DNA from: Callorhinchus milii
Taxonomy: Eukaryota
Length of the DNA: 64,000 bases
Reading direction: 5' to 3'
Assembly: GCF_018977255.1 (NCBI RefSeq)
Contig: NW_024704781.1
Location: 620,001-684,000, forward strand
The notes beneath the pieces are model-generated. The model saw nothing but the letters and a program-made list of their open reading frames with translations, did no database searches and was not told the DNA's origin. Made by a program: the position numbers and the translations under genes. Shown piece by piece: positions 1 to 64,000 of the stretch; position 1 is the first letter of the stretch; every line of letters begins with the position of its first letter.

Positions 1-390
1 TTAGCGCATTATCGCGGTGTTGAGACGTCTTTGTGCGCTGCATAAAATACACTATAAAGTGAACAACTGTGCATCTTGAGGGCAAATTTGCTGCACAGCA
101 GTGTAACACAAACAGTTATGGAATCAGCTATCAATTTATTATTTGAACAAAATCGCATGTGTTGTTGCCGCCGAATCCACTGCAAACGAATGAATGGAGA
201 ATTATTATTTGGAATGTTTATTACCAACGTGTTATAAACCAATGTGCATGCTGCTTACTGCTTGGTGAACAGATGTGTGTCTGTATGTATCGAGTGAAAA
301 AACTTGCCTAAGGTTTCACACTGCCAAGGGAATCGAACCCAGATCTTGTCGCTTGTGGGGCGAGTGCTCTATACACTGAGCTACAGGTTT
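1..390 (-). mobile_element. tRNA-headed SINE (DeuSINE/AmnSINE1-like core, L2-type tail) inside a V leader intron, decayed
   Basis: A/B-box tRNA-like head on the minus strand at ~320-390 (cctgtagctcagtgtatagagcactcg...gggttcgattccc). Deu-like core near 80-110; tail near 1-60. Confidence 0.6.
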
Positions 391-462
391 TCCTACTCCA
401 GTTGTTATTGACATGGAGCTGACAATCAGCAGCGATACTGAATTAGCTGAACACGACCTCAC

Positions 463-508
463 TTGACATAAAGGTTCCCAGGACAAGACAGACAGCAAAC
501 AGCCTCAT
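463..508 (-). CDS. Leader exon (MRLFAVCLVLGTFMS) of a TCR alpha/delta V gene whose V exon lies left of the window
   Basis: ATG at 508, 46 nt (15 codons + 1), GTGAG donor at 462. Near-identical to the leader at 17864-17909 that serves an intact V. Confidence 0.85.
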
Positions 509-509
509 T

Positions 510-720
510 GCTGCTCTGCAGTCTGTGTGGTTGTGTCTGCGACATCAGTTTGCTGAACCCGCAGTGATTGCCGTCGTTGGCGGAGCTACAGTCTCTCGTC
601 ACCTCATTGACATCTCGTGTTTCGTAAAGAACGACCAATTGCTTTTATTCAGCGGTATTCCCAGGGATTGTGGGCTGGGAATGCTCCCACACAGCTCCTG
701 TTAACACGGCAATATTTAAA
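510..720 (-). promoter_or_regulatory. Putative V promoter block, paralogous to 17910-18110
   Basis: Aligns by eye with the sequence upstream of the 17.9-kb leader, including cgtcacctcattgaca/cgtc (CRE-like) about 90-110 nt upstream of the ATG. Confidence 0.5.
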
Positions 721-1449
721 GGACTAGAATTATGTCCAGGGGATGATTAGGAAAGTTCTTTCACTATTAGCAAGTAATATTGACATAATGTAGGACCGTA
801 ATCTGACGTTAGTTCTTCACTACGTGACACTCAAGACAGCCATTGCTTCCGTTTCTTCGTGGAAGCGAAGAGTAATTTGAAATGTCTTTAAAATAGTACC
901 ATGTTATTTTTAACGTCCACATCAAGACAAATACGAGATATCTGTCTAATATTAATAATAATGCTAAACCTTGCATTTGATACAATGCATCACCCCGACT
1001 TCCAGACGTTTCCACGCGCTTTAGAGAATATACGGTAAAATGAATTGACTGTAGATTTCGTGGTCGAAATGCGGTAACATGTTGCTCACAGCAGTATCCT
1101 GGAAACAGACGTGGATTAAGTGATCAAACTTTATCATTATCATTATTACTATTTCGCAGACATAGTATCGCCTGGAAACGCGACCTGTCCATCAGTAGGA
1201 CGGATATTGAATTCTTCTCCAATTTCACTTCGATTTGATTTAAAAAATATATTTTAGCACATTTATGTTGATTAAGGATTAAATATATTAATTCTCAAAC
1301 CTAGTTGGCATGGATGTTTAACAGATATCATGAGTTAAAAAATAATAGTAACTTGCCACCATCTATTGGTCAATACCGAACAGTTCTGCTTTGCTTCAAA
1401 TTTTATGCACAAATTCACTTAAAGTTATGAATAAATAAAATACAGAGTT

Positions 1450-1990
1450 GTATGTGTAAATCGCCTTTCGCGCTGGGAGGTGGACACAAGGCACTGAATA
1501 TTCGGGGATTAGGGTCGAAGCGCGGGGGATGGGGTCGTGAACGGGTGGGGGATGGCGATTGTTGGGTTCAGAGATGGTGGAGAACAGAGAGTGTAGGACG
1601 GTAGCCGAAGTCAGGGTCGAAGCGGGAGGGTCTTTACGTATGCCTTGAAGAAAGCAAGGGAGGAAGCGTGGTGAAGGGAATGTGGGATGGAGCTCCAGAA
1701 GATAGGGCAGAGAGACTGAAAGCCCGACCACCGATGGTAAGGCGGGACAGGCCAGTGACCTGGAACTGGAAGTCGGGAGGGAGTGGAGAGGTTGATGTGG
1801 GGTTAGCAGGTCGGAGAGGTAGGAAGAGCAAGACCATGGGGAACTTGAAGGTGAGGACGAGACTTTGGAACTCAATCTGAGAGCGAGTGGACTCGGGCGA
1901 AGGGGAGTGCGATCGCGTCACGGATGTGGCTGCGGGACAGGATACCAGCTGCAGAGTTCAGCAAACGATAATGTATTGTGGTTTCCAGTG
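1450..1990 (-). mobile_element. L2 LINE 3' fragment
   Basis: Minus-strand translation LSRLTIGGRAFSLSA matches the RT C-terminus of the L2 at 21.2-23 kb; pyrimidine-rich 3' UTR. Confidence 0.75.
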
Positions 1991-3633
1991 CCTTATAACA
2001 TTTCAGTTTCCGAGTCCCGCAACATACCCCGCTCTCAGCCACTATAGTGTCATAGATGTTGAAGTCCCGCCGCCCACACACTAAATCCTTCTCTGAGAAA
2101 TCTTTGCATCCCTTTCGACCTCAAACTGTAGTCAATTCCTTTGCAGTTTGTTCTTTGAAGCGTCTTGAGACAACAGCAACAACAACAACTTGCATTTATA
2201 TAGCGCGCTTCACATCGGAATGGCGTCTCAGAGCGCTTCAATTGCATCACAGTGCCACGATATTGTGCTACATAAATTGCACGGATTATTATTATTGTGA
2301 TATGTTGTTGCCCTTTGTCAGACGTCCTAACAGATGGAAAGCTTCATGCTGTGGCTGCAATTTTGTTACTTGAAAATAATCTTCTCTTTGGTAAACAAAG
2401 TGTTTTGGTTTTGTTAAAGGTACTCACACGGTAAATTTACACACAATTTGATAGTAGAATTAAATTTCATAGGTCAGCTGTTCTGAGCAGCCAATATCCA
2501 ACTTGTGAGTTTAATATTTCAAATTCCAATACTGAATTTTTTCAGTGTTGACACTGGCAATTGTACATTATTGCATTTGCATACTTTTTACCTAGCAGAA
2601 AGATGGAACCCAGTTGTTAGTCGATTGACGAATCGCTTCCCCGGGTTACTAATCACTCCAATATAATGATAATAATAATAATAATTAAGTCAATTAATCC
2701 ACGACCGTTTGTGAAAAACTGCTGCGCACCATTCGCTGGCGCATTTCACCAATAACATATACAGTTAATGAACTTATAATCTGTGAATTGCTGTGAGACG
2801 TCTCTAAGTCGTGATATGACAGTCAACCGAATGGTGATTTATGAATTGACTTTATAAATATTGTGATTTATAAATTGACTTTATAAATAGTGTGAATTGA
2901 CTTTGTGTTTTGCAGTTAACCGATCTCGGATTGAGTGACCATTACATTATTACTGTTTTTATTTATTCAAGGGATTATTGTCCCACTTTACTGAGTTCCG
3001 AATTTCTACTAGGTAAACAGAGGCGAGTAGATTAAATAAATTTGCCTAACGTTTCGGACTGCCCGGGAATCGAACTCCGGTCATCTGAATTGTGAGGCCA
3101 GCAACCTAACCAAAACGCTGGAAAACTCCACAAACTTCTCTTCTTCACGTGCTCTTATCCCATCCATTTCCGGGGCTCTTTGTGGGATATTTCGGAGTGC
3201 AAATTACAGGCCGGTCGCTACGGGACAACTCGAGGATGCAAACTCTTATATTAAATGTAAGGATTATCATTAAAATTACAATGTCGGGAGCCGTTTCAAA
3301 GCTCTTCACAATACTGTTCAGGGGTTTGCATTTTGTGTTTTTTCTGCATTCCACCTTATTCCTTCGAGTCAAAACAACAACAATTAAAACATGAACTTTA
3401 TTTTAGCATTTGCAGCCCACAGTAAACCAATTGAATCTTGCCTGCTGTGCTCAATTCGCTGAGTATTTTACCCTGTGCATTTACAGTGACACACAGTTAT
3501 GTGCAGCTTCAGCAGACTTGTGCTGAACGCCGTTCCGAGACAGACTTCCTGAAAACAGCCTGCTCGCCTCAGCACCACCTCACAAAGCTCGGATAGTTAT
3601 TGTACGAGGCTGTGCCTGGTTGCGATCACTGTG

Positions 3634-4422
3634 GTGCTGACTGCACAGTAATACACAGCGGAGTCAGACAGCTCTAATTGGGAGATGGTTATTTTGCTAG
3701 ATTTCCTGGAGATCTGCAGCTCATCCGAGAAACGAATTGTAAACTTTACAGCTCTGCAGTATATATTCGGGTTTTTTCTCTGTGAATTGTCGGTACCAGT
3801 ATAAACAATAGCTGCTCAGTGATGTAGCATAATTACTGTCCAAAGTCACCTCTCCTCCTTGTCACTGAAGGCACCGATAGAGTGACCGAATCTCCCAGGC
3901 TCAGACCTGAAACACAAGTATAAAATAGAAGTAATAATGAACACATTTGATAAATAAATAGGCTTAGAAATTCTGCAGCACCTTATCAAAATTTCAAGAC
4001 GTCTGAAGGCGCTTCACGGAATATACTGTAAAGTGGTGACTGTGTGTAATATGTGCGAAACGCGGCAGCCATTTGTGTTCAGCTGTGTCCCACAAACAGT
4101 CGTGGGTTAAACAACTTTTTTTGAAAAATATTTTATTGGAAGGAATCAATATGCCCGAGGAGATTATCCGCCAATTGAATAACAACCAGGTCCTACGTGC
4201 GGTGCGTGGAGAAAGGAAACCCGTCCAATGTTTCTCCCTGCCGGGAATCGAAATAAGTTCTCTCGCTTGCGGGGTGAAGGCTCTGACCACTGAGCTACAA
4301 GACTCCACTAACGAAAGCAACACAATCGATGTTGAAAAATGTCTGAAACATTTGCGATTTCCCTTAATTGATTAACTATCAGAAAAGCAGCCAAAAGCCA
4401 CCCAGATCATAACTCCCCACAT
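3634..4422 (-). pseudogene. TCR V pseudogene (MWG-leader family): V exon 3634-3906, damaged leader 4376-4422
   Basis: Exon encodes GDSVT...VTLDSNY...LYWYRQ...SDSAVYYCAVS across two frameshifts, with Cys23 replaced by Ser. Leader has a 1-nt insertion and GT->TT donor. RSS CACAGTG-23-ACAATAACT at 3595-3633. Confidence 0.85.
3975..4305 (-). mobile_element. Near full-length tRNA/Deu-type SINE in the V intron
   Basis: tRNA-like head 4240-4305, core aaacgcggcagcc...gtcccacaaacag, tail gaaggcgcttcac/gacgtc. Confidence 0.75.
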
Positions 4423-5687
4423 CTTCTGAGCTTGATCTACAGATGCCCATTGATTACCTGTAAGATATTGGAGGTGATTGGCTCCAGCTCCCACAGTTAT
4501 GACGTGTGTTGTCATTTATGTCGTCCAATACCTAAAGTGCGAAACATCCACGTGATCAGAAACAATTTCCAATCAATTATTTTCATTTGAAGAGAACGGT
4601 AGAATGGTGGATTCTCAGAGAACAGAAGGAAGCCATTCGGCCCATCGTGCCAGTGCAGTGCAGTCAAACTTTTAGGGGGCAATAATTCCTTTAAAAAAAC
4701 GCTAAGTGTGTCGCTTAAACGACGACCTCTTGTGGGACACTGCTGTGCGTGATTTGCTGACGCATTTCGCCCACAATTTATGCAGTCAATTCACTTTGCG
4801 ATATTAAATGCAATGATAAATTGCTTATAATATAATGTTATTTCTACTTAGACTTGTCTTTCAGATCTGACCCATGGAGATGCTGTGAAAGAGCAAACAA
4901 GCCAATCCCACTCGTCCACTCTTTCCCCATAGCCCTGTAATATTTTTTTCTTGGTAAGTGGTAGTACAATTAACTTGTGAATCTGAAGCCATAGAATCTG
5001 ATTCCAACACCCTATCAGATAATGCATTCTGAACCGTAACAAGGCTCTGGGTTAAATAATGTCTCCTTTTCTCCACCCTGGTTCGTTTGCCAATGAAATT
5101 CAAACTGCAAAACAAATTCAGCAGCTGTAAAATTTTAGATGTAAACAAAGTGTGACTTAAAATATCCTTTAAGCGGTTGGTCTGAAATTCAATACCCTGT
5201 TTAAATTACGTTTCAATCACAAAACATTAATGTCAACACAAAATATGCCTGAAGTTTAAACAATTAACGTTCACTGAGACCAAAGTCCTAAAATTCCGTT
5301 GATATTGAGAGAGAGAGACGTCGCAAAGCGTTGCAAATGATGTAATGTGTTGTGTGGTGACTGTATTACCTTTCAGCAAATTCGCAGGACATTCATTTTA
5401 CATTATATTTTGTGAAGACCTTTGAGACGTCTCGAAGTCGTGAGAAGGCGCTACATTAAATGTAAGGATTATTATTATTTCTTTCACTCTTTCCCTACAT
5501 GAACCACTCTATCGCATTTTGCTTGTGGTTGGGAATTATTCGCGTGCTTCCTGTGAGATACACAGCAGCAAAGTAAAAAAATGTGAAATAGGTCAACTGT
5601 CAGGACTAACATCTGTGTTGAGATGAGACTCTTTCTCTCCTCTTTGGAGGTTTATGTACAGCGGTGTAGTCTGACAGTAACACTGTG

Positions 5688-6115
5688 TGTGCGATAGCAC
5701 AGTAAAATTTGACCATATCAGATAGAGCCACGGGGAATACAAATGGAGTGGATCTCTTGCTGCTCCTGTCCAGATTTGGAGTTAAACAATGCTTTGCAAA
5801 TTCAGCAATGAATATGTCACCATCATAATCATGTCTCTGTTTGTACAGAGGAGGTTCCCCTGGATACTGACGATTCCAGAATATTAAAACATTGGTGAAA
5901 TCAGCAGAGTAGATACAGCTCAGGGTTACAGTCTGACATTCAGTAACAGATACTTCCATCAGTGATCGTTCAATGCTGACTCCATTCACTGTCCCTGTAG
6001 CCAGAGAAAATATGTTTTTCACTGTCACAGAAAGCCCAGAGATAAATCCCCTAATTGTTTTAAGGGTGAGAGAGAAAGACCAAGACATCAGTCCCAATAA
6101 TAGTAAATTTTGCAT
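5688..6115 (-). pseudogene. Atypical TCR V (GVS family): V exon 5688-5994 open but degenerate; leader starts at ATG 6115 with no phase-1 donor
   Basis: GTVNGVSIE...VTLSC...IFWNRQ...SDMVKFYCAIA. Acceptor ctacag at 5995-6000. RSS CACAGTG-23-ACATAAACC at 5649-5687. Confidence 0.8.
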
Positions 6116-7195
6116 CGCAAAGTATTTCACAGCGTAAATGTGCTGCCGTGTTATCCTACAAATCACATAGAAACTCAAATTTACAGCCCAAATATGCGAA
6201 GAGTTTGAGGTTATGCTCCGTACCGAAAGGCGATTACATATAAGGACTATTATTCCATCATATCCAAGATTTACTTTCTGTGCTAGATTGTCAAAAAATA
6301 AACCTGTTCTATCGTAGATCAAGTAACACCCAAGTCTGTCTCAAATCCCATATAGGTGTATATGTCCTTTCAATTGGATTTCAAACCATTGATCGTCTTG
6401 ACTTCATATGCTGCAAGTAACATGATAGTAATCATCCCATTTGAGGGAGTAATTGCCTATTTTCAACTTTAGTGCACAGCAGTTTCCTGCAAATAGTCGT
6501 AGATTCGGTAAAAATACCTAATATTTACCAATTATTTTCGCAAAGGTTATTACCACAGTAATAATCCGACAGTCGACCAACAACCGCATTGCTACATACT
6601 TTAAGAAAAGCAGAGGCCCGTGTATGGAGCAAAGAAACTTGTCCAACCTATCGCACTGCATGCGTTTCGAACCCAGTCCCTCTCACTGACCACGAAGGTA
6701 CAGGACTCAACGGACACTAAAATATCACTTTACAAAAACTCTGTGTTAAATTGTGTGTCACAACATTTTGAAGTGCTCACTCTAGAAACAAAAGTTGAAA
6801 TCGGCATTTTTACTACAAAATATACAGTCAATTTAGGTTACATGATATTCTGCGAAGCGTTTTGAGACGTCTCAATGACGTGCTGCAGCACAAAAACAAA
6901 TGCAAGAATTATTCTGTTAGCTATTTTCTTTTTATTACTGTTATTATAAACATGTCAAACCTCCAACAAACATTTATCAGATCTTCTCTCTGTTGGTGAA
7001 GAACATCTCACATATACAGTAAGAAAAGTATCAAATATTTTAATTAACTTGATAAACCTCAATAATGTGAAAGCTATGGTGACAGTTGGGAGAGGGCTTA
7101 TAACATTGTCTGTCACTAGCTGTACTGTACTGATTCCCAGCTTTGGTTGTGATGAGGGTTATTTTACGAGGCTTCCTATGATGTTTATCACTGTG

Positions 7196-7498
7196 GTGCA
7201 GACTGAGTGCACAGTGATACATAGCAGAGTCTGTCAGCCGCAGGTCGGCGATGGTTAAAACGCTAATTTTCTTGGCAGTGTCAAGAGCAGCAGAACTATG
7301 ATCTCCAGTGGGGTTTCCTCCTTCTCCTGAGGTTTTTCTGTGGAACAGGTGTTTCAGTTCCTCACCAGGGGACTGACGGCACCAGGAGACGCTGAAATCC
7401 TGTCCACAGAATCCTAAATATTGGCAATGTAAATTTATCCTCTCACCAGCAAAAGCAGTTTGTTCAGGCGGTGATTTGGAAAAATGTATAATTCGATC
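7196..7498 (-). pseudogene. Decayed copy of the NAR-TCR supporting TCR-delta V
   Basis: Acceptor AG->TG (7499-7500), +1 frameshift in FR1 giving TGA, WCRQ instead of WYRQ, CDR1 Cys kept. RSS CACAGTG-23-AAAATAACC at 7157-7195. Confidence 0.85.
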
Positions 7499-8276
7499 CA
7501 GCGGGATGTATATTACAGGTTACTTAGATTCATTATTTCTTATATCACAGTATTAAGCCATTCGGCCCACTCTGCCTGTTCAGGTGGACTTTAAGTTCCC
7601 ACTGCAGTTTTTGAAACGAAAAGGATGATTCTTTCTCTAATTTTGATGAATGACAATCTACTAATTAAGAAAAATAGCGTTTTGCTTCACGACTATTTGT
7701 GGGGACTTGGTGTTCACAAATTGGCTACCGCGTTACCCAACAAATCTCAAAGTCACTTAACTTTAAATTGTATCATGTGAAATGCTTTGGGACGTTTCCC
7801 GCAGAGATTGGCATTATACCGATTAAAAAAATCTTTAATCATACAAACTTATAATTTTACAGCACAGAAGAATGTCATTCGAGCCATTGTGTCTGTGTCG
7901 GCTCTTTGAATACAGTTATCCCATTCAATTTCAATCCACTGCTCTCTCCCCATAGCCTTGCAAATATGAACTCCCCCCAAAGTTATCTATAACAATGGTA
8001 GAAAGAGCAGAGGAAATTATTATAACAGAGAGCTCCTGCAGGTGAGGCATATTTTAGTGCAAATACAAATCATTACGTGTCGAAATTCCAACAAACATTT
8101 GTCGAATTCTGCTAAACATTGGAGAAAAACAAACAAAATATAAAGTACAGAAAATTATCAAATTGGTTTGGAATGAACTGAATAAGTTGAACGCTACGGT
8201 GGCAGTTGGGAGAGAGTTTGTCACACTGTATGTCACTAACTGTACTGTACTGTTTCCCAGCTTTGGTTGTGATGAG

Positions 8277-8315
8277 GGTTATTGTACGAGGTTTCCTATG
8301 ATGTGTATCACTGTG
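8277..8315 (-). promoter_or_regulatory. 23-RSS of the supporting V
   Basis: CACAGTG (8315-8309), 23-nt spacer, ACAATAACC (8285-8277). Confidence 0.9.
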
Positions 8316-8617
8316 GTGCAGACTGAGTGCACAGTGATACAGAACGGATTCTGTCAGCCGCACGCCGGCGATGGTTAAAACGCTGATTTTCTTGGCAGTG
8401 TCAAGAGAAGCAGAAATATAATGTCCAGTGAAGTTTCTTCCCTCTCCTGACGGTTTTCTGTGTAGCAGGTATCTCAGTTCCTCGCCAGGGGACTGACGGT
8501 ACCAGGAGACGCCAAAATCCTGTCCGCAGAATCCTGAGTATTTGCAATGTAAATTTATCCTCTCACCAGTGAAAGCCGTTTGTTCAGGCGGTGACTGAGA
8601 AACAGTATAATTGGATC
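8316..8617 (-). CDS. Supporting TCR-delta V exon of a NAR-TCR cassette (open frame, CDR1 cysteine)
   Basis: Acceptor ccgcag|GA. SNYTVSQSPPEQTAFTGERINLHCKYSGFCGQDFGVSWYRQ...LTESVLYHCALSL. Cys23, Trp41, Cys104 plus an extra Cys in CDR1. No ATG-bearing leader found between it and the upstream J (part of that interval is an N gap). Confidence 0.85.
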
Positions 8618-9565
8618 CTGCGGAATGCAAATTACAGGTTACTTAGAATCATGGAATCATGGAAATTTGCAGCACATGAAGAGAACATTTGGCCCTTCTT
8701 GCCTGTGTCGGCTCTTTGAAATGAGCTATTCAATTGAATCCCACTACCCCGCTCTTGTCACATAACCCTGTATCATTTCCTTTGATGCATCTATCCCATT
8801 TCTTTCCGAAATTTTTTATCGAATCTGTTTCCGCCACCCTTTCAGGCAATGCATTGCAGTCAGTAGCAATTTTCATTTGAAATAAATTCTCCTCCTCTCC
8901 CCTCTGATCCTTTAACCCATTATCTTAAACGTGTGTTTCGTGGTTGCTCAGCCATTTGACTAAGGAAACAGTTTAACATTTTCTAGTCCATAAAAAATTC
9001 TCACACGTTTCAAAACTGGCACTAGTTTACCAGTAAAACTTCAGTGCTATAAGGAGAACATTTTAAGGCACTTTTGTCTTCATACACATGAATCCTCTCT
9101 TCCCAGGAATCTTTCTGATAAATTTAATTTTCTCCCTGCCCAAGGCCTGGAAATTCTTGTTGCTAAGTGTAAGGATGCTTCTAATAACAATGATAGAAAG
9201 AGCAGATGAAGGCATTAAAATAGCGCGAGCTCTTGAAATTGCAGACACAAACCGTATGGTTATTTCTATGACAACATTTATGATATGTAATAAATGGACC
9301 ATTTTAATTAAGCTTTGTTTGTCTAATCTTATACTTGTTTGGTGTAGTGTAGCCCACATTGAGTCTTTGGGTGTCTGTGGTCATGGGAATGTTCAGCAGA
9401 TAATCAGGTGTCAGTTTGTACCGTTAACTCAGCGGGTTTACCGTTGAGGCAAATGGAAAGTTTTCCTGCTCTAAATGTCGTTACTTTAACATCGGTGCTG
9501 GAGGAGGTAATGTCTCTGGTTTGTTACCAATATCAGTTTCCCTCTCAGTCTGTGAGCCGCTCAAT

Positions 9566-9731
9566 NNNNNNNNNNNNNNNNNNNNNNNNNNNNNNNNNNN
9601 NNNNNNNNNNNNNNNNNNNNNNNNNNNNNNNNNNNNNNNNNNNNNNNNNNNNNNNNNNNNNNNNNNNNNNNNNNNNNNNNNNNNNNNNNNNNNNNNNNNN
9701 NNNNNNNNNNNNNNNNNNNNNNNNNNNNNNN
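9566..9731. other. Assembly gap (166 N) in the J-to-supporting-V intron
   Basis: Run of N. Confidence 0.99.
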
Positions 9732-9895
9732 CTCTCCTTTTTTTCTATATTTCGTTCTTTTTAATTTTTTCTTTGTTTTTTAATTTCTTTCTTTCTTACG
9801 TTCTCTCTCTTGGATCCTTATTCCATTCTTTCTTGAACTTTCATATCTTTCATTCTGAGAAAACAGACACTGTCTCCGTACGCTTGAATACTTAC

Positions 9896-9953
9896 TTGCT
9901 TGTTGGTGTTGACTGATACAAAACAATAGAGAGAAAATGAGATAATATTTCAG
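9896..9953 (-). pseudogene. Probable vestigial leader exon of the supporting V with CTG in place of ATG
   Basis: 58 nt (19 codons + 1) reading LKYYLIFSLLFCISQHQQA, then a perfect GTAAGT donor in phase 1. In-frame TGA five codons upstream of the CTG and no ATG. Confidence 0.55.
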
Positions 9954-10132
9954 TACGATGAACGTATGTCAGAACGGTGGGTTTTGGAAGTTTTTTTTCA
10001 TAATTGGTCAAGTTTATTGTTGTAGTTACTCGGTTGTAAATAATTGGGAGCCATGACATAGAAGAATGCATTTTTACAAATTCAGGTAAATAAAGATTTA
10101 TTCTAGCAAGATCGAAATTTTTTCGCACTTAC

Positions 10133-10185
10133 GTCTCGTTACATTAACTTCTGTTCCTGATCCATCGATGGTTTTGCTATAATAC
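10133..10185 (-). CDS. NAR-TCR J segment (YYSKTIDGSGTEVNVTR)
   Basis: G-x-G-T-x-V-x-V motif. GTAAGT donor at 10132 in phase 1, in frame with the 8617 acceptor (C|GA = Arg). Confidence 0.9.
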
Positions 10186-10224
10186 CACAGTCACGCATGT
10201 CTCATTCTACGAGGTGCAAAAACT
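10186..10224 (-). promoter_or_regulatory. 23-RSS of the NAR-TCR J
   Basis: Plus strand CACAGTC, 23 nt, GCAAAAACT. Confidence 0.85.
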
Positions 10225-10535
10225 GTTTTATCAGATCATGGCTGAATAATGCACCAAAACGGTTGCATTCTGACAAGTTGGTCATTAATTATTTTCTTTC
10301 CACCAATGTCCCATCTTCACAATTTTCATTTGCCTAATCATGTTTATTTTCATTATTTCCACCCAAACACAAACGAAGTGCCCGGCCCAAAGAACACCTC
10401 TCTGCAAATAATTACAGAAAATATTTGCTCACAATAAATAAGTTTCAAAGCCAATTTTCGACACATTCAGGAGTATTAAACAGGACAGAGTTTTCAGCAA
10501 TCACGCCTCTTCTACTTCCATGCAAATAGCTCTAT

Positions 10536-10606
10536 AGTATTTGTGCTGATGTTTTACAATGTGACCGTCTCAAACCAACACAGTATTCAATATCAATACA
10601 AAAAAC
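10536..10606 (-). other. NAR-TCR D segment (10564-10578, TTGGTTTGAGACGGT) flanked by two 12-RSSs
   Basis: Plus strand agtatttgt-12-caatgtg [D, 15 nt] cacagta-12-acaaaaaac. Confidence 0.9.
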
Positions 10607-10937
10607 AATGGTTTGAAAAACAAATGAAATGCTTTCTACCATTTACTATCGAACAATCAATGACATGAGATTTCTAATTATTTTGAGTATTTTCCTAGCA
10701 GCAATTTGCATGCGTTGTCTTTTATCTATTGCAATACATTGTTAGTTATATGAATCCAACCAAAGTACTAACGTCGGATTCATACTTACTCACTATTCCT
10801 AAGTATTCACAATAATGGTTGTTTCTTAAAGGAAGTGTTATTAAACATCATTGCACATCGTATGCGAATGACGAACGAGCATTGAATTCATTGACAAGTT
10901 CAAATTCTCTGTGTTTTTCCTGTGAGTCGGTGAAAGG

Positions 10938-10975
10938 GCTTTTTGTATTGTCGGAAGCCCAGATAAAGCATTGTG
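10938..10975 (-). promoter_or_regulatory. 22-spacer RSS of the IgNAR-like V
   Basis: CACAATG, 22 nt, ACAAAAAGC. Confidence 0.8.
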
Positions 10976-11449
10976 TTAGCCTTGTTATCATTGTATAGAG
11001 CTGTACATTTGTAGTCAGCGCTGTCTTCAACTTGCAAATCATTAATTTCCAGAGAAGACGACTTCGATCCCGTGTCTGTCTTTACAACAAACCGTCCTTC
11101 ACGAGGGATGGGCATCCAACGTGTGCCTTTTCCAAACTGCATAAAAAATTCCATGTTCTTGTGGTATTCACGGTTACCTGCTTCAAAGACACAGCTGATG
11201 ATCAAAGACCCGCATTCTTCTTTCGTAACAGCTGATGGTGACTGCTTTAGTGAGGCACTGAAAACATCTGAAAGTTGTTCAAAATTTGACATCAGTTAAA
11301 CATATCGCAGCACCGATGCACTACTTCTGTGAAAATCACATCACATTACATGACAGTCACTGGTGCTGTGTGGTGCTGTGTTATGGAAACAAACACTTAC
11401 ATTGAAAGAAGAGGAAGGAGATGGAGATACAGAAGTGAGAAATTTTCTC
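10976..11449 (-). CDS. IgNAR-like V (NAR-TCR N-terminal V): open V exon 10976-11267; leader exon 11401-~11449 lacks an in-frame ATG
   Basis: VFSASLKQSPSAVTKEECGSLIISCVF...GRFVVKTDTGSKSSSLEINDLQVEDSADYKC resembles IgNAR V (short CDR2, GRY/F...SKSFSL.I.DL.VED). Acceptor tttcag|AT; donor GTAAGT at 11400. Trp41 replaced by Phe; extra FR1 Cys. Confidence 0.88.
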
Positions 11450-12464
11450 ACCGCTGGGAGATACCGTCAGCCCCGGGCAACTCAGAGTGACTGTGAGGAA
11501 CACAGGGCTGTTCTGTAAGAGCGTTGGAGACTTGGTTTATGTGTGTTGAACGACGTCACATCATGGCTGGTGTCAACGGTTTTGAGGGGTGGGCGGGGGA
11601 TGGTTTGGGGGGTGGAGGAGAACCTACCTAAATAACGGCACTGACTAACTGCCGGAGAACAGGGGCAGAAGATGGGGATTTGGGGTTGACGGTTGAAAGC
11701 TCAATTATGATTAAATGGACAATTGACCAGGAGCCAATGAGAGGAAATATAAACTGACTCAGGGAGTGGGAAAACGCTATGTGATGTGGAGAGGGGCTTT
11801 ACTGAGAGATGGGAAGATACATTACGGAGCTGCTAACACCCCTCTAACTTTGCATTTCAATATGTTATTTTTTTAAAATTCTTTTCAATTGTTTTAATTA
11901 TTCTATGATATATTTTAAAACACTTGCCAGCTAATTACGTGCTGCAGTGTCCCACAAACAATCGTGCATTCAAATAACACATTTATTGTTAATAAATTTT
12001 AAAGGCAATATTCATTAGCTTTTGCTTATTTATCATCATGTGAGGACACTGAATCTCAGCGACCTATTTTATTTATTGCATTATATTAATTAATTAATAT
12101 CATTTCTTGTTAATGGTACAAGTTACTTGTAGTTTATCAACTTCTTCTGAGATCACAGACGCACAGAGACACAGTCGATTTATTGTATTATTTTTATTAC
12201 TTGGGTCTTATTAGTTCATTTTAAAATAATTAATTTTAGGGAGTTAGCTTCATGTGGGTGACGGTGAATGAGAGGAGAGTGAAATTGATGTGTAGGAGTG
12301 TAGGATGCAGGCAGTAAGAGGAGCAGTGGGGGGGGGGGGTTATTGGGGGGGGGGTGTATACAGGAATGGGGCAATGTAGGGTCATATAGAGGAGGAAGAG
12401 TGTGACACAATGACGGTGCTTATTTTACAGTATTAATAATAATAATAAATCCATCGACTATCAC

Positions 12465-12570
12465 TTGTCTGTGTCTTGGCCTGTCTCTGTCTCTGCCTGT
12501 GCGTCGGTCAGTTTGTGCACCGTTGTGTCTGTCTGTCCCTCTGTCTGCATGTCTGCCTGCATCTGTATAT
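12465..12570. repeat. Degenerate (CTGT/TGTC)n simple repeat
   Basis: Runs of tgtct/ctgt units. Confidence 0.6.
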
Positions 12571-13559
12571 CTCGCTTTGAAATCCGTGGCACGTTTCCTT
12601 ACTCCAAACACACACACACACCAAGCAGAAAGTATGAACCCATTAGTTTGTCATCTGGCGGATCGCTTTCTAGGGGTTACACATGTCTTCGAAACATCAA
12701 TAATAATATGTTGATCAATAAATCCACGACTGTATGTGGGAAGTCGGTGTGCGAAATTGTCTGGCACCTACCGCCCACAAAACGCACAGTATAGCATAGT
12801 ATAATGCGTGAAGCGCTTTGAGACTTCTCGATGACCTGATTAGACTCTGTAAATAATGTATGTATTATTATTATTATTAAGTTTTCCAGGTTTACAGCAT
12901 AACACGGTCCCTCTCGCTTGCGTCACTTGTGCTATAATGACGAAGGTAAAGAACTCCATACTACCTGCAGTACTAAGATGTGAAGTCCGATGTGAAATCC
13001 GCTATTTAATAGTCACTTTTATTGTACTGCTATATGGCGACATCTAACGGCATTTCAGGAGAATGATAGTGTTCGGGTGAGTTGGTTTATCAAACGTGCA
13101 ATTTGGTTTAGAATTACCCGGGTATTCATTGTGTGCAGGACAAGTCTTATATCGTTTATATTAATATTCCTCTCAGAAAAAAGACCCTCCATCTCAATAC
13201 CTTCATATTCAACTACCATTTGGGATAGCTTTCCTCCACGGAAATCCCCCACTACCCACGCCCTTAGCTCCCAACCCAAGCGGGGATTGAAACAAGCACT
13301 TTCAAGCTTTTGGGCTGCTATCCTAAAATAAAACACTACAAGTCGCCGTCCCATATGAAGGGAGAAACATTAAAGCAATATGTTCCGATTTTGTTTAAAT
13401 GAAATGCGCTTTATCAGTGTATCTTGTTGCTAATGTGAACAATTTTAGACATAGGGAGCTTGATAGCCAAATTAAATGGAACTAGTTTGCCGAAACATTT
13501 ATAAAGAGAACAAATTAAATCTGTATAGAGCCCTTCACGACTGAAATTCGCTCCAGGAC

Positions 13560-13790
13560 CCTGGGCAATCAGGATTTTTTAGACACGAGCTGGGGGTTGG
13601 GGTCAGGTGGGTTGAAGAGCAAGAGGGCTGGTGGTGGGAGTGTGGCTGAAGGATGGTCGAAAAGGCATGTCTTTAGCCGGGACTTGAAGGAGTCAAGAAA
13701 TGGGGTGAGGTGGATAAATTGCTGGATAGAATTGCAGAGGGTGGGCGCAGAGATGCTGAATTGCTGACCACCAATGGTGTATTTCATTTA
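13560..13790 (-). mobile_element. L2 3' fragment
   Basis: TIGGQQFSISAPTLCNSI...FKSRLKTCLF matches the L2 RT C-terminus. Confidence 0.7.
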
Positions 13791-14629
13791 ACCAACCATT
13801 TAATCAAATCTAAGGCTGGCTAGCAATGTACGCCTAGTTAATATGTATGTACATTCATATGGTATTTGTTATTTCCTCTTATTAAATGATGTGACACATT
13901 AATTCTAGTATATTTTCTAAATTATCTCTAAATGACGATATACTTTCATAACACTTTCACAATATGATACGATAAAAAAATTGATGTGAATCTAATCATC
14001 AAGCAGAAATAAGTTGACGAAAGTGAAATATATGGCAAGTTATTTAAATACGTTGACATAACTGCATATGACATAACTTTCAACCAAAGAATGAAATTCC
14101 TTGTTAGTGATAATAGGTGATAAATCCAGTAGGACATTTTCTTAATTTGCGTTTGTGGAGGCATGAATCAAATAGCAATTATATCATTATAATTTTAATA
14201 TTTTATTATTATACCGTTAGAAACACGCTACGGAACTGTATTAGTTCAGAAGAGTTAAATTGTACGGCCCTATAGAAAAAGTTAGCAAGTCATAATTTCG
14301 CAGTAAGAACACCGTCAGTTACCAAAGCTTCAATTAGATTCCAAATCGTAATAAATGGAACTAGCAATTATATTTTTTGATAATTTTCAGGGACTCAGTT
14401 ACCTTTAGTATTTATTTAGTTACGGTTTTTCTCAATCGTTGTTGTTCTAAAAATAATCGTTGCATTTGGTACTGTTATAATAATTTGATTGTTCAATCCA
14501 TGACTCTTTGTGGGAGACTGTTGTGAGCAACCGGCTGCCATGATTCCCCCACAGAATACACAGTCAATACACTTGATACGATATCCGATGAAGCACGTTG
14601 AGCCTTCTCGAACACATGATAAGTTGCTA

Positions 14630-14865
14630 TGTCAAATGTAAGGATTATTACATTATTATTTATTTCGCACATTCCCCAGTAAACCACGATATCACTGTTT
14701 GCTTGTGTTGGCAATCAGTCACTTGTCTCCTCTGAGAGATACAGCAGCAAAGTCAGAATTGTTAAGTAGGTCAACAGTCAGGACTAACATCTGTGCTGAG
14801 ATCAAACCCTCTCTCTCCTCTTTTTTGATTTATTTACGGTGGTGTAGTCTGACAATAACATAGCG
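14630..14865 (-). pseudogene. Orphan 3' flank and decayed RSS (14827-14865) of a GVS-family V whose exon is missing
   Basis: Aligns with 5450-5687 and 20390-20602, including the spacer core ggtgtagtctgacaataa. Homology stops at the heptamer position. Confidence 0.75.
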
Positions 14866-14889
14866 TAATAAGAAAATAAATAGTAATCC

Positions 14890-15250
14890 TTGCATTTGAT
14901 ACAGTGATTTATCATATCATCAAGACATCTCAAAGCGCTTCACATGAGACACTGTGAAGCGTAGTGATTGTATCTTTTGTGGGTGAAACTCGGCAGTCCT
15001 TTGTGCACAGCAATGTCACACAAATAGACGTGGATTGAGTAACCAATTTATTATTATTGTTTATTAAAGGGGTTACTATAACCGGAAAAGCTGGCCGCCA
15101 ATCGACAAATAACCGTGTTGCTACTCACTGCTAAGCAAACAAGTGTGTGGATTAAGGAAACTTTTACAATATTTTAAACTGCTGGGAATCAAACAGAAGT
15201 TTCTCGCTTTCGAAGCGAGTGCTCTAACCGCTGAGCAACAAGGCTCCAGG
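14890..15250 (-). mobile_element. tRNA/Deu-type SINE
   Basis: Tail (tccttgcatttgat...aagcgcttcac), core (gcacagcaatgtcacacaaa), tRNA head near 15180-15245. Confidence 0.7.
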
Positions 15251-15257
15251 TTGGCTG

Positions 15258-15296
15258 GGTTTTTGTACAGGGAAGTCATTGCCTTGTAGCACTGTG
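15258..15296 (-). promoter_or_regulatory. Perfect-consensus 23-RSS
   Basis: CACAGTG, 23 nt, ACAAAAACC. Confidence 0.92.
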
Positions 15297-16013
15297 CTTG
15301 TTGCTAAGCGCAATTAGAGGTGGCAGCGTCAGTGACAATGACAATGTATATATTTAATGTGATTTGTCTCTGATTCTTGTCAAGCTGTGGAGTGAAACGG
15401 CCTTTGGCGAAATCTGCTGTGTTGTCATTTCCATAATTATCCCTGTAGAGAATGTATTTGGGAGCGAGGCCTGAGTGATGCCTGTACCAGTACAGAGCAG
15501 CATAGGACGAGCTGGTGGTATATGAGCAGCTCAGAATCACTCTGTCTCCCACATGTTTGCTCAGTCCGTTATTTGCTGTCTGACTGATTCTCCCAGTACC
15601 ACATCTGCAACGACAGGAATAAGATGAACATCAAGCAATGCGCTATTGTCGTCCTGCAGCTCAGTGGTCAGTGAAGTCGCCTCGCAAGCGAGAGGATTTG
15701 GTTTATTTTCCTTGCAGGACAGGGGGAAACATTACGCAAGTTTCCTTGTGCAAATACCAAACGCGTTTCGCTCGACAGACATCTCGTTTAGGTTAAGGCG
15801 TTTTATCAAATACAAGATTTACTGTCACTAACTTTTCAATCCAGCATCTCAAGTCCCAATCCAAGGTCGAGTGGCTAGCCGGGACTGCCAAACAAAATGA
15901 GCCGTGCTACAGATGAATGAAACTTGTATATCAATGTTAGTCTGTATTGCACATTTCACAGCCTCACCTGACATAAAGCTCAATAGGAGAAGGTAGTCGA
16001 TGAACAGCCGCAT
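15297..16013 (-). pseudogene. TCR V pseudogene: V exon 15297-15604, intact leader 15968-16013 (MRLFIDYLLLLSFMS)
   Basis: FR1 frameshift (ACG GAC TGA). Downstream frame VILSC...LYWYRH...DAATSNCA ends in TAG just before the RSS. Confidence 0.88.
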
Positions 16014-17162
16014 TGTCGCTCTTCAGCAAAAAGCCTTTGCCATCAGAGTTTGTTGATGGAAAGTGTTTGTTGAGGATTACGGGTTTCAACATCACATCCG
16101 TGACCCCACAGCAGCGTCTCCGTGACACACCTACCCCGTGACCTCGTCAGGCTGCTAAATATGAGCATTGGGCTACACACATTTACATGCTCAACGATTT
16201 CAGAGCCACCGCAAGTTGATGACAAAGTTGCTGTGGATAAAACTTTGGTGAGAAAGAATCATAATAAATCCTTGCATTTGATAAACCGTCTTTGGATATC
16301 AATTACATCAATAAACAGCTATAAGTAGCGTCTTTGACGTCGTTCTGACGCCCCTAATCGCTGGACAGTGAAGGGGTTTGTACTCGGGATTACAGAAGGG
16401 AGAAAGCATGGTGGGTAGAGGAGGGATGATCACTGAAGAACCGGTTGAGAAGAATGGTCTTCAGACGGGCATTGAATGACGCAAGGGGACACAAACTTTT
16501 ATTAGATGTTATAGATCCTACTCCACCTTTAAATGTTACCATAGTTCCGCCACCCAACCACAGCGAACCCCACAAACACTACCAACCCGGACACGCACTT
16601 CCATCTGCAATGATATCGCTAATTGTTTCGAGTGGTCCGTGGGATATTTAACATCCACCTGAACAGGCACGGATTGAGTAACCAACATTATTTTTTGAAG
16701 GGAATATTACAAACCGGGAGAAGCGATCCAGCGATCGATTTACAATCGGGTTACTAGTCCCTGCAAGGTAAATAGAGAAATGTGTATAGATTGAGGAAAA
16801 TTGTCTAAGCTATCATTCGGCCCGGGATGGAACACGGGACCTCTCGTTTGTGAGGGGAATGCTGTTCCCACTCTGCCATAACGTTCCGTTTAATAAAGCA
16901 CAGAATCATGATCCGTATTTATTTTATCGGCAAACCGAAGTGAATCAATAGCAGCTACAACTGTAACTGTTCATTAATTGCTGTCTGCGTTATTTGTGAC
17001 AATTAATGATGTGAACGTTTAGCTGACAAGTTGATGAGAGCTGAATGTGGTTTCCTCTGAGTCTGGCTACAGACATGTCTGCTCGCTGCAGGGCCTCGAG
17101 GCCTGACCAAGGTTCCGCACACACTTCAACAGAGAGATCATCCCCATGCAGGAAGTGAAGGC

Positions 17163-17201
17163 AGTTTTTGTACGAGACTTGCAGTGCAGTCTATCACTGT
17201 G
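17163..17201 (-). promoter_or_regulatory. 23-RSS of the intact V
   Basis: CACAGTG, 23 nt, ACAAAAACT. Confidence 0.92.
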
Positions 17202-17909
17202 GTGAGACTAAAGGCACAGTAATACATAGCACTGTCAGACACCACCAGCTCAGAGATGGATAAACTAGTGGATGAATTGGATTTGTGTAGCTGAGCAGAG
17301 AAACGATTTCCGAATCCTGTTCCTTTGAATGGATTGTGATCCCAAGAATATTTCCTAATTATAAACTCCAGCTCTTTGCCTGGGTAATGTCGGTACCAGG
17401 AGAGAATGAAATCGCTTTCAGTCTTGGAATAGGTACATTGTAGAATCACAGTTTCTCCTGCTTTCTTAACCATCGTGACAGCTTTCTGACTGACAGAGTC
17501 ACCATCACAAAGTTCTGCAATAAACATGGAAGAGCATGACAGTATATAATTTTTTCCTTGGCTGAGTCATTTTTGAACGCCTTGTGATGTTCTTCCGACG
17601 GAAAAGGCGCTGTACACGTTGCAGAGTCAATACATTATGATGTAATTTTTTTAATGTATTATTGCCACTGGAACACAGTTTCCTCAATCAACTAAAACCG
17701 CTTGAATAGGGAAATTATTATGATTTGGACGGGTGTTTAGCCCCGGGTTGTAAAGCAATATCGAGGCGAGTGCTCTATCAACCAAGATACAGGATTCCAC
17801 CAATTGTTGCTGAAATGGAGCTGACATCAGCAGCGACACTGAATAAGCTCAACACGGCCTCACCTGACATAAAGGTTCCCAGCACAAGACATAGAGCAAA
17901 CATCCTCAT
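17202..17909 (-). CDS. Intact TCR alpha/delta V gene: leader 17864-17909 plus V exon 17202-17514
   Basis: Spliced product MRMFALCLVLGTFMSELCDGDSVSQKAVTMVKKAGETVILQC...SWYRH...SDSAMYYCAFSL. Canonical GT/AG, Cys23/Trp41/Cys104, good RSS. Confidence 0.92.
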
Positions 17910-18110
17910 TGCTGCTCTTCAGTCTGTGTGGCTGTGTCTGTGAAATCAGTTTGCTGATAACCCGCAGGTGTTGTCGGCATTGGCGGAGCCACAGTCTCAC
18001 GTCACCTCATTGACGTCTCAGGGATGTTTCATAAACAACAATCAATTGCTTTTATACAGAGGCTATCACTAGTCACTGTGGGCTGGGAATTCTCTCACTC
18101 AGATCCTGGT
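17910..18110 (-). promoter_or_regulatory. Putative promoter of the intact V, with CRE-like TGACGTC (18011-18017) and cacgtcac (17998-18005)
   Basis: Conserved with 510-720. CRE-like motifs are typical of TCR V promoters. Confidence 0.5.
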
Positions 18111-18741
18111 AACTATTCAAGCCAAAGCTCTAACGGGACGGAAGCTCTTAACAGTAATACAATAATATGTTTTGCATTCGGCAAGACGTTTTAGCGGGCG
18201 TTCAATTCGTCTGAAAACGCTTCACAGAATATTATGTCAAGCGAATACATTGCATATTTTGTGGGTGAACCGCGGTAGCCAAATACGCACAGCAATGTCC
18301 CATGAATATTTGTGGATTGAGTGACCAATTTATCACCACTTTTTTTTTGAAGAAATTATTACCGGCGGAAAAGCGAGCAACCCATCAGGTTCCTGCCTCC
18401 TGCTGGGTAAACAGAGCTTTGTGCCTTAAAGAAACTTGACCAACATTCCACGCTGCCGGAAATCGAACCCAAGTATCTCGCTAGCGAGACATGTGCTCTA
18501 ATCACGGTTATTACAAGAAAAGTTGACCATGGGATCATTGATTTGATCTACGCTTCCATCTTGGCATCATTGAGTTTTTTGTGTGACAGTCATTTGTACT
18601 GTCAATGTGATGTTCTCTTTGTGTCTTTGTCTCGTCTCCCTTCCCACAGGAAATCGCTTCTGCGGCCTACAGAGAAAAAGTACAAACCCACTAAACGGTG
18701 ATAGTTTTTGTACGAGTCTCTGACTGGTTCCCATCACTGTG

Positions 18742-19548
18742 TGGTTGGAGAGCACAGTAACACACAGCGCTGTCAGACAGCTCCAAGAGGGAGCTGGTTA
18801 AACTGGTGAATTTTGTCGATGTTTGGAGCTCAATAGAGAACCGCTTTTCAGCAAAGTCTACTTTATGTGTATCACCACCGGAACCCTTTTGAAGCACATA
18901 CTGTGGTTGTGTTTCTTGTTGTTCTCGATACCAGTGTAAATAGTAGCTGCTCAGAAACGTATCATAATGACATTCCATAGTCACACTTCCTCCTTCGTTC
19001 CTTCTGAAGTCACCTTCTGTGTCACAGAATCCTGGGTCCGGCCTGAAGTCAAGAATCGTGGAGACTTGTCGCTCAGTGGTTAGAACGCTAACCTCTTGAG
19101 AGTGAGAACATGAGTTCGATTCCTGGGCAGGTAATGGTGAAATCGTAGGCAGGTTTCCTTACTCCACACACACACTCTGTTTCATTAACAGTAAGTAGGA
19201 ACCCGGTTATTAGTCGATTCGAATATCACTTTTCCGTGGATAATAAACCCTTTAAAAATAATAACAATAATTAATTTGTTCACACAATCTATGACTCTTT
19301 ATGGGACCACCTGCAAAATGCATCGTCATAGCACTTTACAGTGTACTCTGCGAAACGCTAAGAGACGACTCCAAGTCATGTTAAATCATTATATCATTAA
19401 CACATCATTATCACAAGGAAGGCCAAAGAGAAAACTATTCAAAAAAACTGATTTTGAAAATTAATTGAAACGCTAACTATTGTTACAAGAGCTTACCTAT
19501 CAAATTGGCAGCCAGAGCCAGACACGCACTGGCTCCCCACATCCCCAT
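18742..19548 (-). pseudogene. TCR V pseudogene (MWG family): V exon 18742-19042, leader 19497-19542/19548
   Basis: Leader (MG)MWGASACLALAANLI with GTAAG donor. 1-nt deletion in FR1 gives TGA in the leader frame; remainder MECHY...LHWYRE...SDSAVCYCALQP. RSS CACAGTG-23-ACAAAAACT at 18703-18741. Confidence 0.85.
19062..19375 (+). mobile_element. tRNA/Deu-type SINE in the V intron
   Basis: Head gctcagtggttagaacg...gagttcgattcctgg, followed by core and tail remnants. Confidence 0.65.
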
Positions 19549-20602
19549 CACTCACTGCAAGCTTCGCCCTTTTGATTGATAAGATATTGGTGTTCATCTG
19601 AAACGTAAAACTCTGAGACAGTTGACGCTTGATCGGTATGACCTCATTTTCAAATCAAGTGAGGTGGATATCACCTGCTCAAGGTGGGAGCGAAGCTAAT
19701 GTGTCACTTTTCATACTCTCGGGGAGGGCGTGGGAAGAATGAGTCTCCTTCGAACCAATTCAGTTTTTTGACCGGGTTGGCAGGGAAATGTGGAGCAGAT
19801 TTGCATGTTTTCAGGATATCAAAGAGTTACAATGGACAATACCATAGCGAGATTGAAATGTTTGCGTCAGCATCTTGAACTACCACTATCTCCCCACCCT
19901 CTGAAACTGCATCCCACTGTTCCTCCACCTCGACCCCTCTTTTGTTTCCTTCAAGACAAATATCAGGAGCATCCTCTTCGACGTTGCTTTCCATCACTCT
20001 GCTTCCTCATCGGCTCTTCACCCTCACGAACCCGACCACCTGAGGTTCAAAACATTGATTATACAGGAACTTGGGACGTGCTCCCGAAGTGAAAAGCTCA
20101 TACGCATGCAATTTTATTTGTGTTCTTGTTGAAACATCTCAAAGAGCTTCACAGGTTATACTTTAAAGTGTAGTGACTGTAGAACAGATTTGCAGGTTTT
20201 CAGTATATCACAGAGGCACGATGAAAGAATAACATGGAGGGATTTAAAAGCTACAGTTGAGGTTCTTGAGCTCGATCTGCTGGGAATTGGGATCCAGCAT
20301 CTTTCAGTTAATTCACATTCCATTCACTTTACAGTATATATTGCGAAGAGCTTTGAGATGTCTCGAACTCGCGATGAGGCGCTGTATTCAATGTAAAGAT
20401 TAATATGGTTTATTTCACTATTTCACAACATGAATTACTCTATCACTTTTTGTTTGTAGTTTGGAAATCAGTCACTTGTTTCCTCAAAGTCAGAACTTGT
20501 CAAAGAAGTCAACTGTCAGGAATAAGATCTGTGCTGGGATGAAAACCTACTCTCCTCTTGGGAGATTAATGAACAACAGTGTAGTTCGACAGTAACACGA
20601 TG

Positions 20603-20900
20603 TGTGTGATGGCACAGTAATGTGCGTACGTGACAGATAGAGCCACGGGGATCACAGTTACAGTGGATTACAATTTATACTCTATTTACATTCAAACATT
20701 GGTGAAATCAGCAGAGAAGTTCCTGCTCAGGGTTACAGTCTGGCCTTCTGGAACAGACGCTTTCATTTGTGACAGTTCAAGGCTAACTCCATTCGCTGTA
20801 GCTACAGCCAGAGAGAACATATTATTAACTGCCATACAAACGCCACAGCTAAATCCCAAAATTGATTTGAAGGTGAGAGGCAATGACTTACAAATAGGCC
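20603..20900 (-). pseudogene. GVS-family V pseudogene with internal deletion and dead RSS
   Basis: Exon 20603-20801 aligns with 5688-5994 at both ends but lacks the Trp41 region. Heptamer CATCGTG, nonamer degenerate (20564-20602). Leader remnant with GTAAGT near 20890. Confidence 0.8.
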
Positions 20901-21137
20901 CAATAACGGTTAATTGAACAGCACAAAATATTTACTCCCCATGTTTCCAAGTAAGCACTTAAATGATTTAATGGAATTTTTTGAATTAAGAGTTTCTGTC
21001 CTAAATCGTACTTCCACAAAGCACCAATGGGAACACCTCTGCGTTAGGAAATCTTGGTTACAGGCCTCATCTCCGGATTTGGGAAATCTACATTTTTAGA
21101 TGCCGCTCCAATGCAATGCTGGGTGGTTACTGCAGTA

Positions 21138-21205
21138 ACCTGTAGCTTAATTGGTAGAGCACGGGGCTTGCAAACAGGAGACCTCGGTTCGAGTCCTGGC
21201 AAGGT
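21138..21205 (+). mobile_element. tRNA-derived SINE head
   Basis: A box tagcttaattggtagagc and B box ggttcgagtcc; acceptor stem does not pair. Confidence 0.65.
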
Positions 21206-21249
21206 AAATTGTTGGGAAAGTATCCAAGATCAAGGGAATCTGCTCTACG

Positions 21250-23046
21250 GTCACTTCCCCTCCAACATCCACCCACCACCCACCCCTTCCCTCCCACACT
21301 CCGACTCCTACCCATCCTCCCCAACACACCTTCATACCCGTTTCCCCATCCTCTGTCACCAAACTCATCCTCTCCCTGAAACCTACCACCTGCTCCCTTG
21401 ACCCCATCCCCACTCCACTCCTTATCTCCCAGCTTCACCGCCTTGCCACACATATCACAGACATCGTCAACCTGTCCCTCTCCTCTGGCTCTATTCCCAT
21501 TCCCTTAAAAACTGCCACCATCACTCCCACCTTAAAAACAACCTCCCTTGATGCGTCGCAGCTATCAAGCTACCGGCCCATCTCCAATCTTCCCTTCCTA
21601 TCCAAGGTCCTGGAACGAGCTGTCACCTCCCAGCTGCGCTCTTTCCTCTCCAACCATTCACTATTCGAACCCCTTCAATCGGGTTTCCGTGCTGCCCATT
21701 GCACAGAAACTGCCCTGGACAAGGTCACCAATGACATCCTGACCATCTGTGACCAGGGCTCCCTCTGCCTCCTCGTCCTCCTCAACATATCGGCAGCATT
21801 CGATACGGTCGACCACGCTATCCTCCTCCACCGCTTGTCCTCCCACCTCAACCTTCAAGGCCCTGTCCTTGAGTGGTTTGGGTCGTACCTCTCCCACCGT
21901 CTTCACTTTGTCTCCACAAATGGTTTTTCCTCCACCCCCCGCAATGTCTCGTGCATTGTCCCTCAGGGCTCTGTCCTCGGTCCCCTCCTCTTCACCCTCT
22001 ATATGCTCCCCCTGTGGTGACATCATCCGCAGACATGGGGTTAACTTCCACATGTGTGCGGATGACACCCAACTCTACCTTTCCTCCTCTACCCTCAACT
22101 CCACGATCACCGATGTCCTGACAGCTGACTGTCCGACATCGAGTCCTGGACGAGAGATAACTTCTCCAGCTCAACGTGTGCAAAACCGAGGCCCTCCTGA
22201 TTGGCTCACGTCAGCGCCTCCGCACCTCAGGCGCTGACAGCATCAGCATCCAAGGCTGCACTCTCCACCTCTCAAAGCCAGTCAGGAACCTCGGTGTTCT
22301 GTTCGTCCCTGAGCTGTCCTTTCTCCCCCATATCCGCGCCACAACTGGTACTGCCTTCCATCACCTCCGGAATGTCGCCAGACTATGGCACTACCTCACC
22401 CCTCACGCTGCTGAAACTCTGGTCCACGCCTTTATCACCTCAAGGCTGGACTATGGGAACTCTCTCCTCGCCGGCCTTCCCGCCACCTCCCTCCACAAGA
22501 TGCAGGTCATTAAGAACTCTGCAGCTCGTGTACTGTCCCGCACCAGACACCGCGACCACATCACTCCCACCCTCGCTCGCCTCCACTGGCTCTCCATCCC
22601 CCAGAGGATCGAATTCAAGATCCTCACCCTCACCTACAAGGCCATTCACGGCCTCGCTCCCTCCTACCTTTCCAAACTACTATCCCCCTACCTACCCGCC
22701 CGTACCCTCCGTTGCTCTGGCTCCGGTCTGCTCCACATCCCCCGCCCCAACCGCCCTACCATCGGTGGCCGGACCTTCAGCCTCTCAGTCCCGAGGCTCT
22801 GGAACTCTATCCCCCAGAGCCTTCACCGCCTCCTCCCTTTCCTCCTTCATGGCCGGTCTCAAGACCTTTCTCTTAGACCGTGCCTTCAGCTCACCTCTCG
22901 ACTCTCTACCTCCTCCTCGCTCCCTCCCTTCCCTCCACTCACCCTGACCAGTTCCCCCCTGCTCGGGACCTGACCCAACTGTGCAGCGCCTTGGGACGTC
23001 CTCCCGACGTGAAAGGCGCTCTATAAAATCTTGTTGTTGTTGTTGT
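21250..23046 (+). mobile_element. 5'-truncated L2-clade LINE: RT domain with frameshifts, 3' stem-loop and (TTG)n tail
   Basis: PFQSGFRAAHCTETAL, PQGSVLGPLLFTLYMLPL, ADDTQLY, AFITSRLDYGNSLL, LHWLSIPQRIEFKIL motifs spread over shifted frames. Confidence 0.95.
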
Positions 23047-23787
23047 ATGCTTGGTTGTTTTTGTTCTCCAAAATTTCATATCTGCTGACTTTTACATTTT
23101 AATACTATTTTAGTTCTACTTTTCAGTTTATATACAAGCTTTCAAAATATTATCTTAATAATTTGATTAAGATGATATTTTTCCCTCCCCTCACCCTGAC
23201 CATTTCCCCCCCTGCACGGGTCCTCAAGACCTTCCCCGTCCACCACGCTCATGTTTACCTTTCCCGTTCACACCCCTTCCTCGGGTCTCAATATTCCATG
23301 CTCAAGTATGTGACTGTTAACTATTTTTACTTTACACAATCCCATTCACTACCCCGCGTGAAAATAGCTTCACAGAAGCATTTTATACATGCAAGAAACC
23401 TTGAATTTTCAGCGCCCTGGAACGTCTTTCCGACGTGAAACGCACTATAAAAGTGTACGTTTTTGTTGCTCTTTTGTTCTTCTTGTACGTCCTGTGAAAT
23501 GTTTTCAATAATATTATTCCTTTCCTTCTGTTTTTATTTTATTCTACGCTTAATTTTTGTGTATTTTAATGTATCTTGTTTTCAGTTCACAATACAAATT
23601 TATTCCGAGTATTACATATGCAATTCTCAAGTGAATACATTATCTTGTTTGTTCATATGTCTGGAACTAATTGCATTCATGATGCAAGATGTAGATTCGT
23701 GTTCCCTATAAGTACAAATTTATTTCAATGTAACGGCATTGTGTTCATTGAAGTCTCTGCCTTCAGCAACAATATGTAAAACAGAGC

Positions 23788-26700
23788 ATGGGACAAACAA
23801 CGTTGTATGCAATAATTGCTATTTACTACCCCATGCTTGCAGCATTTGGAATTCCTGGTAAGTCTACTTGGTCGCAATGTTATCAATAATTTATAGGTTA
23901 CTCCACTGGGTGACAGAAGACATTTTATAAAAAGTGACATATCGGGTTATTCATGTCCGTAGAGAAATATGTATATATTTATCGAATGACATTATAATGC
24001 ACTGCACATAGGAGCAAATGTACCAGGGAGTAGAGGTACTTAAGTCTGTGAAAGTAGCATCAGCCGTATTAAAAGGTATACAAAGATTTACAAAGATTGC
24101 ACAGCGCGGAAAGGCGACACTCAGATGGATCTGACCACGTTGGTGTTTACAATGGCAACCTCAATGCACCTCCTCAGCTCTCCGACCTCCTCACTACACA
24201 CTCGACCACACAGCGCCTCCTGCTGGTCCCTCGCACCCTTAGCCCCATTATTGTCGGTCGCGCTTCCCGCCACCATGCCCCAAAACTATGGAACACCGTC
24301 CGTCATTCCCATTGATTTGCCGTCTCTCCCCTCATTAAACTCCCGCCTGTAAACTTTTCTGTTCGACTGTGATTACGCCTACACTCACCGTCCCCCCGGA
24401 TCGCAGTCAGGCTCCGCTACTGTTAAGCTCTGAGACGCCACCTTGCGTGGAGTGCTCTTTATAATTGCAAGTTGTTGTTGGTGGTGTTGTTATAATCTAC
24501 AGGAATCGTTGTTCCCTCACAAAGCCTTCTATTTCCCTTTCACTCGGGTGAAGGTCTATTTTCCACTTGAAGGCATCTAATACAATCATCGATTCAGGCA
24601 ACAGCTTCCACATGCTCCTGCCATCTGCAGTTCTTTGTCATTTGAATTTCCGATCCTGTCATCGCTATCCTGTGTCCCCTGGTAACGGACTCCCCATAAA
24701 GTTTCATCAGCTTCCCAAATCGACACGACGTGATAGATCCCGGTCTATCTATCCTATCCGACATCCCTGACCAGAATCGCTCGATCTTAGCTTTTCTGCA
24801 GTACCCACCGTTTTTGACGATATAGTTCACACAGGACGTGGAGTCGGAAACGGAAGCAATACACCTACCTTTGTACAAATCATTGCTTAGGCCGCAACTG
24901 GAGATTTCCATTCAGCCTTGTGCATCTCTTTTTAGGAAATAAGTCAAGGAATTGGAGAGTTGAGAGAAGCTTTTCAAGAATGTCACTGGGGATGATGGAC
25001 TTTTATAATGAGGAATGATTGGACAAGTTGGCTCTAGTTTTATTGGAGCAGATAAGGTCGATAAGGGACATTATAGAGGCATAAAAATATGTAGGATTTT
25101 GAGAGGATATACAGTGAGAAATTTTTTTCACCATTGGAATGTCGCCGCCTCGTTGTCAAGTTATGTTAGTTCGAAGAAGAAGGAAATATGGAGGTTTGGT
25201 TATTTTATTACTCAGAATATTGTTGGAATGTGGAATGCCCTGCCTATAAGGTAATAGAGGCATAGCCCAGTTTGGGATTAAAGAGGAAAGTAGATGCGTT
25301 TGTAAAAAAGAGCCTAATAATGGTATAAGGATATTTGGGGCAGTAAAACCGAAAGCAAATTTTCCCCTGGAAGACCCTATGGACCGAATGTACTCCTTTG
25401 TGTGGTACAGTCTCCGATTTTATTTTGACTCCACTGAATCGAAATAAATCTGGAATCTGATATAATATTTGTAACTTTTAATCCAGTTAAATTGTTATTG
25501 AAAGGAACTGATTAATTTTGGATCTGAAAAGTAAAATTGAGTCCTATTGCTGGAGCTATGTGGCAAAAGCTCCACGCTTCAAATAATTTCGAAAACTATA
25601 ATACTGTTTTAGGCTGTGATGGATTATTTCTATAATCTAGTGATTCAGTGTTTACTATGGATGATAAATAATTACCCCTATTTACAAGATTGTTGTTTTC
25701 TTGATTTTTGTATATTTCACCTCTTCTAAAATTTATGTAATCCATCTGATTTTACAAATGCTGTCGAAAATAACAAATGTTAAAATCATCTCTTTTCACT
25801 TTGGGAATTGTAAGGGAGACTGATGGACACCACCAATGCAGTGGTGGAAAAGAAAATGAAGGTAATCTTAAAACTGAGAACATAGATCCAGTCGAATTGG
25901 TATTGATTCCACTGGAACGTGCGCAGACCCATCTCGACACAACTCCAACATTTCAAAGTTACATGTTTCTCAGAGATAGCCTCCACCCTTCGTAGGCTGC
26001 GAGTGATCTTTGACGAGGCACTTTCGCCAAAGGAAAATAGTGGATATGGATAGCTAATGGGAAGGAATTCTGTTTTTTAGTCTTAACCTAACCGGACGCC
26101 AATGAACGCGTTTATCTCTCTCTGAGTCCACTATTTCAAATCTGCGCGCAAGGACACAATTACTCAATTCCTAGATGGGAGGATGAAATCGGACACAGGC
26201 TCCGAGCGAGGGAATGTCATCAGAATCTGAATTTTTCAGGAAATTTCTCTTTGGAAGTAATTGAAACGGTTCAAAGTAAGCTCTGCCGATCATAACGTAG
26301 ATTTACATTTCTAATCAAACTAAATTATGTGAATGAATAATGTTCTCGTGCAATGATTAATGATCATTTGAAGATGTTTCTTTGCGCTTTACGTGATTGA
26401 TTTCCTGTAAACTGCACTAACTGTATTTTGTTTGAAAATTTTTGAAACAATTCAAACAAAGCGCAACCAAATATGACACAGCTTTACATTTTTAACATCA
26501 TTTTTATTCATATTAATTAGGTTTTCTGTTTTTATTGCGTCTCGCAGTTAATTTGCTGGCGATTGCGGTCCTGTCAAGAGGAAAGTGTGGTCTCTCCAAG
26601 TGCATCACTCGCTACTTGGTAGCCATGGCAGTGGCTGATCTCCTGGTTGTCTTTGTAGATGTGTTGTTGAACAAAATTAACAATCTCTATTTCCCATTAA

Positions 26701-27458
26701 ATATCTTATTCTACACTCCACTGTGCAGTGTTAGAGTTGTGTGGGTGAGTGTAGCTCTCCACAGCTCTCTATGGTTCACTATTGCTTTCACTTTCGATCG
26801 TTTTGTAGCCATTTGCTGCCAAAAGCTGAAACCAAAATATTGCACTGAGAGGATGGCCACAGTAGTTATTGTAATTCTATCTATTTTCATCTGCGCAATA
26901 AGCATTCCTTGGTATTTTATATTTGATCCTTATATTATAATTGACAATACTCCATGGTACTGTGTCTTCAAATCAAGCTTTCATACCATGGGCACCTGGA
27001 AAGCATTTGAAAGGCTTCACCGTATTGTTGCTCCCATGTTTGGCTTTTCTTTCGTTTGCCTGTTTAACGCTCTGACTATAAGGCACATTATGATGACTAA
27101 CGAAGTCCGCAGGAGGCTTCGCGATCAGAGAAATGCTGAGAAAACAATTGATCCAGAGTTAGAAAACCGAAGAAAATCCGTCATTTTACTCTTCGCCATA
27201 TCGGGCAGTCTTATACTGCTGTGGATAACTTTTGTCACATATTCCTTCAAATGGCAACTTTCTAATTATAATTACACCGCAACGTATGTCAATAATATGC
27301 GGTATGTTGTGCAAGAAACCGGAGTCATGCTTCAAAGGTTAAGTTGCTGTTCCAACACTTGTATTTATGCCTTAACTCAGACTAAATTCAGAGAGGAGCT
27401 CAGGAAAGGAATCGTTTATCCATTTCATATCATTGTTAAATTCATAAAGTTAAGGTAA
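23788..27458 (+). CDS. GPR139/142-like class A GPCR, copy 1 (exons 23788-23857 + 26548-27458; 326 aa)
   Basis: Exon 1 MGQTTLYAIIAIYYPMLAAFGIP with GTAAGT donor; acceptor ctcgcag; in-frame join. Seven hydrophobic segments, TM2 AVADL, TM3 C...FDRF, TM7 NTCIY. Confidence 0.92.
24935..25300 (+). mobile_element. CR1 LINE 3' fragment in the GPCR intron (repeated at ~35865-36225 and ~46725-47080)
   Basis: Decayed match to the CR1 RT C-terminal LER.QRRFTRM..G...Y.ERL..LGL..LE.RRLRGD.IE.YKI pattern. Confidence 0.6.
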
Positions 27459-29419
27459 GACTTGCCTTCGCACATTGTAGAACTTCAGGAATAAGAGTGA
27501 ATGCATCCACAAAAAGGGAAGTCTGATAACATGATGAACCAATCCGCATTATGCGCTCGTTGTACCTGAATAAGAAGAGATGTTTGATTGTATATTGAAA
27601 GACAAACTGTCACAAATAAGTTATGAAAGGTGTTTCAGCTTAACGTGCTCTCCTTCACGGAAGTGTTATTAAAACTTGTTATTCCGAAGCACTTTATTTG
27701 TTGTGTGAATAAATATTGGGAATAAAATAAAATACATTGAATTCTGTTGAACATCTAAAAAGAACAACAGCCTGGCCCCTTCATGAGGAGCTTTCCATCG
27801 TGGATCTTTCAAATAAAAATGGAAATCACATTTGATGTCACGATTTTCACTTTTTCCAGACGTCGCTATGCGCTTCTCAGAATATATTGTGAAGTGAATT
27901 GAATTTCTATGTGTGGGCGAAAGGCGGCAGTGATTGTGCATATCAGGATCTCATACACAGTCGTGAATTGAGTGACCAATTGTTGTTGCTTTTTTTTTTG
28001 GAACGATTATTAACCCCGTAAATACCAAAAAGATTCCTATTGCTACCATGTAAACAGAGGCTGGGTGGCTTGAGGAATAGAAGAGTGTGTGAGTGATGGA
28101 ATTAGGTGTGGATGCTGGGTAGGTTGAGTTGAGGGTCTGTTGCTGGAGGGTTGTTCCTTCTGTCCTCCCAACTTTGTCAGCAAACCCTTGAAGCGCTTTT
28201 TACGCGTCCGCTTGGCGTGAAAAGCTCCAAATCAAATCAAAGGATCATAAAATACAACAAAATATTTCATTTGTACAGTGCTTTTCACAGCGGGATGATG
28301 TCCCAATGCCGAATTATTACTGCTTTAATGAAATAGAAAAACACATAAACTTTCAGATTTTAAGGATTTATTTCGCAGCTAATCACGTATAATATTTGGT
28401 TTGGCGTTTTACCTCTTTCAATGTTTTGAGGAAAATTTACAGAACAAGTATTAAGATGGTCGCTGTTGGTAACACAGAAAACCCTGCTCAGAAGCACATT
28501 TGGTCTGTCGCCACTGAAACCTGTTGTTCCCTCAGAACTTATATTTGCATATCTCACATTTGAAACCATTTCCAGCTCTCTCCCCAGTTGGAGCATCAGA
28601 ATTGCGAGACAATACAAGACCAGGATCCACCAGTTCATATCCATCAATCCCCAATGTCCTGTCCGTAAATGTATACTGTCTCCCAAGATATAATTTCCTA
28701 AAATAAATATATCTGATTTGAAGGAATCAACACTTTCTTCTTCAACCATCTCCCAAGGAAGCCAGTTTCACATCGTTACTGTTCTCTCAATGAAACTATG
28801 TTGAAGGCTTGTTTTGAAGATCAATTGCAGGCAATGTCCTCTGTTTTGCCGACCAATCTATACGCCTACTGCCATTACCATTCCGGAGATTCCAGTGATG
28901 CGAAAGTGTGGAAAACAGTGAACTGATGACAAAGTGAGATAGAGAGAGAGAGAGAGAGGGATGGGTCTCTGGTCAACGTGCTGACAGTGTGGAAGAGAAA
29001 GTAGAGGTGAAATGTCTTCACAGGGGACGCGTCTCTTCACCAGATGCCTTCAGAGGAGGACTTTAAGTGATTCCTGCTTTCTTTTCAACTTTTCATTGCA
29101 TTTGGCTTGGATTAAGACACATTCAGTGCATAAATTGCTAACGTTGAATATTGCTATTAAATTCAGTAGCGTCATTGGTCTTGCTGAGGTTTGAATAATC
29201 CTGTTTCTAAACCAGACAGCCCCACGGTTCTCCGTGGCACTGTTTATGATAGCCCAGCTCACATGTACAATTGCCTTCATCAGATCTAGGCTCAATTACG
29301 TTATCTATCTGCTTCTAGGCCTTTCCAACACTTCTCACCACAAGATCATCCAGAACTTTACAGCCCGTCTCCTCTCCCACACCAGACTCCATGAAAACAA
29401 CAGCAAGAACAAGATTGCA

Positions 29420-29840
29420 TTTGTATTGCACCATTGAAGTAGGGAGGACGTCCCTAGGCGCTGGACATTGTACAGCATTTCAGACCCGAGCTGAGGTACA
29501 GGGGCAGAAGGGAAGGGAGGGCATGATGGATGGCCAATGGCATGGTCGAAGAGGAAGGTTTTGAGGCGGGATTTGAAGGAGGGAAACGATGGGCGAGACT
29601 GAATAATTGGGAATGGAGTACCAGAAGTTGGTGACAGAGTGGCTGAAGGCTCTCCCGTCAATATTGTGGCGGGTGGACCGTGGACGTGAAGCAGGCAAGA
29701 GAGAGGCTAACCGGAGAAAGCGGGCGGGTTGCTAGGATATTTCGTGGTCACTGGGACAGGCTGGGGCGAGACCTTTGAGGGCTTTGTATGTGAGGACCAG
29801 GATTTTCAACTGGATCCTCTGAAGAATAGGGAGCCAATGG
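29420..29840 (-). mobile_element. L2 3' fragment (repeated at ~40305-40725)
   Basis: RLHWLPILQRIQLKILVLTYKAL; L2 tail gggaggacgtccctaggcgct. Confidence 0.75.
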
Positions 29841-30009
29841 AGTCGGGCGAGAGTGAGGGAGATGGGGCACGGAAATTGGTGCGGGAGGGGGGCACGGGCT
29901 GCAGAGTTCTGGATTATATGCTGCCTGTAGAGGGAGGAGTTGGGAAAGCCGACAAGCAGGCCGTTTGCATAGTCGAGCCTTTCGGTAGTGAAGGCATGAA
30001 CAAGGGTTT

Positions 30010-30510
30010 CACGGGCATGAGGGTTGACGTCGTGGCCGAGTCGGGCGACACCATCATCAATACCATCACCTGGCTCCACTGGCTGCCCAACCCCAGAGGG
30101 TCGAGTTCAAAATCCCCCTCCCCGTCTTCAAGGCCCTACATGGCCTGGACACTCCCTGCTTCTGAGATATGCTGAACTCAGATCAACATGCCAGATTTCT
30201 CCGCTCAGCAGGTTGTGGCCTGGTCCTCGTCTCCCTCATGGCACATTGCATTACCAGTGCTGTCCCTTCAGCCATTCTTCTTCCACGCTGTGGAATTCCA
30301 TCCCACATTGCCTTTGCCTCGCTCCCTCCCTTGACTTAGTAAAGATAATTAGACTTCTCAAAACACTTCTCTTCGAACGAGCCTTCGATCATCCTCCTAC
30401 CATCCTTGCGCTACATCCTCCCCGATTCCGACTCCTAGCTCTGGTCCAAACCCCAAATATGCATCGCTTTGGGACGTCAGTCTGACGTGAAATGAGCTTT
30501 ACAAATGTAA
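30010..30510 (+). mobile_element. L2 3' fragment (repeated at ~40895-41395)
   Basis: ITWLHWLP...TLWNSIPHCL...LKTLLFERAF; tail gctttgggacgtc...gacgtgaaa. Confidence 0.7.
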
Positions 30511-32045
30511 TTTTGCATTCTATGAAGTGGCAAATCAGTTATTGGGTGTAGTGACTCTTTGTTTCAGCACCCGTTAACCCTGCTAAATAAAGAGCTAAAT
30601 TCTACGATGGTCCTTCTTGGATTTGCCTCGGGAAAGCAGTGCTTTGCATTTCAATTTGTTAGTTGTTTAATTTCTAGGAACACATGGATTCGCACTGTTT
30701 GTTTTTTGTCAACTTGCATCTGATTCGCGTCCTGCGGTTTAATGTAAGCCCATTCCAAATACAGGTTCTTTCCACCTGTAGATGGCATGAGACTCGTAAT
30801 TTGGTTTCGAACATTGTAATCATATTGATGATGTTCAGAAATACGGCAGTCGCCCAGAAGTGTTCCTACAGAGTGGATAGTGATGGAAATATTTTCCAAA
30901 ATATTCTAAAAGTTGGGGTTGTCAAAATATATTCTTGGAATAGATACAATGCTTCCACAGCATGATACAATTAGTGAATCAAACAAATGCAATGGAATCG
31001 TTTCATCCCCTTTGGTGGGGAACGTAGAGCCACATCAAGGTCTCTTCTCCGTGTGGCTTAAGTCGGGGAAAATGGACTCCAGAAAAAAAAAGTATGTATT
31101 GCTGTGCTGATCAGGAAAATTGCGTACCCTGCCATAGAAAATGTTTTTGGCAATGTTTGGCAAGCTGCTCGCTTCATATCCTGCTTGGACCACTCAACCG
31201 ATTAGGACTTCGGGTTTGTTGAGATTATGCTTGTTCCCAATAAATAGCTCTCGACTGTCCAGCGAAGTTGGATAGCCTCCAGAATTGAAATCCGATCTGT
31301 TGTTTTTAGAGATGAGCCAGGCTGGCTGGTCTGTCATCAGCTGCATCCTTCAGTAATGACAAGCAACCCGACTCCCAACCAAGACAACCAAGATCACCAA
31401 ATTCGATTGATTTGCTTCTGATATTCAGTTGCCAAGCGTCTGGCCTTGGTGCCAGCTCAGACTCGAGGACACATCGCTTCCAAATTAAGCAGTTTTTATT
31501 TATGGATTCCTAACCCTATCCGCGCAGCACGCAATTGTAAAGTACGTTGCATGCGTGGCGGCGTTTCTAAGCCATTATTAATGCTTCAACTTAAGAATAA
31601 ATTTGTGAACAAAGAGTAAGAGTTGATTGATCATTTACGGTTTGCTACCTCAGCATCAAAACCGTTTCCATGAAACATAATTTTATGGAATAGAAACCAA
31701 ACGCTGAGAAATGTCTCACCAGAGTGAGCAAAATTTCCATGTTTGCAGATGATGCAAAGCTAGGAAACGAAGTAAACGGTGAAGCGGATAGTAGCAGACT
31801 GCAGGATATCTTGACAGACTGGTGGAGTGGGCAGATACATGGCAGATGAACCGTAATGTGGCAGAATAAGAAGTGATGCATTTTGTGTACCAGAAAGAGA
31901 AGGATAAGATAAGCTAAATGGTGCATTTTTTAGGGGCTGCAGGAGCTGAGAGAGCTGGGGAATTACATCAATAACTCTTGAAGGTGCTGGGAAAGCCAGA
32001 TACAGCTATTCGAAAAAGCACACAGGAACCTTGGCTTTAAAAAAT

Positions 32046-32939
32046 CACGTCAGCGCCTCCGCACCTCAGGCGCTGACAGCATCAGCATCCAAGGCTGCAC
32101 TCTCAGCCTCTCAAAGCCAGTCAGGAACCTTGCTGTTCTGTTCGACCCTGAATTGTCCTTTCTCCATCATATCCGCGCCGCAACTGGCACCGCCTTTCAT
32201 CACCTCCGGAATATAGCCAGACAACGGCACTACCTCACCCCTCACGCGGCTGAAACTCTGGTCCATGCCTTTATCACCTCAAGGCTGGACTATGGGAACT
32301 CTCTCCTCGCCGGCCTTCCCGCCACCTCCCTCCACACTGCGGGGTATTCAGAACTCTGCAGCTCGTGTACTGTCCCGCACCAGACACCGCACCCACATCA
32401 CTCCCACCCTCGCCCTCGCTCGCCTCCACTGGCTCCCCATCCCCCAGAGGATCGAATTCAAGGTCCTCATCCTCACCTACAAGGCCATTCACGGTCTTGT
32501 TCCCTCCTACGTCTCTGGCCTACTATCCCCCTACCTAACTGCCCGTATCATCCGTTCCTCTGGCTCCGGTCTGCTCCATATCCCCCGCCCCAACCCCCCT
32601 ACCATCGGTAGCCGGGCCTTCAGCCTCTCAGCCCCGAGGCTCTGGAACTCTATCCCCCAGTGCCTTCGCCGCTTCCTCCCTTTCCTCCTTCAAGGCTGGT
32701 CTCATGACCTTTCTCTTTGATCGCGCCTTCAGCTCCCCTCTGGACTCTCTTCCCCCGCATCGCTCCCACCCTTCCCTCCCCTCACCCTGACCATTTCCCC
32801 CCTCCTCTCTCCCTCCCTTCCCTCCCCTCACCCTGACCATTTCCCCCCTGCTCGGGTCCTGACCCAACTGTACATCGCCTTGGGACGTCCTCCCGACGTG
32901 AAAAGCACTCTATAAATGGAATCTTGTTGTTGTTGTTGT
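32046..32939 (+). mobile_element. 5'-truncated L2 in unit U1
   Basis: Homologous to 22206-23046; AETLVHAFITSRLDYGNSLLAG; (TTG)n tail. Confidence 0.9.
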
Positions 32940-32949
32940 AATTCATACA

Positions 32950-33300
32950 GAAGTAAGGAGGTAAGGATGAAACTTTGCAAAATCTTGGTTGGGACACAGT
33001 TAGAGGACTTTGTCCAATTCTGGGCACAACTCATTAGGAACGATGTCAAGGCATTGGAGAGGGTGTAAATATAATGTACCTGGATGGCACCAGGAAGGAG
33101 GGACTTTAATCGTATGAAGAAACTGGAGAAGCTAGGATTCTCCTTCTTGTAGCAGAGAAGACTAAGAGGAGATTCAATAGAGGAGTTCAATTTATCAGGA
33201 GATTTGATCTGGTGAACAGCCGAAAATGTTTGTGGGTGGGTTGCACCAGAGGCTCTGAAGGTTAATAAAAGAACTAGTGCGGAGATGACAAGAACTTTTC
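32950..33300 (+). mobile_element. CR1 fragment (repeated at ~43810-44160)
   Basis: Decayed P.LE..VQFWA...R.DV.ALERV pattern. Confidence 0.55.
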
Positions 33301-34945
33301 CACAGAATTTTCAGACTTTCATTTATAACAATGCTTTGAAGTAAAGACTGGCACAAATATTAGATAAGAATATAGATGTTTATTAATTAAGATTAGTAAT
33401 GGTATTGGTAGTTAAAATAATATGACAAAGTAATGTTTACGCATCCATGTATGGTTCACAACGGTTAAGATCGTACAACCCAAATTTTGAGAAAGTGGTG
33501 GAGGACTAATATCCGATTTAATGTAAGATTTATTGTCCTATTCATTGTCTGATTTAGTTTAGGATTTAACGGCAAAATTAGTGTCCATTTTACTGTCCGA
33601 TTTAATCCACCAAATGGTATCCATTTACAGATGTATTATTTTCCGCTTGAGACCGTCGACAAAGTTGTTGACATTCTTCTAAGTCTTAGTCTTGATTTTC
33701 CATCTTTAGAAGTAGGAATATGGACAGCGACTCCAAGTTCCAGCTCCTTGCCGTTTCTGATTCTGTTCCCGAACCGATCAGTTTTTTATCGAAGAACCCA
33801 ATATGACCCGCTCAGCCTTGTATCCTCCTCCGAAACAAAATCCTCGTCTGCTATGACCTCTCCTTTCCTGTTATCACAACTTACATTCTTGCATTTAACA
33901 CAAACACACTTGGTCACGACAAAGATTTTCTCGCCAGATTATCGTGTTTCTCCTTATAAGTTAAAGGCAATACAGAACTTTACCGATTATGTCCTTTTCC
34001 ACACAAGGCTCCACAAGCCTTCAACTGCACCTATCTGTTTCCGTTTGCTCTCCAAACCCCAGAAAATTGATTTCAAGAATCTATTCCTCACGCTCAATAC
34101 ACTCATACTCCTTTCTGAATTTACTACTGTGACCTCTTCAAACAAAAATAATCCGGCTGCTCTCATCACACACTAAGCCTCGCCACCATTTGTGATTCCA
34201 CCCTACTTGTCCCACCTTCAGTGATCGGGTTTTCGGACAATCTGCCTGTCCACTCTCTGTAACTCATTCTCAGAGTGCCTAAAGCCCAAACTGGCGGGCG
34301 ATTTGTTAATGAATATTGATGTTGTTACTGTTTTTGAAAGCAGGACTTGCTCGATCACACATCATTTTCATGATTCGTATCAAGACCTTCCCCGTCCACC
34401 ACGCTCATGCTCATCTTTCCCGTTCACACCCCTTCCTCGGGTCTCAATATTCCACGCTCAAGTATGTGACTGTTAACTATTTTTACTTTACACAATCCCA
34501 TTCACTACCCCGCGTGAAAATAGCTTCACAGAAGCATTTTATACATGCAAGAAACACTGAATTTTCAGCGCCCTGGAACGTCTTTCCGACGTGAAACGCA
34601 CTATAAAAGTGTACGTTTTTGTTGCTCTTTTGTTCTTGTTGTACGTCCTGTGAAATGTTTTCAATATTTTTATTCCTATCTTTCTGTTTTTATTTTATTC
34701 TACGCTTAATTTTTTGCGTATTTTTATGTATCTTGTTTTCAATTCACAATAACAAATTTAATTCGAGGATTACGTTTAGAATGCTCAAGTGAATACATTA
34801 TCTTATTTGTTCACATGACTGGAAGTAATTGCATTCATGATGCAAGATGTAGATTCGTGTTCCCTATAAGTACAAATTTATTTCAATGTAACGGCATTGT
34901 GTTCATTGAAGTCTCTGCCTTCAGCAACAATATGTAAAACAGAGC

Positions 34946-37900
34946 ATGGAACAAACAACGTTGTATGCAATAATTGCTATTTACTACCCAATTCTTGTAG
35001 CATTTGGAATTCCAGGTAAGTCTAATTGGTCGCAATGTTAGCAATAATTTATAGGTTACTCCACTGGGTGACAGAAGACATTTTATAAAAAGTGACATAT
35101 CGGGTTATTCATGTCCGTAGAGAAATATGTATATATTTATCGAATGACATTATAATGCAATGCACATAGGAGCAAATGTAGCAGGGAGTAGAGGTACAAT
35201 GCCCCCAAACTATGGAACACTGTCCGTCATTCCCATTGCCTTGCCGTCTCTCTCCCCTCGTTAAACTCCCGCCTGTAAACTTTTCTGTTCGACTGTGATT
35301 ACGCCTACACTCACCGTCCGCCCGGATCGCAGTCAGGCTCCGCTACTGTTAAGCTCTGAGACGCCACCTTGCGTGGAGTGCTCTTTATAATTGCAAGTTG
35401 TTGTTGGTGGTGTTGTTATAATCTACAGGAATCGTTGTTCCCTCACAAAGCCTTCTATTTCCCTCTCACTCGGGTGAAGGTCTATTTTCCACTTGAAGGC
35501 ATCTAATACAATCATCGATTCAGGCAACAGCTTCCACATGCTCCTGCCATCTGCAGTTCTTTGTCATTTGAATTTCCGATCCTGTCATCGCTATCCTGTG
35601 TCCCCTGGTAACGGACTCCCCATAAAGTTTCATCAGCTTCCCAAATCGACATGACGTGATAGATCCCGGTCTATCTATCCTATCCGACATCCCTGACCAG
35701 AATCGCTCGATCTTAGCTTTTCTGCAGTACCCACCGTTTTTGACGATATAGTTCACACAGGACGTGGAGTCGGAAACGGAAGCAATACACCTACCTTTGT
35801 ACAAATCATTGCTTAGGCCGCAACTGGAGATTTCCATTCAGCCTTGTGCATCTCTTTTTAGGAAATAAGTCAAGGAATTGGAGAGTTGAGAGAAGCTTTT
35901 CAAGAATGTCACTGGGGATGATGGACTTTTATAATGAGGAATGATTGGACAAGTTGGCTCTAGTTTTATTGGAGCAGATAAGGTCGATAAGGGACATTAT
36001 AGAGGCATAAAAATATGTAGGATTTTGAGAGGATATACAGTGAGAATTTTTTTCACCATTGGAATGTCGCCGCCTCGTTGTCAAGTTATGTTAGTTCGAA
36101 GAAGAAGGAAATATGGAGGTTTGGTTATTTTATTACTCAGAATATTGTTGGAATGTGGAATGCCCTGCCTATAAGGTAATAGAGGCATAGCCCAGTTTGG
36201 GATTAAAGAGGAAAGTAGATGCGTTTGTAAAAAAGAGCCTAATAATGGTATAAGGATATTTGGGGCAGTAAAACCGAAAGCAAATTATCCCCTGGAAGAC
36301 CCTATGGACCGAATGTACTCCTTTGTGTGGTACAGTCTCCGATTTTATTTGGACTCCACTGAATCGAAATAAATCTGGAATCTGATATAATATTTGTAAC
36401 TTTTAATCCAGTTAAATTGTTATTGAAAGGAACTGATTAATTTTGGATCTGAAAAGTAAAATTGAGTCCTATTGCTGGAGCTATGTGGCAAAAGCTCCAC
36501 GCTTCAAATAATTTCGAAAACTATAATACTGTTTTAGGCTGTGATGGATTATTTATATAATCTAGTGATTCAGTGTTTACTATGGATGATAAATAATTAC
36601 CCCTATTTACAAGATTGTTGTTTTCTTGATTTTTGTATATTTCACCTCTTCTAAAATTTATGTAATCCATCTGATTTTACAAATGCTGTCGAAAATAACA
36701 AATGTTAAAATCATCTCTTTTCACTTTGGGAATTGTAAGGGAGACTGATGGACACCACCAATGCAGTGGTGGAAAAGAAAATGAAGGTAATCTTAAAACT
36801 GAGAACATAGATCCAGTCGAATTGGTATTGATTCCACTGGAACGTGCGCAGACCCATCTCGACACAACTCCAACATTTCAAAGTTACATGTTTCTCAGAG
36901 ATAGCCTCCACCCTTCGTAGGCTGCGAGTGATCTTTGACGAGGCACTTTCGCCAAAGGAAAATAATGGATATGGATAGCTAATGGGAAGGAATTCTGTTT
37001 TTTAGTCTTAACCTAACCGGACGCCAATGAACGCGTTTATCTCTCTCTGAGTCCACTATTTCAAATCTGCGCGCAAGGACACAATTACTCAATTCCTAGA
37101 TGGGAGGATGAAATCGGACACAGGGTCCGAGCGAGGGAATGTCATCAGAATCTGAATTTTTCAGGAAATTTCTCTTTGGAAGTAATTGAAACGGTTCAAA
37201 GTAAGCTCTGCCGAACATAACGTAGATTTACATTTCTAATCAAACTAAATTATGTGAATGAATAATGTTCTCGTGCAATGATTAATGATCATTTGAAGAT
37301 GTTTCTTTGCGCTTTACGTGATTGATTTCCTGTAAACTGCACTAACTGTATTTTGTTTGAAAATTTTTGAAACAATTCAAACAAAGCGCAACCAAATATG
37401 ACACAGCTTTACATTTTTAACATCATTTTTATTCATATTAATTAGGTTTTCTGTTTTTATTGCTTCTCGCAGTTAATTTGCTGGCGATTGCGGTCCTGTC
37501 AAGAGGAAAGTGTGGTCTCTCCAAGTGCATCACTCGCTATTTGGTAGCCATGGCAGTGGCTGATCTCCTGGTTGTCTTTGTAGATGTGTTGTTGAACAAA
37601 ATTAACAATCTCTATTTCCCATTAAATATCTTATTCTACACTCCACTGTGCAGTGTTAGAGTTGTGTGGCTGAGTGTAGCTCTCCACAGCTCTCTATGGT
37701 TCACTATTGCTTTCACTTTCGATCGTTTTGTAGCCATTTGCTGCCAAAAGCTGAAACCAAAATATTGCACTGAGAGGATGGCCACAGTAGTTATTGTAAT
37801 TCTATCTATTTTCATCTGCGCAATAAGCATTCCTTGGTATTTTATATTTGATCCTTATGTTATAATTAACAATACTCCATGGTACTGTGTCTTCAAATCA

Positions 37901-38383
37901 AGCTTTCATACCATGGGCACCTGGAAAGCATTTGAAAGGCTTCACCGTATTGTTGCTCCCATGTTTGGCTTTTCTTTCGTTTGCCTGTTTAACACTCTGA
38001 CTATAAGGCACATTATGATGACTAACGAAGTCCGCAGGAGGCTTCGCGATCAGAGAAATGCTGAGAAAACAATTGATCCAGAGTTAGAAAACCGAAGAAA
38101 ATCCGTCATTTTACTCTTCGCCATATCGGGCAGTCTTATACTGCTGTGGATAACTTTTGTCACATATTCCTTCAAATGGCAACTTTCTAATTATAATTAC
38201 ACCGCAACGTATGTCAATAATATGCGGTATGTTGTGCAAGAAACCGGAGTCATGCTTCAAAGGTTAAGTTGCTGTTCCAACACTTGTATTTATGCCTTAA
38301 CTCAGACTAAATTCAGAGAGGAGCTCAGGAAAGGAATCGTTTATCCATTTCATATCATTGCTAAATTCATAAAGTTAAGGTAA
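34946..38383 (+). CDS. GPR139/142-like GPCR, copy 2 (exons 34946-35015 + 37473-38383; 326 aa)
   Basis: Exon 1 MEQTTLYAIIAIYYPILVAFGIP; canonical splice sites; open exon 2. Confidence 0.92.
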
Positions 38384-41300
38384 GACTTGACTTCGCACAT
38401 TGTAGAACTTCAGGAATCAGAGTGAATGCATCCACAAAAAGGGAAGTCTGATAACATGATGAACCAATCCGCATTATGCATTTGTTGTTTCCAAATAAGA
38501 AGAGATGTTTGACTGTATATTGAAAGACAAACTGTCACAAATAAGTTACGAAAGGTGTTTCAGCTTAACGTCCTCTCCTTCACGGAAGTGTTGAAAACTC
38601 GTTATTCCGAAGCATTTTATTTGTTGTGTGAATAAATATCTAAAAAGAACAACAGCCTGGCCCCTTCATGAGGAGCTTTCCATCGTGCTTCTTTCAAATA
38701 AAAATGGAAATCACATTTGATGTCACGATTTTCACTTTTTCCAGACGTCGCTATGCGTTTCTCAGAATATGTTGTGAAGTGAATTGAATTTCTATGTGTG
38801 GGCGAAAGGCGGCAGTGATTGTGCATATCAGGATCTCATACACAGTCGTGAATTGAGTGACCAATTGTTGTTGCTTTTTTTTTTGGAGCGATTATTATCC
38901 CCGAAAATACCAAAAAGATTCCTATTGCTACCATGTAAACAGAGGCTGGGTGGCTTGAGGAATAGAAGAGTGTGTGAGTGATGGAATTAGGTGTGGATGC
39001 TGGGTAGGTTGAGTTGAGGGTCTGTTGCTGGAGGGTTGTTCCTTCTGTCCTCCCAACTTTGTCAGCAAACCCTTGAAGCGCTTTTTAGGCGTCCGCTTGG
39101 CGTGAAAAGCTCCAAATCAAATCAAAGGATCATAAAATACAACAAAATATTTCATTCGTACAGCGCTTTTCACAGCGGGATGATGTCCCAATGCCGAATT
39201 ATTACTGCTTTAATGAAATAGAAAAACACATAAACTTTCAGATTTTAAGGATTTATTTCGCAGCTAATCACGTATAATATTTGGTTTGGCGTTTTACCTC
39301 TTTCAATGTTTTGAGGAAAATTTACAGAACAAGTATTAAGATGGTCGCTGTTGGTAACACAGAAAACCCTGCTCAGAAGCACATTTGGTCTGTCGCCACT
39401 GAAGCCTGTTGTTCCCTCAGAACTTATATTTGCATATCTCACATTTGAAACCATTTCCAGCTCTCTCCCCAGTTGGAGCATCAGAATTGCGAGACAATAC
39501 AAGACCAGGATCCACCAGTTCATATCCATCCATCCCCAATGTCCTGTCCGTAAATGTATACTGTCTCCCAAGATATAATTTCCTAAAATAAATATATCTG
39601 ATTTGAAGGAATCAACACTTTCTTCTTCAACCATCTCCCAAGGAAGCCAGTTTCACATCGTTACTGTTCTCTCAATGAAACTATGTTGAAGGCTTGTTTT
39701 GAAGATCAATTGCAGGCAATGTCCTCTGTTTTGCCGACCAATCTATACGCCTACTGCCATTACCATTCCGGAGATTCCAGTGATGCGAAAGTGTGGAAAA
39801 CAGTGAACTGATGACAAAGTGAGATAGAGAGAGAGAGAGAGAGGGATGGGTCTCTGGTCAACGTGCTGACAGTGTGGAAGAGAAAGTAGAGGTGAAATGT
39901 CTTCACAGGGGACGCGTCTCTTCACCAGATGCCTTCAGAGGAGGACTTTAAGTGATTCCTGCTTTCTTTTCAACTTTTCATTGCATTTGGCTTGGATTAA
40001 GACACATTCAGTGCATAAATTGCTAACGTTGAATATTGCTATTAAATTCAGTAGCGTCATTGGTCTTGCTGAGGTTTGAATAATCCTGTTTCTAAACCAG
40101 ACAGCCCCACGGTTCTCCGTGGCACTGTTTATGATAGCCCAGCTCACATGTACAATTGCCTTCATCAGATCTAGGCTCAATTACGTTATCTATCTGCTTC
40201 TAGGCCTTTCCAACACTTCTCACCACAAGATCATCCAGAACTTTACAGCCCGTCTCCTCTCCCACACCAGACTCCATGAAAACAACAGCAAGAACAAGAT
40301 TGCATTTGTATTGCACCATTGAAGTAGGGAGGACGTCCCTAGGCGCTGGACATTGTACAGCATTTCAGACCCGAGCTGAGGTACAGGGGCAGAAGGGAAG
40401 GGAGGGCATGATGGATGGCCAATGGCATGGTCGAAGAGGAAGGTTTTGAGGCGGGATTTGAAGGAGGGAAACGATGGGCGAGACTGAATAATTGGGAATG
40501 GAGTACCAGAAGTTGGTGACAGAGTGGCTGAAGGCTCTCCCGTCAATATTGTGGCGGGTGGACCGTGGACGTGAAGCAGGCAAGAGAGAGGCTAACCGGA
40601 GAAAGCGGGCGGGTTGCTAGGATATTTCGTGGTCACTGGGACAGGCTGGGGCGAGACCATTGAGGGCTTTGTATGTGAGGACCAGGATTTTCAACTGGAT
40701 CCTCTGAAGAATAGGGAGCCAATGGAGTCGGGCGAGAGTGAGGGAGATGGGGCACGGAAATTGGTGCGGGAGGGGGGCACGGGCTGCAGAGTTCTGGATT
40801 ATATGCTGCCTGTAGAGGGAGGAGTTGGGAAAGCCGACAAGCAGGCCGTTTGCATAGTCGAGCCTTTCGGTAGTGAAGGCATGAACAAGGGTTTCACGGG
40901 CATGAGGGTTGACGTCGTGGCCGAGTCGGGCGACACCATCATCAATACCATCACCTGGCTCCACTGGCTGCCCAACCCCAGAGGGTCGAGTTCAAAATCC
41001 CCCTCCCCGTCTTCAAGGCCCTACATGGCCTGGACACTCCCTGCTTCTGCGATATGCTGAACTCAGATCAACATGCCAGATTTCTCCGCTCAGCAGGTTG
41101 TGGCCTGGTCCTCGTCTCCCTCATGGCACATTGCATTACCAGTGCTGTCCCTTCAGCCATTCTTCTTCCACGCTGTGGAATTCCATCCCACATTGCCTTT
41201 GCCTCGCTCCCTCCCTTGACTTAGTAAAGATAATTAGACTTCTCAAAACACTTCTCTTCGAACGAGCCTTCGATCATCCTCCTACCATCCTTGCGCTACA

Positions 41301-42930
41301 TCCTCCCCGATTCCGACTCCTAGCTCTGGTCCAAACCCCAAATATGCATCGCTTTGGGACGTCAGTCTGACGTGAAATGAGCTTTACAAATGTAATTTTG
41401 CATTCTATGAAGTGGCAAATCAGTTATTGGGTGTAGTGACTCTTTGTTTCAGCACCCGTTAACCCTGCTAAATAAAGAGCTAAATTCTACGATGGTCCTT
41501 CTTGGATTTGCCTCGGGAAAGCAGTGCTTTGCATTTCAATTTGTTAGTTGTTTAATTTCTAGGAACACATGGATTCGCACTGTTTGTTTTTTGTCAACTT
41601 GCATCTGATTCGCGTCCTGCGGTTTAATGTAAGCCCATTCCAAATACAGGTTCTTTCCACCTGTAGATGGCATGAGACTCGTAATTTGGTTTCGAACATT
41701 GTAATCATATTGATGATGTTCAGAAATACGGCAGTCGCCCAGAAGTGTTCCTACAGAGTGGATAGTGATGGAAATATTTTCCAAAATATTCTAAAAGTTG
41801 GGGTTGTCAAAATATATTCTTGGAATAGATACAATGCTTCCACAGCATGATACAATTAGTGAATCAAACAAATGCAATGGAATCGTTTCATCCCCTTTGG
41901 TGGGGAACGTAGAGCCACATCAAGGTCTCTTCTCCGTGTGGCTTAAGTCGGGGAAAATGGACTCCAGAAAAAAAAAGTATGTATTGCTGTGCTGATCAGG
42001 AAAATTGCGTACCCTGCCATAGAAAATGTTTTTGGCAATGTTTGGCAAGCTGCTCGCTTCATATCCTGCTTGGACCACTCAACCGATTAGGACTTCGGGT
42101 TTGTTGAGATTATGCTTGTTCCCAATAAATAGCTCTCGACTGTCCAGCGAAGTTGGATAGCCTCCAGAATTGAAATCCGATCTGTTGTTTTTAGAGATGA
42201 GCCAGGCTGGCTGGTCTGTCATCAGCTGCACCCTTCAGTAATGACAAGCAAACTGACTCCCTACCAAGAGAACCAAGATCACCAAATTCGATTGATTTGC
42301 TTCTGATATTCAGTTGCCAAGCGTCTGGCCTTGGTGTCAGCTCAGACTCGAGGACACATCGCTTCCAAATTAAGCAGTTTCTATTTATGGATTCCTAACC
42401 CTATCCGCGCAGCATGCAATTGTAAAGTACGTTGCATGCGTGGCGGCGTTTCTAAGCCATTATTAATGCTTCAACTTAAGAATAAATTTGTGAACAAAGA
42501 GTAAGAGTTGATTGATCATTTACGGTTTGCTACCTCAGCATCAAAACCGTTTCCATGAAACATAATTTTATGGAATAGAAACCAAACGCTGAGAAATGTC
42601 TCACCAGAGTGAGCAAAATTTCCATGTTTGCAGATGATGCAAAGCTAGGAAACGAAGTAAACGGTGAAGCGGATAGTAGCAGACTGCAGGATATCTTGAC
42701 AGACTGGTGGAGTGGGCAGATACATGGCAGATGAACCGTAATGTGGCAGAATAAGAAGTGATGCATTTTGTGTACCAGAAAGAGAAGGATAAGATAAGCT
42801 AAATGGTGCATTTTTTAGGGGCTGCAGGAGCTGAGAGAGCTGGGGAATTACATCAATAACTCTTGAAGGTGCTGGGAAAGCCAGATACAGCTATTCGAAA
42901 AAGCACACAGGAACCTTGGCTTTAAAAAAT

Positions 42931-43796
42931 CACGTCAGCGCCTCCGCACCTCAGGCGCTGACAGCATCAGCATCCAAGGCTGCACTCTCAGCCTCTCAAA
43001 GCCAGTCAGGAACCTTGCTGTTCTGTTCGACCCTGAATTGTCCTTTCTCCATCATATCCGCGCCGCAACTGGCACCGCCTTTCATCACCTCCGGAATATA
43101 GCCAGACAACGGCACTACCTCACCCCTCACGCGGCTGAAACTCTGGTCCATGCCTTTATCACCTCAAGGCTGGACTATGGGAACTCTCTCCTCGCCGGCC
43201 TTCCCGCCACCTCCCTCCACACTGCGGGTCATTCAGAACTCTGCAGCTCGTGTACTGTCCCGCACCAGACACCGCACCCACATCACTCCCACCCTCACCC
43301 TCGCCCTCACCCTCACCCTCGCTCGCCTCCACTGGCTCCCAATCCCCCAGAGGATCGATTTCAAGGTCCTCATCCTCACCTACAAGGCCATTCACGGTCT
43401 TGTTCCCTCCTACGTCTCTGGCCTACTATCCCCCTACCTAACTGCCCGTATCATCCGTTCCTCTGGCTCCGGTCTGCTCCATATCCCCCGCCCCAACCCC
43501 CCTACCATCGGTAGCCGGGCCTTCAGCCTCTCAGCCCCGAGGCTCTGGAACTCTATCCCCCAGTGCCTTCGCCGCTTCCTCCCTTTCCTCCTTCAAGGCT
43601 GGTCTCATGACCTTTCTCTTTGATCGCGCCTTCAGCTCCCCTCTGGACTCTCTTCCCCCGCATCGCTCCCACCCTTCCCTCCCCTCACCCTGACCATTTC
43701 CCCCCTGCTCGGGTCCTGACCCAACTGTACATCGCCTTGGGACGTCCTCCCGACGTGAAAAGCACTCTATAAATGGAATCTTGTTGTTGTTGTTGT
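42931..43796 (+). mobile_element. 5'-truncated L2 in unit U2
   Basis: Duplicate of 32046-32939 with diagnostic indels. Confidence 0.9.
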
Positions 43797-45801
43797 AATT
43801 CATACAGAAGTAAGGAGGTAAGGATGAAACTTTGCAAAATCTTGGTTGGGACACAGTTAGAGGACTTTGTCCAATTCTGGGCACAACTCATTAGGAACGA
43901 TGTCAAGGCATTGGAGAGGGTGTAAATATAATGTACCTGGATGGCACCAGGAAGGAGGGACTTTAATCGTATGAAGAAACTGGAGAAGCTAGGATTCTCC
44001 TTCTTGTAGCAGAGAAGACTAAGAGGAGATTCAATAGAGGAGTTCAATTTATCAGGAGATTTGATCTGGTGAACAGCCGAAAATGTTTGTGGGTGGGTTG
44101 CACCAGAGGCTCTGAAGGTTAATAAAAGAACTAGTGCGGAGATGACAAGAACTTTTCCACAGAATTTTCAGACTTTCATTTATAACAATGCTTTGAAGTA
44201 AAGACTGGCACAAATATTAGATAAGAATATAGATGTTTATTAATTAAGATTAGTAATGGTATTGGTAGTTAAAATAATATGACAAAGTAATGTTTACGCA
44301 TCCATGTATGGTTCACAACGGTTAAGATCGTACAACCCAAATTTTGAGAAAGTGGTGGAGGACTAATATCCGATTTAATGTAAGATTTATTGTCCTATTC
44401 ATTGTCTGATTTAGTTTAGGATTTAACGGCAAAATTAGTGTCCATTTTACTGTCCGATTTAATCCACCAAATGGTATCCATTTACAGATGTATTATTTTC
44501 CGCTTGAGACCGTCGACAAAGTTGTTGACATTCTTCTAAGTCTTAGTCTTGATTTTCCATCTTTAGAAGTAGGAATATGGACAGCGACTCCAAGTTCCAG
44601 CTCCTTGCCGTTTCTGATTCTGTTCCCGAACCGATCAGTTTTTTATCGAAGAACCCAATATGACCCGCTCAGCCTTGTATCCTCCTCCGAAACAAAATCC
44701 TCGTCTGCTATGACCTCTCCTTTCCTGTTATCACAACTTACATTCTTGCATTTAACACAAACACACTTGGTCACGACAAAGATTTTCTCGCCAGATTATC
44801 GTGTTTCTCCTTATAAGTTAAAGGCAATACAGAACTTTACCGATTATGTCCTTTTCCACACAAGGCTCCACAAGCCTTCAACTGCACCTATCTGTTTCCG
44901 TTTGCTCTCCAAACCCCAGAAAATTGATTTCAAGAATCTATTCCTCACGCTCAATACACTCATACTCCTTTCTGAATTTACTACTGTGACCTCTTCAAAC
45001 AAAAATAATCCGGCTGCTCTCATCACACACTAAGCCTCGCCACCATTTGTGATTCCACCCGACTTGTCCCACCTTTAGTGATCGGGTTTTCGGACAATCT
45101 GCCTGTCCACTCTCTGTAACTCATTCTCAGAGTGCCTAAAGCCCAAACTGGCGGGCGATTTGTTAATGAATATTGATGTTGTTACTGTTTTTGAAAGCAG
45201 GACTTGCTCGATCACACATCATTTTCATGATTCGTATCAAGACCTTCCCCGTCCACCACGCTCATGCTCATCTTTCCCGTTCACACCCCTTCCTCGGGTC
45301 TCAATATTCCACGCTCAAGTATGTGACTGTTAACTATTTTTACTTTACACAATCCCATTCACTACCCCGCGTGAAAATAGCTTCACAGAAGCATTTTATA
45401 CATGCAAGAAACACTGAATTTTCAGCGCCCTGGAACGTCTTTCCGACGTGAAACGCACTATAAAAGTGTACGTTTTTGTTGCTCTTTTGTTCTTGTTGTA
45501 CGTCCTGTGAAATGTTTTCAATATTTTTATTCCTATCTTTCTGTTTTTATTTTATTCTACGCTTAATTTTTTGCGTATTTTTATGTATCTTGTTTTTAAT
45601 TCACAATACAAATTTATTCCGAGTATTACATATGCAATTCTCAAGTGAATACATTATCTTGTTTGTTCATATGTCTGGAACTAATTGCATTCATGATGCA
45701 AGATGTAGATTCGTGTTCCCTATAAGTACAAATTTATTTCAATGTAACGGCATTGTGTTCATTGAAGTCTCTGCCTTCAGCAACAATATGTAAAACAGAG
45801 C

Positions 45802-48800
45802 ATGGAACAAACAACGTTGTATGCAATAATTGCTATTTACTACCCCATGCTTGCAGCATTTGGAATTCCTGGTAAGTCTACTTGGTCGCAATGTTAGCAA
45901 TAATTTATAGGTTACTCCACTGGGTGACAGAAGACATTTTATAAAAAGTGACATATCGGGTTATTCATGTCCGTAGAGAAATATGTATATATTTATCGAA
46001 TGACATTATAATGCAATGCACATAGGAGCAAATGTAGCAGGGAGTAGAGGTACCATGCCCCCAAACTATGGAACACTGTCCGTCATTCCCATTGCCTTGC
46101 CGTCTCTCTCCCCTCGTTAAAGTCCCGCCTGTAAACTTTTCTGTTCCACTGTGATTACGCCTACACTCACCGTCCGCCCGGATCGCAGTCAGGCTCCGCT
46201 ACTGTTAAGCTCTGAGACGCCACCTTGCGTGGAGTGCTCTTTATAATTGCAAGTTGTTGTTGGTGGTGTTGTTATAATCTACAGGAATCGTTGTTCCCTC
46301 ACAAAGCCTTCTATTTCCCTCTCACTCGGGTGAAGGTCTATTTTCCACTTGAAGGCATCTAATACAATCATCGATTCAGGCAACAGCTTCCACATGCTCC
46401 TGCCATCTGCAGTTCTTTGTCATTTGAATTTCCGATCCTGTCATCGCTATCCTGTGTCCCCTGGTAACGGACTCCCCATAAAGTTTCATCAGCTTCCCAA
46501 ATCGACATGACGTGATAGATCCCGGTCTATCTATCCTATCCGACATCCCTGACCAGAATCGCTCGATCTTAGCTTTTCTGCAGTACCCACCGTTTTTGAC
46601 GATATAGTTCACACAGGACGTGGAGTCGGAAACGGAAGCAATACACCTACCTTTGTACAAATCATTGCTTAGGCCGCAACTGGAGATTTCCATTCAGCCT
46701 TGTGCATCTCTTTTTAGGAAATAAGTCAAGGAATTGGAGAGTTGAGAGAAGCTTTTCAAGAATGTCACTGGGGATGATGGACTTTTATAATGAGGAATGA
46801 TTGGACAAGTTGGCTCTAGTTTTATTGGAGCAGATAAGGTCGATAAGGGACATTATAGAGGCATAAAAATATGTAGGATTTTGAGAGGATATACAGTGAG
46901 AATTTTTTTCACCATTGGAATGTCGCCGCCTCGTTGTCAAGTTATGTTAGTTCGAAGAAGAAGGAAATATGGAGGTTTGGTTATTTTATTACTCAGAATA
47001 TTGTTGGAATGTGGAATGCCCTGCCTATAAGGTAATAGAGGCATAGCCCAGTTTGGGATTAAAGAGGAAAGTAGATGCGTTTGTAAAAAAGAGCCTAATA
47101 ATGGTATAAGGATATTTGGGGCAGTAAAACCGAAAGCAAATTATCCCCTGGAAGACCCTATGGACCGAATGCACTCCTTTGTGTGGTACAGTCTCCGATT
47201 TTATTTGACTCCACTGAATCGAAATAAATCTGGAATCTGATATAATATTTGTAACTTTTAATCCAGTTAAATTGTTATTGAAAGGAACTGATTAATTTTG
47301 GATCTGAAAAGTAAAATTGAGTCCTATTGCTGGAGCTATGTGGCAAAAGCTCCACGCTTCAAATAATTTCGAAAACTATAATACTGTTTTAGGCTGTGAT
47401 GGATTATTTATATAATCTAGTGATTCAGTGTTTACTATGGATGATAAATAATTACCCCTATTTACAAGATTGTTGTTTTCTTGATTTTTGTATATTTCAC
47501 CTCTTCTAAAATTTATGTAATCCATCTGATTTTACAAATGCTGTCGAAAATAACAAATGTTAAAATCATCTCTTTTCACTTTGGGAATTGTAAGGGAGAC
47601 TGATGGACACCACCAATGCAGTGGTGGAAAAGAAAATGAAGGTAATCTTAAAACTGAGAACATAGATCCAGTCGAATTGGTATTGATTCCACTGGAACGT
47701 GCGCAGACCCATCTCGACACAACTCCAACATTTCAAAGTTACATGTTTCTCAGAGATAGCCTCCACCCTTCGTAGGCTGCGAGTGATCTTTGACGAGGCA
47801 CTTTCGCCAAAGGAAAATAATGGATATGGATAGCTAATGGGAAGGAATTCTGTTTTTTAGTCTTAACCTAACCGGACGCCAATGAACGCGTTTATCTCTC
47901 TCTGAGTCCACTATTTCAAATCTGCGCGCAAGGACACAATTACTCAATTCCTAGATGGGAGGATGAAATCGGACACAGGCTCCGAGCGAGGGAATGTCAT
48001 CAGAATCTGAATTTTTCAGGAAATTTCTCTTTGGAAGTAATTGAAACGGTTCAAAGTAAGCTCTGCCGATCATAACGTAGATTTACATTTCTAATCAAAC
48101 TAAATTATGTGAATGAATAATGTTCTCGTGCAATGATTAATGATCATTTGAAGATGTTTCTTTGCGCTTTACGTGATTGATTTCCTGTAAACTGCACTAA
48201 CTGTATTTTGTTTGAAAATTTTTGAAACAATTCAAACAAAGCGCAACCAAATATGACACAGCTTTACATTTTTAACATCATTTTTATTCATATTAATTAG
48301 GTTTTCTGTTTTTATTGTGTCTCGCAGTTAATTTGCTGGCGATTGCGGTCCTGTCAAGAGGAAAGTGTGGTCTCTCCAAGTGCATCACTCGCTATTTGGT
48401 AGCCATGGCAGTGGCTGATCTCCTGGTTGTCTTTGTAGATGTGTTGTTGAACAAAATTAACAATCTCTATTTCCCATTAAATATCTTATTCTACACTCCA
48501 CTGTGCAGTGTTAGAGTTGTGTGGGCGAGTGTAGCTCTCCACAGCTCTCTATGGTTCACTATTGCTTTCACTTTTGATCGTTTTGTAGCCATTTGCTGCC
48601 AAAAGCTGAAACCAAAATATTGCACTGAGAGGATGGCCACAGTAGTTATTGTAATTCTATCTATTTTCATCTGCGCAATAAGCATTCCTTGGTATTTTAT
48701 ATTTGATCCTTATGTTATAATTAACAATACTCCATGGTACTGTGTCTTCAAATCAAGCTTTCATACCATGGGCACCTGGAAAGCATTTGAAAGGCTTCAC

Positions 48801-49238
48801 CGTATTGTTGCTCCCATGTTTGGCTTTTCTTTCGTTTGCCTGTTTAACACTCTGACTATAAGGCACATTATGATGACTAACGAAGTCCGCAGGAGGCTTC
48901 GCGATCAGAGAAATGCTGAGAAAACAATTGATCCAGAGTTAGAAAACCGAAGAAAATCCGTCATTTTACTCTTCGCCATATCGGGCAGTCTTATACTGCT
49001 GTGGATAACTTTTGTCACATATTCCTTCAAATGGCAACTTTCTAATTATAATTACACCGCAACGTATGTCAATAATATGCGGTATGTTGTGCAAGAAACC
49101 GGAGTCATGCTTCAAAGGTTAAGTTGCTGTTCCAACACTTGTATTTATGCCTTAACTCAGACTAAATTCAGAGAGGAGCTCAGGAAAGGAATCGTTTATC
49201 CATTTCATATCATTGCTAAATTCATAAAGTTAAGGTAA
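45802..49238 (+). CDS. GPR139/142-like GPCR, copy 3 (exons 45802-45871 + 48328-49238; 326 aa)
   Basis: Exon 1 MEQTTLYAIIAIYYPMLAAFGIP; canonical splice sites; open exon 2. Confidence 0.92.
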
Positions 49239-51999
49239 GACTTGACTTCGCACATTGTAGAACTTCAGGAATCAGAGTGAATGCATCCACAAAAAGGGAA
49301 GTCTGATAACATGATGAACCAATCCGCATTATGCGCTCGTTGTACCTAAATAAGAAGAGATGTTTGATTGTATATTGAAAGACAAACTGTCACAAATAAG
49401 TTATGAAAGGTGTTTCAGCTTAACGTGCTCTCCTTCACGGAAGTATTATTAAAACTTGTTATTCCGAAGCATTTTATTTGTTGTGTGAATAAATATTGGG
49501 AATAAAATAAAATACATTGAATTCTGTTGAACATCTAAAAAGAACAACAGCCTGGCCCCTTCATGAGGAGCTTCCCATCGTGCTTCTTTCAAATAAAAAT
49601 GGAAATCACATTTGATGTCACGATTTTCACTTTTTCCAGACGTCGGTATGCGCTTCTCAGAATATATTGTGAAGTGAATTGAATTTCTATGTGTGGGCGA
49701 AAGGCGGCAGTGATTGTGCATATCAGGATCTCATAAACAGTCGTGAATTGAGTGACCAATTGTTGTTGCTTTTTTTTTTGGAGCGATTATTATCCCCGAA
49801 AATACCAAACAGATTCCTATTGCTACCATGTAAACAGAGGCTGGGTGGCTTGAGGAATGGAAGAGTGTGTGAGTGATGGAATTAGGTGTGGATGCTGGGT
49901 AGGTTGAGATGAGGGTCTGTTGCTGGAGGGTTGTTCCTTCTGTCCTCCCAACTTTGTCAGTAAACCCTTGAAGCGCTTTTTACGCGTCCGCTTGGCGTGA
50001 AAAGCTCCAAATCAAATCAAAGGATCATAAAATACAACAAAATATTTCATTTGTACAGTGCTTTTCACAGCGGGATGATGTCCCAATGCCGAATTATTAC
50101 TGCTTTAATGAAATAGAAAAATACATAAACTTTCAGATTTTAAGGATTTATTTCGCAGCTAATCACGTATAATATTTGGTTTGGCGTTTTACCTCTTTCA
50201 ATGTTTTGAGGAAAATTTACAGAACAAGTATTAAGATGGTCGCTGTTGGTAACACAGAAAACCCTGCTCAGAAGCACATTTGGTCTGTTGCCACTGAAAC
50301 CTGTTGTTCCCTCAGAACTTATATTTGCATATCTCACATTTGAAACCATTTCCAGCTCTCTCCCCAGTTGGAGCATCAGAATTGCGAGACAATGTAAGAC
50401 CAGGATCCACCAGTTCATATCCATCCATCCCCAATGTCCTGTCCGTAAATGTATACTGTCTCCCAAGATATAATTTCCTAAAATAAATATATCTGATTTG
50501 AAGGAATCAACACTTTCTTCTTCAACCAACCCCCGAGGAAGCCAGTTCCGCACAATTACTGTTCTCTCAATGAAACTGTGTTGAAGCAGACTTGTTTTGA
50601 AGATCAAATGCAGGCAATGTCCTCTGTTTTGCCGACCACTCTATAGGCCTCCTGCCATTACCATTCCTGAGAATGAGCGCTACAGGGAAGGAATATCACT
50701 TCTCTCGTTACTGTTACAGGCAGAATTTTTGTGTATCAAGAGCTTGAAAACTGTTGCACCCTGCCGTGAATTTAAACTCAGACTTGGGTAAGTTCCTTTT
50801 ATGAAGTACAGCTAACCAGCAGCAGAATTTCTCCTGATATCAAAGGTTTGCCAAATCCTGCCAATTTCCAAATGTTACATAAACAATATAAATGTCGACT
50901 CTGGTGGAATTCGGCCCAGGAAGCCTTTCCATATCAAGGAGACTCATCCTGTCCAATAAAATCCTTCACGTGACGAATTTTGTATACGGGACACCTGCGG
51001 ATAAATCCAAGAACATTTGCAACTTGTTATGGAAACTTCGGTAGAAAGGAATTCTGCAACAAAAGAAGGACTTTCATCTCTATGGACCCACATCAGCACA
51101 GATTGTGCCACGAGACAACCACTGAGAAGACAAAAAGGGTGTTGGGCGACCTCCTGAACCCGCTCAGGTCCAAATACTTAGAAATTATCATGAAACTGCA
51201 CAGATGTTGTTCAAGCTGCAACTGGACATTATCAAAAGAGATTTTACATAAAATTCTGCAGCTGCATGCGCAGCTCTTCATCACTAATTTTGGCACTGGC
51301 CCAGAAGATTGTGATAATTTAATAATCCTTTGTTCAATATAGCGTCTTATCACTTGATTGAGAAGAATCAAATCACTTAACAGCATTTACAGTATAAAAA
51401 GAGAATATCGCTCCCTCCCCTCACCCCATCGCAGCCATCCTGTTATACTTTCTTACTGCTTGGAAAACGGAGGTGTGTGGAGTGAGGATATCTGCCTAAG
51501 CTGTCGTCGTGCCCATGAATTCAACATGGGTCTTCCAGATAGCGAGGAGAGAGTTATATTCACTCAGATACAGGAAGTTAGATGCAGCTACAATGATGTA
51601 TACCTTCTGAGAATTGTTTTAGCAATTCTAAACTACCCTAAACTACATTTAGGGAGTCAGCCTGGCTCACCTGGTACCAATTATTTTCTAATTTAGACCC
51701 TTGTATTCAATTCCTATGGTTTCTTCTTGCTCTGACAACGAAGGACTGCATTTTCATCCCCAACACTTCAATAGGGTGTCAACTTGGGTTACGTGATTAC
51801 AGGAAACGACTGGAGCTTGAAACCACAGCTTTCTGACTCAGAGGCGAGAGTGTTCTCATTGAGTCAGGCTGGAAAAGAATAATATTTATCGCGCTTTAAA
51901 AAAATCTCAGTTTAGTGTAACTAGCAACAATTCCCATTGAACCAAGGATCTGTCGTGTTTCCATCTGTACAATCTGCAATGCTGTACTGAAGCTTTATT

Positions 52000-53085
52000 A
52001 ACAAACAAAACTTGCATTTACACAGCAAACTGCATGCACGGTGGATTCATAGAGGGCTTCCCAGTGGCAGAGCGCGAAGCCGAGCTGGGTGAGCCTGAGA
52101 CTGGGGAGCTTGGTGGAGCGTAGGCACGATCGTGAAGGAAGGTCTTTCGGCGCGAACTGAAGATGGGGTAGGAAGGCACAAGGCGGAGTGACACAGGAAG
52201 AGTATTCCTTAGATTTGGTGCCTATGCTTGAAAGCACGGCCACCACTGGTGGAACGGATTGCACGAGTGTACATGCAGAGTATAGGAGCCAGTCGCGGAG
52301 AGCCAGCGGGTTGTGGTTTGAGGGCGAAGCAGGTCGGAAATGTAGGGATGAGTCAGGGCATGAAGGGATTTGGAAACGAGTGTGAGGATCTTGACATCGA
52401 TCTGCTCGGCGATAGGGAACCTGTGGAGCCTGTCAATTACCAGTTTGACGGGACTATGAGTTCAATAGAGGTGAGTATGCGGTCGATTTTGAATCAGCTG
52501 CATCCTGTAACATTTTCACATTCTTACTGCCTTGACAGCTTTGCCGAAAATGAAGTTGAGGAAAGTGGCAAAGATGGCATTTCAGAAGTACATTCGGAAG
52601 GTGATCAACGCATGTCCAATTGTTTTGGCTGCTTTTGTGATAAGGTACAGTGGTCGGCAAGTACATTGGCGGAGGTGGGATCAGTCGGTCTTGTATGCTG
52701 TGAAGGAAGGACAGCTATGTGTTGGAACTGATGCCTGAGTTGCTTATTGGTTCAGATCGTTTGAATGACAGGCCGAGGAGCAGTTCAGAGCCACAGGATA
52801 GGAGACGTTGACAGTAGTCAAAGAGTATGGTTTCCATCTTGTCAACATTGATTTGTAGGAAGTTTTCGCTCTTCCAGGCAATGATGCCCGGTAGACAAAC
52901 TGGGAGTACATCGGCGGACCTAGGGTCAAAGCTGGAGCAGAAGTAGATATGTCTCTCGTGCACATAAATGTGGAAATTTACCTCATGTCTGCAAAATATA
53001 TAGGCAAGAGGGAGCATATAGTGAGGAAGAGGAGGGGTCCAAGGGTGGAGGCCTAAGGTATACCACAGGTGACCAGACTGGAATG
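52000..53085 (-). mobile_element. Older, decayed L2 RT fragment
   Basis: YMLPLAYIFCRHEVNFHIY...ENFLQINVDKMETIL, and IDVKILTLVSKSLHAL...YISDLL. Confidence 0.75.
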
Positions 53086-53289
53086 GGAGGAGAAAATTTT
53101 GAGCGGAAGAAGTGAATGTGTTGAAGTGAGACTGGATCAAAATCACTTATTAATTTCAAAGACGTCTATCAGGTTTCCCCTTAAATTATTTGTTCCAACG
53201 AAACATGGCCCAGTTCCTCATACGAAAACCCACTCATCCCTGGAATCAGTATGTGTTTCTCATCTGCACACTCTCTTATCGCCTTGACG

Positions 53290-53480
53290 TCTTAAAATAC
53301 AATGACCCAGACTGGACACAATATTCTAACTGTGGTTTAACTAATAATTAAACGTGTTTAGCCTCTTCGGTTTTATATTTGGTAGCCCTATTTGTCAAAC
53401 ATAAGACTTCCTAGTACTTTGACAACCTTTTCTACCTGCTTTCCCAATTTTACGGATTGATGGACATCATCATACCCCAG
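53290..53480 (-). mobile_element. CR1 fragment
   Basis: Minus strand ccacagttagaatattgtgtccagtctgg = PQLEYCVQ(S)W-like CR1 motif. Confidence 0.55.
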
Positions 53481-56050
53481 ACCCTTTGCCAATTTATCAA
53501 GCTACAACATCTATCAATGTGATAGATAGACATTACTGAATTGACTCGTATCATTTCTATGATGCCAATCATTGAACGTCCACGGCTTTGGGTGAAAGGT
53601 GCTATATAAATTTAATTTGTTATTGATTCCAAATTCTGAGTTTAAAGGTGCGATATTGTATTATATTTGACAGGCTTTGTTTTAAAGTGTTCCGACAATT
53701 TTGTCTCAAATGGTTTAAAATGCAATCGGTTGTTCACCAGTGTCATTATCTGTCATCGTTGTGTGGAGTCGAGCAACTAAGTGGTTACAGCACTCTCCCC
53801 TCAAGAGAGAGGACCTGGGTTTCTCAGATAACTGGCAGGGCGAAATATTAGCCTGGTTTCCTTACTGGACCCGCTTGTATACCTAACCGTATGTCGGAAC
53901 CCATTTGTTAATCGATTGGCAGGTCGCTTCTCTGGTGTTAAATATCCCTTGAAATAAACAATAATTTGGTCCCTCGACGCGGGACTGTATGTTGTGCACT
54001 GCTGTGTGAAATTGTCTGCCACTTTTCGCCTACAAATCATCGAGTCAACTAATTTTACAGTAAAATTCTTTGAATCGCAATGAGGCGCTCAAAGACGAGA
54101 TGAGTACGATATCAAATGCAGGATTATCAACAGTAGTATTCGGATATCCAACGAGCTATATTAAATAGCGTTACCGAATACTGTGCTTTGGAAATTATCA
54201 TCCGGCTATTCGTGCTTATTGTGATGCAGCAGATTAACAATAATATTATCAGAAAAATATTTTGTTTTACGTAAATCAATTTCATAAGGGATTATTTGAA
54301 ATTTGTGGAATTTGCTTCAATGCAGTATCACTCATTTTGATACGCCTCACAAAACATCTCACGGAATTAACAAATGCCTTTCCCAAAGAGCCTTATTGCA
54401 AAACAATCACCATATTTCAAGTTTTGCATAATAATGTTAGAATCCAGAAATCCTACTGCTGATAAATGATCAAAAAACTTATCTGGATTTCCAACTCCAA
54501 CATTCCTTTGCCACATATGTCACCTTGGAGCCAGTTCTGTTTCAAGAGGACCCAAAGGACGATTTGGTCGTTTGGTATCCAGCGATAACGAAATTGAGTC
54601 CAGACTAAGCGGATGGCTGGTAACGGGAATTACTTGGCTCTCTGCAGGCTTTTATCAAGGTTGATGTCAGCACTAGACCTCGGAACATGTGTTGATGAAT
54701 TTAGGCTCCAGGAAGGGACTTACAGCACCTGTCGCCACCTGCTCCAGTTTCCTCATCTGCTATCTGGCGAACGTCTGGCTTCAGTCTGGGTGAAGCACCC
54801 ATACAAGACAGCCAGCCTAGTGGATGTTCTGAAGCTCCAAGTCCAGTATCAAGTAGGAGGCTTACTCAACACCAGCTGCTAAACCCAGACCCTGCTATGA
54901 GGGGGATTGGCTGAACAGCCACCTCCGCTTCCAGGGTACTCATCAACAGATAAGTGCAGGCCGGAGACCCCCCTCTCTGCTTCAGCGCCTTAGGACAGCG
55001 TCTTCCCGATATGAAAAGTGCTATACAAATGTAATGTTGTTGTTGTTTGCATAAGATCAAGAATGAGTCGAGGCCAGAGAGGGTGACGGGGTTGCGGTGG
55101 AGATATCAAGAGCAGAGACAGAAGACCGTCTCGATTTTCCACACATAGAAATCTAACACCTCATGGCAATTCGAGTTGGAGGTGAGGATATGTGGCTAAT
55201 GGGAAGAAAAGTCCGCAGTTAGAGCCACAGAGAACCATAGAAATTAATTTCAATCGGCATGAGACCGATCGGCCCATTGTGCCTGTGACGCTCCTGGAAG
55301 AAGATTTCTTGCAGCGCCTTTCAACTGCCCTTTCCACAATCCCTTGTATCTAAGACAGAGAGTTTATCTAATCCCCTGAAGAAGGCCAATATAGATTTTG
55401 CCTCAACAACCACTCCTGTCAGACCATTCCATATCATAATTACATGAAGTGTTCCAAACCTCCCCATTTGCTCATTTACCACATTAATTTGTTTTCCCTC
55501 TAACTACTGAAGTGCCAACAAGTGGAAATAATTTCTGCCGATTGAATATCAAAATCCCTCTTAATTTCAAAGGCATTGTCATGTCAAACCCTAACCTGCT
55601 TCGTTCCAACCCAAACCATTCCAAGTTTGTACAGTGTCCACTCATAACCGCTCATCCCCAGTATTATTCTAGTAATCCTCTGCACCAGAAGCTCATATGA
55701 AATTTTCTTTCACTGTCCGCACATGCAAATAATATATTTTGCGCCTAAAATCTAACACAATTTTTCCTGAATAAAAACTGTTGTTCGTGAATCTGTTTTG
55801 CTCGTAAACCAATTAGAAATCTCCGTCTCCAGTTTACATTCACTGTAGTTCTTTGTTAAATGTCAGAGAGCTGATTTGTATGCAATATGTTTGTTTAATG
55901 ACTGTAAAATGACATCAGTCAGTTTTGCAATTAATTCTTCCCTGGTGGATTGGCGTTATTATAAAGAACTTCTCATGAGGCTGTCGTTTCATTCTGTTCA
56001 TGGGAGCCATCCTGGAGGAGGAACGCACAAAGGCTATTCTGTTGAAAAAG

Positions 56051-58807
56051 ATGGCATATTTAACCATTTATGACGTGGAGGCAATTTACTACCCCATACT
56101 TGCAATACTTGGTGTTCCTGGTAAGATTTCCTACATATTAATTATCATATGCATCGCCGACTCGCTGTGTATTCTGTTAATTATGGTACAGCCTGAGTTT
56201 GTGCATCGTTCAGGGTTAACAGGCGCCAAGTGGGAAGAGTTTTCAGTTGGCACTGCCCAATTGTCGGTGGTGGGTGGGCGGAAGGTAAGTGGGGTATCCA
56301 TTAACAGAGCTGGTTCCAAAGTGAAATGCTTGCCAAACAAATTTCAGATCCCAGTCTATCAACTGCCAGTCTTGAATTTGGAGCACCTGAGCCTGGTTTC
56401 TCTGTCTCGTTCATCGGGTATATCGTACTCCTGGATACTGATGATAATAATAATAATAATAATAATAATCCTTGCATTTGATATAGCGCTTTTCACGTCG
56501 GAAGGACGTCCCAAAGAGCTTCACAGAACACACTGTAAAGTGAATTGACTGTAAATTTGTGGTCGAACGCGGCAGCCAATTGCGCACAGCAATGTCCCAC
56601 AAACAGTCGTGGATTGAAAATGCCAATTTTATTATTGTTTTTGGTTTTGGAGGATTATTATTAGGCTCTGTGTGGAGTAAGGAAACTTACCCGAGGTTTC
56701 GCCCTCTGCCTGGAATTGAACTCAGGTCTCTCGTTTGCAAAGCAAGTGCAACTGAGCTACAGGACTCCACGATAATAATCCAGCTAGTCTGGCTCATCGG
56801 TTGGACCTGGAGAGGCATTGAGAAAACGGAATTTTCTCTCTCAGCTCCTGCTGATGCTGAAAGCCAAAAGGCTAACTGATAGGACTGTCCTAACGGGAGA
56901 GATAGCAGCAAAGCTGGCCAGATAGTCGTATTGAATTGCAAGCAATGCTGTTTCAGTTGATCAATTTCCCGCAATACCCCACAAAGCACACAGACATCAA
57001 CACACCTTAACCCGCTGTTTTAGATACTGCGTATACCTTACCACATTGTGGGGCAAACAGGGTGCAAACATAGAGGGAGAGATTGCACACTGTATTCCAG
57101 GCACTTAGAAATCTCTGTGTATTTGGCATATATGTGGAACGCTTAGTTGGACTTCTGCTGAATCAAACAGTCAACTGGTCAAAATACACTCTGACTTCTG
57201 AGTCAGAAGATTGTCTTCAGTGCAAGTTACATGTTAGGACTTCCACCTCATATTCAAGGCTGAAATTATTATGATAGAAGGAGCTGCAGTGTCGCAGATG
57301 CCAACGTTCATTTGAAATTTTGAAACGTCGTCCCATCGGCCTTTTCAGGTGGACATTGGAAAAGAGAAGGCTGTTAATCCTGAGAAACAACATTTTCCAA
57401 GAATCTAGTCATTTTCCTCGTTGTTGTTTATGCGAATATTTTCTGTCTGAATTGCTAGTTTTGTTTCCCTGTTCTGGTTTGCCCACAAAGTTAACAGTGA
57501 AGCCCTTTATAATTTTTGTCCTTGAAGCAATTCACATGTCTCACCTATGTGATCAATTGCGTTTTCAGATGCAAACATTATTATTATTATTGCTCATATA
57601 CGGTTGTTGTGCATTCAACGAAAAGTTTCTAAAGCATTTTGAGAAACTCAAGCATGTTTAGACGTTATATAAAATGTAAGTATTACTCAAGATTAAATAA
57701 TACCGCTGTTTAAATACAATTTTTTTTATCACTGAAAGAATAGCATATTGAGTGATTTGGGATGAACCTTTTGGAAGCTGTTGGAAATTGTCTGACCCGT
57801 TCGCCAGTAAAAATAATCCAATTGATGCTCTATGATATGAACCACTGTACCAAGTATAAGGATTCTTGCTTTAATTTGTCTTTTCCTATTTTCTTGCAGT
57901 TAACTTGATGGCGATGCTGATCCTTTCCCGTGGAAATTGTGGTCTCGCCAAAGGCGTCACCCTTTACCTGGTAGCCGTGGCGGCAGCCGATCTGATGGTC
58001 ATTATCACGGATGTAATACTGAATCGCATTAATAGTTTTTATTTCCCTATTAGTTTCTTGTTCTATACGCCCGTGTGCAGTCTCAGAGTTGTTTTGATGG
58101 CTACAGCCATAAGATGTTCTGGCTGGTTGACTGCAGTTTTCACCTTCGACCGTTATGTGGCTATTTGTTGTCAGAGGTATAAAACTACATATTGCACTGT
58201 GAAAACTGCCTATTTGGTTATAACAGCAGTCAGTGTGATAAGCTGTGTCCAAAGCATTCCCTGGTATTTTGTGTTTGCTCCTGTTATAAAAATTAACGAT
58301 GTACCATATTACTGCACTGGAAAACCCAGCACATACACTTCACCAATATGGAGAGCGTTTGGGTGGTTTAACCGAATTTTTACTCCTATTGCTGTATTTC
58401 TTTTGATTGTCCTCTTCAATGCGTTAACCATCAGACACATTTTAACAGCCAGCAGGGTCCGCAGGAGAATACGGGTCAATAAAAATGGGGAGAATCAGAA
58501 CGATCCAGAGATAGAAAAGCGAAGAAAATCCATAACTTTACTATTTGCTATATCGGCCAGTTTTCTATTGTTATGGATTACGACTGTTATCTACTCATTG
58601 AAATGGACAATAACAAGTTATAATTATGAAACACGAGTGAATAACTCTCGATATATCTTCCAACAGACGGGATTTATGCTTCAACTTTTGTCTTCCTGTA
58701 CAAACACGTGTATATATGCGGGAACCCAAACCAAGTTTAGAGAGGATCTGAAGAATGTGGTTAAATATCCTTTTACTCTTATTCGACTTAAACAAGACGA
58801 TCATTAA
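56051..58807 (+). CDS. Divergent GPR139/142-like GPCR, copy 4 (exons 56051-56120 + 57900-58807; 325 aa, or 342 aa from in-frame ATG 56000)
   Basis: Exon 1 MAYLTIYDVEAIYYPILAILGVP with the same 70-nt phase-1 structure; acceptor ttgcag at 57899; FDRY and NTCIY motifs. Confidence 0.92.
56443..56770 (-). mobile_element. Full-length tRNA/Deu-type SINE with (TTA)n tail in the intron of GPCR copy 4
   Basis: Head 56700-56770, core aacgcggcagccaattgcgcacagcaatgtcccacaaacag, L2-type tail, (taa)n. Confidence 0.85.
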
Positions 58808-59149
58808 TAAAAATGAACTAATTTTCGAACGAATATGTCTTGCCAGTTTTACTTCTCGATTATTCCTGTGTTCATGTAAATAATATACACCTATTCCAGT
58901 TTGCATTTTGTCCAGACAAGTACTATTGGAGGTGAAAAGCTCTCCAGATAATGCAAAGTTTGTACAACTATTTGCCCAGTCCAGTCGTAAAACCTCGCAA
59001 CGTAAATCAAGTGACCTATTTCTTTGTGTTATTTTACTTGGTGTGCAATAATTTATTTGTAGCAACTTATGTCAAAAAACAAACACCACAAATTGCATTT
59101 AATTATGTCACTTCACGTAGGATAACATTTTTTGTTGCTTAACGGTAAC

Positions 59150-59480
59150 ACTTTCCTCGGGTGATGTGGCCATGGACACGGTCGAAGAGGAAAGTCTTTC
59201 AGACAGAAACTGAAAACGGGGAAGGAGGGAACAAGGTGGAAGAATTGAGGTTGAGATTTCCAAAGTTTTGCGGCGTAGTGACAGAAACGACAGCCACCAA
59301 TAATGGAGTGGAGGGGGCAAGCGACAAGCAGGAGTCATCTAAGCGGAGGCGTAGGGAATTAGACAAGTGATAAATAGGTGAAAGTTGTGTTGAGGTGCAA
59401 CTGCACTTTTAGACGGGTGTGAGGATCTTGAAGTCAATCTCTTCTGTGACAGGGTGTCAGTGGAGCCTGCTAAGAACTCG
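59150..59480 (-). mobile_element. L2 3' fragment
   Basis: Purine-rich plus strand with decayed L2 C-terminal motifs on the minus strand. Confidence 0.55.
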
Positions 59481-60819
59481 CGTGATATTAGAAATGTTTA
59501 ATGTTTGTTTTTTGTCAGCCGGGTGCCTGACACATGCGGAGGAAACCCATCACCATGCTCAAGAGTATCCAAAACCAAGGTGACATGGGGAGACCGGCGA
59601 GTAGTGTATTGACATAAGATTCAAACCACTTGTGTAAATATTCTTCATGATTTACCTCAATCCAAGCAATTCAATGCAGTGATAGAAACTAAACCCCTTG
59701 ATCTCACTCTAAGAATCCTGTTATGAATAATGTCTTCTTCTCTGCATCCCACCTACAAACGGATATCCAAGAGAGATGGAATGGAATGTGAATTCTCTAC
59801 GTGGAGGGAAGCATCCTGTTTAACTAATTCCGGAAACTATTAGACACAGATTGGCAAGAGCAGAGGCTTGCAGAACCCGTTATGTAGGTTGAGGTTTGGT
59901 TGCCCTTTCCCGCTGCTTGTCCACTTACGGAGCTGAAGCTTAGTGGATAAAGCACTCGCATCGCAAGCGAGAGCACTTGGATTCGATTATGGTAAGGGTG
60001 AAACTTTGGCCAAGTTTCCTTACTTGACACGCCTCAGTTTATCGAGCAGTTAGTAAGAATGCATTTGTAGGTCGATTGGAAGATCAATTTTCAGGTGGTT
60101 ATTACCCTTTCAAATATGTTAAAATGAATAAATAATAATAATTTGGTCACAGATTCCGCCTGAGGGCCTTCCTTGTTGATCACGACTGTGGTCACCTCCA
60201 CTTGCGTTGTGCCACACTCAAGCGCTCTGGGACTCCACACCAAATGTGATTGGCGCTATGTGTGTACACGTTGTTTGTGGTATTTTTAAGCATGATTTCG
60301 AATCACTGTCACATTCTTGGATATAGATTCATTTTCCTCTACCTATCAGTTCAGATACGACTGTGTGTACTGAATATAGGCAACTGAGTTGTTTTTCTGA
60401 AGACTGCAAGCTTATATTATTCATCTGTATCGTATTTCACGCCACAGAAACGTCAGCAGGTTGTATTATTTGTGATTCTTTTAAAATAGTTACTGAAGAA
60501 ATCTCAAACAATCTACGTAGTTCACTTGGTCCAAAATGCAGCAATCTGGACTGCAAGGGCGCAAGGTTCAATATCAGGGAATTGTTGGATTTGATTATTG
60601 GAATAAATTTGTTGCGCATGTAATCCAATCCAAATCCAGATCAGCAATATGTTAGTCGATATCAAATCAGACGCTTGTGACTTCAAACACCACACCAGGA
60701 AATGAACTAACAGACTTCAGGGTGACATTCCAATGCAGTGCTGAGATATATTGAGTTGTCAAATTACAACAACAAAAACAAACACTGCCACAGTGAAGCA
60801 TCTCAGAGCGCTAAACTGT

Positions 60820-61190
60820 AGCGGAGACTAACTCTGAGCCGTGGGCAGGGTTTGGTGTTGGTAAACACGGTCGAACTGGAAAGTTTTCAGGCGGGACTTG
60901 AGAGAGGGGAGAGAGGGGTCAAGGCAGAGATATTGATGAAGAGATTTCTAGAGTTTGGGGGCGTATTGGCTGAAAGAACGCACTCCACTGGTGGGGCGGA
61001 GGGTGCGAGGGACGAGAAGAAGGCCGTTGTGAGTCGAGAGGAGGTGCCGGGTGGCGGACTGGGGAGTGAGGAGGTCGGAAAGGTAGGGAGGTGCCAGGTC
61101 GTGGATATAATGTACACAAGAGTTAGAATCTTGACGTCGATCTGATCGGTGATGGGGAGCAGGTGGAGCCATGACCAGAACTGGAAAGAT
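60820..61190 (-). mobile_element. L2 3' fragment
   Basis: DVKILTLVYIISTT/LAPPYLSDLL motifs on the minus strand. Confidence 0.65.
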
Positions 61191-61789
61191 GTGTGTATAT
61201 TCCATTAAGTCAGGTCTTGAAACCACTTGCCAGAACCAATTCATCAATCAGGATAAAGCAACAATATTTTTACATTTTGAAATGATTAACGTTGTTTTGC
61301 ATCAGGTGGATCAGCAGTGACAGTCCAGGGAAGCGACATTACAAACGCTAGTGCTTCAGGTTTTCAGCTGTAAAGTAATGCTGATACTCTTCCCTCCCCG
61401 GGCTGACCCGGGCTGACCAGGTCGGGAAATACCTGCTGATCACACAGCAGATCAACGTGAGACACTAATCAGGGACTCGGTTATGTGAGTACCATCCCGG
61501 AGATGGTATACTGGCTGAATAGCGGGGACCTTTCGAAATAATACATTGCACTGGAAGTGTAAACTCTGATATCTTCCTGAAAACAAAACAAACACATTCG
61601 TCACGTAAAATTAATGAAGCCTTGGATTGTGTGTGATAAACTGTTCCCGCACGCTTTGGAGCAGGTGGAAGATTGAGGGCACTGAGTTCCAGTACTTAAC
61701 TCGCCCATATTGATGTCAATGAGAGAACATATAACTAGGGCCACAAAAGCTCAGGTAGATCGTAAAAACGTGTTTTGATAGAGAATGGG

Positions 61790-63130
61790 GAAGGCTGACT
61801 TCGTGGACATTTGGAGGATGTCAAACTGCATGAGAGTGAATTCGTCATCACTGGATCCCGGAGGCAAGGAGGGATATGGTGAGGACGGAACTCAACGTGT
61901 GTTGGAGCTGGGAATCTTTGAGAATCACAAAAATCAGTGGTGCGGCCAAATTCACATGGTGCCCAAACCGGATGGAACTATCCCATTTTGAGTTGACTTT
62001 CGGAATGTCATTGAAATTTCAGTGCACTTCATTCATTCAGTGGTATAGCCCTATGTGGATAAATGTTTGGACCAAATTGAGTTCGATGCTGGATTTGACC
62101 ATAGGTTATTGGCAAATTTCTTTGGCCAAGCAGTCGAAAGAAAAGACCAATTGCCACCGTTTTGGGCTATACCACCTTCCTAAAATGGATTGTTGACACC
62201 ATGGAGTTCCAGCCACATTCTGTACGCGGGTGTAATAATTTCACAAGATATATGCTGTGGCCTATTTAGATGACATCATGATGTACATCTGAACCTGGGA
62301 TTGTCATCTGCATAAAATGGCTGCGATCCATGATTCAAAACCCCAGTAGGTTTACCCTTGGGAAATCGTAAACCAAGCACTTGATATAATCCCTGGGGGA
62401 TGGCCGACTAAAGCCATGAGGTGGCAAAGTAGATGCTGTATTGCAGTGCAACGTGCCCTATACATAGACCCAGGTGCCATGATTCTTGGAGCGCGCCCTC
62501 TCGACTCTGGGAATTTTATGCGTCTTGTTCTTACCAATCTCCAGGTATTACAGGTAACAAACCAGATACCAGTGCTTTTGCTCCTGCTCATTAAGCAGCG
62601 TATTTTATGTGGCAGAAGATAATGCGTAAGGAAAATGCTGCATTTATAAAGCAAATTTCACTTAGGGAGGAAGTCCCGAGACTTTGGATACATGTTTCTA
62701 TGCTGGTGACTCTGCTAACCGATCTGACAAAGACATCTGCCCTTAATTTGGTGAAATGGCCTAAGGAATGGGAGCAGGGGGACGTTGATTCTAAGGTTGT
62801 GCAGTAGTCCGGTATTACATGGAGCCAACTTCCGAGACGAGTTTATTTTGCAAGCGGACGCTTCGTAAGTCATTCTAGGAGTCTTGCTCTCCAAAACATT
62901 CGATGTGGACCATCACATATTATACGTTAGATAGCTACTGCACTCAGTTATTGAGAAAGAGTGTTTGGCGCTGAAATGGTCAGTCGAGAGCCTCCGCTAC
63001 TGACTAGAAGTGGTCAGGCTTTCTTGGTGACAGGCACCTTAGGTGGTTACCATGAAGGATATCAAACATCAGCTGAGTAGGTGGATTATGACTCTCCAGC
63101 CCTTCACATTTGCCATGCCCCAAAGGCCTG
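61790..63130 (+). mobile_element. Decayed Ty3/Gypsy LTR-retrotransposon pol (RT to RNase H)
   Basis: MVPKPDGT.PF.VDFR, LDLTIGYWQISL...SKEKT, YLDD at ~62260, LTDLTK...VKW, FILQADAS, EKECLALKWSVESLRY. Many stops and frameshifts; no LTRs recognised. Confidence 0.88.
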
Positions 63131-63588
63131 GGGAATATAATGTGACACTGCTTTTCATGGTTACTGTCGTTCAACCTGCGTGGAAACGAGCATAACTTAT
63201 GTTTCTGTGTGCGACTCCAAAATGAGCCACAATCAGGCTTGCTTAAAGTTGCAGCACTCATTTGTAACTTGGAAGCAGCCCTGAAGGACGATTGAGCATT
63301 GGGAAGAACAGTAAGCAGCGAGTTTTCAAAGTTTTTCTATTGGCAAATCTGTTCTGCAAGTTTTGTTTTCCGAGTGTGACCTATGCCCTCCTACACAGTC
63401 GCTGAAGCTAATTATGCGTCTTGTTCTTACCAATCTCCAGGTATTACAGGTGACAAACCAGATACCAGTGCTTTTGCCCCTGCTCATTAAGCAGCGTATT
63501 TTATGTGGCAGAAGATAATGCGTAAGGAAAATGCTGCATTTATAAAGCAAATTTCACTTAGGGAGGAAGTCCCGAGACTTTGGATACA
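62516..63588 (+). repeat. 177-bp direct repeat (62516-62692 and 63412-63588), 2 mismatches
   Basis: ttatgcgtcttgttc...gactttggataca present twice; the first copy interrupts the Gypsy pol. Confidence 0.92.
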
Positions 63589-64000
63589 AAAAATGTGTTT
63601 GTCCGAAAACGTTTTCCAATTGCTAATAATTTACCCTGAGATGGTGGCTGTTGGACAAGATTAAACTGAACATTTAGGAAAAAAACATTGACAAAGGCAT
63701 TCAGGGATAAGCTTTTGGTGATCGCAGTTGAGCAGAGGAGTTGAAAGACAAACAATTGGGTAGTTGTGTACTGTGTGAAACTTTTCAATGATGATTCCAT
63801 GCTTCAATTCCCCACAGTAAACATTCCATTAATTTATTTGTTCAATGAAGTGTACTTAACACCAGTGTTCGCGGGAGCTCAATCTTTGTGGAGAACGACC
63901 ACTGCATAAGTAATGGGTTCTCTGGTGATTCCCATCGTTCCTGGAAACGCTGTCTCCACGAGCATCACTGCAACTTTCTCTCTCAACATGTATCGCAAGG

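Follow-up and report, generated by a model that had tools for sequence, protein, structure and literature searches.

Three receptor genes stand in tandem in a 64,000-nucleotide stretch of DNA from Callorhinchus milii, a holocephalan or chimaera-type fish (hereafter the window), and they are nearly identical except that each encodes a different residue at position 3.32, in the third transmembrane helix (TM3). The question raised by this locus is whether such a codon records selection for new ligand specificities or a more ordinary course of evolution in a receptor family. The original prediction took the former view, holding that young duplicates are being diversified at a principal position of the ligand pocket.

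Four receptor genes and their position 3.32

The + strand of the window contains four class A GPCR genes of two exons each, and in all four we found GT-AG splicing and an intact open reading frame. Exon 1 of copy 1 (23788-23857) reads MGQTTLYAIIAIYYPMLAAFGIP, followed by the first base of codon 24 and a GT donor; exon 2 (26548-27458) follows an AG acceptor and encodes residues 24-326 and the stop codon. The exons of copy 2 lie at 34946-35015 and 37473-38383, those of copy 3 at 45802-45871 and 48328-49238, and those of copy 4 at 56051-56120 and 57900-58807, all on the + strand.

These genes matched Pfam 7tm_1 (PF00001) above the gathering score (E=3.6e-16 for copy 1, and 2.1e-17). In an alignment of 87 sequences, conservation of the class A signature residues N25, D54, D107-R108-F109, W249, N293...Y297, C83 and C162 was complete or no lower than 90%; the departures from the usual pattern were DRF instead of DRY, Thr instead of Pro at 7.50, and a residue other than Pro at 6.50. 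An AlphaFold (AF2) model (pLDDT 84, pTM 0.82) showed seven helices, helix 8 and a beta-hairpin in ECL2, and Foldseek matched the model with probability 1.00 to many class A receptors of peptide and orphan types, GPR139 included. Pfam, the signature residues and the predicted fold agree, and we concluded that the window genes are class A (rhodopsin-like) GPCRs.

The codon of interest is the 8th residue from Cys3.25, and this Cys lies exactly 25 residues ahead of the Arg of FDR(F/Y); the two spacings place the codon at position 3.32 (residue 90). Its sequence is as originally read: GTG Val in copy 1 (26745-26747), CTG Leu in copy 2 (37670-37672), GCG Ala in copy 3 (48525-48527) and ATG Met in copy 4 (58097-58099). 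The four genes had been described as near-identical copies, which holds for copies 1-3 (98.6-99.1% identical in DNA) but not for copy 4, which has only 56% residue identity to the others. As an old paralogue, copy 4 is uninformative on the young duplicates.

A young tandem triplet

Copies 1-3 lie within a tandem segmental duplication at 23224-50672 with a period of ~10.86-10.93 kb, in which gene blocks (~23224-28889, 34380-39774 and 45237-50672) are separated by spacers containing LINE fragments. The percentages given above are those of the array units in a self-BLAST. The array is free of gaps, the only run of N in the window being at 9566-9731. Non-coding divergence between the units was 1.5-1.65%, which confirmed that copies 1-3 are young duplicates. 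Each unit was set apart by dozens of private and shared differences, along with indels of 234 and 38 bp, and mutations in the units were visibly clustered.

A simple ((2,3),1) tree was rejected, as polarised sites backed the groupings 2+3, 1+3 and 1+2 inside 1.5 kb. This conflict indicates that the ancestry of copies 1-3 is mosaic, and derived states were shared among them in a pattern resembling gene conversion. The three genes are products of a recent tandem duplication of a ~10.9 kb unit, probably through unequal crossing-over, and the copies appear to have swapped short tracts afterwards by gene conversion.

Comparison of exon 2 gave the differences that had been counted by eye. Copies 1 and 2 differed at five nonsynonymous sites (V/L at 3.32, I/V, D/N, A/T and V/A) and one synonymous site (TAC/TAT), and copies 2 and 3 differed at two bases of the 3.32 codon and one synonymous site (TTC/TTT), with nothing else. 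The further statement that copies 2 and 3 differ solely in this way is correct for exon 2 but not for exon 1, where M16I, A18V and a pair of synonymous substitutions separate them; M16I and A18V are private to copy 2 and lie within a tract in which copy 2 is the odd one. In total, the exon 2 events were six nonsynonymous and two synonymous. The extracellular side held four of the six nonsynonymous events, two of them in codon 3.32 and the others at residues 153 and 156 of ECL2.

A Callorhinchus homologue, which bears a 1-bp frameshift, has CTT Leu at 3.32, the residue also found in copy 2. Polarised by this homologue, the codons suggest a series Leu -> Val -> Ala. Two single-base nonsynonymous steps would have occurred in the short history of the triplet, from CTG Leu (copy 2, ancestral-like) to GTG Val (copy 1) to GCG Ala (copy 3), and the side chain would have become smaller at each step. 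We rejected a single dinucleotide mutation, because copy 1 has one base in common with each of the other copies and two separate events are therefore required. CpG decay was likewise rejected as the cause of the double change; given the CTT outgroup, the path CTG -> GTG -> GCG makes a CpG and destroys none.

Does the triplet itself carry a signature of selection? The long-term pN/pS relative to Callorhinchus was 0.30, indicating that the genes are functional. Between copies, pN/pS was 0.38-0.85 and pN was below the non-coding divergence. Measured against the long-term ratio, the 6:2 split of exon 2 events had P about 0.17 (a binomial estimate made by hand). Among non-coding triplet windows of the duplicated units, 5/4388 differed in all three copies; this rate predicts 0.37 triple-different codons per 326-codon gene, or P=0.31 for at least one. 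An intronic dinucleotide at 26538-26539 (+ strand, ~10 nt before the acceptor of exon 2) is one such control, reading CG/CT/TG in the three copies. The triple-different codon is in keeping with the density of mutations at this locus. Evidence of selection within the window is weak, these results did not bear out the claim that the copies are being diversified by selection, and three copies are too few to tell selection from chance as the source of their differences.

Position 3.32 across the cartilaginous-fish family

The window genes fall in a large family that is automatically annotated as 'probable GPR139'. A search returned 2155 proteins at E<=1e-20, and the best 120 were all from cartilaginous fishes except one unnamed metaclust entry. 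The best match to a window gene had 78% identity; no record of the exact product of the copy 1 open reading frame was found, and nothing among the matches exceeded that value. A scan covering 1.84 billion proteins gave 114 representatives (at the 50% identity level) with E<=1e-30, beyond which scores fell sharply. Distant relatives with 25-32% identity occurred in salamanders, coelacanth and teleosts. Paralogues carrying automatic NCBI names, for example from Callorhinchus milii, Heptranchias perlo, Heterodontus francisci, Mobula and Scyliorhinus, share 50-78% of their residues with the window genes over the full length, are likewise ~322-326 aa long, and have in common with them N1.50, D2.50, FDRF, W6.48, NTCIY, and Cys3.25 with its ECL2 Cys. 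Like the window genes, these paralogues tend to occur as young, near-identical copies within one genome. The Heptranchias locus gave one gene per 27 kb. Judged from sequence, the window genes are members of a 'GPR139-like' orphan family expanded in chondrichthyans. In the literature searched, we found no paper on a GPR139-like expansion in sharks or chimaeras, which does not prove the family undescribed, and those on shark chemoreceptors made no mention of a GPR139-like family.

Of the solved structures, human GPR139 (PDB 7VUG, 7VUH, 7VUI, 7VUJ, 9M42) lies nearest by sequence (E=7e-12 for a single-sequence query, 8e-20 with a family profile). It is an orphan receptor for which L-Trp and L-Phe are agonists, and it shares with the window-gene model the same fold and the ECL2 hairpin. 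Position 3x32 lines the GPR139 pocket (PMC8807744), and a His in copies 1-3 aligns with H187 5x43 of GPR139. Identity, however, is only about 20%. Where GPR139 has its hallmark Arg at 6x51, copies 1-3 have Phe252 and copy 4 has Thr; across the family (n=87) this site was Tyr in 50, Gln in 8, His in 6 and Arg in 4. In GPR139, D2x61, E3x29 and E3x32 are oriented toward the amino group of the ligands L-Trp and L-Phe, and these acidic residues are specific to GPR139, not being conserved in GPR142 (PMC8807744). They are replaced in the window genes by Asn65, Val87 and Val/Leu/Ala90, and all three sites are variable across the family. Cys3.25 is absent from GPR139 and present in the chimaera and shark family, and GPR139 proper fell outside the best 150 representatives of the protein scan. 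We therefore rejected membership of the GPR139/GPR142 subfamily, given the low identity, the missing Arg 6x51 and acidic pocket residues, and the place of GPR139 outside the best 150. Two candidates for true GPR139, P0359 and P0350, were rejected as well; neither had a strong PDB match, and one was a mollusc 'cysteinyl leukotriene receptor-like' protein.

Position 3.32 was 3rd of 326 sites of the family by entropy. Site rates were estimated under LG+G8 for 87 members, and here 3.32 came 14th of 326 sites and 6th among the 230 helix residues. The idea that 3.32 varies no more across the family than other sites do was thereby put aside. A set of 17 pocket positions, chosen in advance from the published GPR139 structure (PMC8807744), evolved faster than all sites (Mann-Whitney p=1.5e-4) and faster than helix residues (p=1.6e-5). 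For differences between 20 clusters of young paralogues, measured as between-cluster entropy, 3.32 came 2nd of 286 sites, and the clusters had 9 different consensus residues there. Sites that were both fast and subfamily-separating across the family included 3.32, 3.33, 3.29, 6.51, 7.31 and 7.39.

Differences were also counted within 20 independent clusters of shark and ray paralogues (at least 90% identity). Position 3.32 varied in only 3 of the 20 (Poisson p=0.15), pocket sites as a set were not enriched among the differences (p=0.59), and none of these clusters had three different residues at 3.32. The claim of current diversification by selection thus found no backing in the other young clusters. 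What supports the ligand interpretation comes from the family and not from the window.

Explanations of the triplet and their meaning

Position 3.32 is among the fastest and best subfamily-separating sites of the family, and the triplet is accordingly most likely an early stage of the family's ordinary birth-and-death diversification. We consider this reading probable, though well short of certain, and under it the fit of ligands probably varies slightly from copy to copy. Changes at 3.32 would be expected to alter pharmacology. Leu, Val and Ala are all conservative aliphatic residues, so the functional effect of the swaps may be nil. The same conservatism would suit a coincidence of two ordinary mutations in one weakly constrained codon, meaningless for function. 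Such a neutral origin is consistent with the non-coding null for one triple-different codon, with a ratio of nonsynonymous to synonymous events near the neutral 3.5:1, and with the clustering of mutations in the units. The codon that was struck, however, is among the top few subfamily-defining pocket sites of the 326, and the chance falls to roughly 0.02, a post hoc figure, if the codon must be among ~17-25 pocket positions. Moreover, 3.32 was conserved within 17 of the 20 young clusters, indicating that it does not drift freely, and we regard neutral coincidence as a possibility that would have less than an even claim.

Positive diversifying selection acting on 3.32 specifically would yield new ligand specificities while gene conversion homogenised the remainder of the gene. 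Of the three differences in exon 2 between copies 2 and 3, two lie in the 3.32 codon, and both are nonsynonymous. The ~3 kb flanking exon 2 are otherwise the least diverged stretch of the unit (8 differences between copy 2 and copy 3), as expected if one site resists homogenisation, and the high variability of 3.32 and the elevated rates of pocket positions across the family point the same way. Against this, adjacent sites that differ in all three copies also occur in the intron just upstream and elsewhere in non-coding DNA, pN/pS between the copies stays below one in every comparison, and 3.32 seldom varies within the other young clusters, whose differences show no enrichment at pocket sites. 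Selection of this kind is therefore unlikely on present evidence. An assembly or polishing artefact, by which a repeat was collapsed or over-expanded or consensus errors fell at 3.32, is highly improbable. Near-identical tandem repeats of 10.9 kb do assemble poorly, but this array lacks gaps, two haplotypes cannot give three copies, and the units carry many private and shared differences and two indels. In addition, two copies have a G in common (26745 and 48525) and copy 2 has the C of the outgroup, which indicates inherited states and not random errors. Taken overall, ligand diversification is a plausible but unproven reading of a real pattern.

Known chemoreceptor families offer a parallel to the birth-and-death reading. 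Like the chimaera and shark family, the OR, TAAR, V1R/ORA and T2R families form tandem arrays that evolve by birth and death with gene conversion, number hundreds of paralogues per genome, and focus their variability on pocket-lining positions of TM3, TM5-7 and ECL2. Large tandem arrays and variability centred on the ligand pocket, traits of a chemosensory type, are thus present here. By sequence, the window genes belong to none of these four families. OR and TAAR genes typically have one coding exon, unlike the window genes with their two. Canonical olfactory receptor repertoires are very small in cartilaginous fishes, and no GPCR was among the top 50 genes of a catshark 'brain & olfactory epithelium' library (PMC11979771). 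It is conceivable, though rather doubtful, that the 'probable GPR139' expansion is an unrecognised chemosensory or other ligand-diversified repertoire filling the gap left by very small OR, TAAR and V1R families, with 3.32 as its principal tuning residue and Leu-Val-Ala as a freshly selected series of steps in pocket size.

Cartilaginous-fish genomes hold thousands of annotated paralogues of this orphan family despite their very small canonical olfactory repertoires. If the changes at 3.32 are neutral, the locus is an ordinary young tandem duplication. A triplet that is ~99% identical, and whose exon 2 differs almost only at 3.32, amounts to a natural mutagenesis series, and three clones a few residues apart could show whether 3.32 tunes ligand choice and could help to find the ligands of the family.

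Receptor genes and the tandem array

The window is eukaryotic, with ~36–50% GC and a sole N run at 9566–9731. We found four paralogous class A GPCR genes, all on the + strand, and tblastn with long ORFs as queries detected none further in the window. Their exons 1 and 2 were located at 23788–23857 and 26548–27458 (copy 1), 34946–35015 and 37473–38383 (copy 2), 45802–45871 and 48328–49238 (copy 3), and 56051–56120 and 57900–58807 (copy 4). In each gene exon 1 encodes 23 residues plus one base, exon 2 encodes the remainder, and the intron is phase-1, GT-AG and 1.8–2.7 kb long. The products (326 or 325 aa) all matched Pfam 7tm_1 (4/4), and all kept N1.50, D2.50, D-R-F/Y, W6.48, N7.49...Y7.53 and the Cys3.25/ECL2 cysteine pair. 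Copy 1 was modelled with AlphaFold (pLDDT 84, pTM 0.82); the model has seven helices plus helix 8, and its ECL2 forms a beta-hairpin. Its top structural matches were CCK1R, NTSR1, GPR139, TRHR and chemokine receptors. Upstream of the cluster were three immunoglobulin V-set exons on the − strand (7043–7519, 8115–8642 and 18694–19158; PF07686, E=5e-15 to 1e-11), the first two an 87%-identical pair, which could come from a gene for an Ig, a TCR or another V-domain receptor.

Copies 1–3 lie in a tandem segmental duplication (roughly 23.2–50.7 kb, period ~10.9 kb) in which three gene blocks alternate with two spacers. DNA identity between units was 98.6–99.1%, so the original prediction of near-identical copies held for these three. 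It did not hold for copy 4, which is an old paralogue because only 56% of its residues are common to copies 1–3; it has the same exon structure with a 1.8 kb intron, and its residues 3.32 and 6.51 are Met and Thr. The cluster is a mix of old and young members. LINE-type reverse-transcriptase fragments (RVT_1, E=9e-21) occurred just upstream of unit 1 (21208–22970) and in each spacer (31982–32717 and 42867–43620). Identity was 88–93% among these fragments and between them and copies found on the Callorhinchus contig; they may have served as substrates for unequal crossing-over.

A three-way alignment of the units contained 117 variable columns in 5.6 kb, strongly clumped in tracts with one copy as the odd one out; the least diverged stretch was the 3 kb made up of the intron and exon 2. 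One tract (23603–23867 versus 34760–35025), spanning exon 1 and the region upstream, held ~17 sites where copy 2 alone differed, and resembles a patch acquired from another paralogue by gene conversion. To polarize changes we used the closest Callorhinchus milii homologue (WEZY01002705.1, positions 10515–11409 of locus L001; ~85% DNA identity). Exon 2 of this homologue is frameshifted by a 1-bp insertion where ECL2 is encoded; the NCBI model (P0001, 303 aa) skips the insertion, and the homologue may be a pseudogene or contain a sequencing error. Derived states were common to copies 2+3, 1+3 and 1+2, all within 1.5 kb, and this mosaic sharing shows that the copies have exchanged tracts by gene conversion or recombination.

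History of the 3.32 codon and the role of chance

Position 3.32 was assigned as the eighth residue from the TM3 cysteine because that Cys lies exactly 25 residues ahead of the DR(F/Y) Arg in all four copies. The codons were GTG (26745), CTG (37670), GCG (48525) and ATG (58097) in copies 1 to 4, as originally read. The predicted exon 2 counts were likewise exact: copies 1 and 2 differed at five nonsynonymous sites and one synonymous site, and copies 2 and 3 at a single synonymous site (TTC/TTT) and, within the 3.32 codon, at two bases. The claim that copies 2 and 3 differ nowhere else was correct for exon 2 only, as exon 1 also differed (M16I, A18V and two synonymous changes, all in the copy 2-specific tract).

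The outgroup codon is CTT, and copy 2 retains its Leu. The first-position G is derived and common to copies 1 and 3, and copy 3 has a further second-position T-to-C change. The most economical history is Leu to Val to Ala by two single-base nonsynonymous steps. Between Callorhinchus and the window, a run of changes occupied the extracellular third of TM3 (26724–26760): T85V (3.27), I87V (3.29), L89W (3.31), 3.32 and M94L (3.36). For the same comparison, pN/pS was 0.39 in extracellular-half segments and 0.22 elsewhere.

Could the 3.32 differences be an assembly artefact? This is unlikely, given that states are common to copies and to the outgroup, and that no gap was found inside the array when N runs were sought across the window. 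Unit-specific indels, a 234-bp segment confined to unit 1 (24038–24272) and a 38-bp deletion in unit 2 downstream of the gene (about 27715), speak for the copies being separate loci. Judged within the window, the 3.32 pattern exceeds chance weakly. Divergence between units was 1.5–1.65% in non-coding and 0.7–1.1% in coding sequence, and pN/pS for the three copy pairs was 0.75, 0.85 and 0.38 (Nei-Gojobori). Exon 2 events (6 nonsynonymous, 2 synonymous) were near the neutral 3.5:1; against the long-term Callorhinchus ratio of 0.30, P was about 0.17 (hand binomial estimate). As an empirical null we took triplet windows in the non-coding parts of the units, 5 of 4388 of which differed in all three copies, predicting 0.37 triple-different codons per gene (P of at least one = 0.31). 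Requiring the codon to be among about 17–25 pocket positions lowered the joint chance to ~0.02, a value unadjusted for post hoc selection. One of the five lies in the intron, ~10 nt before the acceptor of exon 2, where a dinucleotide reads CG, CT and TG (26538–26539, 37463–4, 48318–9; Callorhinchus CA) and so repeats, in non-coding sequence, the adjacent-site pattern of the 3.32 codon. Selection diversifying the three young copies is plausible but undemonstrated, because these numbers are compatible with drift.

Relation to GPR139

Of the solved structures, GPR139 came closest (E=7e-12 from a single sequence, 8e-20 from the family profile). Nevertheless, the genes should not be filed as GPR139, because identity is only about 20% and key residues differ. 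Arg 6x51, singled out as restricted to GPR139 and GPR142 and critical for GPR139 (PMC8807744), is Phe in copies 1–3 and Thr in copy 4, and only 4 of 87 family members have Arg there; of the acidic residues D2x61, E3x29 and E3x32, none is retained in the window genes. The genes are members of a GPR139-like family of orphan receptors that is uncharacterised. Relatives at 25–32% identity, also auto-named 'probable GPR139', occurred in salamanders (Pleurodeles, Ambystoma, Lissotriton), coelacanth and teleosts (Odontesthes, Engraulis), and because of these the lineage must be old in vertebrates. A search of 5.8 billion proteins gave 2155 matches at E<=1e-20. Cartilaginous fishes supplied 119 of the 120 best, the exception being one unnamed metaclust entry; nearly all of those 119 bore the name 'probable G-protein coupled receptor 139'. 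Callorhinchus gave the best match (78% identity), with sharks and rays at 50–58%. Among 50%-identity representatives the family formed a distinct block, with 114 at E<=1e-30 before scores dropped steeply. The massive expansion seems confined to cartilaginous fishes. We found no papers on this expansion in the literature searched; shark chemoreceptor papers treat only OR, TAAR, ORA and V2R genes, and stress their scarcity.

Variability of 3.32 across the family

Among 20 shark and ray paralogue clusters used as a control set (>=90% identity, 115 proteins, six species), 3.32 varied inside only three (V/L, C/S, T/I). The mean site varied in 1.35 clusters (Poisson p=0.15), and within-cluster differences in the 20 clusters showed no enrichment for the pocket set (permutation p=0.59). 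Between clusters, 3.32 had nine different consensus residues and ranked 2/286 in entropy. This is the signature of a subfamily-defining site, one that differs from subfamily to subfamily and usually stays the same among very young copies. The pattern argues that residue 3.32 matters, and shows that a young triplet with three 3.32 states is the exception.

Family site statistics, based on 87–90 members, placed 3.32 at rank 3/326 in entropy (I, L, Y, S, K, G, T, V and others) and 14/326 in LG+G8 site rate (6/230 among helix residues). Seventeen pocket positions, fixed beforehand from the GPR139 cryo-EM study (PMC8807744) and mapped via family-profile alignment to 7VUG, evolve faster than other sites when set against all sites (Mann-Whitney p=1.5e-4) or helix residues (p=1.6e-5), and 6/17 ranked within the top 33 (Fisher p=0.004). 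Because 3.32 is highly variable and pocket sites are fast family-wide, the expectation that 3.32 varies more than other sites survived. For the three copies, the original prediction of diversification for ligand specificity, read as selection, is plausible but undemonstrated; at family level, the data support 3.32 as a putative ligand-tuning hot spot.
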